A stretch of 64,000 nucleotides of DNA from positions 1 to 64,000 of IMG/VR virus record IMGVR_UViG_3300027797_000020. One strand, 5' to 3'. The notes beneath the pieces are model-generated. The model saw only the letters and a program-made list of their open reading frames with translations, had not been told where the DNA came from and ran no database searches. Shown piece after piece: positions 1-64,000 of the stretch (positions within the stretch are counted from its first letter, which is position 1; each line of letters begins with the position of its first letter). The position numbers were made by a program, and so were the translations under genes. The DNA is from a virus.

Positions 1-4
1 TATG

Positions 5-760
5 TTAATAATCACCATTAAGTGTTTGGTAATTGTTCGTAAATAAATTTTCATATTTAACCCAAACTGTTTCGTGAGGTAATATTGGTCGTTGTTTTTG
101 TTCACCCGTTTGTTGATTCATTTCAGTTACATTACCTCTAGTATCAAACCCACATAAAACATACTGTAATTTATGATTTATTGATGAATTTTTTTGTACA
201 AACCCCCCTAACAATTTTAAATCGTGTTCGTGTGATGAACCACCTAACCAACCAACTCTAATTCTATCCGACTTTAACGTAGGTTCATTAAATTGAGATT
301 CTTTAGGGTTAATAGCGTTAGGTAACACTACAACATTTTTATTGAATTTTAAAATTTCGTCGGCAAATAGTTTTGTTGTTGTTGTAACATAACTAGCAAC
401 TTTTAAATTATTTAAAATCTTCTTATGTAATTCGTTTTTAAGAATTAAAGTATGGATAGGGTGTTCTTTAGTAGGTAACCAATAATCATCAATATCAACA
501 ATTACCACAATACCCATAGATTTTAAATGTTCAATTAATTTTGGGGATGCTTCATAGTCGTGACCAATATTTCTATGTACGTGAACTATTTGATACTGTT
601 TCCAATAATTTAAATCATTAACTTTTGGGTCATAATCAATATCAACGTGGAAATCGTCAGGATATAAATCCTGTAAAAATGTGTGTGGGTCAACTGACCT
701 AAATTTTCCGACACCCGTAGTGTCTGATGGGAGAACTAATACCTTAATTTTTTCTTTCAT
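5..760 (-). CDS. Glycosyltransferase (GT-B/GT4-like), possibly C-terminally truncated
   Basis: N-terminal 'GVGKFRSVDPH', 'VVIVDIDDYW', 'VTTTT..FADEI...NKNVVVLPNAI' and 'RVGWLGGSSHEHDL' are typical of phage GT-B proteins. It stops at TAA (5-7) before the usual C-terminal donor-binding motif. Confidence 0.7.
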   Translation of the reverse strand: MKEKIKVLVLPSDTTGVGKFRSVDPHTFLQDLYPDDFHVDIDYDPKVNDLNYWKQYQIVHVHRNIGHDYEASPKLIEHLKSMGIVVIVDIDDYWLPTKEHPIHTLILKNELHKKILNNLKVASYVTTTTKLFADEILKFNKNVVVLPNAINPKESQFNEPTLKSDRIRVGWLGGSSHEHDLKLLGGFVQKNSSINHKLQYVLCGFDTRGNVTEMNQQTGEQKQRPILPHETVWVKYENLFTNNYQTLNGDY

Positions 761-781
761 ATGTTATATTATATTGAAAGA

Positions 782-810
782 ATGATAAGTATTAAAATTG
801 TTTTAATCAA
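782..810 (-). promoter_or_regulatory. Sigma70-like promoter TTGATT-N17-TATCAT upstream of the glycosyltransferase
   Basis: Minus strand reads TTGATT aaaacaattttaatact TATCAT, with exactly 17-nt spacing, 21 nt before the ATG at 760. Confidence 0.55.
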
Positions 811-811
811 T

Positions 812-839
812 AAAAAACCCCCACCAAATAGTGAGGGTT
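812..839 (-). terminator. Intrinsic terminator of the 3517->861 operon
   Basis: Minus strand AACCCTCAC-tatttg-GTGGGGGTT followed by a T run, just downstream of the stop at 861. Confidence 0.7.
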
Positions 840-860
840 ACTAAATATTTGTTATTTTTA

Positions 861-1514
861 CTATTTTACTTTTTTGATTTTTGTTACCTTACCTTCAAAT
901 ATATGAGCACCAACTCTAAATGAAAAAACATCATTAGTTTTGGACACACTCTCAGTGATTAAACCGTTTTCAGATAATACCTCTCTGACCGCTTCCTGAA
1001 TCATAGATTTTAATTCACTTGATGCGGGAATTTGACTTGTTTGTGGTTGAGGTCTTCTTTGTTGTGGTGTAACATCACCATTCGCTTTAGTATTCATCAA
1101 TCTCGCGGCTTTTTCCGCTAATTCGTTAGAAATACCAGCACCACCTGATAATGGATTGTCAGGTTGTACAATTGGATGTTCCATCATCAATTGTTTAATA
1201 GAATCAGGTAATTTTGATGATAATATTCTGTCTTGACTCGCTTGTTGGGGCATTTTATGAATATTTTTATTAACCGCCTCTTCAGATAAGTAAGGTTGAT
1301 TAATATCATCATTTTGCATATGTCCCATAGTTAAGGACTCATTCATATATTCCGACGGTAAGTTATACGTTGCTTGTGGGGATTTGAATTCTTCAACCAA
1401 TGGTGCCGAATTGTTAATATTTCCCGGAATTCCTCCACGACCAATTTCATTATGTTTTGACATAATTTGTTTAGCCGCAACTAGTTTCATCATTAAATCA
1501 TTTTCATTTGTCAT
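861..1514 (-). CDS. Hypothetical phage protein (Q/P/N-rich, possible head-internal protein)
   Basis: 217-aa ORF in a tightly packed operon; several (L/I)-x-E motifs (VLSE, LITE). Confidence 0.6.
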   Translation of the reverse strand: MTNENDLMMKLVAAKQIMSKHNEIGRGGIPGNINNSAPLVEEFKSPQATYNLPSEYMNESLTMGHMQNDDINQPYLSEEAVNKNIHKMPQQASQDRILSSKLPDSIKQLMMEHPIVQPDNPLSGGAGISNELAEKAARLMNTKANGDVTPQQRRPQPQTSQIPASSELKSMIQEAVREVLSENGLITESVSKTNDVFSFRVGAHIFEGKVTKIKKVK

Positions 1515-1524
1515 ATTTTAAAAT

Positions 1525-1926
1525 TTAAACAGGTTCATTGTTATTATCAAATTTAACATTGATAATTACTCTATTCATACTTCTATCACCATTTGGATTA
1601 TACCCGGGTTGTGGTTGGTTAAACACTTCACCTGTAGGTTTAAAAGATTGAATCTTATCTAATCTAAAAATCCTCCACCCAGGTAATGGTTGTTCACCTT
1701 TATATCCTGTGTGTGATGACCCTTCATAATCCCAAGCTCTTAAAATTGGGTTATCAGCCTTACTGTACCCAAAACAAACAGGTTCGATTTCACGTAATCC
1801 ACGACCACCTGGCTCATCACCATCGTAGTAAATAATAACCTTTTGTCTTTTTTTAATCGCATCAGTAATGGAATTAATAGACGCTACTTCTAAAATAAGA
1901 CTTTTAACCGTATTGTAAAGTTTCAT
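1525..1926 (-). CDS. Stand-alone WYL-domain protein
   Basis: 'KVIIYY...REIEPVCFG...LRAWD...GWRIFRLDKI' matches the WYL pattern; no HTH domain. Confidence 0.8.
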   Translation of the reverse strand: MKLYNTVKSLILEVASINSITDAIKKRQKVIIYYDGDEPGGRGLREIEPVCFGYSKADNPILRAWDYEGSSHTGYKGEQPLPGWRIFRLDKIQSFKPTGEVFNQPQPGYNPNGDRSMNRVIINVKFDNNNEPV

Positions 1927-2222
1927 TAAGCACTTGGTGTTGTATACGGTGCGTTTGATTTGTACGCGTTTATTACAATACCCGCTTTTCTCTCAAGGAT
2001 ATCTTGGATAGCTCCCGCACCTTCATTATAGACATCTAAATCACCACCTGTACCTTTACCTTGAGTATCACCATCAGCCAAAGCGTCAGGGTTAACTGTT
2101 GAGTATTCATTTGCGGTTTTTTTAAAATCATTTTTAGGTAACAATTTTTTTCTTTCAGCTTCAGCAATTTGAGACAACGAATTATTCGGTTGTTCAAAAT
2201 TTAATGGTTCGTTAGTTGGCAT
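1926..2222 (-). CDS. Hypothetical protein
   Basis: 98-aa ORF; its stop overlaps the next start, consistent with translational coupling. Confidence 0.65.
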   Translation of the reverse strand: MPTNEPLNFEQPNNSLSQIAEAERKKLLPKNDFKKTANEYSTVNPDALADGDTQGKGTGGDLDVYNEGAGAIQDILERKAGIVINAYKSNAPYTTPSA

Positions 2223-2223
2223 A

Positions 2224-2694
2224 TTATATTATTTTTTTTATTAAGTCATTTATCCGTTTTAAACTTTCGGTAACGGCTGAGTCATATCTCTCAACATTAG
2301 AATTATGACTTTTACTTGGTCTATTTTGATTAATTAAACTATTTTTTTCGTGTTGGACAATAAATTGATTATCCATCGCAACTGATTTGATTTTTTTAGA
2401 CAAATGATTACCATCCCTCATTGAGGTTAGAGTATCATTAACCCAATTCTTCACATAATGACCCCCATTTAAAATAAATGGTAAATCATTGTCGTGACCA
2501 TTAAATCCGTCAAACCAATTTTTCATACGTTTTAATTGTTGGTAACTAATCTCCCTTTTATCACGTAATTCTTTGTTTCTACGAAACCCTTCAGTTGAGT
2601 CGTCAGCACCAATCGCCGATTGATGACATTGGTCCAAATAACCAATAACATCTTCCGGTAGAGGAACTGTGTGACCGTATAAATCTTTATTCAT
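2224..2694 (-). CDS. Hypothetical phage protein
   Basis: 156-aa ORF in the operon; 'ISYQQLKRMKNWF...LNGG...WV' resembles a small helical domain of phage head-associated proteins. Confidence 0.6.
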   Translation of the reverse strand: MNKDLYGHTVPLPEDVIGYLDQCHQSAIGADDSTEGFRRNKELRDKREISYQQLKRMKNWFDGFNGHDNDLPFILNGGHYVKNWVNDTLTSMRDGNHLSKKIKSVAMDNQFIVQHEKNSLINQNRPSKSHNSNVERYDSAVTESLKRINDLIKKII

Positions 2695-3517
2695 TTGTTT
2701 TTAAAATTTTAATTAATTGATTAAGACTAATACCTTCTTTCTCAGCAATTTTCTTAATTGAATTTAAATTTTTAACTAATATTTTACTTATAGGATTTTC
2801 CTTAGAAACAACATCAGAATTATTCTTAGATTTTTTAGTTAAGATATCCTCAACCATTTTAATCATTTTTTGTTTTTGTTCTTCTTCAATAGTCCCTTTT
2901 TCAACTAAACGTTGTCTAAGAATATCACCTTTTCTTTTAACTTTTGGTAGTTTTCCAAACTCCTCCGCTCTTTCTTCAGAATTATCAACCCCCATATCAT
3001 CTAATGTTTTTACAGTGTCATTATAATCCATATCTTCAGTTTCTTCATAACCAAACGCGTCAGAATAATCAACTTCAGAAACCACATTACCTTTATTTTC
3101 CGTACCCTCACCATAGTAAACTCGATAACCACGAGTAACAGGATTACCGGCTTGTCTTGTCGCCGCAACAGTTTGGTCCATAGTTTTATGTGGGTGCATT
3201 GTTTGGTCTAAATTAGGAATTCGTGAACTTAACATAGTCCCATCGGCGTCAACTAATTCATCTAATTCTTCAGATTTTTTAGGTTTAAGCATTTTTTTAA
3301 TCTGCTCTTTAGAATATTTCTTTTTACTTTTCAATATTTGATTTACAAACGACTTAACTTTTTTTGAATCCATTTTATCAAAATCTTGTTTCTCGTCATT
3401 TTTACGTGATTCATTTAAAGTGTCCCCCACTGAGTAGTATAATGATATTTTATCACCTCTGTCTCTTAAATAGAAGTAACAATTATTACCAAAATATTCT
3501 GTATTATATGAAATCAT
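2687..3517 (-). CDS. Hypothetical phage protein
   Basis: 276-aa ORF, first gene of the minus-strand operon, preceded by TATTTAT (3532-3538, minus strand). Confidence 0.65.
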   Translation of the reverse strand: MISYNTEYFGNNCYFYLRDRGDKISLYYSVGDTLNESRKNDEKQDFDKMDSKKVKSFVNQILKSKKKYSKEQIKKMLKPKKSEELDELVDADGTMLSSRIPNLDQTMHPHKTMDQTVAATRQAGNPVTRGYRVYYGEGTENKGNVVSEVDYSDAFGYEETEDMDYNDTVKTLDDMGVDNSEERAEEFGKLPKVKRKGDILRQRLVEKGTIEEEQKQKMIKMVEDILTKKSKNNSDVVSKENPISKILVKNLNSIKKIAEKEGISLNQLIKILKTNE

Positions 3518-3531
3518 ATTCTTTTTTATTA

Positions 3532-3558
3532 ATAAATACTTCGTTTTAAAGTATTTAT
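3532..3558. promoter_or_regulatory. Back-to-back TATTTAT motifs (putative divergent late promoters)
   Basis: ATAAATA at 3532-3538 faces the gene starting at 3517(-); TATTTAT at 3552-3558 faces the gene starting at 3569(+). Confidence 0.6.
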
Positions 3559-3568
3559 CTTAAAAAAG

Positions 3569-6500
3569 ATGTCAGGTCAAAATATTAATCAATACGGTAA
3601 ACCAAATTGGGGGATTAAATTGAATTTAGATTCCCAAGATATGTCTTTGTCTAATGATGAGAGAGATTATAACGAAGAAGTTGTTTTTTCGCCATATTTA
3701 ATTGCCCAAACATATGGTAATAGATTACCATTTTCATTCGACATTAATAATACGTTATCAGTACAAAACCAAACATTATCATACAAACAATACAACAATA
3801 ATAACGTATTTGTCTCACAGAATTATTACAACATAAATAATGAAGATTTAAATTGTTATTCGGCAAGTACGTCTTGTGATATCGGATTAACCGGTATGGA
3901 TAATGGTCTTGTCGATAATTTCACAGGACAAACCATAACATTTACTAAAGGATTATTTGATAACCCGTTAAAATTTGAACGATTATATTTCGATAGACGT
4001 TTAAAAATGTTTCAAGTGACAGGTTACACTAGCACACCAAATTTCCGTTTTTCAGGATTTGATAAGACGGTATTATACGAAGTCGTTAGTAAAAACAGTC
4101 CTTATGAAGGTAGGTATCACGAATTATATGGGGGATTTTATCAAGGATTTTATAAATTATTCGGATATGATTATGAAATTTTTCCTGAAAGGATGAATAA
4201 AGGTTGGTCCGTTGAAATGTTATTAAAACCAAGATTAGTTGACGAGTATTTCCCCGAATCTGACGAAACAACATTAAATGAAATCTATCCTGATAATAAG
4301 GACACTTTCTTTTATTTTGGAACTAGAGCGGAGAATAAATTCCATCACCACGCCGACGGTTCTCCAATGTCATTAACCGGTTATACAAGAATTACTGAAC
4401 CATTGGTTGGTTTAGAAACTTGTGCTTGTTGTAATACAGGTGTAACCAATAGTCGTTGTGTATTTATTTACCCTCCTAGGTCATTAAATGAAATTCACGA
4501 TTCTCACGTTAATTATGGTTGTGATATTTGTGGATGTAGTACTTGTGGAACCACAGATAAAACAACTTGTACCACAGGTTGTACTACTTGTGGTTGTGTA
4601 CCAACAACATACGATACCTGTGGTTGGGAATGTAAAAAACATATTTGTGGAACAGGTTATACCTCATCCGTTGAGAATACTTGCGAATCAGACCCATTGT
4701 TTGATTCAATGTCAAATGCGTTATCATTCAAATTATCCGGTGACCCTAAAAACCCTAGTATTTGTATTAGAGTATTAAGAATAACAGGTGAATGTAAAAC
4801 GGTGTCATTATTAAATAATAATACGGTATCACCTGACGATATATTGTCATCTTGTTTACAAACAGGTACAACATATGTGACAGGATATACTGTTGATAAC
4901 TATTGTACATCACCAATATACCCAAGATGTCAACAAGAAAACCCTGTGTGGTTAGAAGATGAACATTGGTTTCAATTAAACGCCGTTTGGGAACGATATA
5001 CTTGGTTAGACTATTGTGATTTATATTACAGAGGTGGTTTAGGTGACATTACCACTAAATCATATTTAAATTCATTATCAAATAATGCAATATCATTAAT
5101 TACTCCTGAGTTTACACATTCAGGTGCGACCCCCGCAGAACAAATTGAGATTGTTAAGTTAAACGAGAAATGGTTGATTGATAAGGGTTATAGAAAGGGT
5201 AGATTAAAACTTTACGTAAACGGTAAACTTTTCCACACAATTCAAGATTTTGAGGAGATTATTCCAAGAGGTTTAGATACCGATAAAGAAAAACAAGTCG
5301 GAGTACCATTCAATATTTCTTGGGGTGGAGGTACTCAAGGTTTAAGAGAACATTTGATTCCTAAACCAATCCCTGTTTGTGACATTGTGGGTGGTGTATT
5401 AATTGATGTTGTATTAACTTCAGAAATAACTGAGGGGTCAATTATTATAAAGTACACTTTAACTTCTTCATCAGAGTTAAATGAAGATTTAACAGTTAAT
5501 TTCAAACAAACTTTAGACGTATTAACCGGTAACACAATTGAAATTGTTACAGGTGTAACTATTAATTCAGGATATACTGTAGGTACAACAATTATTAACC
5601 TACCTTACGATTATAACAATCTTAATGGTAATACTAGTTACTCAGACATTGATGTTTTCCCATCAAATTTGTCTAATTGTGTAAACATACAAACAATTAA
5701 CCCAATATTTCCACCGGCAAATGATTTCCAAGGTTTAGTCATCCCAATTAACGATATATTGAGTGATAACATCCCAATTAACGATTTGGGTGTAAGTAAT
5801 ATCCCTAACAATGATTTAATTAATAACAATATACCAAATAACGATTTAATTAATAACAATATACCAAATAACGATTTTACCGATAATCACATACCAAACG
5901 ATGGTTTAGGTTCAGAAATAATACCAAACAACGATATTGTATCGGTATTCCTTGCCCCACCAACTCCAACTCCAACCCCAACTATTACCCCAACAAATAC
6001 CGTAACACCAACTGTAACCCCAACAAATACCGTAACACCAACTATTACCCCAACAATAACACCAACGGAAACTGTAACTCCAACACCAACTGAAACTGTT
6101 ACCCCAACACCTACTGAAACTCCAACTCCAACACCAACGGAAACTGTAACTCCAACACCAACTGAAACTGTTACCCCAACACCTACTGAAACACCGACCC
6201 CCACACCAACTCAAACCCCAACACCAACTCAAACCCCAACAACGTCAACGACAGTTACTCCAACTCCAACTAAATTAAGATATTCATTTATAGTTACAAC
6301 AGGGTCGACACAAATATTAGCGTGTAGTAATGTTGGTACAATAACATTGTATGGTGATGAAAGTTTATTTGATACTAATTCATATTTCTATAATACACAA
6401 TACGGGTCAGTGACGACTGATATGACGGGTTACTATTCTTACAACTCAATTGTTACTGAATTAGATTCTTCAGGTGTTGTTGTTGATAGTGTATTCTCAT

Positions 6501-7168
6501 TATGCCCAACTCAAACCCCAACTCCAACCCCAACACCAACTGAAACTGTTACCCCAACACCAACTATTACCCCAACTGAAACTGTTACCCCAACACCAAC
6601 AGAAACTGTTACACCAACCCCAACTATTACCCCAACTGAAACTGTTACCCCAACACCAACTGAAACTGTTACCCCAACACCAACAGAAACTCCAACTCCA
6701 ACCCCAACTGAAACTGTTACACCAACACCAACTGAAACTGTTACCCCAACACCAACAGAAACTCCAACTAATACACCTACCGAAACACCGACAAATACAC
6801 CAACAGAAACTCCAACTAATACACCGACTGAAACCCCTACTCAAACACCAACACCGACTATAAGTTACTATTCGTATGTGTTAGGTAGTGGTGCAACTAC
6901 AACGGAAGCTTGTAATAATTACGGAATCAATAATATAACTGTTTATGCACCAATTGAAGGGGGTGTTGGTCCTAATGTTGGTGAATATTTGTATTTAACA
7001 CCGGGTAACCCACCGACTAATTCAGTTCCTGACGGATATTATTCTAACGGAATTGCTTTCTATATTGTTTCAGGTGGTTTAGGTCAAATAACGTCAGTTG
7101 ACTTAGATGGTTGTAATGGGTTGTTAACACCAACACCAACACCAACGCCAACCCCAACACAAACTTAA
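3569..7168 (+). CDS. Large putative virion protein: incomplete LamG/ConA-like domain, Cys-rich cluster, IPNND repeats, Pro-Thr(-Glu) mucin-like repeats
   Basis: 1199 aa; LamG-like strands '[10 protein letters not shown]', 'HWFQLNAVW', '[10 protein letters not shown]', 'FNISWGG'; '[20 protein letters not shown]'; (PTETVTPT)n tracts. Confidence 0.7.
5741..5950 (+). repeat. Seven tandem 30-nt repeats encoding IPxND decapeptides
   Basis: [70 protein letters not shown]. Confidence 0.85.
5957..6860 (+). repeat. Two Pro-Thr-Glu-Thr mucin-like coding repeat tracts (about 5957-6271 and 6505-6860)
   Basis: Degenerate (ccaacn)n DNA encoding [10 protein letters not shown] units. Confidence 0.9.
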
Positions 7169-7249
7169 ACACCAACCCCAACACAAACTAAATCCAATTA
7201 TGGATTATAAATTTACAAAATAAATGATATTTATAAAATAAAAAAGAAA

Positions 7250-9298
7250 ATGGCAATAGGAGTTAGAATTACTAGTAATAATTTATCAGGTCAAACCGCA
7301 AGTATTACTTTTCAATCAATGACAGGTGGAACACCGATTGATTTAGGTATACAAACAATCCCTTTTAATTATTATAACGAATTACCTTATGGTAATTTCA
7401 CAATTTCATCAACAACTTATGATTATGTGTATACATTAACGGTATCACAACCATATGGTGAAAATCAAGATTATATGTACTTGGGAAATGTCTCAGGACA
7501 AACAACCTATAGTTTAGGATTTCTAAACTTTAATGACTTTAGCGCCGAAATTATAGATTTGGGTGTTGACACAACATATTGGAATGAGAATAACTGGTAT
7601 CCGTTATCTGAAAGTGGTAGTATGTTAGATTTTCGTAATGACGGTAATACTGAACGTTTAGTATTATTTTTAGATGTTAATGGAAATGTTGTTGACCAAT
7701 TTAGTGCAACTACGTTTGATTCCCTATCAGGTATTTTAGATGGTAGAATCGCTTATTTCCAAGACCCAGATGGTGGTTTATTCTATTGGTTTAATGGGGA
7801 AACAGTTTATCAATACACATTTGACCCAAATACTGAGACATTAGACATTCAATGGGATTGGGATGCGACTTGTCTCGATAATACATTTGTATTTATTCTT
7901 AGAAACACAGGTACAACAACCTCAACCTCATATAGAGTTAGACCTAACGGGTCTGTCCAACCAATTGATTCTTGGGATTATAATCTTGAAACAAGGTATT
8001 ATGGTCTTTATTATTCATCAAAATATTTTTACGAATTTAGTTTCTTAAACGTAGATGATACTGTATCATCAATTAAAATATACAACACATCAGGTGGGTT
8101 GGTTTACTATCCCGAATTTTTATCTGAAACGTATAATAATTGGTCAATAAATTGGTACGGTAATCAATCGTTTAATATTATTTTATGGAATGATATGGAT
8201 GATTCAGTCGACTATTTAATTTTAAATCACGACTGTTTAAATGATATATCAAGCGATACAACACACGCAAAACCTAACTACCCTAATCGTTCAATTCAAA
8301 CTGACACATTATACTTCCCGAATGACGTACCTGTAGGTGGAATTTTTATTCATTTTTATAACACTACAGGTACTTTTTTCCCTGGAGGTGGTTATGAAAT
8401 AGACTATCTTGATATCGTTTATAAATTGGAAAATCAGGAATCATTACAAACTTATGTTTTTACAAATACGGGAGACAATACTAAAAAATTCTATATCTAT
8501 GGATATGGTAATAAAAATTATAACACATATTGTTCAACAGGAGGTACTAACTCATCAATATTTTCCATTAATAATGATGGGGTTAAAATAACCCCGACTG
8601 AACAAAACATTAATGAAATAACAAATGTTGATTATGATGATTTTGGCGAATATTACGTTTTAGTAAATTCAGTTGGTGATAACAGTTATTTTTATTTATC
8701 GTTAAATGGTAACATTGAGGACACGTTAACATTAGACACATCGAGTGGTTATGATTTTACTAGTCGATTTGAAGTGTTTTATGTTGAAAACTCATCAACC
8801 GCTTATTATGTTAATAATTTAGTTACAGGGTTTACACAAACAGGTTATTACAATTCAACATCAACCCCAACATCTTATTATAATAAAGACTATTATTATA
8901 GACCGGAACACTTTTTAGTATTTAACACCGCAAATGGGTTAGCTAGAGTGTTAAGTAATAATAAACTTTACAATGGATTTAGTTTACCTTTATCATATAA
9001 TGATTCTAGTGAACGTAGAATAGGTAGAGATAAATTTATTTATGTTTATAATGATAATTCAGACAATACAAGAATTAATTTATACGATTTTAATGGGGCG
9101 TTACTTAATAGTACCTTAGTCAATATTACAGGATGGGATTACGTTTACGCGGTTAAAGATAGATATGTTGTTGTTCAAGATACAATTGATGGTCAACGTT
9201 TATTGACAATGATTTCAAAGGATGAAGTAAAACAAATAACAATAGATAACCAATATTCAAGTTGGGACATAATAAACGATTATATATGGTGGGATTAA
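7250..9298 (+). CDS. Beta-rich putative virion/receptor-binding protein with shared N-terminal module
   Basis: 682 aa, rich in Y/N/D/T. Its first ~65 aa resemble the N-termini of ORFs 9669 and 11055. TATTTAT at 7228. Confidence 0.6.
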   Translation: MAIGVRITSNNLSGQTASITFQSMTGGTPIDLGIQTIPFNYYNELPYGNFTISSTTYDYVYTLTVSQPYGENQDYMYLGNVSGQTTYSLGFLNFNDFSAEIIDLGVDTTYWNENNWYPLSESGSMLDFRNDGNTERLVLFLDVNGNVVDQFSATTFDSLSGILDGRIAYFQDPDGGLFYWFNGETVYQYTFDPNTETLDIQWDWDATCLDNTFVFILRNTGTTTSTSYRVRPNGSVQPIDSWDYNLETRYYGLYYSSKYFYEFSFLNVDDTVSSIKIYNTSGGLVYYPEFLSETYNNWSINWYGNQSFNIILWNDMDDSVDYLILNHDCLNDISSDTTHAKPNYPNRSIQTDTLYFPNDVPVGGIFIHFYNTTGTFFPGGGYEIDYLDIVYKLENQESLQTYVFTNTGDNTKKFYIYGYGNKNYNTYCSTGGTNSSIFSINNDGVKITPTEQNINEITNVDYDDFGEYYVLVNSVGDNSYFYLSLNGNIEDTLTLDTSSGYDFTSRFEVFYVENSSTAYYVNNLVTGFTQTGYYNSTSTPTSYYNKDYYYRPEHFLVFNTANGLARVLSNNKLYNGFSLPLSYNDSSERRIGRDKFIYVYNDNSDNTRINLYDFNGALLNSTLVNITGWDYVYAVKDRYVVVQDTIDGQRLLTMISKDEVKQITIDNQYSSWDIINDYIWWD

Positions 9299-9299
9299 A

Positions 9300-9557
9300 A
9301 TGAGATATCAAACACAAGTAACAGTAAAATTTAAAAATAAAGGTAATTTACAAAATTCGGTTACCTCATTTGTTTTAAATGAAAATATAACAGTTTCAGA
9401 ATTTAAAACTGAAATAAAAAAAACATTAAGGTTTTTGGATACACACTCAATTGAAAATGAGATTGTTTATTTAGGTAGTAATAAATTAAATGATTCTGAC
9501 ATTGTACCTTCTGAAAAATCAGGATTACAGTTTTTTATTGAAGTAACGAACAAATAA
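9300..9557 (+). CDS. Small protein with a ubiquitin-like (beta-grasp) sequence pattern
   Basis: 'VTVK...FVLNENITVSEFKTEI...EIVYLGSNKLNDSDIV' parallels ubiquitin 'IFVK...LEVEPSDTIENVKAKI...RLIFAGKQLEDGRTL'; no C-terminal GG. Confidence 0.45.
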   Translation: MRYQTQVTVKFKNKGNLQNSVTSFVLNENITVSEFKTEIKKTLRFLDTHSIENEIVYLGSNKLNDSDIVPSEKSGLQFFIEVTNK

Positions 9558-9576
9558 CATTAATTCAAATTTAGTT

Positions 9577-9611
9577 AAAAACCCGGTATTATTAATGATA
9601 CCGGGTTTTTT
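9577..9611. terminator. Intrinsic, potentially bidirectional terminator
   Basis: AAAAACCCGGTATT-attaatg-ATACCGGGTTTTTT. Confidence 0.8.
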
Positions 9612-9668
9612 ATTACCCCAACAATAAATACTAAAACTTCTTTAGATACTATTTATAATTAAAAAATA

Positions 9669-11051
9669 ATGGCATCAACAGTAGTTATAGGAACAAACAA
9701 TTATAGTGGTGAAACCGCAGATATTACGTTCTACCCTGAAACAGGTGGGACTATTAATATTGGGTCTTACATAGTACCATACAATTATTCAACTGATTAT
9801 TTTTTCGGTACTTATGAACTATATTTTTCCGCATATAATTTTACTTGTGAATTTACAATCTCATCATCAAACCCAATACCACCACCACAAACTATTAGTG
9901 CAACAACTATTGAGTACGATTTATTTCAGAGATACACACAAGACCCTGAAAATTTATCAGATGTTGATTTAAGTGGTACAACATTTAGTGGGTTAAATAC
10001 AAATATTTTAATCAACAAATATTTCGCAGGGACATTTGAAGGTGGTATATCACAATTTAGGATGTACGTCTCACCATTGTCAGCCCCTGAAGTTAAACAC
10101 AATTTTAACTTATTGAAAAATACATTTAGGATGTTTAATCCTGATTGTCCTGATTGTTCAACTGACATTTGTCAAATTGATGATTTTACGTATGAAATTG
10201 TAGGGTCAGAAAATGTTGGAAACAATATTGAATTTAAACCTGACCCTAAATTATTAGGTAGACTACATATTCCTGATGATAGAGATAAAAATTATTTAAT
10301 AAAAGACCATTACGATTATTTAGTGTCTATAGTTAAACCACCAAGTGTTGTGGTTATTAGACCTAAAGTAACTCCAAGCAAATCACGAAGAATCGTATCA
10401 CCAACACCGAGTAGAAGTCTAAGAGTAACACCCACACCAACAAGAACCCCTCAACCAACACCTACACCAACAACTACACCACAAATTATGACCAAATATT
10501 GGAACCCTAATGGTTGGTGGGGAAATCAAGGTTCAACACCACAATGTGTTGGATTCGCTTGGGCACATTGGGTTGAAGATGGCCCTATCGAACACGGAGG
10601 TACACCACCAATAGTCCAACCCCAAATAATATATACTGAAGCTCAGAAAATTGATGAATGGCCAGGTGAAAACTATGCCGGTACATCAGTTAGAGCCGGC
10701 GCGAAATACCTACAAACTAATGGGGCGATTAAGTCGTATTATTGGGCTTATGACCTCAACACATTAATAAATACAGTATTCAACTTAGGTCCGGTAGTTG
10801 TTGGTACTTATTGGTACTCAGGTATGTTTTACCCTGATAATAACGGTCTTATCCGTATTACAGGTGGTATTGCCGGTGGTCACGCATACGTAATAAACGG
10901 TGTGGACAAATCACAAAAATTATTTAGAATTAAAAATAGTTGGGGACAAAATTGGGGTAAACAAGGACACGCATATATCTCATTTAGTGATATGGCTAAA
11001 TTAATATCAATGAACGGTGAAATTTGTTTGGCCGTTGAAAATAATTTTTAA
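9669..11051 (+). CDS. Modular protein: shared N-terminal module, LamG C-terminal strands, Pro-Thr linker, papain-like (C1) cysteine peptidase
   Basis: 'NQGSTPQCVGFAW' (oxyanion Gln, catalytic Cys), 'GGHAYVING' (His), 'IKNSWGQNWGKQG' (Asn); also 'FAGTFEGGISQFRMY..PLSAPEV'. Confidence 0.8.
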   Translation: MASTVVIGTNNYSGETADITFYPETGGTINIGSYIVPYNYSTDYFFGTYELYFSAYNFTCEFTISSSNPIPPPQTISATTIEYDLFQRYTQDPENLSDVDLSGTTFSGLNTNILINKYFAGTFEGGISQFRMYVSPLSAPEVKHNFNLLKNTFRMFNPDCPDCSTDICQIDDFTYEIVGSENVGNNIEFKPDPKLLGRLHIPDDRDKNYLIKDHYDYLVSIVKPPSVVVIRPKVTPSKSRRIVSPTPSRSLRVTPTPTRTPQPTPTPTTTPQIMTKYWNPNGWWGNQGSTPQCVGFAWAHWVEDGPIEHGGTPPIVQPQIIYTEAQKIDEWPGENYAGTSVRAGAKYLQTNGAIKSYYWAYDLNTLINTVFNLGPVVVGTYWYSGMFYPDNNGLIRITGGIAGGHAYVINGVDKSQKLFRIKNSWGQNWGKQGHAYISFSDMAKLISMNGEICLAVENNF

Positions 11052-11054
11052 TTT

Positions 11055-12197
11055 ATGAGTAACACAATAATAATATCAAGTATTAATTATGACGGTGAAC
11101 AAGCTGAAATATTGTTTAAACCTGATAATAATAATGTGACAATACACTTAGGGCCAGGTTTGGTTACATTACCATATACTTTCGACCCATCAACTTTAAC
11201 ACCACCTCGTGAGGTGTATGGTATGTACACAATATTGGTCGCAGGTAGTGACTGTCCTAATTTTTTAAATGTACCAAGGCCAATTCCAACAGTTACACCA
11301 ACTCACACACCGACAAAAACACCAACGCCAACACCAACTATTACTCCAACCCCAACTTTAACCCCAAATCCTTGTTTTATTACACCAACCCCAACTCCAA
11401 CTTTAACACCAACTGTAACTTACACACCAACACCAACAATAACACCGACAATAACACCTTCCCCATTACCTTGTTTCCAATTATATAATACTTGGTGGAG
11501 TAATAATTCATATATCTATTACACGGCTATAACGGATAATTATACTTATTCATTTTTACCGGGTGTTAACAGTATTGTTAATGGTGGATATGATATGTTT
11601 AATGTTGCTAACGTAATATTACTTAATAACCCAATCCCTAAAATATATGGTACGATTAGTACTGATTTTTTAGTTACACGTCGTAATGTTTGGCCACAAT
11701 TAACATTAGTTAGTTTAGGAAACACCGTAAGTCCACATTCAATTGGTGAAGATGGTTCACCGTCAGTCCAATTGGGCAATGACCCAACTTATGGTCAATA
11801 TGAAGTATCACGAGAAGTTATATTAACAAACGGAACTTATGATTGTGGTAATATTAATGGTTCTTGGTATCGTTATAGTAATATCGGTGTAAATCCTTCA
11901 TTTTTATCTGGTAGTACCCCATCACCATCAATTGAATATGTTTGGTTTACAGTTGAATCAACAGAATGGGTGAGTGATATAAACAATATCTCCGATAATC
12001 GAGGTGATATTTCACAACCAAGAAATTTAACATCAACTGTTACCGCAACAGGTGAGAACGCATTTATTGGTATGGTATTATTATCTAAATTTTCACCAAA
12101 TAGTCCTTCAACTATAATACCTAATAATCAAGTCACTCAATTTTTACAAAACGCTATTTGTACTATGTTTAATGATGTTAATTGTGCGAAATTTTAG
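11055..12197 (+). CDS. Putative virion protein: shared N-terminal module, Pro-Thr linker, C-terminal domain also present in the 2641-aa protein
   Basis: 'YNTWWSNNS...SIEYVWFTV...DNR...GMVLLS...[15 protein letters not shown]' matches an internal domain of ORF 12305. Confidence 0.65.
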
Positions 12198-12304
12198 TTT
12201 TTAAAACCACAAAATTTGTTTGAGGTTTAATTATTCAATTAATGACTTATTTTTTTTTATTAAACAGGTAAAATACCAAATCAATAGGTATTTATTTTAG
12301 AATA

Positions 12305-15300
12305 ATGAGTACAGTACAGATAACTAGTTTAACAGGTCATTCACCTTACGATATTACAATTTGTGATTATACAAAAACATTTTGTAGTACTGTAATTACA
12401 GGTGTAACATCTGTCCCACCAACATTGACGCTCACAGTTCCTGAATTTGGGGGTCCATCGTTATATGGGTCAGTTTTAGTTATCGCAACAGATTCTTCAG
12501 GTTGTGAAGAAATGATGTTATTACCTTGTAATATAACACCAACGGTAACACCAACGGTAACACCCACAAGAACACCAACACTAACTCCAAGTAAATGTCG
12601 TTGTATTACATTTAGAAACCCAACATCAAGTAATTTAACATATAGTTTAACATTATGTAATGGTACTGAAATAACTAATACTATACAAGGTAATACCTTT
12701 TTATATTTTTGTGGTTACAACCCAGTTATTGGTGATGGTGGTTATTATTCATTATCTAATATTGGGTGTTCTGTTAGTAACGGATGTCCCGACCCATCAC
12801 CTACGCCAACAACAACACCAACAGTTACACCAACATTACCACCAATGGTTGGTTATTTTCAAAGTTGTTGTGACCCAACTAACCAATTCACATTAACACA
12901 TATACCATCATCGTTTTCACCTTTATCAGGGACTTATTTTATTTCAACAAATAATTTCACAGGTTGTGCGGAATATATACCATCAACCACATCAACAAAT
13001 GTTTACATTTACCAACATATGGGACCAATGGATGATTGTGCGGATTGTTATGTTCGTAATCCACTTTATTCTTGTCCTACACCTACCCCAACACCAACAC
13101 AAACAAGTACTCCAACACCAACAACAACTGTTACACCAACAGTTACTCCGACTATTACGGAAACACAAACACCAACAGTTACTCCAACAATAACCGAAAC
13201 GTCAACACCAACAGTTACTCCGACTATCACAGAAACTCCAACGTCAACAGTAACACCAACAATAACCGAAACTCAAACTCCAACAGTTACACCTACATTA
13301 ACACAAACCCCAACACAAACAAATACTCAAACACCAACCGTAACTCCAACATCAACACTAACACCAACAATTACACCAACTCAAACACAAACGCCAACAA
13401 GAACATCGACAGTTACTCCAACACAAACTAATACACAAACGCCAACAACAACAGTCACCCCAACAGTTACACCTACTCAAACAAACACATCAACACCAAC
13501 CCTAACACCAACTCAAACACCAACAAGAACGGTTACTCCAACACAAACTTTTACCCCAACTTCGACATTAACACCGACTCAAACTTTCACTCCAACATCT
13601 ACTTTAACACCTACAGTAACAAGAACAGTTACACCAACAGTTACACCTACGCAAACAAATACTCAAACACCAACAAGAACAGTAACACCAACGGTGACAC
13701 CAACTCAAACTAATACACAAACACCAACAAGAACAGTTACCCCAACAGTTACCCCAACAGTTACCCCAACACAAACAAATACTCAAACACCAACACAAAC
13801 AAATACTCAAACGCCTACGATAACACCTACTGTCACACCTACTCAAACAAATACTCAAACACCAACAAGAACAGTCACTCCAACAGTTACACCAACGCAA
13901 ACAAATACTCAAACACCAACAAGAACGGTTACACCAACAGTTACACCAACAGTAACACCCACAGTGACAAGAACGGTTACACCAACACAAACATTCACAC
14001 CTACACAAACAAACACGTCAACACCTACAGTAACACCAACAAGAACAAACACTCAAACACCAACAAGAACAGTTACACCTACCGTCACTCCAACAGTTAC
14101 ACGAACTGTTACACCAACACAAACAAATACTCAAACACCAACAAGAACTGTTACCCCAACTGTTACTCCAACTCAAACATTTACATCAACACCAACTAAA
14201 ACAAATACACAAACCCCAACTAAAACAGTTACACCAACACAAACTCCAACGCCAACCGTTACAGTAACAATAAATTTAACACCAACGGCTACCGTTACTC
14301 CAACAATTACCCCAACACCAACAATTACCCCAACGACACCATATTCATTAGTGTTTGTACAATCTTGTTGTGAATTTACTCAAATTGAATATGTTTATTT
14401 ACCAACAATATATTGTGGATTTAACGACAACTACACAATAGTTGCAACGAATGGTCAATGCTATGCCGTCCAAGCGATTACACAAACAGTTACAATACCG
14501 ACAATTGTTTGGGATTCAACAAAACCTGTATACCCCGCAATTAATGGGGAACCTGATTGTGATACGTGTTCATCATCAAACCCTTGTCCGGCACCAACCC
14601 CTACACCTACACCAACAAGAACTGTAACACCAACGGTTACCCCAACTATTACGGTAACTCAAACATTAACAAGAACTGTAACACCAACTGTAACACCAAC
14701 ACAAACTAACACTTCAACACCAACACCGACGATTAATTTAACACCTACGGCAACACCTACCATTACACCTACAAAAACCCCAACACCTACGGTTACTACA
14801 GTATTTTCATTAGCCTACGCAATCGCTTGTTGTGATGTAAATCCAACAAATGAAATAATCAGAGTACCAACATTATATGCTGGTGTGGATGCGAACTATG
14901 TTGTAAGTGCAACTAATGGGAAATGTTACAAGGTATTAACAATAACAACATTACCGGCAACTATCATATGGGATTCAACAAAACCTGTTTATCCTCCTAT
15001 TGATGGTGAATTTAATTGTAATTCGTGTTATTCGGTAAACCCTTGTCCGACCCCAACACCAACACCTACTCAAACTAACACTCAAACACCAACTAAAACA
15101 CCAACACCTACGGTAACACCAACATTTGATGCGTTCGCCAATTGTTTACAGTCGGTTGAATTTATTGCAAGAACTCAATCAACAGTATTAATACCTGAAC
15201 CTTGTAATACCTCACACGGTTGTAATAGAGCCAAACTAATTGTTGCCGCGAATAGTGTACAAATTGGTACTATCAATTTAAATAATGGTGGTGGTGGTAA

Positions 15301-18300
15301 TCACAATACGTCACCATATCAAGTATTTGGTGATTATAATTGGGATGACTATAACTTTGACCCATTAGACCCTACGGCTCGATATTTTTCAGGTTATGGT
15401 CCAACATATGCCGTTTTACCTTTAGGAACTAACCCGTCTTTACTTGGGATACCAAGAAGAGGTGTTGTTGGGACCGCAACATATTCTGGAAACAGATATA
15501 GTCGTGTTGTTATGGACGGTGCAACCGCAAGACAAGTATCTCAAGCAGCCGTTGGGGGGTTAATTAACTTTAGTTTACTTTGCCCAACTACCAACTGTCA
15601 CGCAAGTGTTACTTGGTTAACTATTAATAAACAAGAGGCTGACGGGTCTTGGACTCAATTATATAATGGATGTCCAACAGGTTCTTGGGGAGCTACATTA
15701 GTAACCTTAGACCCTTGTGCTCCACCACCAACAAAAACACCAACACCTACACCGACTAAAACACAAACACCGACCGTTACACCAACAAGAACTGTAACAC
15801 CAACACCGACAAGACCTTACACAGTATTTGAGGTTCAAAATTGTTGTGATAATTCAGTTGGATTTATGTCATTACCGACATCTTACACCCCAACTGGTTT
15901 ACCATACTCAAGTTCTGTTGTTAGAAGTACATCAGGTGGTTGTTATTTAATTATTGGAGTACCTCAAGGTATCACACCAACACCAAACTTAACTTGGAAT
16001 GGTAATGTTAATCAAGTTTATATTGATAATACCACTATAAATGGATGTACAACCTGTAAATCGGCATTCCCTTGTCCAACACCAACACCTACTCCAACTA
16101 AAACAGTTACACCCACAAGAACCCCAACAAAAACGCCAACCCCAACAAGAACATTAACTAAAACCCCAACTCCAACACCAACCATAACACCAACACCTCC
16201 AAGTTGTATTGTTAGTTATAGAAATTGGTGGAATACCAATTCACCATTAAAGTACGAAAATAATATACCTAACGCCAATTATTATGGTTATGATGGTGGT
16301 GCCGATAATGTAACATACGGACTTGGTATTTATTTTATGTTTGACGGGTATTTAGGTCAACAAAGTCATATTGTATCGGTATTAGGTAATGGAATGGTTA
16401 CTCAAAATGGTATTGATTATGGTAGTTTTAATAACACTTATGAAATCTTCAACAGTATTCCTGATTCGGGGAATTTAAGTGTAGTACCTAACTTAACATT
16501 AACTAGATGGTCCACAACTCAAAACCGAAGAATTCAAGTTGTAGGTTACGCGTTTGACGAAGGTATCGGTAGTACGGTATCTAACACAGGTGGGTCTTAT
16601 ACTTGTTCTTCAGGTTATTATGGTAGTTGGTGGGCAAACAGTAATGTTAGTACAGAACCATCAATTGTATATGTGTGGTTTACGGTTCAAAAAAATACTT
16701 GGAATAGTAATCTAATTAACATAATTGATAATCGACGTACAGCTCCCGGTGTCGGTGGTTACTATAACCAATCATTTGGGGTAAATGGTAGTAATTTGTA
16801 CTTAGGAATGGTATTGTTATCAACTGTTAATGGTAGTATATCCTCAACATCTATTACTAATTTTTTAACTGACTCAGTTTGTTCAATGTTTAATAGTGTT
16901 AGTTGTGACCCATTCCCAAATGTACCAACAAGTGTGTTTCAAGTACAATCTTGTTGTACTAATTCCCTAATTGGTTATATGGAATTACCAACAACTTACA
17001 CACCAACAAATTTCCCTGTTTTCTCAACATATAATGTGATTGGGTTAGATGGTATTTGTTATATCGTTTTAGGGACATCAACAAATACCGCTAATTTATT
17101 TTGGAATGGGAACCAAAGTGCCGTTTCCACATCTGACGGTACTTGTACAAGTTGTTCACCATCATATCCTTGTCCAACGCCAACACCAACGCCAACTAAA
17201 ACCGTTACCCCAACAAGAACACCAACAAGAACTGTAACACCAACAGTGACACCATCATATGACCCTTTAGCCAATTGTATTACTCAACTTGAAGTTATTG
17301 CAAGAACACAAAGTAGATTCGCCATACTTTTACCTGAACCTTGTTCAACATCGCACGGTTGTAATGAAGCAAAATTTATAGTTCGTGGGAATGGAATTGA
17401 TATAGGGGTGCTTAATTTAAACAACGGCGAAGGTCCTAACCCTAATACGTACCCATACGTCCAATATGGTAATTGGAATGATGATGATTATAATTTTGAC
17501 CCATTAGACCCTACTGCGAGGTATTATGATTTAAATAATAACATACTACCATTAGGGTCAGTACCTGAATTGTTAGGCATTCCAAGACGAGGTGTTCCGG
17601 AAACTGCAACATACCCTGGAAATAGATATAGTCGTTTTATGGTGAATTCAAATACCGCAAGACAAGTGTCTCAAGCCGCAGTTGGTGGTATCATTAACTT
17701 TAGTCTTATATGTCCAACAACTTCTTGTCACGAAAGTGTTACTTGGTTAACTATTAATAAACAAGACCAATATGGTAATTGGGATACAATATATGATGGT
17801 TGTCCTTCGGGAAATTGGGGTGAAACATTAGTTAGTTTAGACCCTTGTTTACAACCATCACCAACACCAACAACAACCCCAACAGTTACACCTACAGTTA
17901 CACCAACTAGTCCACCTGTAGTACCGACTTGTTCTGTTTTAACTAATGACGGTCCTTACGTATATTATTACAACACAGTTAACAATTCGGTAACTTATTT
18001 GGGTAGTTATACCGCATCACCCGATATTGCCCATACTAACACTAAAATGTGGTTGTATAATAATGGTGGTATTGTTGAATATAACATCACTTTATCTCCT
18101 TGGACCGCAACATATAATCGAATAATATCAAAACCATCAGGTTATAGTCTTGGAGCAGGGTTATTCGCAATAAATAACACAACATTGTTAACCACTAATA
18201 CCTCAGTAACACCTAATAAAATTGTTAGATTAGACATTACTAATCTAATTGCAGTACCAACTGTAATATGTGATTTAGGGACTATTAGTGACCCACGAGG

Positions 18301-20230
18301 AGTTTCGGGTGATTTGTTATTAACTACAACCAATAAAATATTGGTAACTAACTACGATAATGATGCTAATACGTATATCTCACAATATAATTATTTAACA
18401 GGTCAATTTGAAGGTGAAGTTGACATAACTTTAGATATTCCAGGACCTTGGGGAATATCCCAAGATAATGGGTTAATATATATTTTCAATGGTGATGGTG
18501 ACCTATGGAATATAGATAAATTCCCACCATATAATTTAACCTTTGTTCAAAATATCGGTGTTGGTGTTGGTGGGGCCTCTCAAATTGCGAGTTGTATTAC
18601 ATCACATCTTAATTTTGGTTCTTGGTATTGTGCCGGTCGTTGTTCTCTATACGAACTATCACCATTGGGTTATGATTGTCATAGTCAACCGGGTGTTCCA
18701 AAAATCTTTTTACCTAGTGGAATACCTATGGGAACCAAAATACAAGCTACTGATGGTTATTGTTACGGACTATATCAAAATGAAGAACCAACATACACCA
18801 CAGGTACTATTATAACTCAACAAGGTACTGCAACATACGGTAGTTGTTCGTCTTGTGGTGGTGATGTCTCTATTCTAGTATCAACCGATTACCCATCACT
18901 CGTTTATTGTGAAACTGTAAACACCATTTTAGGTTACTACAGAGTTAATAACGGTCCTTGGTCAACGTTTACCGGTTCATTATCCGCAAATAACGGTGTG
19001 ACTTACACAACGTTACAAAATCTAATAGTGTCAGTTGGCTCAATAATTGACGTTTATTATCCAAATATATTATGGGGGGTAGGGTTTAATAGTGGTGACT
19101 ATACATCACGTTGTGGTAACCAATATTATCGCACAATTATCACATCCTCGCCGACTAACATTCACTTAAATGTTAAATATATAAAGACTGTAACACCAAC
19201 TGATGTTATTTGTGGTTTCCAAACTTGTCCAACATTTCCTGTCTTTGAACCTTGGACTTGGGTAGAATATGATTTTTGGAATGGCGTTTATTACGATGTT
19301 TGGAGTGATTCTGAAGGTGTTTATAATGGTAGACCTTGGTATTATATTCCAACTTATGATTACACATCAACATATTCAACTGTTTGGTATGATAATACAT
19401 CAGATGTGTGGACTGAAAGTACAACTTTAGGTGGTGGAACAATTTATTCAACATTAGATAGTTTATCACCTGATTATCCTGTTAGTAGTACCGATAGACC
19501 TTGGGTTGCCTCGTCAACGTACCAAGGGCCTTCAATGTTTAGTTCAGAACCAAGTTACCCACCTGTAACCGATGGTTTAGTACTTTGGTATGATGCTGGG
19601 TCATCAACATCTTGGCCAGGTTCAGGAACTATGTGGTATGACATCACAACCAATAATAACGGTACTTTTTACACTAACGCAACTCCGACTACACCAACGT
19701 ATCTTGACCCAAATTTTGGTGGATTTAGTTTTAACGGTACTAACCAACGTGTTATATGTGGTAATGGTCCGACATTATCAGGAATTACCAACACCGTAAC
19801 AGTTGAGGCGTGGGTTAAACCTTCATCATTTTCAGGTGATAGAGCAATTTTCAGTAAGAATAGTAATCAAGCATTTAGAATGAGACTTGACAGTACCGGT
19901 CATTTATGGATGTTAGGTGCAAAATCAGGACCATCATTTGACATATACACAAGTACAGGGACAACAACAGTTAATAATTGGGTTCAACTAGTTGGTGTGT
20001 GGACACCTACGGGTTATTACACATACATCAATGGTGTTAATGCAGGTTTTAGTACAAGTAAAACATTATTAGTTCAGGAAAATAATTTACCATTAGAAAT
20101 TGGTATGTTTACAGGTGGTTCTGAATGGTTTAATGGTACAATGTCCATTTTTAAAGTTTATAATAAAGCGTTATCCGCTTCTGAAGTTAACTCAAACTTT
20201 AATTCACTACGTTCAAGATTTGGTATATAA
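12305..20230 (+). CDS. Giant mucin-like fibre/adhesin: Pro-Thr repeats, repeated Cys modules, duplicated ~190-aa domain, C-terminal LamG/ConA-like lectin domain
   Basis: 2641 aa. C-terminus '[19 protein letters not shown]...TVEAWVKP...WVQLVGVW...YING...[22 protein letters not shown]' is a complete LamG-type domain. Confidence 0.8.
13075..14340 (+). repeat. ~420-codon Pro-Thr mucin-like tract ([18 protein letters not shown]-type units)
   Basis: Continuous degenerate repeat; about every second residue is Thr; the DNA is almost G-free on the + strand. Confidence 0.95.
15137..17848 (+). repeat. Internal duplication of a ~580-nt domain (15137-15718 and 17270-17848)
   Basis: Both copies encode ANC....EFIARTQ...PEPC..SHGCN...[14 protein letters not shown]...LLGIPRRG...GNRYSR...[33 protein letters not shown]...DPC. 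Confidence 0.9.
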
Positions 20231-20294
20231 AAAACCATAATTACAACTTTATTTATCGAAAATAAACTTTATAATTAAATAAAACAATTTAATT

Positions 20295-21545
20295 ATGAAA
20301 ATTTTTGTACAAATCGCGTCATATCGTGACCCTGAATTAGAGAAGACGGTTAAGGATATGATTGAAAACTCTAAAAAACCAAATAACCTTAGAATTGGTA
20401 TTTGTCGTCAATATCACCCTGAAGACGGTTTTGATACTTTAGATGAATATCGTAACGATAAACGTTTTAGAATTTTAGATGTATTATATTCGGATTCTAA
20501 AGGAGTTTGTTGGGCAAGAAATCAAGTACAACAATTATATGGTGGTGAAGAATATACGTTACAAATTGACTCTCATATGAGATTCGAAAAAAATTGGGAC
20601 GACACCTTAATCAAAATGGTTAAACAACTTCAAAAGAAAGGTTTCCAAAAACCATTATTGACAGGGTATGTATCATCATTTAACCCTGAGAACGACCCGG
20701 CAGAAAGAGTTAGAGAACCTTGGAGAATGGTTTTTGATAGATTTATCCCTGAAGGTGCGGTATTCTTTTTACCTGAAACAATACCAGGTTGGGAAAAATT
20801 AAAAGAACCTGTACCCTCAAGATTTTATTCTGCCCATTTCGCATTCACGTTAGGAGAATTTAGTAATGAGGTTCAACACGACCCTGAATTTTATTTCCAC
20901 GGTGAAGAAATTTCAATTGCGGTGAGAGCTCATACTCACGGATATGATTTATTTCACCCACATAAAGTTGTTGTTTGGCACGAATACACACGTAAAGGTA
21001 GAACAAAACAATGGGATGATGATATTGATTGGGTAAATAAAAATAATTTATCACACCAAAAAAATAGACAATTATTCGGTATGGACGGTGAAGAAGTTAC
21101 TATGGACTTTAGTCATTATGGTTTTGGAACTGAACGTACATTAAAAGATTATGAAATTTATTCAGGGTTACGTTTCTCTAATCGAGCGGTACAACAACAC
21201 ACATTAGATAAACAATACCCACCTAATCCGGTTATTTATGAATCTGATGAAGATTGGGAAGCTAGTTTCGCATCAATATTCAAACATTGTATTGATGTTA
21301 GTTATGATTCAGTTCCTGAAACGGATTATGACTTTTGGGTTGTTGCGTTTCACGATGAAAATGACGAAACAATTCACCGACAAGACGCTGACATTCACGA
21401 AATTAATCGTATGAAAAATGACCCTGATGGTTATTGTAAAGTTTGGAGAGAATTTCAAACAACAAGTAAACCAAAACAATGGGTTGTTTGGCCACATAGT
21501 ATTTCAAAAGGATGGTGTGATAGATTAACGGGAAATTTACATTAA
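20295..21545 (+). CDS. GT60-like polypeptide/hydroxyproline GlcNAc-transferase (Gnt1/OGNT family, Pfam GlcNAc)
   Basis: 'KIFVQIASYRDPEL', 'SKGVCWARN', 'YTLQIDSHMRF..NWD', 'FHGEEISIAVRA.THGYDLFHP...VWHEY' are hallmark motifs of this family. Confidence 0.8.
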   Translation: MKIFVQIASYRDPELEKTVKDMIENSKKPNNLRIGICRQYHPEDGFDTLDEYRNDKRFRILDVLYSDSKGVCWARNQVQQLYGGEEYTLQIDSHMRFEKNWDDTLIKMVKQLQKKGFQKPLLTGYVSSFNPENDPAERVREPWRMVFDRFIPEGAVFFLPETIPGWEKLKEPVPSRFYSAHFAFTLGEFSNEVQHDPEFYFHGEEISIAVRAHTHGYDLFHPHKVVVWHEYTRKGRTKQWDDDIDWVNKNNLSHQKNRQLFGMDGEEVTMDFSHYGFGTERTLKDYEIYSGLRFSNRAVQQHTLDKQYPPNPVIYESDEDWEASFASIFKHCIDVSYDSVPETDYDFWVVAFHDENDETIHRQDADIHEINRMKNDPDGYCKVWREFQTTSKPKQWVVWPHSISKGWCDRLTGNLH

Positions 21546-21552
21546 TTTAAAA

Positions 21553-22257
21553 ATGGTAACAATTAATGATGTTAAAATTGCCGATTTAGGGTTTTTTATT
21601 AACTTAGATAAGAGAACGGACAGGTTAGAAAAAATTAACGAACAGTTTAACGAATTTAACATAAATGGAGTTGAACGTTTTTCTGCGGTCGACACATTAG
21701 ATTCCGGCCCATTAAACTGTAAACAAAGTCATTATCGGTTATATGAAGAATTTTTGAAAACTGATAGTCAAGTTTTATTAGTTCTTGAGGATGATTGTTT
21801 ATTTTTGGACCCGTTAAAAACGGAATATGAAGAGATTATTAATGACATTTATTCCACGGATTGGGATTTATATTGGTTAGGTTGTAGAAATAGACGTTGG
21901 CCGGTTCATTATAAAAATAAGTCGTATAAAGTTAGTTCAGTTGCTCACACACAATCGTATTTAATAAAACGAAATATGTGTGAATATCTCTTAGAGACTT
22001 ATCCGATGGATAGTCATATTACTACCGCAATTGATGAGTTATTGTGTTTATCAATTTACGGTTTTGACGTTACAACAAACCCAAACGCTTTTAATTTTTA
22101 CCAATTAGATAACCCATTAAATGATTTACCAACGATATTCACATCACTGTGTTATGAAAAATCACTTACAAGTCAGTACGCATCATATAGTGATTTGTGG
22201 CATATGGATGTTAATTATACCGATTATATAAAAAGTTCACACCCAAATAATAAATGA
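21553..22257 (+). CDS. Glycosyltransferase family 25-like
   Basis: 'FFINLDKRTDR', 'ERFSAVD', 'C..SH', 'LVLEDD', 'WDLYWLG', 'HTQSYLI', 'AIDE'. Confidence 0.8.
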   Translation: MVTINDVKIADLGFFINLDKRTDRLEKINEQFNEFNINGVERFSAVDTLDSGPLNCKQSHYRLYEEFLKTDSQVLLVLEDDCLFLDPLKTEYEEIINDIYSTDWDLYWLGCRNRRWPVHYKNKSYKVSSVAHTQSYLIKRNMCEYLLETYPMDSHITTAIDELLCLSIYGFDVTTNPNAFNFYQLDNPLNDLPTIFTSLCYEKSLTSQYASYSDLWHMDVNYTDYIKSSHPNNK

Positions 22258-23021
22258 GTAGAATTAAATTAGTTACAGTTACTTGGTCATATGAAGATAC
22301 TTATGAGATTAATGACTCATTTTTAATCAAATCATTTTTAAATCATAACGATGAAAGTGATTTAATCAAAATACATTTCAATCGAAATAACTATAAAGAT
22401 TTAGAGACCGAGTTTAACTCCAAATTTGGGTATCAATATGAATTCCTATTATATAGGATTTATCTTCTAAAAGAAAAATTGTCCGAGATTGAGGATGATT
22501 TATTAATATTCTCAGATACGGGGGATGTTGTTTGTTTAGACAATATCCAAAAGTTAGATTCAATTAATTTTGATAATTTATTATTTTCAAGTGAAAACCA
22601 CAGATACCCAAACGAGGTTAATATAATGAATTGGACCCCAAATTATAGATACCCTCAAGAGAATTATGATATGTTAAATTATTTAAATGCTGGTCTATCG
22701 TTTGGTAAACGTGAGAATTTTATCACTTTTCTAAATGAATGTGTGAGTACTATTTTACCAAATGAATATAAAAATTTTGGTGGTGACCAAGGTGTATTCA
22801 CGTATTATTACATAAATAATAATATTAACACCAACTCAATACGACTTGATAATACGTTTCAAATATTTTTAAGTACATATCTTAAATCTTATCACGACTT
22901 TAAGTTAGAGGACGGTAAGATAGTTAGTTTGGCGTACAACACAACCCCAATGTTTATTCACGATAATGGGTGGAATTATGGTAGTCCAAAATTCATAAAT
23001 CATTTTAATTTACTACAATGA
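22254..23021 (+). CDS. PLOD/LH3-type GT-A glycosyltransferase
   Basis: 'LIFSDTGDVV', 'LLFSSE', 'YLNAGLSFG', 'GDQGVFT', 'LDNTFQIF', 'PMFIHDNG' follow the procollagen glycosyltransferase-domain pattern. Confidence 0.7.
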   Translation: MSRIKLVTVTWSYEDTYEINDSFLIKSFLNHNDESDLIKIHFNRNNYKDLETEFNSKFGYQYEFLLYRIYLLKEKLSEIEDDLLIFSDTGDVVCLDNIQKLDSINFDNLLFSSENHRYPNEVNIMNWTPNYRYPQENYDMLNYLNAGLSFGKRENFITFLNECVSTILPNEYKNFGGDQGVFTYYYINNNINTNSIRLDNTFQIFLSTYLKSYHDFKLEDGKIVSLAYNTTPMFIHDNGWNYGSPKFINHFNLLQ

Positions 23022-23800
23022 TATTTGCAACAACTTGTTTTGGTGAAGATAGACGTGAAGATACGTTACATTTTTTAAATGATATTCGAAATCTTGATTA
23101 TTCAGTATATGTTATAACAAACATTGAGTTACATCTTAACCATTTTCAATTTGACAATGTTATCATCATTAAAGTTGATGAGAATTATTATCAAGATTTT
23201 TTCAGATACAAATTAATGTTGGAGATTTTTGAAACCACTGATGAAGAAATCATTTATTACTTGGATTCTGATAGTCGATTTTTTAATTTTAGACACGAAA
23301 AGTTCGATAAGGAGAATTTTGATAAATTAATTGAATCTAAAGATTTTGACATATTAACCGCTTGGTTAACCGACAGTGTTTCGTTATTTTTCGAAAAACC
23401 TGAAGATAATGAGAATAAGTTTATTCGACAATTTAAGTACGGGTACGAATCGTTACACCAATATATGAGTAATAAATACCCCGACTATATAAATCATTTA
23501 AATCTACACAATTCTTGGGAGGGTCATCTAATTTTACGAAAAAGTGACAACCTCATCGAATTTCTAAAAGAACTAATAATAATTGGTGATATTTTGGTTG
23601 TGGAAGACATTAAAAATGACCGTACACAAATTGCTTGTTGTAGTTCGGCGTTAATTAGTTTGATGTCCAAGTTAATGAATCTAAAGTTAATCCAAGACCC
23701 TATAACTCACCATTTTTTTAAAGCTAACTTCTTAAAAGAAGTTTTCCCATTCAATTTTAAAATTAATAAATATGAAAAAGTATTCCCTGATAACAACTAG
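23018..23800 (+). CDS. Putative GT-A glycosyltransferase
   Basis: DxD motif 'IYYLDSDSRF' after a beta-alpha N-terminus; overlaps both neighbours in the GT cluster. Confidence 0.5.
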   Translation: MIFATTCFGEDRREDTLHFLNDIRNLDYSVYVITNIELHLNHFQFDNVIIIKVDENYYQDFFRYKLMLEIFETTDEEIIYYLDSDSRFFNFRHEKFDKENFDKLIESKDFDILTAWLTDSVSLFFEKPEDNENKFIRQFKYGYESLHQYMSNKYPDYINHLNLHNSWEGHLILRKSDNLIEFLKELIIIGDILVVEDIKNDRTQIACCSSALISLMSKLMNLKLIQDPITHHFFKANFLKEVFPFNFKINKYEKVFPDNN

Positions 23801-24506
23801 TTTTTGTACTAATTGTGCCGAACCAAGTAAAGAATTGTTAAAACATAAATTTAATTATGACGGAGATATTGAGGATATTTTTGTTAATTTCTCAAATTTA
23901 TTCTCACCTTTTGATTTTACAAAAATACCAAATATTGGTATTAGTAAAAGACGTGATTTAGTTTACGGTAAAATTTTTCGTTTAAAATCATTTATTGAGG
24001 ATAACATTTTGGGTAAATATGAATTTCTTTGTCACATAGATTATTCAGATACTAAATTTTGTGGTAGTTTTTTAGAAATGATGGGTAAGTTTGAACAAAC
24101 AAACGAAGACTTAATTATCTCAACAGAAAAAACCGCTTGGCCTTACATTTATGAAATCAATAAATGGTCTAACACAAATTTAGAAGAAAGTGAATTTACT
24201 TTTTTAAATTCAGGTGCGGTTATATCAAAGACTGAAAATTTCTACAATACACTAATTAAATTATCCGACATATGTCTAAACAGTAACATTGATTTTTGGG
24301 ACGACCAAGGTGTTTGGCAATATTATGATTTAAATATTAGTGAACTAAAAAAAGACCACAAATGTGAGTTTTTCTTTTCAACGGCCTTATTAGATAACAC
24401 TTATTATTCTATTGATAATAATAAAATTAAAACTAAATTTAATACCATACCGTATTTAATACACGATAACTCAAGCTTTAGCTTAAATTTAATTAACACA
24501 TTTTAA
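23772..24506 (+). CDS. Second PLOD/LH3-type GT-A glycosyltransferase
   Basis: 'HIDYSDTKF', 'LIISTEK', 'FLNSGAVI', 'DDQGVW', 'PYLIHDN'; paralogous to ORF 22254. Confidence 0.7.
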   Translation: MKKYSLITTSFCTNCAEPSKELLKHKFNYDGDIEDIFVNFSNLFSPFDFTKIPNIGISKRRDLVYGKIFRLKSFIEDNILGKYEFLCHIDYSDTKFCGSFLEMMGKFEQTNEDLIISTEKTAWPYIYEINKWSNTNLEESEFTFLNSGAVISKTENFYNTLIKLSDICLNSNIDFWDDQGVWQYYDLNISELKKDHKCEFFFSTALLDNTYYSIDNNKIKTKFNTIPYLIHDNSSFSLNLINTF

Positions 24507-24509
24507 AAT

Positions 24510-25118
24510 ATGAAAGATGTAACAGGTTGGTTCTCATATGAAGGAATCGCAACACAACAACACGACGATGTTGAACAAGTTTTTGAACAATTATTTACCC
24601 AAACTAAACCTGTCCGTATTTTAGAAATTGGTACTGCGTTTGGTGGTTTAACTTTATTACTACGAAATTTACTTGATAGAATTTCACTTGGTGAAACTGA
24701 TATTAGAACTTATGATGTTGAACCTAAAAATTATTTATCAGAACATATTGAGAATGGGGTTAGGATTGATAGTCGAATAAAAGACATATTTAATCACGCG
24801 TATAGTGATTTAGTAGAAGTCGAGGAAATCACTTCATATATACAATCTGAAGGTGTAACAATTGTGTTATGTGACGGGGGAAGTAAAAAAAATGAGTTTA
24901 GAATATTATCTAAATTATTAAAACCTGGTGATATTATTATGGCTCACGATTACGCACCAAATGAAAGTTACTTTTTAGAACACATTAGAAATAATATATG
25001 GAATTGGTTAGAAATACAAGATTTAGATATCGAACAACCTTGTATTGACAATAACTTACAACCATATATGGATGAAGAATTTAAAAAAGTCGTTTGGGCT
25101 TGTAAAATTAAACAATAA
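24510..25118 (+). CDS. Class I SAM-dependent methyltransferase (probable glycan O-methyltransferase)
   Basis: Motif I 'RILEIGTAFGG', 'VLCDGG', 'LKPGDIIMAHD'. Confidence 0.8.
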   Translation: MKDVTGWFSYEGIATQQHDDVEQVFEQLFTQTKPVRILEIGTAFGGLTLLLRNLLDRISLGETDIRTYDVEPKNYLSEHIENGVRIDSRIKDIFNHAYSDLVEVEEITSYIQSEGVTIVLCDGGSKKNEFRILSKLLKPGDIIMAHDYAPNESYFLEHIRNNIWNWLEIQDLDIEQPCIDNNLQPYMDEEFKKVVWACKIKQ

Positions 25119-25128
25119 AATAGTAGAA

Positions 25129-26844
25129 ATGTCTAACGTAACAATAGTAACAGGTTTATGGGATATTGGCCGAGATAAATTAAACAATGATTGGTCTCGC
25201 GATTTCACCCATTATATTGATAAATTTGATGAGTTATTAAAAATTGATTGTAATTTGATAATTTTTGGTGATGAGAATCTTCAAAAACACGTTATGTCAA
25301 CACGTAACACATCAAACACTCAATTTATATTAAGAAATACTGATTGGTTTAAAGATAATACATATTACGACCAAATCCAAAATATTAAAAACAACCCTGA
25401 ATGGTATAACCAAGTCGGATGGTTAAAAGAATCGACTCAAGCTAAGTTAGAAATGTATAACCCATTAGTTATGAGTAAAGTTTTCTTACTTAATGACGCA
25501 AGAATAATGGATAAATTTAATTCCGATTATTTATTTTGGTTAGATGCGGGAATAACTAACACTGTTCATCCCGGATATTTCACTCACGATAAAGTAATTG
25601 AGAAATTACCAAAATACGCAACAAAATTTAGTTTCTTAGCGTTTCAATATGATGCCGAATCTGAAATACACGGTTTTAACTATTCGGAATTAAATAAATT
25701 TGCAGGACATACCGTTAAATTAGTCGGTAGAGGAGGTTTTTTTGGTGGACCAAAAGAAAGTATCTCAAATGTTAACGGACTTTACTATTCATTATTAAAT
25801 GAGTCTTTAAGTAAAGGGTTGATGGGGACTGAGGAAAGTATATTTTCAATTATGTTATACAAATTCCCCGAAGTTTTTAATTACTTTGAGGTTGAAAATA
25901 ACGGATTAGTTTCCAAATTTTTTGAAGACTTAAAAAATGATTCCGTAATACCTAAAAAAACAATTGAGGTTATTGAATCGTCACCGTCTAACAAACCATT
26001 TAATCAGGTTACATCAGAATTAAAAATAACATCATCAGATAAAGTAGGTTTGTACGTTATTGGATTTAATAGTCCGTCTCAATTAGAGACTTTAGTTACC
26101 TCAATGTTAGAGTATGATAAAAATTTTATTGAAAAACCAAGAAAAATATTGTTGGATAACTCAACTGATTTATCCACAACACCAATATATAGCGAATTAT
26201 GTTCTAAGTATGGGTTTGAACATATTAAAAAAGATAATTTAGGTATTTGTGGTGGTAGACAATGGATTGCGGAACATTTTGACAAATCTGATTTAGAATA
26301 TATGTTCTTTTTCGAGGACGATATGTTTTTCTACCCTAAAAAAGGTGAAGTTTGTCGTAACGGATTTAATCGTATGGTTGATAATCTGTACGATAAGTCA
26401 ATTAACATATCTAAGTCAGAAAAGTTTGATTATTTAAAACTTAATTTTAGTGAATTTTTTGGTGACAACTCTACTCAATGGACTTGGTACAATGTACCCC
26501 AAGTTGTTAGAGAACAATATTGGCCGGATTATTCAAAATTACCGGAACACGGAACTGACCCTAACGCACCCAAAGTTAAATACGAGAATGTAAAAATACA
26601 CGAAGGGATACCATATGTTACAGGTGATGTGTATTATTGTAATTGGCCTCAATTAGTCTCTAAAACAGGTAATAAAAAAATGTTTTTAGAAACAACGTGG
26701 GCACATCCATATGAACAAACGTGGATGAGTCATATGTTTCAAGAATTAAAAAAAGGTAAATTAAATTTCGGTCTTTTATTGTTAACACCAACGGAACATA
26801 ACAGATTTGACCATTATAATAGAGAATTACGAAAAGAAAGTTAA
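25129..26844 (+). CDS. HtrL/YibB (WlaTC)-like glycosyltransferase fused to a GT2-like domain
   Basis: 'VTIVTGLWDIGR', 'YNPLVMSKVFLL', 'FWLDAG', 'GGFFGG', 'GTEESIF', then a second domain with 'GICGGRQ', 'FFFEDD'. Start moved from 25045 to the ATG at 25129 to avoid a long overlap. Confidence 0.75.
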   Translation: MSNVTIVTGLWDIGRDKLNNDWSRDFTHYIDKFDELLKIDCNLIIFGDENLQKHVMSTRNTSNTQFILRNTDWFKDNTYYDQIQNIKNNPEWYNQVGWLKESTQAKLEMYNPLVMSKVFLLNDARIMDKFNSDYLFWLDAGITNTVHPGYFTHDKVIEKLPKYATKFSFLAFQYDAESEIHGFNYSELNKFAGHTVKLVGRGGFFGGPKESISNVNGLYYSLLNESLSKGLMGTEESIFSIMLYKFPEVFNYFEVENNGLVSKFFEDLKNDSVIPKKTIEVIESSPSNKPFNQVTSELKITSSDKVGLYVIGFNSPSQLETLVTSMLEYDKNFIEKPRKILLDNSTDLSTTPIYSELCSKYGFEHIKKDNLGICGGRQWIAEHFDKSDLEYMFFFEDDMFFYPKKGEVCRNGFNRMVDNLYDKSINISKSEKFDYLKLNFSEFFGDNSTQWTWYNVPQVVREQYWPDYSKLPEHGTDPNAPKVKYENVKIHEGIPYVTGDVYYCNWPQLVSKTGNKKMFLETTWAHPYEQTWMSHMFQELKKGKLNFGLLLLTPTEHNRFDHYNRELRKES

Positions 26845-26873
26845 GGGGTGAGAAATTACCCCTTTATTTTTTT
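26843..26873 (+). terminator. Intrinsic terminator after the glycosylation cluster
   Basis: AAGGGGTG-agaaat-TACCCCTT followed by a T-rich tail. Confidence 0.7.
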
Positions 26874-26905
26874 AATATCAAACTATTTATTAATAAAAAC
26901 GATAA

Positions 26906-27592
26906 ATGGATTTTTTTATTAAAAAAAATGCAACACTGCCAGTATTAAAACTACAAGTGGTTAAAGACGGAAGAAGTGATTACGATAATTTTATGAAAAC
27001 CATAGAATTGTCAGCAATCTTTTTTTCAATGGTTGATGTTGATACAGGTATTCCAAAAATTAGTTCAAAACCTGCGGGGTTTGTTGAGAAAACATTTATA
27101 GACCCAAACGCGGAACCTGAATACTACATATATTACCAATTAAGTCCTAATGACACTAACCGTGTTGGGAAGTATGAAGGTCAATTTATGTTAAGAAACG
27201 ACGATGGGGTTTTAATTTTACCAATTCGCGAAAAATTACACATATACGTTCAGGAATCTTTTATTGCCGATGACTTACAATATGAGAGTTGTTATGTTTC
27301 AGAATTTCCTTGTTGTGTTAATGGACCTTATACCACAACAACAACAACCACACCTTGTCCAAGTTGCGGACCTTGTAATACACCAACACCAACACCGACA
27401 GTAACTGAGACCCCAACACAAACTCCAACACAAACAATAACACCAACTATTACATTAACACCAACAACATCAGTTACCCCAACACCAACACCTACACCAA
27501 CCGCAACACCTGTACAAATAATTAACGATGCAATCTTAATTAGTACCGACACTTATATATCTGTTGGCCAAAATCAATATTTATCGTTTTAA
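26906..27592 (+). CDS. BppU-like baseplate/fibre attachment protein with Cys cluster and Pro-Thr tail
   Basis: 'FFIKKNATLPVLKLQV...YYQL...DT..VGKYEGQF' BppU-N-like pattern, then TTTTTT, CPSCGPC and (PT)n. Confidence 0.6.
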   Translation: MDFFIKKNATLPVLKLQVVKDGRSDYDNFMKTIELSAIFFSMVDVDTGIPKISSKPAGFVEKTFIDPNAEPEYYIYYQLSPNDTNRVGKYEGQFMLRNDDGVLILPIREKLHIYVQESFIADDLQYESCYVSEFPCCVNGPYTTTTTTTPCPSCGPCNTPTPTPTVTETPTQTPTQTITPTITLTPTTSVTPTPTPTPTATPVQIINDAILISTDTYISVGQNQYLSF

Positions 27593-27625
27593 AAATTAAA
27601 TTAATATTTATATAAAAAAGAAAAA

Positions 27626-28327
27626 ATGAGTTTAACAGGAGTTACAATATCAGAATTACCGTTATTAACAGGATATAGTGAAAACATTTCAATCCCTGTT
27701 GAAATTTCGGGAACCACATATCATCTTAACCCACCAACATTACAATCAACGTCGGTGTGGAATGCGTTATTAACACAAACAGGCCCTTTAACATTTACAG
27801 GGGGTACTGACGCACCATATGGTGGTTTCATTTTTAATGAAGTGTATACCATAAATGATTATGTATCAGGTGATGACTTTTCAAATGTTGCCGAAATATT
27901 GGCTGGTACTATAAACACTACGGGTTGTGTATTTAGAGCAACAGGTACAACAACAACCGATTATATAATCCCACATACTTGGAGTGGTTCAACATTAACA
28001 TCACAAGGTGATATGATTGTCACTGTTTTAGAGAATACATTAGGATTTGACGTATTAGTTGATTACCCGGCATTTTCAGACCCGCAAAACATAGGTATTG
28101 TAGCATTTTTTCCATTAGTTAATTCGGGAGGATTTTTAACTCAAAGAACTAAAATTTCAGCACAATCAACAATACCATTTGGTTTTACACCGGTTATACC
28201 TGTATTAATGACATCTATTGATGCTGAAATATTGGCAGGTATTATGTTTATTATTGACCCAAGTTTTGGTGGGTTGATTGGTGATTCTTTATATAACACA
28301 CCTGTAGAAATAAAAGTTTTTAAATAA
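27626..28327 (+). CDS. Putative tail-fibre-associated protein
   Basis: N-terminal 'TISELP' motif common in fibre proteins; G/T-rich; TATTTAT at 27605. Confidence 0.45.
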   Translation: MSLTGVTISELPLLTGYSENISIPVEISGTTYHLNPPTLQSTSVWNALLTQTGPLTFTGGTDAPYGGFIFNEVYTINDYVSGDDFSNVAEILAGTINTTGCVFRATGTTTTDYIIPHTWSGSTLTSQGDMIVTVLENTLGFDVLVDYPAFSDPQNIGIVAFFPLVNSGGFLTQRTKISAQSTIPFGFTPVIPVLMTSIDAEILAGIMFIIDPSFGGLIGDSLYNTPVEIKVFK

Positions 28328-28334
28328 TAAATTT

Positions 28335-28529
28335 ATGTATAAAAAAATACAACGTCTATCTGACCTTAAATTTTTATTGTCATTAGAAAATGACATTTGG
28401 GTTGATAATATCAAAGAAAGTACAACATATAGACTATCAGAATTCAATAACGTTAAACAAACATTATTGACATCTTATCAAGAGTCTGAGTTAAAAATTT
28501 ACACAAATTATCAAGGTAGAGGTAATTGA
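28335..28529 (+). CDS. Hypothetical protein
   Basis: 64-aa ORF immediately after ORF 27626. Confidence 0.5.
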   Translation: MYKKIQRLSDLKFLLSLENDIWVDNIKESTTYRLSEFNNVKQTLLTSYQESELKIYTNYQGRGN

Positions 28530-28554
28530 TTTTCCCTTTTGTAATGTATATATT
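28526..28554 (+). promoter_or_regulatory. Sigma70-like promoter TTGATT-N17-TATATT upstream of DNA polymerase
   Basis: -35 at 28526-28531, -10 at 28549-28554. Confidence 0.5.
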
Positions 28555-28616
28555 TTAGAAAGTTAAGGTAAATGTCGTAAGGTACGGCAGCTAATAAACC
28601 AAAAAATAGAATATAT

Positions 28617-31427
28617 ATGATATCAGAAGAAGAAATCAAAACCTTCTTGGAAGGTAATGACCCTGAAGAACATATCGTTGCCATAGAATTTGACTATGCC
28701 GGTGATTGTGTTTACAAAATTAAAGAGATTCCTGGTAAAGGAAAAGAAATCAGAAAAGACACGTTTACCGCTTTTGCGTGGGTTGGTGATTTACGAGGAT
28801 TGAATTTTTACAATTCATCTAAACACGAACAAAAAGCAGGAATGTCCAAACATAATATCATCATTGAACGTTTAAGAACTGAAAATGAAGATGGAACCCC
28901 AAACGATAGATTAGACGACGGATTAAAGTATATGGTAAAATCTTTAAAGGGTTACCGTTCATTAATTCAATTCTTCAAAGAAGGTGGTGTAGAACCTTGG
29001 GGTGAAAAATCCAAAGACAAAATTATGATTCTACCACCGGTAGAACAATACTTAATTTCACGAGAAAAAAGATTATTTAAAGGATTCGACGAATACAATG
29101 ACCTTACGAGGTTTGGATTCGACTTAGAGACGACCGCATTAGAACCTAAAGACGGTCGTATCTTTATGATTGGAATGAAAACCAATAAAGGATTCAAAAA
29201 AGTAATCGAATGTCCTGACGCAGATTCAGAACGTAGAGGTCTTGTGGAATTCTTCAACACTATTGATGAACTAAAACCAAGTATTATTGGTGGGTATAAC
29301 TCAGCAAACTTCGACTGGTTTTGGATATTCGAAAGATGTAAAGCACTTAATATAGACATTAAAAAAATCTGTAAGACTCTGAACCCTAAGAGTCCTATAA
29401 AACAATCGGAAAACCTATTAAAACTAGCAAATGAGGTTGAGAGATACAACCAAGTTGGTATGTGGGGTTATAACGTAATTGATATTATTCACTCAGTTCG
29501 TAGAGCTCAAGCAATTAACTCAGGTATTAAGTCCGCAGGTCTTAAATATATTACCAAATATATTGATGCTGAAGCCAAAGACCGTGTATATATCGACCAC
29601 TTAGATATCGGTCCATATTATGCAAACAAAGAGGAGTTTTGGTTAAACATCGAAAACGGTAATTACAAGAAAGTTGGGTTTAGTGAAAAGATTGATGAGG
29701 TTTGTGAACGTCATCCTGATGTTTACATTAAAACAACAGGGGACGATTTAGTTGAGCGTTATCTTGACGATGACCTTGAGGAAACGTTATTGGTGGATGA
29801 GGAATTCAACCAAGGAACGTTTCTATTAGCGTCCTTAGTACCAACAACTTATGAACGTGTTTCAACAATGGGAACCGCAACATTGTGGAAGATGATTATG
29901 TTAGCGTGGTCATATAAACACAAATTAGCAATCCCCAAGAAACAAGAGAAAAGGGACTTCGTAGGAGGACTTTCTCGTCTCTTAATGGTTGGTTATTCGA
30001 AAGACGTACTAAAACTCGACTACTCGTCTCTATACCCATCAATTCAGTTGGTACACGATGTGTTTCCTGAGTGTGACGTTACAGGTGCGATGAAAGGAAT
30101 GTTAGCGTATTTCCGTAACTCTCGTATTATGTACAAGACTTTGGCGAAAGAATGGGAAAGTAAGGATAAAAAGACATCACTTAAATTTGACCGTAAACAA
30201 TTACCAATTAAAATCTTTATCAACTCATTATTCGGTGCGTTATCCGCACCTCACGTATTTGCTTGGGGAGATATGGATAAAGGTGAGAAGATTACTTGTA
30301 CAGGTAGACAATACCTAAGACAAATGTTGTTGTTCTTTAAAAAACGTGGTTACACTCCACTTGTTTGTGATACCGATGGTATGAACTTCTCATTACCTGA
30401 AGGGGGTGTTGATGATAGAAGATATGTTGGTAAAGGTCTGAATTGGTTAGTTAAAGAGGGTAAAGAATATGAGGGTTATGATGCCGATGTTGCCGAGTTT
30501 AACGATTTGTTTATGAGAGGTGCGATGGGTCTTGATTGTGATGGTACTTGGAAATCTTGTATTAACTTAGCGAGAAAGAACTATGCGACTATGGAACATA
30601 AAGGGAAAGTTAAATTAACGGGTAATACCATTAAATCTAAAAAGTTACCATTGTATATTGAGAAATTCTTAGACAAAGCGGTTAACCATTTATTAGAAGG
30701 TCAAGGTAAAGAATTTGTTGAGTGGTATTATGAATACGTTACCAAAATATTTAACCAAGAAATCCCATTAATGCAAATTGCTCAACGAGCTAAAGTTAAA
30801 TTATCAATCAAAGATTATTTAACAAGAACAACTCAAAAAACCAAATCAGGTGGGTCAATGTCAAGAATGGCACATATGGAGTTGGCGATTAAACATAATA
30901 TGAATACTCAGTTAGGTGATGTTATCTATTATGTTAACAATGGTGTTCGAGCATCTCACGGTGACGTTCAAAAAGTTAACAAACCTAAAAATGGGTGGAA
31001 ACAAGAACAACTTGATTTATTTTACGAGGGGTATGGTAAATATCCTGACGATTCTACAGAATCAACAGTTAAACTTAATTGTTATATTCTGAACACATCT
31101 GATTTAGAGAATAACCCTGATATGTTAGGTGAATATAATGTACCAAGAGCGGTAACTACGTTTAATAAACGTATCCAACCTTTATTGATTGTTTTTAATA
31201 AAGAAGTTAGAGATAACTTATTAGTTACGGACCCCGAACAACGAGGTTTCTTTACAACCGACCAATGTAGGTTAACTAATGGTTTACCATTTAAAGAGGG
31301 TGACCAAGATTCTATTGATGACTTGTTAACAGTTACTGAAAAAGAGGTAGAGTTTTGGAATAACATTAATGTTAGTCCTAATTATATCTATGATTTGGCG
31401 AGTGACGGTTACGAAGTGTATATATAA
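28617..31427 (+). CDS. polB: Family B DNA polymerase with 3'-5' exonuclease
   Basis: ExoI 'FDLET', ExoII 'GYNSANFDW', ExoIII 'YLDDD', region II 'LDYSSLYPS', region III 'KIFINSLFG', region I 'CDTDG'. Confidence 0.95.
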   Translation: MISEEEIKTFLEGNDPEEHIVAIEFDYAGDCVYKIKEIPGKGKEIRKDTFTAFAWVGDLRGLNFYNSSKHEQKAGMSKHNIIIERLRTENEDGTPNDRLDDGLKYMVKSLKGYRSLIQFFKEGGVEPWGEKSKDKIMILPPVEQYLISREKRLFKGFDEYNDLTRFGFDLETTALEPKDGRIFMIGMKTNKGFKKVIECPDADSERRGLVEFFNTIDELKPSIIGGYNSANFDWFWIFERCKALNIDIKKICKTLNPKSPIKQSENLLKLANEVERYNQVGMWGYNVIDIIHSVRRAQAINSGIKSAGLKYITKYIDAEAKDRVYIDHLDIGPYYANKEEFWLNIENGNYKKVGFSEKIDEVCERHPDVYIKTTGDDLVERYLDDDLEETLLVDEEFNQGTFLLASLVPTTYERVSTMGTATLWKMIMLAWSYKHKLAIPKKQEKRDFVGGLSRLLMVGYSKDVLKLDYSSLYPSIQLVHDVFPECDVTGAMKGMLAYFRNSRIMYKTLAKEWESKDKKTSLKFDRKQLPIKIFINSLFGALSAPHVFAWGDMDKGEKITCTGRQYLRQMLLFFKKRGYTPLVCDTDGMNFSLPEGGVDDRRYVGKGLNWLVKEGKEYEGYDADVAEFNDLFMRGAMGLDCDGTWKSCINLARKNYATMEHKGKVKLTGNTIKSKKLPLYIEKFLDKAVNHLLEGQGKEFVEWYYEYVTKIFNQEIPLMQIAQRAKVKLSIKDYLTRTTQKTKSGGSMSRMAHMELAIKHNMNTQLGDVIYYVNNGVRASHGDVQKVNKPKNGWKQEQLDLFYEGYGKYPDDSTESTVKLNCYILNTSDLENNPDMLGEYNVPRAVTTFNKRIQPLLIVFNKEVRDNLLVTDPEQRGFFTTDQCRLTNGLPFKEGDQDSIDDLLTVTEKEVEFWNNINVSPNYIYDLASDGYEVYI

Positions 31428-31430
31428 GAT

Positions 31431-31462
31431 TTCACAGAGGGAAATCGACTTCCCTCTGTGAA
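31431..31462. terminator. 13-bp perfect hairpin between convergent genes
   Basis: TTCACAGAGGGAA-atcgac-TTCCCTCTGTGAA. Confidence 0.75.
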
Positions 31463-31467
31463 CTTAA

Positions 31468-31812
31468 TTAGTTCAATTTCAATCCATCAGATGACACAAT
31501 ATACCAAGAACCTTCTATTTGAAGGAACTCAACACAAGCACCTTTGTCGATGAATATCTCATCATATTCTTCATCAATTTTACCAATTAATGGTGAAATT
31601 AATACTTTAGTTAATGCTTTAATTCTAATGTGATTTGTTGTTGAGGAATCAAGTATCAATCTACAATTCTCAACATCTTTAATTACTAAGAAAAACTCAC
31701 CATCAGTTTTATAAACTGAATCTCGAATAATTCTACTTACGGGGTCATTAAATCCTCGTAAGTATATTTTTTCTCCAACTAATTTTCTTTCTGTGTTTCT
31801 ATGATGGTCCAT
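31468..31812 (-). CDS. Hypothetical beta-rich structural protein
   Basis: 114 aa, directly downstream of the neck gene; ends 'GACVEFLQIEGSWYIVSS'. Confidence 0.55.
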   Translation of the reverse strand: MDHHRNTERKLVGEKIYLRGFNDPVSRIIRDSVYKTDGEFFLVIKDVENCRLILDSSTTNHIRIKALTKVLISPLIGKIDEEYDEIFIDKGACVEFLQIEGSWYIVSSDGLKLN

Positions 31813-31813
31813 A

Positions 31814-32941
31814 TTATATTACATAAATTTGTCTTGGGAACGCCCTAAACTTCATTTGTTTATTTAAGTTTTCAGCGATTAACGCTTCACGTTCCATAAC
31901 CTTTTCAGGTTTTAATCTTGTTAATCTTCCTTCAGCCCCCGTTAATTCCTCAATTAACTTAGTTTTCTCATCTTTACCTTCAGTTGCTAATGATTGATAG
32001 TCCATTGTCAATTCAGAATCAGGTGTTTTTAAATTACCACTATATTTTCCACGAACTTTAGATAACGTCTCTTTACAAGACGCAACAAACCAACGTCTAA
32101 CCCAAACTTGAGCCGGGTTATTTAATTCGGTCCAAGACATTTTGTCAAATGGAACATCTGATGGTAATTTAATTATATCAGGATTATCTTTTAAACATTT
32201 ATCTCTGTCCGCAGGACCCACATCGTAATACCAATACCAAACTTTACCTCTCATTAAACTAGAGTTACCAAAGTCAAATTTACCTCCAGGTGTTTGCATT
32301 AAGTGTAACGCTTTTTTACCTTCAGGTAATGCGGTAATTTTATAAGTTAAATCACCTGTAATGATTCTTCTTTGGATGTTGATTTCCTGCATTCTTAATA
32401 ACATATCGAAAGCCGGCATCATTAAGAAACTCATTCCGGTATTACCCATTTGGGCTAGACCACCACCACCTCCAAGACCACCACCGGCACCTAAAGCACC
32501 AAATGACCAAGGGTCAAACATTGCATTATTTAATTCTGCGGATGAAAACCAAAGAACCTCGTTGATTTCACGATTGGCAGGAATTTCATATATTTGCTGA
32601 TTCTTTTGTAACTCAATATAATCTTTTTTCAATTCCCATTCACCACCGGCTTGTAGACCGACAATTTTAGAATATGCGTAAGAATATCTTGTTTCATAAT
32701 CTAAACTTTTAGATAAGAAAGCCCTACTTAATGATTGGGTATCAAGATTTAAGTTATATAGTGAAGTCCATTGTGACTCGATTAACCAATTTTGGACTTG
32801 TTCAGAATAATCATCAATAGAAAATTCTAACAAAGTATCCATTTGTTCATCATCAAGTTCAACTGAACGTAAAGGAGCACCTAATAGGTGTCGTACCTTT
32901 TTATATAGTTCACTTCTATGTGGTTCCGGAATTATTGACAT
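31814..32941 (-). CDS. Neck/head-tail connector protein (T4 gp13-like)
   Basis: 'LYKKVRHLLGAPLRSVELDDEQMD' N-terminus and 'WVRRWFVASCKE.L..VRGKY' C-terminus. Confidence 0.75.
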   Translation of the reverse strand: MSIIPEPHRSELYKKVRHLLGAPLRSVELDDEQMDTLLEFSIDDYSEQVQNWLIESQWTSLYNLNLDTQSLSRAFLSKSLDYETRYSYAYSKIVGLQAGGEWELKKDYIELQKNQQIYEIPANREINEVLWFSSAELNNAMFDPWSFGALGAGGGLGGGGGLAQMGNTGMSFLMMPAFDMLLRMQEINIQRRIITGDLTYKITALPEGKKALHLMQTPGGKFDFGNSSLMRGKVWYWYYDVGPADRDKCLKDNPDIIKLPSDVPFDKMSWTELNNPAQVWVRRWFVASCKETLSKVRGKYSGNLKTPDSELTMDYQSLATEGKDEKTKLIEELTGAEGRLTRLKPEKVMEREALIAENLNKQMKFRAFPRQIYVI

Positions 32942-32964
32942 AGTTTTGTTTTTCTATATAAATA

Positions 32965-34503
32965 TCAATCTATAGTATAAATTAAATCATTTTCAGGAAA
33001 AACAAACATACCCCCAACTATTTTAGTGTTTTTATTATCGAACACTAAAACCTCTTTATTATTCTTGGCGAATATTAACCAATCAGTTTTATAATTTTTA
33101 ACGTTACCCGACCCTAAAATAATAATTTCATTATTGGACTGTTTAACACCGGTGAAAGGTTTAACTTGTGATGTCTTTATTTCACCATCAACTTTAATCT
33201 CACAGTCAATACCACCAATCATATCTTCTTTACTACCTAACTTACCAATCTTAGTAACATTATCTTTACCAAAAATAGTTTTCAATTTAGTAACCACATA
33301 ATCTTCTCTTTGTTCCCCCCAAGTATTAGTTTGGTTTAACACCGACATTAGATTTTGGAATGTTGAAGATTCAACTGAGAATATTCTTGACTTGTAATAA
33401 TCAATCACTTTGATAAAACGTTTAGTTTCACTAACTTGGTCAAAATTATTTCTACCGATTAAATCAATTTCGGGTTTGTTTAACTTTACTAAAACTCTGT
33501 TTACGTCTTGCATTAAAACACAGAACGTACTGTAGTTGGTATTTAATTTATTAATTACCGACCTACCTTGACCTTCTAAATCATAAACACCCGACATTTC
33601 CCCCGGTCCATACTTATCTTTACCGTAGAAATTATTAGGGAACACATCTTTAAGGATTCGATTGATTGCGTTTTTGTATGTGTTTTTAACTTCAGGATTT
33701 GAATTGAATATCTGACGTATTTTCTCAGTCAATTCACGACTACATCTTTCAGATTTTTGTTCCGTAAGTACAACTTTAATTTGAGTACCCTCAGTTAATT
33801 TAGTCTTAACTTTCATTGAATATAATTTATCAACGAATTCCCAATTAACACATTTCCAAAAGTTAGTTATATATTCATCCCTTTTGTTACGGTACTTCAA
33901 ATAGTAAGCGTGTTCCCACAAATCCAAACCTAATAATGGATAACCACCATTTTTAACCACATTCATTAATGGGTTATCTTGATTGGGGGTTGATACGATT
34001 TTTAAACGATTTTGTTTAGTTAAAACTAACCAAACCCAACCTGAACCAAATCTTTGTTTCGCTACTTCCTCAAATTTAACTTTAAACTCATTGAATGATT
34101 CGAATTGTTTAACAATTTTGTTAAAAACTCTACCATTTGGTTTTTGTGTTTTGGGTGTTAACATTTTCCAAAACAATGCGTGATTAAAAGCACCACCGGC
34201 ATTGTTTCGGATTGTTTTATTGTATTGACCAATACTCTTGATGATTTGTTCTAACTCTAAATCACCATAATTACCTTTCTCTAACGCGACATTTAATTTC
34301 TCGACATAACCCTTATAATGTTTGTTATAATGGTATGACATTGTTTCTTCGTCAATAAATTGTTTCAAGGCTGAGTAAGCGTAGGGTAACTTTTCAATCC
34401 CTATCTTTTTCATTTCCGTAAGGAAAAGTTCTTTGTTTTTTTCTTTATCAATTGTTTCTAACTTTTCAGTTATAACTTTGATACGTTCTTCAATTACTTT
34501 CAT
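32965..34503 (-). CDS. sodA: Mn/Fe superoxide dismutase fused to a C-terminal PD-(D/E)xK-like domain
   Basis: 'LPYAYSAL', 'HYNKH', 'NNAGGAFNH', 'FGSGW', 'NQDNPL', 'DLWEHAYY'. C-terminal 'E...GIDC...SQVKP'. The ATG at 34503 is preferred over the TTG at 34524, which overlaps the TATTTAT motif. Confidence 0.85.
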   Translation of the reverse strand: MKVIEERIKVITEKLETIDKEKNKELFLTEMKKIGIEKLPYAYSALKQFIDEETMSYHYNKHYKGYVEKLNVALEKGNYGDLELEQIIKSIGQYNKTIRNNAGGAFNHALFWKMLTPKTQKPNGRVFNKIVKQFESFNEFKVKFEEVAKQRFGSGWVWLVLTKQNRLKIVSTPNQDNPLMNVVKNGGYPLLGLDLWEHAYYLKYRNKRDEYITNFWKCVNWEFVDKLYSMKVKTKLTEGTQIKVVLTEQKSERCSRELTEKIRQIFNSNPEVKNTYKNAINRILKDVFPNNFYGKDKYGPGEMSGVYDLEGQGRSVINKLNTNYSTFCVLMQDVNRVLVKLNKPEIDLIGRNNFDQVSETKRFIKVIDYYKSRIFSVESSTFQNLMSVLNQTNTWGEQREDYVVTKLKTIFGKDNVTKIGKLGSKEDMIGGIDCEIKVDGEIKTSQVKPFTGVKQSNNEIIILGSGNVKNYKTDWLIFAKNNKEVLVFDNKNTKIVGGMFVFPENDLIYTID

Positions 34504-34545
34504 TTTGCTTATTATTATATCCAATAAATAAGCGGAAGTTTTGAT

Positions 34546-36303
34546 TTATCTCCTTTGGTTGATTTGATTCATCATTTGTTCAACAAAGTCACCTTTATCT
34601 AAATTGTCTCCCATCACTGTTTCAAACACATTTTTTTTGTAATTTAACATATCGTAAATTATACCTTCAATTGTGTTTTCAAATATCGGATAGTAAACTG
34701 ATACCGTATTTTTTTGACCGTATCGGTAAGCCCTATCTTCAGCTTGTGAGTGGTCAGAAGGGACAAATGATAAGTCATTCATAATACAAGCCTCGCCAGC
34801 GGTGAGAGTAATACCAACACCCGCAGCTTTTAAGTTTCCAACAAAAACTTTAATTTTGTCATTTTCCTGAAATTGGTCAACTGCGTATTGTCTTTGTGGT
34901 TTGGTACAAGACCCATCCAAATAAACAGATTGTTTTCCAAAATGTTCGTGAATTTTTTTTAACGTATCTGTAAAGTTTGTGAATATTATTACTTTTTTAT
35001 CTTGGTCAATAATATTTTGGGCTAATTCTATTGTTTGTTTTATTTTTTCTTCCGCAATTATTTGTCTTACTTTCATTAACTTACTAAATTGTACAGTTAA
35101 TGATTTAGACTCGTCTTTTTTATTTTCATACCAATCGTAGTATTCACCCACTTCAGTTTCGTAATCTTTAGATTTTAATCTAAGATAAACAGGTGTGATA
35201 ATTTTGTCAGGTAAATCTAACACTTCGGTTTTTAGTCGTCTTAATACTTGTCTTGAGGTCCTATCTCTAAGTTCCTCTAAATTGGATGCTCCTGACACGT
35301 TCCATATCTTTCTTTTACCGGCAGTGAACTGATAACCTTGACAATACCTAATCGCGTAAGCCATCCAATTTTGTGCAACAGGACTCTCAATCAAACTCAA
35401 TAAGTTAAAATAATTCATAGGTCGTGATGTCATCGGAGTACCCGTTAACAACCATAATTTATCAACTTTAGTTGAGAAACTATTAATTAGTTTTGTTCTT
35501 TGAGCTTGAGCGTTTTGTATATAGTGAGCCTCATCAATGATGATTAAATCAAAATTACCTTTGGTAATGATTGAATTTTCTTTATCTTTGAGGTCGTAAA
35601 AGTTCTTTAATATGTCGTAATTTACAATAACAAAATCGTGTTCGGTTGAGAAGTGTTTTCCTTCAGAAATATAAATTGGTCTATCTGAATAATTCTCAAT
35701 CTCACGTTGCCAGTTAATCTTTAAGGTTGCGGGACAAATGATTAATATTTTTTTAGCCCCTGTTTCTAATGCCGCTATAATAGTTGAGGTCGTTTTTCCA
35801 AGACCCATATCATCCGCTAATATAAATCTTTTTGACCCCGCTAATGATTCGATAGCAATCTTTTGATGTTCCAATGGTGGTCGGTGAGAATATTTAGAAT
35901 AATCGACAACCACATTTTCCACTTTATGGGTTTTTAACATCGCACCTTTCGGCATCCAAAAATCGTGGATAGTTTCGTCCTCTTTAATTTTACCCCAAAT
36001 ATGATATGATTTTTCTTTCTCCACTAAAAGTTTTTCAACCCAAACTTGTTTAGGTATTTCAGTGTATAAATTTTGGTCCGCAATTTTTTTAGCAAAATAC
36101 GGGTCTAACTCAACCCACTTTTTCGCAACTTTAGGTTGTGTGTCCGAATAATTAATAATATACTCCGATTGTGGTCTTGTTGGGTAAAACTTTTTGTTAG
36201 ATTCTTTTTGTAATTTTAATTTTAAAATATAGTTATTACCCCCTGAATAATTTTCAAGAATATGTATTGCCTGTTGTTCTATTGATGTTTTTTTGTTTTC
36301 CAA
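34546..36303 (-). CDS. SNF2-family helicase (SMARCAL1/HARP-like)
   Basis: 'LADDMGLGKT', 'DEAH', 'LTGTP', 'AGVGITLT', 'QAEDRAYRYGQ'; TTG start. Confidence 0.9.
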   Translation of the reverse strand: MENKKTSIEQQAIHILENYSGGNNYILKLKLQKESNKKFYPTRPQSEYIINYSDTQPKVAKKWVELDPYFAKKIADQNLYTEIPKQVWVEKLLVEKEKSYHIWGKIKEDETIHDFWMPKGAMLKTHKVENVVVDYSKYSHRPPLEHQKIAIESLAGSKRFILADDMGLGKTTSTIIAALETGAKKILIICPATLKINWQREIENYSDRPIYISEGKHFSTEHDFVIVNYDILKNFYDLKDKENSIITKGNFDLIIIDEAHYIQNAQAQRTKLINSFSTKVDKLWLLTGTPMTSRPMNYFNLLSLIESPVAQNWMAYAIRYCQGYQFTAGKRKIWNVSGASNLEELRDRTSRQVLRRLKTEVLDLPDKIITPVYLRLKSKDYETEVGEYYDWYENKKDESKSLTVQFSKLMKVRQIIAEEKIKQTIELAQNIIDQDKKVIIFTNFTDTLKKIHEHFGKQSVYLDGSCTKPQRQYAVDQFQENDKIKVFVGNLKAAGVGITLTAGEACIMNDLSFVPSDHSQAEDRAYRYGQKNTVSVYYPIFENTIEGIIYDMLNYKKNVFETVMGDNLDKGDFVEQMMNQINQRR

Positions 36304-36350
36304 AACTATTTGTTTATATAAAAATAATAAATATTAAGATATTTATCAAT

Positions 36351-36866
36351 ATGTCTAACAATAATGTTCCAATAACACGTTTGGGTAAATTTTTCGGAGG
36401 TGAAGATTTTAACCTAGATTTAAATATGGGTGAAGAGTGGCTTCACGGTGATATGAATTTCACGTTAGTTTTGTATCGTGTAGATAGAATCAAAACTAAG
36501 ACGGATGACGTATATGGTGAATCAGTGTCTGATGGTATTAAGTTTTTACCACCTGTTGAATTTAAAGGTTATGTCCAAATATTGGCTCCTGAGAATAAAA
36601 CTATTGGAACGTCTAAAATAGACCAATTTGAACCAGGTAATCTTAAAGTTGGGGTTTATCAACATCATTTAGATGATTTGGGTATAGATATCACTTACGG
36701 GGATTACATTGGTTATTATGAAACTGAAACAAAGGTGAGATACTACACAGTTAATAATGATGGTAGGGTTGTATCTGACAATAAACATAATTACGCAGGA
36801 ACAAGACCTTACTATAGAAGTATTGGTGCGTCACCTGTTACCGATAACGAATTTAGAGGATTATGA
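36351..36866 (+). CDS. Head closure/neck protein (T4 gp14-like)
   Basis: 'VLYRVD...DDVYGE...FLPPVE...GDYI' pattern and position; ATG at 36351 chosen rather than 36267. Confidence 0.65.
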   Translation: MSNNNVPITRLGKFFGGEDFNLDLNMGEEWLHGDMNFTLVLYRVDRIKTKTDDVYGESVSDGIKFLPPVEFKGYVQILAPENKTIGTSKIDQFEPGNLKVGVYQHHLDDLGIDITYGDYIGYYETETKVRYYTVNNDGRVVSDNKHNYAGTRPYYRSIGASPVTDNEFRGL

Positions 36867-37030
36867 GAATTGTTATAACTGAACGTCAATTTAAACTGAT
36901 AGAAAGTATTATTGAGAATGAAATCTTTTGTGATAAATGTAATTGGAATTGGGATTGGTCTGTAGAAGAAGGCAAACCTGACCAATACATATGTCATAAA
37001 TGTGGTCACGATAACACACCTAAAAAATAA
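36863..37030 (+). CDS. 55-aa zinc-ribbon protein (not in ORF track)
   Basis: MRIVITERQFKLIESIIENEIFCDKCNWNWDWSVEEGKPDQYICHKCGHDNTPKK; two CxxC pairs; ATGA overlap with the upstream stop. Confidence 0.75.
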   Translation: MRIVITERQFKLIESIIENEIFCDKCNWNWDWSVEEGKPDQYICHKCGHDNTPKK

Positions 37031-37034
37031 TAAA

Positions 37035-38078
37035 ATGGGATTACCAAAGAAAAGTAATATTAAAAAACATATTCCATTGACGGAATCTAAAACACTTTTA
37101 CCGAGAAGATATGAGTTATTAGATAAAATCAACAAAGATGGAACATACCTACCAAAGTCGTTATTACACGCCGATTTGGATGGGGGGTTTTTGAATTTTG
37201 TTAAGACTGACTTACAGACTATTGTCGATGGTAAAAAAATCCCAATGATTGATATTCTAATAACAACACAAAATTGGTCCCAATTTATTGAGACTTGGAA
37301 TTTCCAAAATTTAGATAAAAATGCCGAACCCCCTTTTATAACTGTTGTTAGAATTCCTGAAGTAAAATACGGTACGAATCCTGCAGTTGTTTATAACATC
37401 CCAAATAGACGACAATATTTTTATTCACAAGTTCCAACTTGGGACGGACAAAGAAATGGTATGGACATTTATAAAATACCACAACCTGTTCCTGTTGACA
37501 TTACTTACCAAGTTAAAATTGTTTGTAATCGAATGAGAGAATTAAATAAATTCAATCAAATTGTATTAGAAAAGTTCGCATCCAAACAAGCCTACACTAA
37601 TATTAAAGGACATTATATTCCGATTGTACAAGGTAACATTTCTGATGAATCAGTTAATGAATTAGAAAAAAGAAAATATTACATTCAAACTTATGAGTTT
37701 ACAATGTTAGGGTTTTTAATTGATGAAGATGAATTTGAAGTTTCACCGGCAATAAATAGAGCGTTAATCGCATATGAAGTTGACACTCAGTTATCAAGAA
37801 AACAACAAAAAAATAATTCAAATCCAAGTAGTACTATTTCATCAATATTATTTGTTGCAGGAAACGACACTATTACTCAATTATTTGATTATACGGTTAA
37901 TATTAATTTAGGTGAAACCATTAATGTTGAAACGTTTGACGCATACATTAATAACCAATATATTGGTAGTGATGTTAGTGAAATCCAAATTAACACTAAG
38001 GACGTGTTAATGATTATTGTAACTAAAAAAGACAACACATTAGATGCGACAATCTCATTGAACAACGAGTTACTTTAA
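37035..38078 (+). CDS. Tail terminator/sheath stabiliser (T4 gp15-like)
   Basis: 'PQPVPVDITYQVKIVC..MRELNKF' motif; lies just before the sheath gene; ATG at 37035. Confidence 0.65.
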   Translation: MGLPKKSNIKKHIPLTESKTLLPRRYELLDKINKDGTYLPKSLLHADLDGGFLNFVKTDLQTIVDGKKIPMIDILITTQNWSQFIETWNFQNLDKNAEPPFITVVRIPEVKYGTNPAVVYNIPNRRQYFYSQVPTWDGQRNGMDIYKIPQPVPVDITYQVKIVCNRMRELNKFNQIVLEKFASKQAYTNIKGHYIPIVQGNISDESVNELEKRKYYIQTYEFTMLGFLIDEDEFEVSPAINRALIAYEVDTQLSRKQQKNNSNPSSTISSILFVAGNDTITQLFDYTVNINLGETINVETFDAYINNQYIGSDVSEIQINTKDVLMIIVTKKDNTLDATISLNNELL

Positions 38079-38239
38079 TCTTCACCGTAAATATCCTTCT
38101 TATCCTTACATTTTTCAATAATTAACTTTTCCAAAAAACGGTATATTTTTATACCTCTTTTGTCACAGTAATTTTTCAAAACCTCGTGAACTTCTTCAGA
38201 TATTTTTAAATTTTTAATCTTTTTATTATCATCAGCCAT
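38075..38239 (-). CDS. 54-aa ribbon-helix-helix DNA-binding protein (not in ORF track)
   Basis: MADDNKKIKNLKISEEVHEVLKNYCDKRGIKIYRFLEKLIIEKCKDKKDIYGED; alternating beta strand 'KNLKI', helix, 'G', helix; TATTTAT at 38275-38281(-). Confidence 0.7.
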   Translation of the reverse strand: MADDNKKIKNLKISEEVHEVLKNYCDKRGIKIYRFLEKLIIEKCKDKKDIYGED

Positions 38240-38361
38240 AGTAGAAAAAAGGTAGAAAATAATCTACCTAAAATATAAATACCTCGTAGAAAGTAAAGTA
38301 TTTTGGTTTTTTTCGGAATATTTATCAAATAAATAAATCTTTTAAGAAAAACAAAAAAATA

Positions 38362-41300
38362 ATGGCAACATCTACAAACAGTAAAGTATTTGTTTCACCG
38401 GGGGTTTACACTTCAGAAGTTGATTTGAGTTTCGTAGCACAAAGTGTGGGGGTAACTACACTAGGTATCGTTGGGGAGACGTTAAAAGGTCCCGCGTTCG
38501 AACCTATATTTATCCGTAACTTTGACGAATTCTCAACATTCTTTGGGGGTACATCACCTGAGAAATTCATAAATACTCAAATCCCTAAATACGAAGCGTC
38601 TTACATCGCTAAATCTTATTTACAACAATCTAACCAATTGTTTGTTACAAGAATTTTAGGTCTTTCGGGTTATGATGCGGGTCCGGCTTGGTCAATTACA
38701 ACTAAAGCAAACGTTGACCCATCAACAATTCAGTTTTCTTGTTTAAGTGCGGTGACGGCTAATTGTGTGTCCGAATGTGTTACATATGCGGAATATGATT
38801 TTGAAATCCCATTTACAGGTTGTACAAATGGTACATCAAGTATCGCATTTGACACTACAGGAGTACCACAAGAATTAATAAATAGATTATTATTACCATA
38901 TGAGAATTTTGACGGTAGTCTTTCAAGTCTTGATACTGACCTAAGAAGTCAAGTTTTTGACATTATGGTGACACCATCAAAAGAAGACACATCAATTTAT
39001 TATTACGGTGCAGTTCCTGGTGTATACTATAGTGGTAACACTGATTTAGGTTACACTGCAAGAACTAACGTATTTGAAGTTGATAATATGAACGCTGAAA
39101 ATATCAATTATTTAGCTCCGGCTAATGACGCTTGGTATTACGCAATGTTTGATAATATTGACGGTGGTGTTTATACAGGTTCATCATTCTACACGTATAT
39201 GACAGGATTGACACAAACGTCAAATATGTCAAATTGTGCATCATTCTACAATTATTCAGTTAACGGTAACGTTTTAACATTAGATAATTTAGTTGACGAC
39301 AATACATTACCATCAGGTACTACGACAGGAGTTGCAACAACAACAACAGGTAATGGTGTTGGTTTAACTTTAGATATAACTGTAGATTCAAGTAATGAAG
39401 TTCAAAACGTTGATATTAATCTAGCGGGTACAGGTTATCAAGTTGGTGATATTATCAATATTAGTGGAAATACGGGAACGACATTAACAATTGCGTCTAT
39501 AGGTTCTACTCACGGTAGTATTAACTATAACACTAACACAATTTACGCTTACGTACCTAGTAACGTTGATGTATCTCAAATTGTTTCAACATTTAGTGCG
39601 TGTACTAGTGATGTTACAATTAGTTCTGTATCTCAAGTTAGTGAAGAAACAGTAAATGATTTTACAACTTGTTTAGTTTATACTTTAGTATCTGAAGATA
39701 GTTCAGTAACTACAAATTGGACAGTATGTGTTAGTAACGATAACGCTTGTGACCCGTCAACTACAGGTAACACAGGTACTATGAATGTAGGTTCAAGTAC
39801 GGCTTGTTATAGTGGTTCAGTTGTTGGTACATTCTTAGTATTAACAGGTCAATCTTATTTAGATTATGATGATTTAGTAATTGCAACTTTACGTTCAAGA
39901 GGTTTATCAGATTTCTCAAGTGATAATGGTCCTGTTTATGAAGTGTCAGGTTTAACACAAGTAAGTTTAAATACGTCAGGTATTTATTCGGGTGTTACTA
40001 AAAACCCATATTCTACATTCGCAATTAACGCAACAGGTAGAACAGGAACTAATTACTCGTTTGAAACATCATTCTCAAATTCAGATTCTAAATACATTAG
40101 TAAAGTTTTAGGTTCAACTAACTTCTCAAAAGATAGAACAGAAGTTCCGTTATTTGTTGAAGAAAAATACCAATCTTTATTAAATTATGCTTGGAGAAAA
40201 GGATACATTAGAGGTTTAAGTACACAATTAATGTCATACCCTGACGCTAGACAAGGTGCTGACCCAACATCATTAGGTTTCTATTTAGAGAAATATCAAT
40301 CACCAACATCACCTTGGGTTGTTTCTGAATTAAGAGGTAACAAAGTATACCACTTATTTAAATTCACAACAATCGCTGATGGTGACGCAGCTAACACTGA
40401 GGTGAAAATTTCTATCGCAAACATTTCATTCGGAAATGGTACATTTGACGTATTAGTTAGAGATTATTTCGATTCTGATTCGGCTCCTGTAGTTATTGAG
40501 AAATTCACTAACTGTTCTATGGACCCAAATCAAAATAACTTTATCGCGAAAAAAATCGGTAGTGTTGACGGTGAGTTTGAATTAAACTCAAAATATGTTA
40601 TGGTTGAGATTAATGAAAACGCACCAACAGACGCATTACCTTGTGGTTTCGAAGGTTATGACACAAGAACTTATTTAGGTGTACGTTCTCCATTCCCAAT
40701 TTTCAAAACTAAATATGACTATCCAGGTGAAGTTATTTATAACCCACCTTTCGGATTATCTTCAGGTGCGGATGACGCAATTAGAAGTAACGGTGATAAT
40801 GTTCGTAGAACTTATTTAGGAATTTCTGACACTGTTGGTTATGACGTTGATTTCGTAGGATATAAAGGTAAACAATTACCATTAAATGTTTGTACACAAA
40901 CTACGGGAGCGTTATGGGATACTAAAACTAAAGGTTTCCATATGGATAACAGAGCATCTGCTATCACAGTTAATAACACTTTCTACGAAAAAGTATTTAA
41001 TGTTGACGAAAATAAATATAGATTATCTGCAATCACAAGTGCAACAACTGCATTCTATGTAGGTTCTGATAACTTTAGTTCTGACCCTTCAAACGAATCT
41101 AACCCATACTACAGACTTTACGCACGTAAATTCTCATTTGTAGTACAAGGAGGTTTTGACGGATGGGATGTTTATAGAGAGTCAAGAACAAATACTGATA
41201 GATTCGTATTAGGTAGACCTGGTTATTTGAAAGGGGCTTGTCCTTCAGTTAAATACCCTACGGCTACAGGATGGGGAGCGTTCAAACAAATCACTGTTGG

Positions 41301-42213
41301 TGATAATACTCAAGATTGGGGGAATACTGACTACTACGCTTATTTATTAGGTCAAAGAAGTTTCTCTAACCCTGAAGCGGTAAACATTAACGTATTCGCA
41401 ACACCGGGTATTGATTATGTTAACCATTCAGATATCGTTGAGAGTGCTATTGATATGATTGAAAACGATAGAGCGGATTCAGTTTATATCTGTACAACAC
41501 CTGACTTCCAAATGTTCACACCAACTATGGATATGGCTGATTTAATTTATCCTCAAGAGGCGGTAGATAACTTGGAAACAACAGGAATAGATTCTAACTA
41601 CACTGCAACTTATTACCCTTGGGTATTGACAAGAGATAGTGTTAATAATACACAAATCTATTTACCACCAACTGCTGAGGTGACGAGAAACTTGGCATTA
41701 ACCGATAACATCGCTTTCCCTTGGTTCGCGGCTGCAGGTTACACAAGAGGTATTGTAAACGCTATTAAAGCACGTAAAAAATTAACTCAAGAAGATAGAG
41801 ACGTTCTATACAAAGGTAGAATTAACCCTATTGCAACTTTCTCAGATGTGGGAACAGTTATTTGGGGTAATAAAACTCTTCAAATTAGAGAGTCAGCTTT
41901 AGATAGAATTAACGTAAGAAGATTGTTATTACAAGCTCGTAAATTGATTTCAGCGGTTTCAGTGAGATTGTTGTTCGAACAAAACGACCAAAAAGTAAGA
42001 CAAGATTTCTTAGATGCGGTTAACCCAATCTTAGACTCAATCAGAAGAGATAGAGGTTTATACGATTTCCGTGTAACAGTTTCTTCAGATACTGCAGACT
42101 TAGATAGAAACCAAATGACAGGTAAGATTTACATCAAACCAACTAAATCGTTAGAATTTATAGATATCACATTCTATATCACTCCAACAGGAGCATCTTT
42201 CGAGAATATCTAA
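38362..42213 (+). CDS. Contractile tail sheath protein (gp18-like) with large insertions
   Basis: 'FVSPGVYTSEVD', 'PWFAAAGYTRG', 'RINPI', 'WGNKTL', 'DRINVRRLL', 'IKPTKSLEFI'. Confidence 0.95.
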   Translation: MATSTNSKVFVSPGVYTSEVDLSFVAQSVGVTTLGIVGETLKGPAFEPIFIRNFDEFSTFFGGTSPEKFINTQIPKYEASYIAKSYLQQSNQLFVTRILGLSGYDAGPAWSITTKANVDPSTIQFSCLSAVTANCVSECVTYAEYDFEIPFTGCTNGTSSIAFDTTGVPQELINRLLLPYENFDGSLSSLDTDLRSQVFDIMVTPSKEDTSIYYYGAVPGVYYSGNTDLGYTARTNVFEVDNMNAENINYLAPANDAWYYAMFDNIDGGVYTGSSFYTYMTGLTQTSNMSNCASFYNYSVNGNVLTLDNLVDDNTLPSGTTTGVATTTTGNGVGLTLDITVDSSNEVQNVDINLAGTGYQVGDIINISGNTGTTLTIASIGSTHGSINYNTNTIYAYVPSNVDVSQIVSTFSACTSDVTISSVSQVSEETVNDFTTCLVYTLVSEDSSVTTNWTVCVSNDNACDPSTTGNTGTMNVGSSTACYSGSVVGTFLVLTGQSYLDYDDLVIATLRSRGLSDFSSDNGPVYEVSGLTQVSLNTSGIYSGVTKNPYSTFAINATGRTGTNYSFETSFSNSDSKYISKVLGSTNFSKDRTEVPLFVEEKYQSLLNYAWRKGYIRGLSTQLMSYPDARQGADPTSLGFYLEKYQSPTSPWVVSELRGNKVYHLFKFTTIADGDAANTEVKISIANISFGNGTFDVLVRDYFDSDSAPVVIEKFTNCSMDPNQNNFIAKKIGSVDGEFELNSKYVMVEINENAPTDALPCGFEGYDTRTYLGVRSPFPIFKTKYDYPGEVIYNPPFGLSSGADDAIRSNGDNVRRTYLGISDTVGYDVDFVGYKGKQLPLNVCTQTTGALWDTKTKGFHMDNRASAITVNNTFYEKVFNVDENKYRLSAITSATTAFYVGSDNFSSDPSNESNPYYRLYARKFSFVVQGGFDGWDVYRESRTNTDRFVLGRPGYLKGACPSVKYPTATGWGAFKQITVGDNTQDWGNTDYYAYLLGQRSFSNPEAVNINVFATPGIDYVNHSDIVESAIDMIENDRADSVYICTTPDFQMFTPTMDMADLIYPQEAVDNLETTGIDSNYTATYYPWVLTRDSVNNTQIYLPPTAEVTRNLALTDNIAFPWFAAAGYTRGIVNAIKARKKLTQEDRDVLYKGRINPIATFSDVGTVIWGNKTLQIRESALDRINVRRLLLQARKLISAVSVRLLFEQNDQKVRQDFLDAVNPILDSIRRDRGLYDFRVTVSSDTADLDRNQMTGKIYIKPTKSLEFIDITFYITPTGASFENI

Positions 42214-42222
42214 AACAAAAAC

Positions 42223-42259
42223 AAAACAAGTCGGTATTTATAATATCGGCTTGTTTTTT
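42223..42259 (+). terminator. Intrinsic terminator after the sheath gene, containing TATTTAT
   Basis: AAAACAAGTCGGTAT-ttata-ATATCGGCTTGTTTTTT. Confidence 0.7.
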
Positions 42260-42278
42260 AGCCTTTTAAAAATAAAAT

Positions 42279-43097
42279 ATGAGAAAATTTAAAAATTTAA
42301 GAGAAGGTCTTGATGAGACCGGGACCCCCGATATGAAATATTATGCGTTTGATTGGGATGACAATATTATGTATATGCCGACCAAAATAATCTTAAAAAG
42401 TGAAGACGGTGATGAGGTTCCAATGTCAACTGAAGATTTTGCAGAATATAGAATGGACATCGGTAAAGAACCTTTTGAGTACGAAGGACATCAAGTTGTT
42501 GGTTTTGCGGATTTACCTTTTAGATATTTTTCAACGACAGGTGATAAAAATTTCATAGTTGATTCAATGACCGCAAGTGATGGACCGGCTTGGACTGATT
42601 TTGTTGAGGCAATTAATAACGGTTCCATTTTTTCTATTGTTACTGCAAGAGGTCACACACCGTCAGTTATGAGAGATGCGGTTTACAATTTAATTGTTTC
42701 AAATCATAATGGTATTGATTCAAATGAACTAGTTAGAAATTTAGAAAAATATAGAGATTTAGCTGATGAAGAACAATTATCAAAAAAGGATATGATTAAA
42801 GAGTATCTAGACTTGTGTAAGTTCTATCCGGTGACATATGGTGAAGGTTCAGCGACTAACCCTGAAGAAGGTAAGATTAAGGCGTTAAAAGAGTTTGTAG
42901 ACCACGTAAAACACCTTTCAAGTTTTATAGGAAAAAAGGCTTACTTAAAAAATGACATTGTTAATAAAGAACCACAAATTGGATTTTCAGATGATGATTT
43001 AAGAAACGTGGAAAAAGTTAAAGGACATTTTGAAAATGAACCAGATAATATCATAAAGACATATTCAACTGCAGGAGGAATAAAGAAAAGATATTAA
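42279..43097 (+). CDS. HAD-superfamily phosphatase-like protein
   Basis: Motif I 'AFDWDDNI', motif II 'IVTARG', Lys in 'EEGK', motif IV 'GFSDDD'. Confidence 0.7.
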   Translation: MRKFKNLREGLDETGTPDMKYYAFDWDDNIMYMPTKIILKSEDGDEVPMSTEDFAEYRMDIGKEPFEYEGHQVVGFADLPFRYFSTTGDKNFIVDSMTASDGPAWTDFVEAINNGSIFSIVTARGHTPSVMRDAVYNLIVSNHNGIDSNELVRNLEKYRDLADEEQLSKKDMIKEYLDLCKFYPVTYGEGSATNPEEGKIKALKEFVDHVKHLSSFIGKKAYLKNDIVNKEPQIGFSDDDLRNVEKVKGHFENEPDNIIKTYSTAGGIKKRY

Positions 43098-43255
43098 TAA
43101 ATAAATTAATAAAATTATTAATAATATAAAAAATAATTAAACTAGATATTTATTACTAGAAAGATATTTTAAAAATAATTAGAAGTAAATAGAAAAATCT
43201 TTCAAAGACTATTTATATAAAAAAATAAACACAAAAATAATAAAAAAAGAATAAG

Positions 43256-43744
43256 ATGGCTGATTTATTAATGAAAATGCCGATACCATACGAACCTAAA
43301 AGACAAAATAGGTTTATAATGAGATTCCCTTCAAGTTTGGGAATTAATGAATGGTTCGTTGAGACGGCATCAAGACCGCATATCACAATTAACTCAACTG
43401 AGGTACAATTTTTAAATACGTCGACTTATGTTGCTGGACGTTTTACTTGGGGAACTATTAACGTTAAGTTCCGTGACCCAATTGGACCTTCTGCTTCACA
43501 AGCATTAATGGAATGGGTACGTTTATGTGCTGAATCTGTAACAGGACGTATGGGTTACGCTGCAGGTTATAAGAAAAATGTCGATTTGGAAATGTTAGAC
43601 CCAACAGGTGTTGTTGTTGAGAAATGGATACTTGAAGGAGCTTGGTTACAAGACGTTAACTTTGATTCGTTAGCATATAACTCTGATGCTATTGCTTCGA
43701 TTACTGCGACTCTTAGACCTGACCGTTGTGTGTTAGTTTACTAA
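43256..43744 (+). CDS. Tail tube protein (gp19-like)
   Basis: 'YEPKRQNRF', 'YVAGRFTW..INVKFRD', 'YKKNVDLEMLDPTG.VVEKW.L.GAW'; follows the sheath gene. Confidence 0.9.
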   Translation: MADLLMKMPIPYEPKRQNRFIMRFPSSLGINEWFVETASRPHITINSTEVQFLNTSTYVAGRFTWGTINVKFRDPIGPSASQALMEWVRLCAESVTGRMGYAAGYKKNVDLEMLDPTGVVVEKWILEGAWLQDVNFDSLAYNSDAIASITATLRPDRCVLVY

Positions 43745-43769
43745 AAAACTTTTCATATACTATTTTACT

Positions 43770-43799
43770 AATCCACATACATTGTATGTGGATTTTTTT
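43770..43799 (+). terminator. Intrinsic terminator after the tail tube gene
   Basis: AATCCACATAC-att-GTATGTGGATT followed by a T run. Confidence 0.8.
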
Positions 43800-43858
43800 G
43801 TTTTATATATTTAATAAAAACAAATGTAAACTATCTTTTTTAAAAAAACAAGTAAATT

Positions 43859-44611
43859 ATGGATGCAGACTTATTAAAAGCAGCGACTGAAAACTTTTCA
43901 CTACCTCACGATGTTGTAAAATTACCTTCAATGGGTATTTTTTATAAATCAAAAAAAACTGCGGTGAAAGTTGGATATCTTACGGCTGAAGATGAAAATT
44001 ATTTATTAAACAATGATTCGAAAGAACATATCGTGATGACATTGTTACGAAATAAAGTTTATGAACACGATTTAAGACCGGAAGAAATGACTGACGGTGA
44101 TGTTGAGGCTATTTTGATATTTTTAAGAAATACTTCATTTGGTCCTGAATATAGTCTTAATTTGGTTGACCCTAAAAATAGTAAAGTTTTTGAACATACA
44201 GAAATTTTAGACCAATTAAGTATTAAAGAAACAACTGAAAGACCTGATGAAAATGGGTATTTCACAACTAAATTACCAAGAACAAACGCGACTGTTAAAT
44301 TAAAACCTTTAACTTTTTACGAAGGGATTGAAATTGATAATATGGCTGACCAATACCCTAAAGGTAGAACTGCCCCAACTGTAACTTGGAGATTAAATAA
44401 ACAAATTGTTGAAGTTGATGGTAGTAATGACCCTGGAACTATTTCACAATTTGTTAGTACATTACCAATCGCTGATTCAAAACATATCAGACAATTTTTG
44501 AGAGATAATCAACCCTCATTAGATTTAAAGAGACAAGTTTACGCCCCGTCAGGAGAATTGGTTACGTTTAACGTATCCTTTGGGGTGGACTTTTTTCGTC
44601 CTTTCTTCTAA
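43859..44611 (+). CDS. Tail assembly chaperone / baseplate hub assembly protein (T4 gp26-like)
   Basis: 'VKLPSMGIFY', 'LTAEDE', 'GD..AILIFLRNTSFGPEY', ending 'GVDFFRPFF'; located between tube and tape measure. Confidence 0.75.
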   Translation: MDADLLKAATENFSLPHDVVKLPSMGIFYKSKKTAVKVGYLTAEDENYLLNNDSKEHIVMTLLRNKVYEHDLRPEEMTDGDVEAILIFLRNTSFGPEYSLNLVDPKNSKVFEHTEILDQLSIKETTERPDENGYFTTKLPRTNATVKLKPLTFYEGIEIDNMADQYPKGRTAPTVTWRLNKQIVEVDGSNDPGTISQFVSTLPIADSKHIRQFLRDNQPSLDLKRQVYAPSGELVTFNVSFGVDFFRPFF

Positions 44612-44750
44612 CTACAGTCAACAATTAATTGATGAGTATTACTTGTTGGCTAAAATTTTAAGAACACAATATAGTGAGTTTCTTAAAATACCCACATACA
44701 TTAGAAAATATCTTGTAGATAAAATTATTGAAGATTATACACCAAAGTAA
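44595..44750 (+). CDS. Frameshift-accessed C-terminal extension of the chaperone (gpGT-like T segment)
   Basis: ATG-less +1 frame, open 44529-44750, encodes FVLSSNYSQQLIDEYYLLAKILRTQYSEFLKIPTYIRKYLVDKIIEDYTPK; candidate slip site TTT TTT CGT at 44591-44599. Confidence 0.65.
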   Translation, partial: FVLSSNYSQQLIDEYYLLAKILRTQYSEFLKIPTYIRKYLVDKIIEDYTPK

Positions 44751-44794
44751 AACATTGCTTTGGTGTATTTATATTATAACAAATATAGAAAAAT

Positions 44795-46690
44795 ATGGGA
44801 TTTTTATTTGCGGGTGATGATGATGATGCTACGGGTTCAAGTAAAATAGCGAAAGCGGTTGACGGTACATTATCAGAAATTAAAAGTATTCTTAAAGCCA
44901 ATTTAACTGCCGATGGTATCGGTACTGTTGTTGAACAAATGGATGAGGTCTATTCAAGATTGTCCACAACAATGGGTCTTGGACGTGCGTCCGCAGTGGC
45001 GATTAAATCCGCATTAGGTGATGCGTATTCCGATGTTGCCAAGTTGGGCGGCGGTATGGAAGATATCGAAAGAATCCAAAAAGGTTTAGTGGGGGCTTTG
45101 GGAACTAATGTTCTTGCGAGTACTGACGCATTTAAAGAAATTTATGCGGCTTCCAAAGTTATGAATACCACAACAGATGATTTATCCAAAAAGTTTATTG
45201 ATGCCGGTTATAACTTTAATAATATTGGTAAAGAAAGTGAAAAAATTATTAACACCGCAAGGTCGTTAGGTGTTAGTGCTGAAGCGGTCTCAAGTTCTGT
45301 GTTAAATAATATGGAGGCTTTAGATACACATAATTTTTCGGGTGGTGTTGAAGGTTTAGCGAAAATGGCGGCAACCTCAGCGGGACTACGTGTTAATATG
45401 AGTAGTGTTTTAAATGCCGTGGATAAAGCGTTCAATCCTGAAGGTGCGATTGAAATGGCGGCGGCATTCCAAAGATTGGGTGTTTCACAAAGTGAATTAT
45501 TGGACCCAATGAGATTAATGAATATGTCTCAAAATGACCCTGAAGCTTTCCAACAATCAATCGCTAAAATGGGGGCTAGTTTAACGGAATTAGACGAAAA
45601 AGGTAACGTTAAAATCGCACCTGGTAGTATTCGTAGAATGAAGGAATTAGCTGACGCTGCGGGTATGCCTCAAGCGGAATTTGCGAAAATGTCAAAAGCG
45701 GCGGCGGAACTTGATATGAAAATGGCGAAATTACAATTTCCTGATTTTGCGACGGACGAACAAAAAACTTTATTGGCGAACATTACCCAAATGAAAGATG
45801 GTAAAATGCAGATTAAGGTTGATGGGGAAATGAAAGATATGAATGAGGTCTTACAAGGTTTCAAAGGTGATGAGGAAGGATTGAAAAAATTCTTAAAGGA
45901 TAATCAACCAAAAACAAATGAAGAATTATTAGATGAACAATTAAGTGTTTCAAAAAAAATTGAAGCTAATACCGCATCAATGAAAGGTAAAACGGGTTAT
46001 GCAATGGCCGGTACTAAAAAGGGTGAGGAAATGTTAGTTGCAACAGGGACTATTACTAAAGCGATTACAGATTCATTTAATAAAGAGTTGGATATTAGTA
46101 AAATGAGAAAAGGTCTTGACACTCATTTGGAAACTATGGTTGATGTTATTGATAAACTTAGTACGGGTGAAATGAGTGCGACTGAAGCGTTTGGAAAAGC
46201 CGCAACAGGTATTAAAAATTTCACCGAAACTCTTGGTGATACAGTTGGTAATGTTATTAAAAATTTAAATGAGGCCGGTATTAAAATTGAGGATAATGGT
46301 AGTCAAGTTGAAAAATTAGTTGTTAGAGGTGTAAAGGCCGTGGTTGGTGGAACAGTTAATGCCGTTGAAAACAGTGAGAAAGTTGATATAAAACCAATTG
46401 ATGGTAAAAAAGATAGTGCAAAATTAAATCCGATTGATGATAAGAAAAATTGGGATACTAAACAACAAACAATTATTGACGCACAAACTATTAATAGTTC
46501 TAACGCTAAAACCGAAACTTACCACTCAGGTAAAATGAATTTGGATGTTACAGTTACTGTACCTCCAAATATGGATAAAGCGACGTTTGAACAAATGATG
46601 AAAAGTCCTGAATTTAAAGAATCACTTTTAAAGATGATTAAAGATTCTCCACAAGGAAATAATAAAACTAAAGTTCCTGCTAACAGATAA
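44795..46690 (+). CDS. Tape-measure-like protein
   Basis: 631 aa, A/G/M/K-rich and helical; canonical position after the chaperone. Confidence 0.7.
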   Translation: MGFLFAGDDDDATGSSKIAKAVDGTLSEIKSILKANLTADGIGTVVEQMDEVYSRLSTTMGLGRASAVAIKSALGDAYSDVAKLGGGMEDIERIQKGLVGALGTNVLASTDAFKEIYAASKVMNTTTDDLSKKFIDAGYNFNNIGKESEKIINTARSLGVSAEAVSSSVLNNMEALDTHNFSGGVEGLAKMAATSAGLRVNMSSVLNAVDKAFNPEGAIEMAAAFQRLGVSQSELLDPMRLMNMSQNDPEAFQQSIAKMGASLTELDEKGNVKIAPGSIRRMKELADAAGMPQAEFAKMSKAAAELDMKMAKLQFPDFATDEQKTLLANITQMKDGKMQIKVDGEMKDMNEVLQGFKGDEEGLKKFLKDNQPKTNEELLDEQLSVSKKIEANTASMKGKTGYAMAGTKKGEEMLVATGTITKAITDSFNKELDISKMRKGLDTHLETMVDVIDKLSTGEMSATEAFGKAATGIKNFTETLGDTVGNVIKNLNEAGIKIEDNGSQVEKLVVRGVKAVVGGTVNAVENSEKVDIKPIDGKKDSAKLNPIDDKKNWDTKQQTIIDAQTINSSNAKTETYHSGKMNLDVTVTVPPNMDKATFEQMMKSPEFKESLLKMIKDSPQGNNKTKVPANR

Positions 46691-46731
46691 AAATTAAGTA
46701 GTATTCTATTTATATAATAAAATAAGAGACA

Positions 46732-49700
46732 ATGCCGAATAGTACATTATCATTTGCGTCAACTTCAACTTTTAGAGATGCGTTGATGGCCAAAAACCTT
46801 TCATCGTATGGAGTAACAGGTGTTTATACACCACCTTCAGGTCCTTTAAATTATGAAGTGGTTTTAACTCAATCACCTGTAGTGGATTCACCGGGTGATT
46901 TAATTGCTAATGACCCTTTCGCAAATCAAATGTATCCATTAAATGCGTATGGTCCAAATGGTGGGTACAATATTAATATTAATTATAACGGTCCTTTATT
47001 GCCGGTGATACCAAATCAAGGTCCGTATTCCCCAAATCAAAGTGCGTTATTATTAAGTAATAATTTATATCTAAATCAATTAACAACATCACCTGGTGTT
47101 AAGAATTTATTCATACCTAATGGTGGTTATAATTACGTATATAATGTTGGTGAGGTACAAAACCCTATTCATTATTTTTTACCTTATGGGTTATCAACTT
47201 TTGTTCCGTCTGTTTATACACCATACGAAATATTATCATCAACAAATCCAACAGGTAGTGATGGCTCATTATCTCAGGATTCATTTATTGCGAGATTAGG
47301 GGCTCAACAATTGAACTTCCTTTTTCAAGAAAGAATTGCATTAGAAATATTACAAAGTACTGTTGGTAAAGTTAATTTAGAATCATTACAAGACCCGTTT
47401 GAGGCGAGTTTATTAGCGACAGGTCAAGAACCTTTAATTTACCGTAATTGGAGGATTACAGTTCCTGAATCACCTGTTACCGCGGCGTTTGACTTTGCTA
47501 CTCGATTATCGGGAGCTTATTGGCCAGTATCATTTATTCCTGGTGATTATTTTGACGAAAATACAAAAGGTGGGCAACAAACACAACAAACGTCAAATGC
47601 GTTAAATGTTGTTAATCAATTAACAGGAGGGTTTTTAGGTCCAATCTTAAATAAAAAACGAAATCCTTCTCAAATATTTTTAGCAAATACGGGTAATGGA
47701 CAAAGGTCGGTTTTATTTAGTAATTTAGATTTCAACAGATACCAACCGGGGTATAAAAAAGATTATGGGGGTATATTAGGTATTGGTCAGGCTATCGTTA
47801 ATTTAGCGGTAAGTTTAATTAATCCTAATGGTACACTATCAGGTGGGTATTATGTTGGTAGTGTTAATTCAGAGCCAAGTTCAATAACTTCACCCCCAAA
47901 TCAAATTCCTGTTAACCCATACGGTGAACAAGTTTCAACACCTGTTTATGGTCCGTCTGAGTTGGGGATATTATTTGAGGGGAATGACAATAAATTAAAT
48001 TTCGGTTTAGCCGGTAAATCATTAAGTGATGGTGGTGGTATTGATGGTGGGTTTATTTGGACTTCACCAAAATACAAACCAAACGCAGGTTTCCACGCAA
48101 CACCTGGAGGTGGTTCGGGAAGTAAGGACGAAGAATTTAATCAAATTAGTAGTCAGTATAATAAAGACGAGTCAACTAATGTTGATTTCAAAGAGAATTC
48201 GATATTAGATAGTACTCAAAGACTTATTGATTCTGCTGACAATGTTTCAGGTATTAGTAGATTGAAACACGTTGGTAATGCGATGAACCAAGTTAGTAAA
48301 GTATTCCACGATGGTTATAAAGAAATGACCAAAGGTTCTCAAGTTGTTTCATATAAAGATGATACAACAGGTGGTGAAAAAGGTATTGAATATTGTCGAG
48401 TATTTACTAAAGACACACCGTATTACACTTATGCTGATTTACAAAAAACTGACGGTATTACTATCTCAGGTAGAAGATTTACCAACTCGGTTTTAGATAA
48501 CACATACAATCTTAATATCGCCCCACTTAAAAATCCTGGGTCAACTAATATCATATCAGGTGATGCGACAGGTAAAGGGGGTTATGCTAAAAAATATATG
48601 TTCTCGATTGAGAACTTAGCTTGGAGAACATCAAGTAGACCGGGTTATACTTATGATGAGTTACCTGTTTGTGAGAAAGGTCCAAATGGGGGTAGAGTAA
48701 TGTGGTTCCCACCTTATGATTTACAATTCTCAGATACTAGTAGTGCGAATTGGAACTCAACAAGTTTCTTAGGTCGACCTGAACCAATTTATACTTACAA
48801 AGAAACAAGTAGAACGGGTAGTTTATCTTGGAAGATAATTGTTGACCACCCTTCAGTTATGAATACGGTAGTTGAGAAACAATTAAAAGGTCAAGCCAAA
48901 GAACGTATTGATTCTATCATTGATTCATTTTTCGCGGGTTGTGTGAAATTTGACATCTATAAATTAGCGATTAAATTTAATACAATACCAACTAAAGATT
49001 TATACACTTATCAAGAGATATTAAGTAATCCAAGATTAACTGATAAAGAAACAGTTGCGGAAATTAATAAAGCGATACCTAAAGATAACTCAAACGCTTC
49101 AGGTTCGGCGGTTGCTGACCCTGCAAATACAAATAGTAATCAGACTGTTACACCTGATTCGTCAATTCAAGACTTTGAAAACAAATATTTGGATTTTGCA
49201 TTCTACTTTGAAAATGATATTCCGGGTAAGAATCCAAATACTACAACAACTGAAGAATATCAATCAACATATGATTCATATACCTCAGACAGTAACATTG
49301 AAAAATATGTTAAAAACGCTGAGTCAGCTTTCAATGACGGTAATGTGAATAAAAATGTTAAAGGGTTTTTCGATTCGGTAATTAAAAGTAATTATAATTT
49401 ATTTGCTGGTGGTGATAAAAATTTCATAACCGATGCTTATGATATATTATCTAAAGGTCTTGGAACTATTAAAATAATGATGGAAGGTTCGGCGTCCGCT
49501 ACCGCAACGGTTCCATATAACAAAGCGTTATCTGAAAGACGACTTGATATTGTTACTAAATTTTTGAAAAGTAAAACAATTGGTGACAAAAAATTAGGTG
49601 AGTATTTTGATAAAGGTTTAATTAAAATTGAATTATCAAAAGGTTCGGGTGAACAAACCGTTATCCCTAAAACAAGTACTGAGACAGGTGCTAATGGAAC

Positions 49701-51765
49701 AACAGGAACAACTGAAGATTCAGGTAATGGGACTGATGTTAATTGTACTACGGATATTAAAGATAAAAATAATAAAGTTACTGCGATTTCACAAGTTTTT
49801 GCGACTGACGCTATGGCTTGTCGTAGGGTTAAAGTTAAAAGTATAACTGTGACACCGGCACCTGTTACGTCAACAACTACGTTAAAACCTGATGTTGTGG
49901 TTACAAATACAAATGGTGCTACAGAAACATTGCCTATAAAACGACCTGAACCACAAAAATCAATTGAACAAAAAATTAAAGAAGGTATTTCTAAAAAAAT
50001 ATTAAGAAATTTATTGTCAGAGTGTGATTATTTTGAGGTTATCAAGGAGAATGTTCCGATGTTGTATGATTCGATTAAGGAAAAAATAAAATACTTTAAT
50101 CCGGCGTTCCACTCTATGACACCTGAAGGTTTAAATGCTCGTTTGACGTTTTTAAATCAATGTGTTAGACCTGGTGAAACAATACCAATTATTGGTAGTG
50201 ATGGTAAACCAAAAGTGGCTGATGCGGTTAACACTTCATTCGGAGCACCGCCCGTTTTAGTTTTACGTGTTGGTGACTTCTACCACACTAAAATCATCCC
50301 TGAGACATTATCTATCACTTATGACCCATTAGTTCTTGATATGAACCCTGAAGGTATAGGTGTACAACCAATGATTGCCAAAGTGAATTTAAGTTTCAAA
50401 ATAATTGGTGGTATGGGTCTTGCAAAACCTGTGGAACAATTACAAAACGCATTATCGTTCAACTATTACGGTAATACTGAAATATATGATGAAAGAGCGA
50501 CTTGGACTGAAGATACGTCAGTGTTGGATAAAATGGTTGTGGATGCGATTATCGCACAACAACCCCCAACTACGGTAAATAACACAGGTGGTTCACAACA
50601 AACAAATGATGCGGGGTCAACAATTGGTGAGATTAAAAATACAATACCGTTAACCCCTAGTGGTGAGACAGGTGAAATGAGTTATATGAAAATTATGGAT
50701 AAAGTTTTAGATGACTCTAAAACATATTTCACAAACATTTATAATTCATTAGAAGAGATTCAAATGAAAACCAACTATGGTATGTTACAATTAGTTAGTA
50801 ACAAAAGAAATTTTAGTGGTGGTACTTTAGTTGAGAATGAGGTTGACAAACCTGTTAAAATTTATGGTAAACCTGATTTCCAAGATGATTTAAATGGTTT
50901 GTTTGAATTAGTATTAAATGATATTTTATCAGGTAATAATCCGGTGATTAGTTTATTAGTTGAAAAAGGGTTTGATGATAATACGACATTGAGTGTTATT
51001 AAAGATAATTTGATAAAATATGTTAACAGTTTAAAAGGTTCAATTTCAAGTGATATTGGTGTTATTGTTAATAGTAAAATTGGTACTGCTCAACAAGATT
51101 ATATTCAGGACATTCGAAAAATGAACTTTGTGAATACTAAAACTGATGGTAAAATATTAGATAAAGGTGATTTGAAAATATATAACATTAGTGGTGGTGA
51201 ATTTCTTGATATGACAAATGATTACGGTAAACTTAATTTAGCGTTAAACGAATATTATAATTTATTGGGCGTTACAAATGCGATAATACCTCCACCGTAT
51301 CCGGCTAGTGGTAATTTCTTTTCAGCTACTAATTTTGGTGGTAATGATGTTGAGTTTAAACGATTTTTTATAATTGTCGGAAGAATATTTACCGATAAAA
51401 ATAAAGTAAAAGACTTTACGAATAGAATCATTACACCAAATATTTCGACAATTAAAAAACCTAAAAAATTAACCAAAGTGTTTGATGATGTTGTGGATAA
51501 ATTGGTTGACCTATATAAGGATGAAATTAAAGAGGAAGATAAAATCTTAGATAAATTCAAGAAAACCTCGGAATTCCAAAAATATACTAAGGGTATTGAT
51601 GAGATATTGTATAAAAAAGGTAAATCAAGAATTGTTAAATTTACAACGGTTCCTGACGCTGCTAAAGAGGGTCAACAAAAGACTAACTTAACCAACCTAT
51701 ACAAAGGAGACCCGACTTTAATGGATAAATTCAACACCTTTGATGGTAAAATTAAATTTAATTAA
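46732..51765 (+). CDS. Large baseplate/tube-initiator protein with an inserted OmpA-like domain
   Basis: Tube-initiator-like 'FPPYDLQFSDTSSANWNSTSFLGRPEPIYTY...R.GSLSW' and 'APPVLVLRVGD...QPMIAKV'; OmpA-like 'FYFEND...GSAS...YNKALSERR...GE...CRRV'. Confidence 0.7.
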   Translation: MPNSTLSFASTSTFRDALMAKNLSSYGVTGVYTPPSGPLNYEVVLTQSPVVDSPGDLIANDPFANQMYPLNAYGPNGGYNININYNGPLLPVIPNQGPYSPNQSALLLSNNLYLNQLTTSPGVKNLFIPNGGYNYVYNVGEVQNPIHYFLPYGLSTFVPSVYTPYEILSSTNPTGSDGSLSQDSFIARLGAQQLNFLFQERIALEILQSTVGKVNLESLQDPFEASLLATGQEPLIYRNWRITVPESPVTAAFDFATRLSGAYWPVSFIPGDYFDENTKGGQQTQQTSNALNVVNQLTGGFLGPILNKKRNPSQIFLANTGNGQRSVLFSNLDFNRYQPGYKKDYGGILGIGQAIVNLAVSLINPNGTLSGGYYVGSVNSEPSSITSPPNQIPVNPYGEQVSTPVYGPSELGILFEGNDNKLNFGLAGKSLSDGGGIDGGFIWTSPKYKPNAGFHATPGGGSGSKDEEFNQISSQYNKDESTNVDFKENSILDSTQRLIDSADNVSGISRLKHVGNAMNQVSKVFHDGYKEMTKGSQVVSYKDDTTGGEKGIEYCRVFTKDTPYYTYADLQKTDGITISGRRFTNSVLDNTYNLNIAPLKNPGSTNIISGDATGKGGYAKKYMFSIENLAWRTSSRPGYTYDELPVCEKGPNGGRVMWFPPYDLQFSDTSSANWNSTSFLGRPEPIYTYKETSRTGSLSWKIIVDHPSVMNTVVEKQLKGQAKERIDSIIDSFFAGCVKFDIYKLAIKFNTIPTKDLYTYQEILSNPRLTDKETVAEINKAIPKDNSNASGSAVADPANTNSNQTVTPDSSIQDFENKYLDFAFYFENDIPGKNPNTTTTEEYQSTYDSYTSDSNIEKYVKNAESAFNDGNVNKNVKGFFDSVIKSNYNLFAGGDKNFITDAYDILSKGLGTIKIMMEGSASATATVPYNKALSERRLDIVTKFLKSKTIGDKKLGEYFDKGLIKIELSKGSGEQTVIPKTSTETGANGTTGTTEDSGNGTDVNCTTDIKDKNNKVTAISQVFATDAMACRRVKVKSITVTPAPVTSTTTLKPDVVVTNTNGATETLPIKRPEPQKSIEQKIKEGISKKILRNLLSECDYFEVIKENVPMLYDSIKEKIKYFNPAFHSMTPEGLNARLTFLNQCVRPGETIPIIGSDGKPKVADAVNTSFGAPPVLVLRVGDFYHTKIIPETLSITYDPLVLDMNPEGIGVQPMIAKVNLSFKIIGGMGLAKPVEQLQNALSFNYYGNTEIYDERATWTEDTSVLDKMVVDAIIAQQPPTTVNNTGGSQQTNDAGSTIGEIKNTIPLTPSGETGEMSYMKIMDKVLDDSKTYFTNIYNSLEEIQMKTNYGMLQLVSNKRNFSGGTLVENEVDKPVKIYGKPDFQDDLNGLFELVLNDILSGNNPVISLLVEKGFDDNTTLSVIKDNLIKYVNSLKGSISSDIGVIVNSKIGTAQQDYIQDIRKMNFVNTKTDGKILDKGDLKIYNISGGEFLDMTNDYGKLNLALNEYYNLLGVTNAIIPPPYPASGNFFSATNFGGNDVEFKRFFIIVGRIFTDKNKVKDFTNRIITPNISTIKKPKKLTKVFDDVVDKLVDLYKDEIKEEDKILDKFKKTSEFQKYTKGIDEILYKKGKSRIVKFTTVPDAAKEGQQKTNLTNLYKGDPTLMDKFNTFDGKIKFN

Positions 51766-51767
51766 TT

Positions 51768-52094
51768 ATGGGTGGAAGACAATATTATAATAGATATGGT
51801 AATTTTATCGTAAATGGTCAACAAACAGTTGTACCATTTGTTGATTTACCAAGCAAAAGTACCGATAAACGATACATTTACAAAGTGGGTCAATCTCGAT
51901 TAGATAAGATTTCACAACAATATTATGGGACACCTTACTTTGGTTGGTTGATTATGTCCGCAAATGCTAAATTTGGTGGTCAAGAATGGAACATTACTGA
52001 TGGTTCTATATTGACAATTCCATTTCCTTTAGTAGCTTCATTACAGGATTATAACAATCAATTAGAAAATCATTTCTTTTATTATGGTAGGTAA
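51768..52094 (+). CDS. LysM-type baseplate protein (P2 gpX / T4 gp53-like)
   Basis: 'RLDKISQQYYGTPYFGWLIMSAN...GSILTIP'. Confidence 0.8.
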   Translation: MGGRQYYNRYGNFIVNGQQTVVPFVDLPSKSTDKRYIYKVGQSRLDKISQQYYGTPYFGWLIMSANAKFGGQEWNITDGSILTIPFPLVASLQDYNNQLENHFFYYGR

Positions 52095-55000
52095 AACAGA
52101 AAATATATTAGTCGATTTTGACTACAATAACATAACGATAGTGGACCCTAACAAAGTGTTAGGTGAAGATGGGAAGGCGAAAGAACGTTATGTAAATCAA
52201 GAGGATTTGGTAATGTATGCGAATTTAGAGTGTAAGGTATTGCCAAGAACTAAATTAGCTGCGGGTGTTGCGGCAAATGATAGAGTACAAAATTTATCAA
52301 TCGCGACCATTAATTTTTTAAAGCCTGGTGATAAAGAATTTTTGGATAATAGTTACACCGATGAATTAACAGGTCAAAATAGTTTACAAGGGAATGGTGT
52401 TAATCAACCTAATCAAAAACAAGTACCGTCAAACCCTAAAAAAGGTGAAGATTGGTATTTGAGACAAACGATAAAATCAAACGGTGTTGATGCCGCTACG
52501 GATAATGGTTTATTAGGTATCTCTAAAATTAATATCCGACAAGGTTTGGACTTTATGCCAACATTTAACATTGAGTTAATTGATGTTAAAGGTCGTGCGT
52601 TGTTTGAGGCTGGAAATAGTTCCCCATACGCGGCTTTCTTTAATATGCCATACCCTATGTTCGAATTGACAGTTAAAGGGTTTTACGGTAAAGCAATTAA
52701 GTATAAACTGATGTTAAAATCATTCAATGCAAGGTACGATTCATATAGTAGTAACTTCGTAATTGATTTGATTTTCTACACTTATAAATTCAGTTCAATT
52801 GCTGAGGTTTCGATGGCTTATTTATTAGCCGTTCCACATATGTATACTTCAAGATATTCGGTTAAACAGACAAGTGGTGGTTCAAGTAATTTAACCAATG
52901 TTAGTGATGTTACCGCAACTAAAGGGTTTGGTAAGATTAAGGAAATGTATACCGAGTATAAAACAAAAGGATTAATTCCTGAAAATTTTCCTGAACTAAC
53001 AATAGTTAGGATGAGAAATAATATTGAAAATTTTGTTAAAAACATATTAGATTCATTTACTAAACAAAATTTAGACCCATTGACTGATATTGAAAATTAT
53101 CAGAAAAAATTAAATGAGTTTAAAGGTAAAGTTGTTTATTACGACACAACTTCTTGGGTTGACAAGTATATGGATAAAGTGAACTTTTTAATTATTGATA
53201 ATCCTGTAACAGGAACTGTTAATTCAATAACTAATAAAGTTGTGCCACAGACTAATAACACTAATGGAAATAGTGGTAACTATCTTAAAATATATACCTT
53301 TAAACAACAATTCAAACCTAATGAAAGGAATAATGCCATAACTGAGTTAAAGGCAATTCTAACTGAATATAAAAAAGTTTTGGGTGAGAATGACACATTA
53401 GGTACTAAAGGTTCTTACACTATTGATGGTAAAACAACAAATTCAAGTATTCCAATTGATATTAAAGATAATATATTTGAGATTACATTTACTGAGGACC
53501 AATTAAATACTTTAGAAACTTATAGACAAGTTAAAGGGGTTAAGACAGACCCAACTGAAGCTGAATTAACAAAATTTAAAGCTGAATTGGTTGAGAAAAA
53601 ATATCTTAATAACCAAGTTATTGTAGTTAAAGATGGTAACCCTGTTCCAAAATTTGATTGGTTTTATTTTGAAGGTAAAAATAGTTTTATTGATAAAGTT
53701 GCTGATTTAGGTGTTCAAACCAATAAATGGAGAGAAAAAATCCAAAGTGAGTTAACTGATGCTTTGGCGAAATTACTACAAAGTAGTGACAACGGTATTG
53801 GGTTTGTTCCTAATATTAGAAATGTGTTGGCGGTTATTTTTGCGAATGGTGAAGCGTTTTTACGTTTAATGGATGACGTACACTCAACTGCTTGGGAACA
53901 AAGATTACATCCACTACGTAAAAAACCTATATTTGAAAATACGGTATCAAACGCCAATCCTGATAACCTTAGTTCAGGAACTAATGACTTATTACCTGTT
54001 TATCCTTGGCCAACTTATATGGTGATGACTAACGGTGAAAATGGTCACGAAAAATTTGAACATAGATATCCGGGTGATAGTGATGTGATTGGGTCAACTA
54101 ATGGTGATTTATTAAATGTTTGGCCTGAGATTGAATTTGTTGAGGAGTTTTTAAAAGGTTTTACTGCGAGAGCAACTGAACCTCAATTACCTACTTCTAA
54201 AACAAATGAAGTAACCGATATACAACGAGTTACATTAAACGCTATTGAGTTCCCAATTTCGAACACCGTATTCCAAAATAAAGAAGAAGTTAAATATTTT
54301 TACGAAATATTTGAAAGAATAACATTTTTAGCAAACTACTCAAGATTAAGTAGAACTAATGATTTCATTTCGATTGCCGATAAGACCGCTAATTTAATTG
54401 CGGAGAGTGAGGTTATTAACGTTAAAGAAAGTTTAAGTAATGATAATCCATTCTTAATTAAAAAGTTAAAAGAGTACTCATTAAATTCCCAAAACTTTGT
54501 CCAAGTATTGGAACACATATCAAATCAAGGTGTTGGTGTGAGTTGGCAAAACTATATTAGAGGAATTTATAATACGCCATACATTAATCAATTATCAAAA
54601 TCCGATAACTTTGTCTTTATGGATGAAGCGGTGTTGAATAGTTCATTATCGCAACCAAACGTTAGTTTAACTAAAGAGGACGAGTTTATTGACTTTTTAA
54701 CTGGGTCAACGACAAGTAATTCATTTGATATTTTAGACACATACCCATTTGTTGATACGAGTTGGTGTAAAAAAAACTTATCAGATGGTAGTTCTGTCTC
54801 ATTAAGTAGAGATGCGTTTAACACGACTAAAACATTATCTTTTGATAAGAAATATAAAACGATAACAAGTTTCTCAATAAATGACTCAGCGTATCCTGTC
54901 ACTAACTTTGTTTACAAGGGTAGTATTGATATGCCAAATCCTGATAATTATGCGACTTTTGAGGATTTCTATAATATTAGAAAACCTGAATCACAAATCA

Positions 55001-58000
55001 TAACTGAGGGTAATTTATCTTATAACAATTATAGTGGGTTTGTTAGTTCGGAACAAACAATCTCAATGTTGAACACTCCGTATTTTGTGAATTCAATACA
55101 AGAGGGGGTTGCAAATTTTAGAAATTACGATAAACATCCATTTGTTTCGGCGGGGTATTTGTTCTTAAACAGTTTACCGTTATCGACATTACGTGAGAAG
55201 AATAAAAAATATGACAATGGGACTACATTGGACCTTGATTATATTTTTGCAGGTTTGAAAAAGTTTGGGGCGTTACATAAATTACCATACGCTTGGATTG
55301 TTAAGTTAGGTTCTGTTTGGCATCGTTATAAACGATATGTTAATGATGGGGTTGACATCTTAGATGGTGTATGGAAAAATTTTGATTATGTTACCAATTT
55401 TGACCCTGTTACTTCAGCAAAAACTAAAGATTATACTTTCACAGTTAACGGGGGAACAATTGATATTATATTAGAAAAAAATAGTACATTTGGGACTGAT
55501 ACTACGACATTAATTAATACAGGATTTTATCCAAAACTAATAAATGATTTTAACGTCTTTTATCAAGGGTTTAATGTGTTTTCAGGTTATACTAGTGGTG
55601 ATATCCAAGATGGTGTTGATAAATACGGATTAGGATTACAATACGTTGATAGTGCATCAATTACGGGTATAAAAACATTTGACCCAGGAAATCCGAATCG
55701 TGATTTAAGAATAAATCCTTGGTCGGTTTATGTTGAGTCATTAGACGGTGCCAATATATTCCCAATGCCGTCAATGGGTGTAATTAGAAATCAAACTCAG
55801 GATGAATGTTTTCAATATGGTGATTTAAGAATTGAGGTAACCGGAAACACTTCAATGTATAATGGTTCTGTTAGAACATTTTGGGGAGCCCCAACTTATG
55901 GGTATTTTGATAGTGGTAGGGTTATGAAACCAAGTCCAACAAATTATTTAAAACAAATATTAACGGGAAGTTCAATTCAAGAGAATTTTGCAATTAAAGG
56001 GAATTTAAGTAATTACTCAGAGATTAGTGAAATATTTTCAGTATTTGAAACGGACATACTTGATATGTTTGAGACCAAATTTTTAGATTTTTGTAAATCA
56101 CAATATGATATTGATGATACTATTGATTATGGGATTAATTTCCAAAAATTAATGGTAAGTATGATGAATACTCCAACACAAACAGGTAATACTCCAAGTG
56201 AAATTGTTGAGAATATTCAAAACCAACAGTATGTTAATATTACTAACACTATCACTAAGTTTATTGAGACAAATATGTACATTAAGTACGGTAACCCCTC
56301 AAATTACGATAAGAAATTATTTTATTCGTTTTCAAATTATGATATTACGGACCCATATACTTGGGAAAAATATACCTCAGTAACACCGACCGCATTACCA
56401 TATAATGGTGGTGGAATTACATTGGCATCGTCAAAGGTGAACTACCCTAATGAATGGAAAGCGTTAGAGACTTATGTTGGGTATTCGGAAATTAGTCAAT
56501 TATCTTACTCAAACAATGGGTCTTATATTACTGATTTCTTTTTAGATTTTAATGTTGCGTTTACGGAATATAATGTTAAAACATTTGCACCAATAATTAA
56601 GATTTATGCAACGCAAAAATTAAATGAAACACTTGCGGGTTCTTCATTACCCACAACTACGGACAATGAAAACTCATATGCTATTTTAAAAGATGGTAAT
56701 AAAGTTGAGGTTTTTGTTGGTCCTGGCCCTAACAAAACTGCCGCATTATTTAAACCTGATAATACTGTAATATTAGGTGGGGCTCCAAGTCTACAAACGG
56801 ATGATTTAATTTTAATTGAGGAAATGGTCTTAAAGTACTATGGACCGTTAGGGTTACAAACTAACCCAATTATTACTAAAAAAATTAGACCAAAGAAATT
56901 ACTTTCAAGTCCTGTACCAAAATCTAATTTTAATCAAATTAATTTTAAGGCGTTGATGGATTTATACGTTCAATCATCAAGTAAGTTCCAAGACAGGGTT
57001 TTAAATAATTTAATGTTAAGATTACAGGTTATATTACCTGACGTAAATAATACGCCACAACCAACTGTTGATTCGGTACTTAAAGGTTCTCAAGGTAAAC
57101 TTGATAAGTGGGATAGTTTCAAATCATTAAATGATAAATGGATTGCCGGGGCTGACTTTAAAAACAAGACGTTATTTGAAGATGTGTTGTTACTTGACAG
57201 GGCTAGTCGAAATATTGGGGATAAAGTATTGGTTGATATCTATAAATTAAAACATAGGTTAGATACTTTGTTTCAAGACGGGACTAAGGTGGATATGTTA
57301 TCGTTTGTTGAATCAATATTGATGGAGAATAACTTTGTGGTGATGAATTTACCGGCATATGTTAACTTCTATAACGTTCAAGATGCGGTTAAGAACTCAA
57401 ATCCAAGACCTGAAGGTACTTTGGAATTTGCTAACACTATGTTTGGTACATTTATGAATGTTGATACTCGTGATTCGTCAGCTAAAATGGTTTGTACGTT
57501 TGCTGGTAAACCAAGTGAGACAGTTGCAATTAAAAACGTTGATTTTAAATTTAGGGATGATGCCTTTGATATTAGAAAATCAAGTGATAACCCATTGATT
57601 GAAAATCAAATTGGTAAAAAAGATTGGGATAAATCAAATAAGGTTGTTGGGTTTAATGTTGATATTGGACCACAAAACCAATCAATATTCTACGGGTTTA
57701 ATGTGTCTCAACAAAATGGTAAAGCAACTGCGGAATCGTTGGAGGTTGAAAACCAAATGGCGAATCAATCGTCAGGTAAAGGGTCGGCGACTCAAAACAT
57801 TTCATTATATAACCTTTATAAAAATAGAAGTTATACTTGTACAATATCAATGATGGGTAACGCACTGATTCAACCAACAATGTATTTCAATTTAAGACAC
57901 GTTCCAATGTTTTATGGTCCATATATGATAACATCGGTTAACCATACAATAGGACCTGGAACTTTCGAAACTATTGTTGAAGGGATTAGACAACCAACCG

Positions 58001-58761
58001 CATCGTTACCAAAAATTGATGATTATATTCAAACATTAAAAACAAATTTATTGGCTTCAATTGTTGAAAAAAATAAACAAAAAAATGAGGAAGATAGTAA
58101 AACGATGGCGAATTCTGTAGGTGGTACAACTCAAAATCAAACATCAAATGCAGTTGCGTCTACTAGTGAAGACAAGAAATTAGAACCTTCTAATACTTGT
58201 TCGGAGTTATTATCTGAAAAATATAAAAAATACACACCTGTTGACGCACCACAAGAAACTAGTATAAATCCTAAAGATTTAGTGACGAAAATTTTATCAC
58301 GAATGGCGAATGCTAATTTTTCGGATGATGGTAAATTAAAGTATGTGATATTCGCAACTATAGTATTGTCAAGTACGGGTAGTGATGTTTATAAATCATA
58401 TGAAAATGATTTTTCAGGTGTTGATTTATCAAGGGATTGGGGGATTATTGATTCGTTTGAATCGAAGTATTATTGTATGAAAAGTGGGGGGTCAACATTA
58501 TTACCTTACGCCGTCTTTAGCTCTATTGATAAAAATATTGATATGTTAATTAATAGATTTAAAACTAGAATGTCAACCGTTAAACCTGATAATGAAGGTA
58601 AGATTGCTCCGTCAATTGCTGAGTTTTGGTTTAAAAATAGATTACCTGAGAAGAAAGATGTTGAGACTGCGGAATGGAGTAAAGTTTCTGAAACTGACCA
58701 AACAAATATAATTAATCAAGTTACCTCATCAATAACTCTATTTAAAACATTAAACCCATAA
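52084..58761 (+). CDS. Giant baseplate hub protein (gp27/gpD-like, with large insertions)
   Basis: 2225 aa; N-terminal 'LGISKINI...IELIDVKG' and C-terminal 'CTISMMGNALIQPTMYF...GPYMITSVNHTI..GTFET..EG.R' typical of hub proteins. Confidence 0.7.
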   Translation: MVGKTENILVDFDYNNITIVDPNKVLGEDGKAKERYVNQEDLVMYANLECKVLPRTKLAAGVAANDRVQNLSIATINFLKPGDKEFLDNSYTDELTGQNSLQGNGVNQPNQKQVPSNPKKGEDWYLRQTIKSNGVDAATDNGLLGISKINIRQGLDFMPTFNIELIDVKGRALFEAGNSSPYAAFFNMPYPMFELTVKGFYGKAIKYKLMLKSFNARYDSYSSNFVIDLIFYTYKFSSIAEVSMAYLLAVPHMYTSRYSVKQTSGGSSNLTNVSDVTATKGFGKIKEMYTEYKTKGLIPENFPELTIVRMRNNIENFVKNILDSFTKQNLDPLTDIENYQKKLNEFKGKVVYYDTTSWVDKYMDKVNFLIIDNPVTGTVNSITNKVVPQTNNTNGNSGNYLKIYTFKQQFKPNERNNAITELKAILTEYKKVLGENDTLGTKGSYTIDGKTTNSSIPIDIKDNIFEITFTEDQLNTLETYRQVKGVKTDPTEAELTKFKAELVEKKYLNNQVIVVKDGNPVPKFDWFYFEGKNSFIDKVADLGVQTNKWREKIQSELTDALAKLLQSSDNGIGFVPNIRNVLAVIFANGEAFLRLMDDVHSTAWEQRLHPLRKKPIFENTVSNANPDNLSSGTNDLLPVYPWPTYMVMTNGENGHEKFEHRYPGDSDVIGSTNGDLLNVWPEIEFVEEFLKGFTARATEPQLPTSKTNEVTDIQRVTLNAIEFPISNTVFQNKEEVKYFYEIFERITFLANYSRLSRTNDFISIADKTANLIAESEVINVKESLSNDNPFLIKKLKEYSLNSQNFVQVLEHISNQGVGVSWQNYIRGIYNTPYINQLSKSDNFVFMDEAVLNSSLSQPNVSLTKEDEFIDFLTGSTTSNSFDILDTYPFVDTSWCKKNLSDGSSVSLSRDAFNTTKTLSFDKKYKTITSFSINDSAYPVTNFVYKGSIDMPNPDNYATFEDFYNIRKPESQIITEGNLSYNNYSGFVSSEQTISMLNTPYFVNSIQEGVANFRNYDKHPFVSAGYLFLNSLPLSTLREKNKKYDNGTTLDLDYIFAGLKKFGALHKLPYAWIVKLGSVWHRYKRYVNDGVDILDGVWKNFDYVTNFDPVTSAKTKDYTFTVNGGTIDIILEKNSTFGTDTTTLINTGFYPKLINDFNVFYQGFNVFSGYTSGDIQDGVDKYGLGLQYVDSASITGIKTFDPGNPNRDLRINPWSVYVESLDGANIFPMPSMGVIRNQTQDECFQYGDLRIEVTGNTSMYNGSVRTFWGAPTYGYFDSGRVMKPSPTNYLKQILTGSSIQENFAIKGNLSNYSEISEIFSVFETDILDMFETKFLDFCKSQYDIDDTIDYGINFQKLMVSMMNTPTQTGNTPSEIVENIQNQQYVNITNTITKFIETNMYIKYGNPSNYDKKLFYSFSNYDITDPYTWEKYTSVTPTALPYNGGGITLASSKVNYPNEWKALETYVGYSEISQLSYSNNGSYITDFFLDFNVAFTEYNVKTFAPIIKIYATQKLNETLAGSSLPTTTDNENSYAILKDGNKVEVFVGPGPNKTAALFKPDNTVILGGAPSLQTDDLILIEEMVLKYYGPLGLQTNPIITKKIRPKKLLSSPVPKSNFNQINFKALMDLYVQSSSKFQDRVLNNLMLRLQVILPDVNNTPQPTVDSVLKGSQGKLDKWDSFKSLNDKWIAGADFKNKTLFEDVLLLDRASRNIGDKVLVDIYKLKHRLDTLFQDGTKVDMLSFVESILMENNFVVMNLPAYVNFYNVQDAVKNSNPRPEGTLEFANTMFGTFMNVDTRDSSAKMVCTFAGKPSETVAIKNVDFKFRDDAFDIRKSSDNPLIENQIGKKDWDKSNKVVGFNVDIGPQNQSIFYGFNVSQQNGKATAESLEVENQMANQSSGKGSATQNISLYNLYKNRSYTCTISMMGNALIQPTMYFNLRHVPMFYGPYMITSVNHTIGPGTFETIVEGIRQPTASLPKIDDYIQTLKTNLLASIVEKNKQKNEEDSKTMANSVGGTTQNQTSNAVASTSEDKKLEPSNTCSELLSEKYKKYTPVDAPQETSINPKDLVTKILSRMANANFSDDGKLKYVIFATIVLSSTGSDVYKSYENDFSGVDLSRDWGIIDSFESKYYCMKSGGSTLLPYAVFSSIDKNIDMLINRFKTRMSTVKPDNEGKIAPSIAEFWFKNRLPEKKDVETAEWSKVSETDQTNIINQVTSSITLFKTLNP

Positions 58762-58803
58762 ATTTTTTAGATAACAAAGATATTTATTAATAAACATACA
58801 ATT

Positions 58804-59028
58804 ATGAATACAAAATTAATTTTAGATAGTTATTTGGGTAAAAATACCCGTCACACAGAAAAAGATGCCGGTAATGGATTTAAAGAAGTGTGTGATTTAG
58901 ACACAGGTGATTGTTACACAATTAGAATGAAAGATGGTCTAATTGAAAGAGTTGACAATACTATGAACACAAATAAAAAAATACAAGTAGAAACACGCTC
59001 AGGTGTTAAACAACTTTTAAATGGGTAA
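58804..59028 (+). CDS. Hypothetical protein
   Basis: 74 aa containing 'CDLDTGDC'; TATTTAT at 58781. Confidence 0.6.
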   Translation: MNTKLILDSYLGKNTRHTEKDAGNGFKEVCDLDTGDCYTIRMKDGLIERVDNTMNTNKKIQVETRSGVKQLLNG

Positions 59029-59710
59029 TAATAATATGAATATTGATGCGAGAATTTTAGAAGAGTTATCAAGATTTAACTCTATTAATAAATATATTAA
59101 TGAACAAGAATTACCTCCACCACCGGCAGAAGACCCGTTAGCGGGAGCTCCGGCAGACCCATTAGCGGGAGGAATACCACCGGCAGACCCATTAGCAGGA
59201 GGAACTCCACCTCCACCACCTGCAGCGGGAGCACCTGCGGCGGGAGCGACACCACAACCTGTTGATGTTGAAGCGGACCCTGATGTTGAAAAAGTTGGTG
59301 ATGAATCGGGTAAAGAGGAATTGGAAATAACTGACTTAGTTAAATCTCAAAAAAATGTTGAGAAAAAACAAGAAGAGTATTTTGAACAATTATTTGGTCA
59401 CTTGGAAAACTTAGAAAGTAAATTAGGTGAAATGGATGAGATAGTTAATAAACTAAATAGTCTTGAGGCTAAGGTTGAGAAATACCGTGAAAAAACACCT
59501 CAAGAGAAATTAGAACTTAAAACTTTAGATTCAGGACCTTTCAACCAAAAACTTTCAGATTTCTTCATTGATAAACAAGAAGATATGGAAAAATCAGGTA
59601 AAAATGAATATGTTCTTACAACTGATGAGGTTAAAGACTTCTCACCTAACGAAATTCAAAAGACTTTTAGAGATTTTGATGATGAAGAAGGTTACAAGAA
59701 TAATTTTTAA
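59021..59710 (+). CDS. Acidic Pro/Ala-rich coiled-coil protein (possible scaffold or head-internal protein)
   Basis: 'RILEE', 'YINEQ', three DPLAG repeats, heptad region 'LENLESKLGEMDEIVNKLNSLEAKV'. Confidence 0.55.
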   Translation: MGNNNMNIDARILEELSRFNSINKYINEQELPPPPAEDPLAGAPADPLAGGIPPADPLAGGTPPPPPAAGAPAAGATPQPVDVEADPDVEKVGDESGKEELEITDLVKSQKNVEKKQEEYFEQLFGHLENLESKLGEMDEIVNKLNSLEAKVEKYREKTPQEKLELKTLDSGPFNQKLSDFFIDKQEDMEKSGKNEYVLTTDEVKDFSPNEIQKTFRDFDDEEGYKNNF

Positions 59711-59730
59711 TAGATAACACATTGGAAATG

Positions 59731-59761
59731 AACTTGTCTATAAAAAAGACAAGTTTTTTTT
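59731..59761 (+). terminator. Intrinsic terminator
   Basis: AACTTGTCT-ataaaa-AGACAAGTT followed by a T run. Confidence 0.7.
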
Positions 59762-59771
59762 CCTAAAAAAT

Positions 59772-59800
59772 TTGACAATACAACAAGGCGGACTTATACT
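59772..59800 (+). promoter_or_regulatory. Near-consensus sigma70 promoter TTGACA-N17-TATACT of the replication operon
   Basis: -35 at 59772-59777, -10 at 59795-59800, 25 nt before the SSB ATG. Confidence 0.75.
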
Positions 59801-59825
59801 TTAATAAACAAATAAACTAAATTTT

Positions 59826-60689
59826 ATGGCGACAAGTACATTAGATTCAGTGTTAGCTCAATACGAGAAAGCACAACAAGGTGGTTACCCTTCAAACAGT
59901 AACAAAATGAGTCAAGACGAGCGAATGAAAAAATATTTCGCAGCTATCTTGAAAGATAATGAGAAACAAGGTTCTAAGAGATTAAGAATTCTCCCAACAC
60001 CTGATGGTTCTTCACCCTTTGTAGAAGTGTGGTTCCACGAAATGTTTATCGACGGGAAATGGATTAAATTGTATGACCCTGGTATGAACGACAATGAACG
60101 TTCACCTTTGAACGAAGTTCACGAAGAATTAACCATTGATGGTGATAAAGAACTTGCAAAAAACTACAAATCACGTAAATTTTACATCGTTAAAGTTATT
60201 GACCGTGATAAAGAAGAAGATGGTCCTAAATTTTGGAGATTTAAACACAATTACAAAAACGAGGGTATCTTAGACAAAATCATACCAATTTGGAGAAACA
60301 AAGGTGACATCACCGATGCTGACAAAGGTAGAGACCTTATCCTTGAAATGACGAAAGCAAAAACTAACCAAGGTAAAGAATACACAGTTATTCAAACGGT
60401 TATGTATGATGACCCGGCTTCATTACACGAAGATGGTGATACGAAAAACTCTTGGGTTAATGATGAATTAACTTGGAAAGATGTTTATTCTAAAAAACCT
60501 GTAGAATATTTAGAAGCGATTGCTCGTGGTGAAACTCCTAAATGGGATAATGACCAAGGTAAATACGTTTACGGTGACTCAACTCAAGCTGAGGAATCAT
60601 TTGGAGGTTCAAAACCTAAAAGTGAACCTAAATCAGTTATTGTTGACCCACAAGTTAACGCTGAGGTAGACGAAGATTTACCATTCTAA
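59826..60689 (+). CDS. Single-stranded DNA-binding protein (T4 gp32-like)
   Basis: 'RLRILP...SPFVEVWFH', 'KVIDR...GPKFWRF', 'GRDLIL', acidic tail ending 'DEDLPF'. Confidence 0.85.
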   Translation: MATSTLDSVLAQYEKAQQGGYPSNSNKMSQDERMKKYFAAILKDNEKQGSKRLRILPTPDGSSPFVEVWFHEMFIDGKWIKLYDPGMNDNERSPLNEVHEELTIDGDKELAKNYKSRKFYIVKVIDRDKEEDGPKFWRFKHNYKNEGILDKIIPIWRNKGDITDADKGRDLILEMTKAKTNQGKEYTVIQTVMYDDPASLHEDGDTKNSWVNDELTWKDVYSKKPVEYLEAIARGETPKWDNDQGKYVYGDSTQAEESFGGSKPKSEPKSVIVDPQVNAEVDEDLPF

Positions 60690-60705
60690 CAAAAAACCTA
60701 TAGAT

Positions 60706-60738
60706 AGGTACTGATTGATAAAGTCAGTACCTTTTTTT
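60706..60738 (+). terminator. Intrinsic terminator after the SSB gene
   Basis: AGGTACTGATT-gata-AAGTCAGTACCT followed by a T run. Confidence 0.75.
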
Positions 60739-60763
60739 ATCTTTTATTTAAATTAAATTATAT

Positions 60764-61765
60764 ATGGCAGTAAAGAAAAAAGATTTTTCATTAGAATCAA
60801 TCAAAGGTAAGTTTTCGACAAAGACAAAATATAAACCTGACAGTTTTTATGACTGTGGTGAAGAGTTCACTGAGGCTTGTGGTCTACCTGGTCCAAGTAA
60901 AGGACATATTAATATGTTCTTAGGTCACTCAAACTCATCTAAAACAACGGCAATGATTTTGGCTGCGGCGAATGCTCAAAAACAAGGTGATTTACCTGTT
61001 TTCGTTATAACTGAAAGAAAATGGAATTGGGAACACGCGGTTGAATTAGGTCTTCAAGCAGAACAAAACTCTGAGGGGGAATGGGATGGTAACTTTATCT
61101 TCAATGATAGTTTCGATTACATTGAACAAGCAACTGATTTTATTAACCAAATTTTGGATGCTCAAGACAAAGGTGAAATTCCTTACAACATTGTATTTTT
61201 ATGGGATTCTGTCGGTTCAATTCCTTGTAAGATGACATTTGACGGTAAAGGTGGTAAACAACATAACGCCGCAACATTTGCCGACAAAATAGGTATGGGT
61301 ATTTCTGCAAGAATATCTAAAACTAAAAAAGAAGATGTTCCATATTGGGCGAGTATGGTTGTTATTAATCAACCTTGGGTTGAATTACCTGACAATCCAT
61401 TTGGACAACCTGAGATTAAAGCAAAAGGTGGTGAGGCGATATGGTTAGCGTCTTCATTGGTGTTCTTATTTGGTAATCAGAAGAAAGCAGGTATCAACCA
61501 CATTACCGCAACTAAAAACAATAGAACAGTTGTTTACGCAACAAGAACAAAAATCTCAATATTGAAGAATCACGTAAATGGGTTATCATATAAAGATGGT
61601 AAAATATTAGCAGTTCCTCAAGGTTATATCAAAGATGATAAAGCGGCTATTGAGAAATACAAAAAAGAATTTTCCGAATATTGGAATAAGAAGTTAGGTG
61701 GTGAGGGAGACTTTAAACTTAGTGAAGTGTTTGTCCCAACAGAGGAAGAAGAGTTAGAAGATTGA
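60764..61765 (+). CDS. recA: RecA/UvsX-like recombinase
   Basis: P-loop 'GHSNSSKTT', 'FVITE', Walker B 'FLWDSVG', 'VVINQ', 'KGGEA', 'KNHV'. Confidence 0.85.
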   Translation: MAVKKKDFSLESIKGKFSTKTKYKPDSFYDCGEEFTEACGLPGPSKGHINMFLGHSNSSKTTAMILAAANAQKQGDLPVFVITERKWNWEHAVELGLQAEQNSEGEWDGNFIFNDSFDYIEQATDFINQILDAQDKGEIPYNIVFLWDSVGSIPCKMTFDGKGGKQHNAATFADKIGMGISARISKTKKEDVPYWASMVVINQPWVELPDNPFGQPEIKAKGGEAIWLASSLVFLFGNQKKAGINHITATKNNRTVVYATRTKISILKNHVNGLSYKDGKILAVPQGYIKDDKAAIEKYKKEFSEYWNKKLGGEGDFKLSEVFVPTEEEELED

Positions 61766-61790
61766 TTGTAGAACCATTTAATGGTAAAAA

Positions 61791-62792
61791 ATGACTAAAA
61801 CCTTTTTGGTTGATGGAAACAACCTAATTAAAATTGGTGTTCACGGGGTGAAAGATTTCTTTCACTCCGGAAAACACATAGGTGGGGTGTGGCACTTTAT
61901 AAACACACTACGACGATTTATTGATACTGAAAATTTTGATAAAGTTGTTGTATTTTGGGATGGTGAAGAAAATTCATTGTCTCGAAAAATATTATACCCC
62001 CAATACAAAGCAAATCGAAAGACCCCTTTTGATTTAACCAAAGAAGATTCTATTACCGAACAAAAGGAACGTGTTAAACAATACTTGGAAGAGTTGTTTA
62101 TAAGACAGGTGTTGGTCGATAAGAACGAAGCTGATGATTTGATTGCTTATTATTGTCAAATCTCACCTGATGAAGATAAAACGATATATTCAGGAGACCG
62201 TGATTTAACTCAATTGATTTCCGAAAATGTTAGAATTTATTTACCTGATTTGAAACAATATTTTAAACTTGGTGACAACATTAAGTTTAAGGATATTGAA
62301 ATTCCCCATTATAACGTTAAGACTTACAAGATAATAGCCGGTGATAAATCGGATAACATAGATGGTATCTATTACCTTGGTGATAAGACTTTGGTTAAAT
62401 TATTTCCTGAGCTACTTGACCGAGAAGTAAAATTCACCGATATTTTAGAAAAGGCTGAAATTCTACACAAAGAAGATAAGGATAACAAAGTGTTACAAAA
62501 TCTTTTAACGGGTAAAACTAAGAGTGGGATTTATGGTGATGAATTTTTTGTCATCAATGAAAAGATAGTTGATTTGTCAAACCCTTTAATAACTGAAGAT
62601 GGGAAAAACGTAGTAAATGAATATTATTCAGAAACCTTGGACCCGGATGGTCGAGGTCACAGGAATGTTATCAAGATGATGATGGAAGATGGGTTCTTCA
62701 AATTCCTACCGAAAGGAGACAATGCTTGGGTGAATTTTTTAACACCCTTTTTAAGATTAACAAGAAAAGAAAAAAGAAAGTTTAATAAATAA
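61791..62792 (+). CDS. 5'-3' exonuclease / flap endonuclease (T4 RNase H, PolI-N-like)
   Basis: 'LVDGNN', 'VFWDG', 'YKANR', 'EADDLIA', 'SGDRDLTQL', 'GDKSDNIDGI..LGDKT'. Confidence 0.9.
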   Translation: MTKTFLVDGNNLIKIGVHGVKDFFHSGKHIGGVWHFINTLRRFIDTENFDKVVVFWDGEENSLSRKILYPQYKANRKTPFDLTKEDSITEQKERVKQYLEELFIRQVLVDKNEADDLIAYYCQISPDEDKTIYSGDRDLTQLISENVRIYLPDLKQYFKLGDNIKFKDIEIPHYNVKTYKIIAGDKSDNIDGIYYLGDKTLVKLFPELLDREVKFTDILEKAEILHKEDKDNKVLQNLLTGKTKSGIYGDEFFVINEKIVDLSNPLITEDGKNVVNEYYSETLDPDGRGHRNVIKMMMEDGFFKFLPKGDNAWVNFLTPFLRLTRKEKRKFNK

Positions 62793-62797
62793 AAATT

Positions 62798-63253
62798 ATG
62801 AAAGAACAACACGATTCAACAAAGTTAGAGTTTTTAATGAAAGTTAACGATAACATCATCGTTCAACGATTTTTTAACGTAAGAGAATTTAATCCTAAAG
62901 CGAAAAGTTCAACAGAATTATATGATTTAATTCGTGAATTTAAAGATGATTTAGAAAAACAATTGAAGATGAAAACGGTTACATATATGTTGGATAATAT
63001 GTATGAAATTTCTAATAACCCAACGGTTTTAGATACATCATATACTGACGGACCTGAGTATTTTAATGTCTACATCAAACAAGGTGATGTAACAATTTTT
63101 AACCGTCAAATCGACGCGAAAATTTACCCACCAAAAATAAGATACACCGTGGATGTACGCCCACACCTAAAAAACTTACTTATGTCATTAACTGACATTT
63201 TTTCATCTGAAAATTTATCTTACGAATACCTTAATGTTAGACAAGACGCGTAA
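62798..63253 (+). CDS. Hypothetical phage protein
   Basis: 151-aa ORF within the replication operon. Confidence 0.65.
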   Translation: MKEQHDSTKLEFLMKVNDNIIVQRFFNVREFNPKAKSSTELYDLIREFKDDLEKQLKMKTVTYMLDNMYEISNNPTVLDTSYTDGPEYFNVYIKQGDVTIFNRQIDAKIYPPKIRYTVDVRPHLKNLLMSLTDIFSSENLSYEYLNVRQDA

Positions 63254-63280
63254 TATTTATTTAAAAATCAATTTTATAAT

Positions 63281-64000
63281 ATGAGTTCAAATAAAAATTT
63301 CGAGTACTTAGGTAGTGGGTTTCAGCTACAATTATTAAACCAAATCATTGTCGATAAAGACTTCGCAAGGTCTATTATCGACGTGATTGAGGTAAATTAC
63401 TTTGAGAATAAATACTTTAAGTTAATCATCCAAATGATTAGAGAGTATTATTCAAAATATGAACACGTTCCAACTTTCGATACGTTGGAGCAAATTACAA
63501 AATCGGAATTACAACAAGAAACTGCATCTAAAATTGTTATAGATACTATTAGTAAAATAAAAGACGCACCAATCGAAGGAGGTGATTTTGTTCAAGAAAA
63601 AGCGATGAAATTCTGTAAACAACAAGAGTTACAGAAAGTGATGAACAAAGCTCAAAAAATCATTGATGGTGGTGAATTTGAAAACTACGACAAAGTAGAA
63701 CAATTAGTTAGAACTGCACTACAAGTTGGGGAAAGAGAAGATGGTATGACTAACGTTTTCTCTAATTTAGAAGAGGTTTTAGACGAGGATTATAGACATC
63801 CTATACCAATGGGTATTTCAGGTATAGATAAACTCTTAAAAGGGGGGTTAGCTAAAGGTGAAATCGGGGTGGTACTAGCACCAACAGGTGTGGGTAAAAC
63901 TACATTGATGACTAAAATCACAAATCACGCGTTTAACCTTGGTTATAACGTATTACAATTATTTTTTGAAGATAATCCTAAGATTATTCAAAGAAAACAT
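63281..64000 (+). CDS. dnaB: DnaB/T4 gp41-like replicative helicase, 5' part (runs off the window; not in ORF track)
   Basis: Open from the ATG at 63281 to the window end: MSSNKNFEYLG...'PMGISGIDKLLKGGLAKGEIGVVLAPTGVGKTT...VLQLFFED'. Confidence 0.9.
   Translation, partial: MSSNKNFEYLGSGFQLQLLNQIIVDKDFARSIIDVIEVNYFENKYFKLIIQMIREYYSKYEHVPTFDTLEQITKSELQQETASKIVIDTISKIKDAPIEGGDFVQEKAMKFCKQQELQKVMNKAQKIIDGGEFENYDKVEQLVRTALQVGEREDGMTNVFSNLEEVLDEDYRHPIPMGISGIDKLLKGGLAKGEIGVVLAPTGVGKTTLMTKITNHAFNLGYNVLQLFFEDNPKIIQRKH

Follow-up and report, generated by a model that had tools for sequence, protein, structure and literature searches.

A candidate GT60-led glycosylation operon with conserved bookend enzymes among Pro-Thr-rich fibre-type genes of an uncultured jumbo phage

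Introduction

The characterized enzymes of CAZy family GT60 are polypeptide α-GlcNAc-transferases; in Dictyostelium and Trypanosoma cruzi, they initiate O-glycans of the mucin type on domains rich in Thr (PMC8724618, PMC9472816). Among phages, as far as the work of Freeman et al. (2023) is described in citing papers, mycobacteriophages carry glycosyltransferase (GT) genes beside their structural genes and have their virion proteins decorated inside the host. In virions of the Xanthomonas jumbo phage XacN1, two or more glycoproteins are Schiff-positive (PMC5852040, Suppl. Fig. S4); the authors of that study named no glycoproteins, acceptor sites, or responsible enzyme for the Schiff signal (PMC5852040). 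In the literature, no glycan, glycopeptide, or enzyme activity was found reported for any phage or bacterial enzyme of the GT60-type family PF11397. Here, we describe a phage locus in which a GT60-led operon lies among genes for fibre-type proteins with Pro-Thr (PT) stalks; therefore, the phage probably coats its own fibres with sugars.

Results

The window, i.e., the whole stretch of 64,000 nucleotides that was analysed (positions 1 to 64,000 of the 94-kb IMG/VR record IMGVR_UViG_3300027797_000020), originates from an uncultured freshwater jumbo myovirus of ~320 kb, the record being 32% complete; the phage origin supposed in a preliminary description made from the letters alone was thus correct. 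Translation and a six-frame scan confirmed the five ORFs with PT tracts given there (starting at 3569, 9669, 11055, 12305, and 26906), and no further tract was found elsewhere in the window. A sixth PT protein is encoded beyond it on the same record (92607 to 94328, minus strand). The PT genes and one neighbour are arranged as follows.

3569 to 7168, plus strand: 1199-aa fibre-type protein (209 Thr) with a ~790-aa N-terminal region, IPNND repeats, two long PT tracts (5948 to 6280 and 6497 to 6868, with small Cys-containing globular modules between them), and a short PT tail at the end
7250 to 9298, plus strand: 682-aa protein whose ~70-aa N-terminal domain is common, by alignment, to the next three fibre genes; no PT tract
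9669 to 11051, plus strand: 460-aa protein (42 Thr) with the shared N-terminal domain, a PT linker (10416 to 10496), and, C-terminally at ~10485 to 11039, a peptidase domain of the papain-like (C1) type (PF00112, E 1e-5; phrog_16701 peptidase, E 4e-52)
11055 to 12197, plus strand: 380-aa protein (55 Thr) with the shared N-terminal domain, a 67-aa PT tract (11271 to 11471), and a C-terminal module that recurs within ORF 12305 (residues 1301 to 1537; 27% identity, E 5e-13)
12305 to 20230, plus strand: 2641-aa beads-on-a-string protein (552 Thr) with ten PT tracts, repeated modules rich in Cys, and, at the C terminus (~19736 to 20191), a Laminin_G_3/ConA-like domain (PF13385, E 4e-24)
26906 to 27592, plus strand: 228-aa protein (36 Thr) with a conserved Ig-like N-terminal domain of 135 aa whose last residues are CCVNGP, followed by a poly-Thr/CxxC/PT tail (27332 to 27520)

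The longest tract comprises residues 253 to 682 of ORF 12305 (13061 to 14350) and measures 430 aa in a window of 70% Pro plus Thr, or 399 aa uninterrupted, so the earlier figure of ~420 aa was right. A DNA pattern coding for TPTxTPTxTPT occurs 33 times in the 94-kb record, whereas the reversed control pattern does not occur at all, which places the PT tracts far beyond chance. ORF 3569, which matched no Pfam family, has homologues upstream of the GT60 gene in 22 related loci. For the N-terminal domain of ORF 26906, a possible BppU-N-like baseplate anchor, a Foldseek search gave nothing at E ≤ 1e-3, and the best VIA fold matches were baseplate proteins of phages 80α, TP901-1, and NF5 with Z scores of 7.8 to 8.3, to be read against 6.6 to 8.1 for unrelated Ig folds. 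All five PT proteins presumably belong to the virion. PT tracts are common rigid interdomain linkers, a role for which glycosylation is not required.

Between ORFs 12305 and 26906 lies the enzyme operon, preceded by the motif through which the preliminary description had, correctly, connected it to the structural genes.

20250 to 20256, plus strand: TATTTAT motif, with the GT60 start 45 nt further on; the operon's candidate late promoter
20295 to 21545, plus strand: GT60-type (PF11397) glycosyltransferase (Pfam "GlcNAc", E 5e-72, 243.6 bits against a cut-off of 21)
21553 to 22257, plus strand: GT25-family glycosyltransferase of the variable cassette (Pfam GT25, E 6e-13)
22254 to 23021, plus strand: PLOD/LH3-type GT-A glycosyltransferase of the variable cassette (GT_PLOD, E 1e-13; DTGD, i.e., DxxD, motif)
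23018 to 23800, plus strand: probable GT-A glycosyltransferase of the variable cassette (DSD motif; no Pfam match, no curated family)
23772 to 24506, plus strand: paralogue of the PLOD-type GT, variable cassette (30% identity to ORF 22254, E 7e-12; DYSD motif; no Pfam match)
24510 to 25118, plus strand: CmcI/Methyltransf_24-like SAM methyltransferase of the variable cassette (Pfam matches at E 1e-4 and 3e-4, neither reaching its cut-off)
25129 to 26844, plus strand: bifunctional enzyme of two GT-A domains, with an HtrL/YibB-like half (residues 1 to 280) and a GT2-like half (residues 303 to 568)

Pfam matches, paralogy, and a fold model gave enzyme families that were as previously claimed or close to it. 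The seven genes are tightly packed; adjacent frames share 4 nt at 22254, another 4 nt at 23018, and 29 nt at 23772. ORF 20295 matches the PF11397 family over its full length, covering positions 2 to 43 and 93 to 350 of the 352 in the profile, and also matches phrog_24687 (E 7e-167). Its D92-x-H94, which we take to be the DxH-type metal/nucleotide-sugar motif of the GT27/GT60 GT-A group, is invariant among 38 homologues down to 37% identity. With a maximum 19-residue hydropathy of 0.88 and an N terminus that is not signal-like, the protein lacks a type II membrane anchor of the Golgi kind, so that its predicted location resembles that of the soluble Gnt1 subgroup and not that of a Golgi-type pp-αGlcNAcT. 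A hydropathy scan detected no membrane-like segments in any of the seven enzymes. We propose that ORF 20295 is the initiating polypeptide α-GlcNAc transferase; dense Ser/Thr/Pro repeat domains of the mucin-like kind are encoded together with it, as the five PT proteins flank the operon.

Within the cassette, ORF 22254 matches human LH3 in the PDB (E 7e-4), and language-model features place ORF 23018 at 0.96 to viral GT-like clusters, a value that serves as a lead only. ORF 24510 is probably a sugar O-methyltransferase, judging from its family matches; homologues occur in 19 of 80 related loci, and those in relatives reach E 7e-21. The last enzyme most likely starts at the ATG at 25129 (571 aa) and not at the TTG at 25045. 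Its description as an HtrL/GT2 fusion held for the N-terminal half (HtrL_YibB, E 4e-18) and for the presence of two GT-A domains, but the GT2 match of the C-terminal half is weak (E 0.002). The fold model (pLDDT 84) features two Rossmann-like GT-A domains joined by a disordered linker (residues 281 to 302), and the best Foldseek matches were two-domain GTs (Mimivirus R699, K4CP, LARGE1, and LH3; E 6e-11 to 1e-9). Within the GT2-like half of this double-GT protein, E396-D397-D398 is invariant.

Conservation of the first and last enzyme genes, for GT60 and double-GT, as bookends extends over more than 280 contigs of related jumbo phages and over four cultured ones, namely, Xanthomonas phages XacN1 and Xoo-sp13 and Stenotrophomonas phages CM1 and RAS14. 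GT60 is kept at 74 to 93% identity in 80 related loci and at 46 to 48% in the cultured phages; the double-GT gene is present in 77 of the 80 loci and in the same four phages. Along these loci, PT fibre genes come first, then GT60, the variable cassette, the double-GT gene, and the ORF 26906 homologue; PT tracts flank the module in 74 of 80. The ORF 26906 homologue was detected in 75 of 80 loci and follows the double-GT gene in every locus where the two were detected together; most homologues combine the conserved anchor-like domain with hypervariable tails of T5 to T8 runs and PT repeats. The cassette between the bookends is hypervariable (48 distinct versions in 72 loci; 94 protein clusters), and a homologue of the GT25 gene ORF 21553 is detectable in only 9 of 80 loci. 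The families of the cassette in relatives comprise GT25, GT34, GT10, GT11, GT7, GT2, PLOD-GT, FkbM/MT_24 methyltransferases, carbamoyltransferase, DegT, epimerase, and GNAT, fucosyl- and galactosyl-transferases included, and on this content it appears to be a glycan-tailoring toolbox. The overlapping seven-gene cluster of the preliminary description is therefore real in that the genes overlap or abut, but it is not a fixed seven-gene pathway, as only GT60 and the double-GT are conserved. Conserved GT60/double-GT bookends around a hypervariable tailoring cassette are a new finding of the present analysis.

Hypervariable GT cassettes also look like O-antigen/LOS loci, and the HtrL/YibB and GT25 families are known from LPS-core loci. 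The operon might accordingly remodel a host envelope glycoconjugate (LPS/LOS core or another cytoplasmically assembled glycan), which could block superinfection or keep progeny from sticking to debris. The missing transmembrane segments do not exclude this reading, since core GTs are likewise soluble or peripheral. We nevertheless regard it as improbable: the characterized members of the lead enzyme's family act on polypeptides, the census of cassettes in relatives contained no flippase, polymerase, ligase, or phosphoglycosyl-transferase family, and in this clade the module is located among fibre genes. Moreover, the operon has the motif of the late structural genes and is not placed with early genes. 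Specifically, TATTTAT is found 16 to 48 nt upstream of 12 to 13 plus-strand structural-type genes, in addition to or including the GT60 operon (17 nt before ORF 3569, 22 nt before ORF 7250, and 16 nt before ORF 12305), and is absent upstream of the replication genes for PolB, gp32, UvsX, and exonuclease. Of 55 distinct relatives, 30 keep it at −42 to −54 relative to GT60, and another one has it at −85.

The candidate promoter motif shared with structural genes likewise speaks against a very improbable third use, the hypermodification of phage DNA with glycans against restriction in the manner of T-even phages. The module adjoins the DNA polymerase gene both here and in XacN1, the C-terminal half of the double-GT weakly matches a β-glucosyl-HMC α-glucosyltransferase PHROG (E 0.0014) and TAGT (E 0.08), and phage GTs that place diverse glycans on DNA are known (Pyle 2024, cited in PMC12619734; PMC13326640). 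However, a search covering thymidylate synthases and Tet/JBP enzymes found no hydroxymethyl-pyrimidine route in the complete relatives: they and XacN1 have only a canonical thymidylate synthase (ThyA), the PF00303 genes of a relative (G003) and of XacN1 scoring above the TIGR03284 cut-off, and the Tet/JBP search was blank, although such a blank is no proof of absence. Neither GT60, PF11397, nor HtrL is mentioned in the paper on glycosylated 5-hydroxycytosine. To our knowledge, as many as six GT domains, with tailoring enzymes in addition, far exceed what DNA glycosylation systems contain.

Co-occurrence of GT60 and PT proteins, for which the preliminary description had suggested a survey of related genomes, was borne out at the genome level: the TPTxTPTxTPT-coding pattern is present in seven of eight GT60-positive phage genomes versus none of five GT60-negative large myoviruses (1.25 Mb), a comparison that covers only two phage lineages, and the reversed control pattern is absent from all of them. 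Physical clustering, in contrast, is limited to this sub-clade. A sister sub-clade, with GT60 at 60 to 68% identity, lacks any Thr/Pro tract within 10 kb of the module; two of its genomes carry PT genes at distances of ~80 kb and ~70 kb, and a third, 54% complete, yielded none. With its PT genes 70 kb or farther from the module, this sister sub-clade counts against the proposal. In XacN1, Xoo-sp13, and RAS14, PT tracts reside in a giant protein near the module, the PT content there being just a 44- to 47-aa linker in Xoo-sp13 and RAS14. Beyond phages, PT tracts accompany the GT60 homologue in 22 of 74 bacterial loci, these being from several phyla; every such tract is at most 6 kb from the gene, and the zone from 6 to 10 kb has none. 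In ~70% of the 74, the 10 kb around the gene contain no PT tract.

The remote module of the sister sub-clade and the small PT content near those of Xoo-sp13 and RAS14 fit an alternative in which the operon glycosylates virion proteins elsewhere (capsid, sheath, or tube), the PT tracts being plain extended linkers common in the lineage. Mycobacteriophages offer a precedent, their glycans being situated at the C termini of capsid and tail-tube subunits according to PMC12619734, which cites Freeman 2023. We consider this alternative unlikely, in view of the Thr-rich mucin-type acceptors of characterized GT60 enzymes (PMC8724618, PMC9472816), the pure poly-Thr runs behind the conserved domain of the gene directly 3′ of the module, and the concentration of bacterial PT tracts within 6 kb of GT60 homologues.

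Discussion

On balance, the locus probably encodes a system that O-glycosylates proteins in the cytoplasm, its targets being the Thr-rich stalks, Pro-Thr as well as poly-Thr, of the phage's own fibre or baseplate-associated proteins. In the scheme that we infer for acceptor, sugars, methyl capping, order of action, and a physical effect on the fibres such as stiffness or protease resistance, the operon would be transcribed late in infection along with the structural genes, and the soluble GT60-type enzyme would place the first HexNAc, most likely α-GlcNAc from the host UDP-GlcNAc pool, on Thr residues of the disordered tracts. The conserved two-domain GT would then extend the chain by one or more sugars, perhaps in the form of a repeating unit, and the products of the middle genes (GT25, two PLOD-type GTs, a further GT-A enzyme, and the methyltransferase) would finish and cap the chain. 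Since the middle cassette differs from phage to phage, related phages would, if this is true, carry different glycans on one kind of fibre stalk via a swapped cassette.

Viral soluble GTs acting on the virus's own repetitive structural proteins are known from giant viruses (Mimivirus L230/R699 collagen GTs, chlorovirus capsid glycans), with which the phage system also shares PLOD/LH3-type and two-domain GT folds; their hosts, however, are eukaryotic, their acceptors are hydroxylysine or Asn, and they have no GT60 initiator. ORF 25129 resembles the tandem GT-A enzymes LARGE1 and K4 chondroitin polymerase in having two predicted GT-A domains per chain, the low TM-scores (0.24 to 0.35) reflecting a different domain arrangement; that it might act as a polymerase is pure conjecture. 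Mycobacteriophages differ in their C-terminal capsid and tail-tube acceptors, and their descriptions in citing papers mention no GT60-type enzyme, mucin-like repeats, or bookend/cassette layout.

The Skp1 pathway of Dictyostelium and Toxoplasma (P4H1, then Gnt1 of GT60, then soluble GTs) likewise employs a soluble, cytoplasmic GT60 enzyme, after which other soluble GTs act in sequence, including bifunctional ones with two domains. In contrast to the long repeats that are the candidate acceptors here, the Skp1 pathway modifies one Hyp on one protein, and it requires prolyl hydroxylation. A search for one 2OG-oxygenase family, PF13640 (2OG-FeII_Oxy_3), found no such prolyl hydroxylase in the 94-kb record (genome 32% complete), in the complete relatives G001 and G002, or in XacN1, while controls matched. 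XacN1 itself has a GT60 protein (ORF334, 48% identity) and a double-GT (ORF330, 42% identity), whose genes are separated by others; ORF350 and ORF325 contain PT/PS tracts, and some virion proteins are Schiff-positive. The XacN1 cassette differs and consists of a carbamoyltransferase and two ORFs.

In comparison with the protist mucin-type systems (Dictyostelium pp-αGlcNAcT2/modB, T. cruzi TcOGNT1/2), the phage system is prokaryotic/viral, its soluble enzymes are predicted to be cytoplasmic whereas the protist ones are located in the Golgi, and its genes form one operon with a swappable middle cassette. Both have a PF11397 enzyme as initiator, a role that is proposed for the phage protein, acceptor-like sequences made up of PT(V)T repeats and poly-Thr runs, and, as the next step, extension and capping enzymes, putative in the phage, that include galactosyl-, fucosyl-, and methyl-transferase families.

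Pro-Thr tracts and the fibre genes

Translation confirmed that the five ORFs singled out in the preliminary description (3569, 9669, 11055, 12305, and 26906, named by their start positions) contain Pro-Thr (PT) tracts, and a six-frame scan found no other ORF with such tracts in the window. ORF 12305 (2641 aa) includes 552 Thr residues and ten PT tracts, the longest of 430 aa, and ORF 3569 has two, of 111 and 124 aa. DNA coding for the pattern TPTxTPTxTPT occurs 33 times in the record, the reversed control pattern not once. Past the window, an open frame at the contig end (record 92607-94328, minus strand) comprises PT/Thr-x tracts totaling 442 aa, the longest of 383 aa.

Alignment of four consecutive fibre genes (7250, 9669, 11055, and 12305) revealed a common N-terminal domain of ~70 aa (window 7250-12574), which probably serves as a common attachment domain for interchangeable fibres. 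In three of the four genes, this domain is followed by a PT linker and then by differing C-terminal modules:

ORF 9669: C-terminal module, papain-like peptidase
ORF 12305: C-terminal end, Laminin_G_3 domain
11472-12197: C-terminal module of ORF 11055, recurring in ORF 12305 at 16205-16915 (residues 1301-1537; 27% identity, E 5e-13)

The recurrence listed last indicates that modules are shuffled between PT-linked genes. ORF 26906 possesses a conserved 135-aa Ig-like domain, whose top structural neighbours are phage baseplate proteins, at scores that generic Ig folds also reach; a Foldseek search with the N-domain gave no match at E <= 1e-3. In the homologues of this protein, the motif CCVNGP is followed by extremely variable tails composed of PT repeats and of runs of 5 to 8 Thr split by CxxC, and some tails include whole extra domains, among them the papain-like peptidase of ORF 9669. 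The sequences indicate a "common anchor - Thr-rich stalk - variable head" design for the ORF 26906 family, with the same heads evidently moving between ORF 26906-type and ORF 9669-type anchors. Stalks displaying effector domains, as envisaged earlier, fit this design, which together with the promoter motif described below suggests that the proteins belong to the virion. At two related loci (L030:17159-18259 and L057:17234-18334), one protein joins the ORF 26906 anchor domain immediately to a papain-like peptidase of the ORF 9669 type.

The enzyme operon

Seven enzyme genes are arranged head to tail, with overlaps of 4 and 29 nt: ORF 20295 (GT60), a GT25 gene, a PLOD-type glycosyltransferase (GT) gene (22254), ORFs 23018 and 23772, a methyltransferase gene, and a double-GT gene with an HtrL_YibB half and a GT2-like half, which most likely starts at ATG 25129. 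Pfam searches bore out four of the enzyme families assigned beforehand from the sequence alone (GT60/PF11397, E 5e-72; GT25, 6e-13; GT_PLOD, 1e-13; HtrL_YibB, 4e-18). ORF 23772 and the PLOD-type GT are paralogues; ORF 23018 features a DSD motif and otherwise only language-model similarity to viral GTs. The methyltransferase is under the Pfam cut-offs in the window, while the versions of relatives are far over them. An NCBIfam search returned nothing for six of the seven enzymes, and neither the GT60 sequence nor the double-GT profile had a meaningful match among PDB sequences. The predicted double-GT structure (pLDDT 84) displays two GT-A domains and a disordered linker. Its best fold matches were other two-domain GTs (Mimivirus R699, LH3, COLGALT1, LARGE1, and K4 chondroitin polymerase); since their TM-scores were low, only the designation "tandem GT-A" is supported. 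Several of these proteins, i.e., R699 (PMC9546862, PMC12279948), LH3, COLGALT1, and LARGE1, act on protein-linked glycans.

Conserved bookends around a variable cassette

Of 8,000 metagenome candidates scored against the GT60 protein, more than 7,400 proved to be relatives at E <= 0.001. Another metagenomic protein, P0126 (2461 aa), contains four PF11397-like stretches and bears the JGI name Tpa1-like prolyl 4-hydroxylase/peroxiredoxin; if real, it would fuse a hydroxylase to several GT60 domains. A total of 287 related viral loci encode GT60, of which 80 were kept for comparison. GT60 is conserved in all 80 of these (74-93% identity), the double GT in 77, and an ORF 26906 homologue in 75. The genes in between are mostly replaced by others: GT25 is found at 9 loci, the methyltransferase at 19, ORF 23772 at 3, and the PLOD-type GT and ORF 23018 at none. 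The seven-gene pathway originally proposed is thus not a fixed unit: its first and last enzymes are conserved, its five middle genes are mostly exchanged in relatives, and the real unit is a hypervariable tailoring cassette framed by these two conserved bookends.

Between the two bookends, 48 distinct cassettes of 1 to 8 genes and 1 to 7 kb were distinguished, whose 176 proteins form 94 clusters. Nearly all of their Pfam families are glycan building or glycan tailoring, comprising GTs (GT25, GT34, the GT10 and GT11 fucosyltransferases, GT7, GT2, and PLOD-GT), DUF273, FkbM/MT_24/MT_23 methyltransferases, carbamoyltransferase, DegT aminotransferase, nucleotidyltransferase, epimerase, GNAT, and HAD. 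No flippase, polymerase, or oligosaccharyltransferase family is listed in this census of relatives. The layout recalls surface-glycan loci under diversifying selection.

Timing, cellular location, and candidate acceptors

Of 31 plus-strand copies of the motif TATTTAT, 14 are positioned 16 to 48 nt upstream of 13 genes on that strand, each of which is of structural type or belongs to the GT60 operon; no copy precedes the PolB, gp32, UvsX, or exonuclease gene. In 30 of 55 distinct relatives, the GT60 gene retains the motif at -42 to -54, although the flanking sequence has diverged. A hydrophobic segment is found in none of the seven enzymes. Combined with the lack of flippase, polymerase, and oligosaccharyltransferase families, these features fit a stepwise cytoplasmic glycosylation of folded or disordered protein, late in infection. 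HtrL and GT25 are LPS-core families, whose enzymes are soluble too, and the operon may instead, with lower probability, remodel the host LPS core.

Glycosylation of phage DNA by the operon is weakened as an explanation because the related phage genome G003 and the cultured jumbo phage XacN1 encode canonical thymidylate synthase only; the structural-gene motif borne by the operon also speaks against it. A search for Tet/JBP was blank in all genomes, with the controls equally blank. In the thymidylate synthase genes of three related genomes (G001:5332-7607, G002:60011-61096, and G003:253155-254405), the PF00303 match is broken into two or three pieces, suggestive of an insertion such as an intein or intron. 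Hyp-linked glycosylation of the Skp1 type is likewise weakened, as a prolyl hydroxylase of the PF13640 type (prolyl 4-hydroxylase domain) is absent from this record, two complete relatives, and XacN1 in searches with working controls.

Co-occurrence of GT60 and Pro-Thr tracts

In the close clade, PT tracts are present in the flanks of 74 of the 80 loci, a figure that is no test of co-occurrence because GT60 is universal there. In a sister sub-clade (GT60 60-68% identical), the module is present with no Thr/Pro tract within 10 kb; two of three genomes show many PT-coding matches ~80 kb and ~70 kb away, and the third (54% complete) shows none. Physical clustering, part of the preliminary description, is therefore lineage specific, whereas co-occurrence mostly holds at the genome level. 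The pattern TPTxTPTxTPT was found in seven of eight GT60-positive phage genomes and in none of five GT60-negative large myoviruses (1.25 Mb in total), a contrast that is suggestive only, since the positives represent two lineages.

Among 50,697 phage records, GT60 homologues occur in four, the Xanthomonas phages XacN1 and Xoo-sp13 and the Stenotrophomonas phages CM1 and RAS14, and the full-length double GT was found in these same four only. In XacN1, the GT60 and double-GT genes bracket a carbamoyltransferase gene and two ORFs. XacN1 virion proteins gave at least two Schiff-positive bands, for which the authors suggest the phage GTs as makers, with the proteins in the bands unnamed (PMC5852040). 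XacN1 ORF350 contains ~200 aa of PT/PS tract, and the giant proteins adjoining the module in XacN1, Xoo-sp13, and RAS14 have one PT linker of 38 to 47 aa each. As a less likely alternative, the operon may act on other virion proteins, with the PT tracts being mere linkers.

Bacterial species genomes contributed 74 loci with GT60 homologues (36-62% identity), and PT tracts are present at 22 of them, in phyla including Gemmatimonadota, Verrucomicrobiota, Acidobacteriota, Planctomycetota, Actinomycetota, and several classes of Pseudomonadota; as some loci are related to each other, the independent cases number fewer than 22. The nearest tract lies within 6 kb of the GT60 homologue at all 22 loci, and none occurs in 423 kb of sequence at a distance of 6 to 10 kb. 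Such clustering close to the gene speaks for a functional connection of the GT60 family with PT tracts.

Source phage and possible host

The record spans 94,328 bp, of which the window is the first 64 kb, and is 32% complete according to CheckV. The window encodes a contractile-tail sheath, gp32, a UvsX-like recombinase, an SNF2 helicase, and a family-B DNA polymerase and is therefore assigned to a distant T4-like myovirus. Complete relatives of 322,477 and 322,372 bp identify the lineage as jumbo phages. A giant eukaryotic virus as source was ruled out by the tail sheath, gp32, UvsX, and the T4-type PolB.

Hints of a Bacteroidota host come from the G+C content of ~33%, from SprB repeats, and from the nearest GT60 matches in species genomes, located on contigs binned as Saprospiraceae/Bacteroidia MAGs that are probably the phage itself. 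SprB repeats are known from the Flavobacterium gliding adhesin; five of them (PF13573, E 5e-22) are present in a fibre-type protein beyond the window (L124:103-2457, record 84.1-86.4 kb), and a Pfam search with the gene at 86.9-87.9 kb (L124:2897-3922) gave no hit at E <= 0.05. Contigs L125 to L130, all in bacterial MAGs and including the 230-kb L128 (34% GC, binned as Saprospiraceae), carry GT60 genes 66-78% identical to that of the window and resemble jumbo-phage genomes binned with their host, a possible host clue. Moraphages are jumbo phages from aquatic habitats that have Bacteroidota hosts and four core GT families (PMC12619734). The window also encodes a 519-aa protein (32965-34524, minus strand) with a complete Fe/Mn superoxide dismutase in residues 43 to 233 (PF00081 and PF02777, E 2e-22 and 1e-39), followed by ~285 residues of no assigned family.

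Proposed system and comparison with known systems

From the gene content and arrangement, we consider it rather likely that the operon is expressed late and O-glycosylates, in the cytoplasm, the Thr-rich stalks of fibres made by the phage itself, using conserved initiating and extending enzymes together with an exchangeable tailoring cassette. The GT60 enzyme would prime the poly-Thr/Pro-Thr stalks, the conserved two-domain GT would extend the chain, and the cassette enzymes would finish and cap it. The O-glycosylation of fibres put forward in the preliminary description is thereby partly supported, and the division into conserved and exchangeable parts refines it. More tentatively, at least two jumbo-phage lineages might make true mucin-like glycoproteins, and the exchangeable cassette of fucosyl-, galactosyl-, methyl-, and carbamoyltransferases might give each phage strain its own "glyco-serotype", the virion counterpart of bacterial O-antigen loci, under diversifying selection by host enzymes, lectins, or grazers.

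If true, an abundant freshwater jumbo-phage group, with over 7,000 near-identical GT60 proteins in metagenomes, would coat its fibres with mucin-type glycans diversified via a modular cassette, with consequences for adsorption and stability of the phages, their resistance to proteases, and their recognition by lectins or the immune system. Because at least 572 stretches of bacterial genomes contain PF11397 homologues, the system would also bear on how mucin-type O-glycosylation arose in evolution. XacN1, which can be cultured and has the same core module, makes a direct test feasible, and the cassette supplies a range of soluble enzymes that build glycans, ready for use in bacterial glyco-engineering.

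Mycobacteriophages are known to glycosylate their virions with GTs of their own, and XacN1 was suspected of doing so; to our knowledge, few phages have been shown to modify their particles in this way, most of them mycobacteriophages, and the GT60 enzyme family has been characterized only in protists. Our literature search found no paper tying PF11397/GT60 to phages or to PT repeats. The proposed system would resemble protist mucin-type O-glycosylation, in which a GT60 enzyme starts the glycans on repeats rich in Thr (PMC8724618, PMC9472816); unlike the protist pathway, it would be cytoplasmic, operon encoded, and modular.
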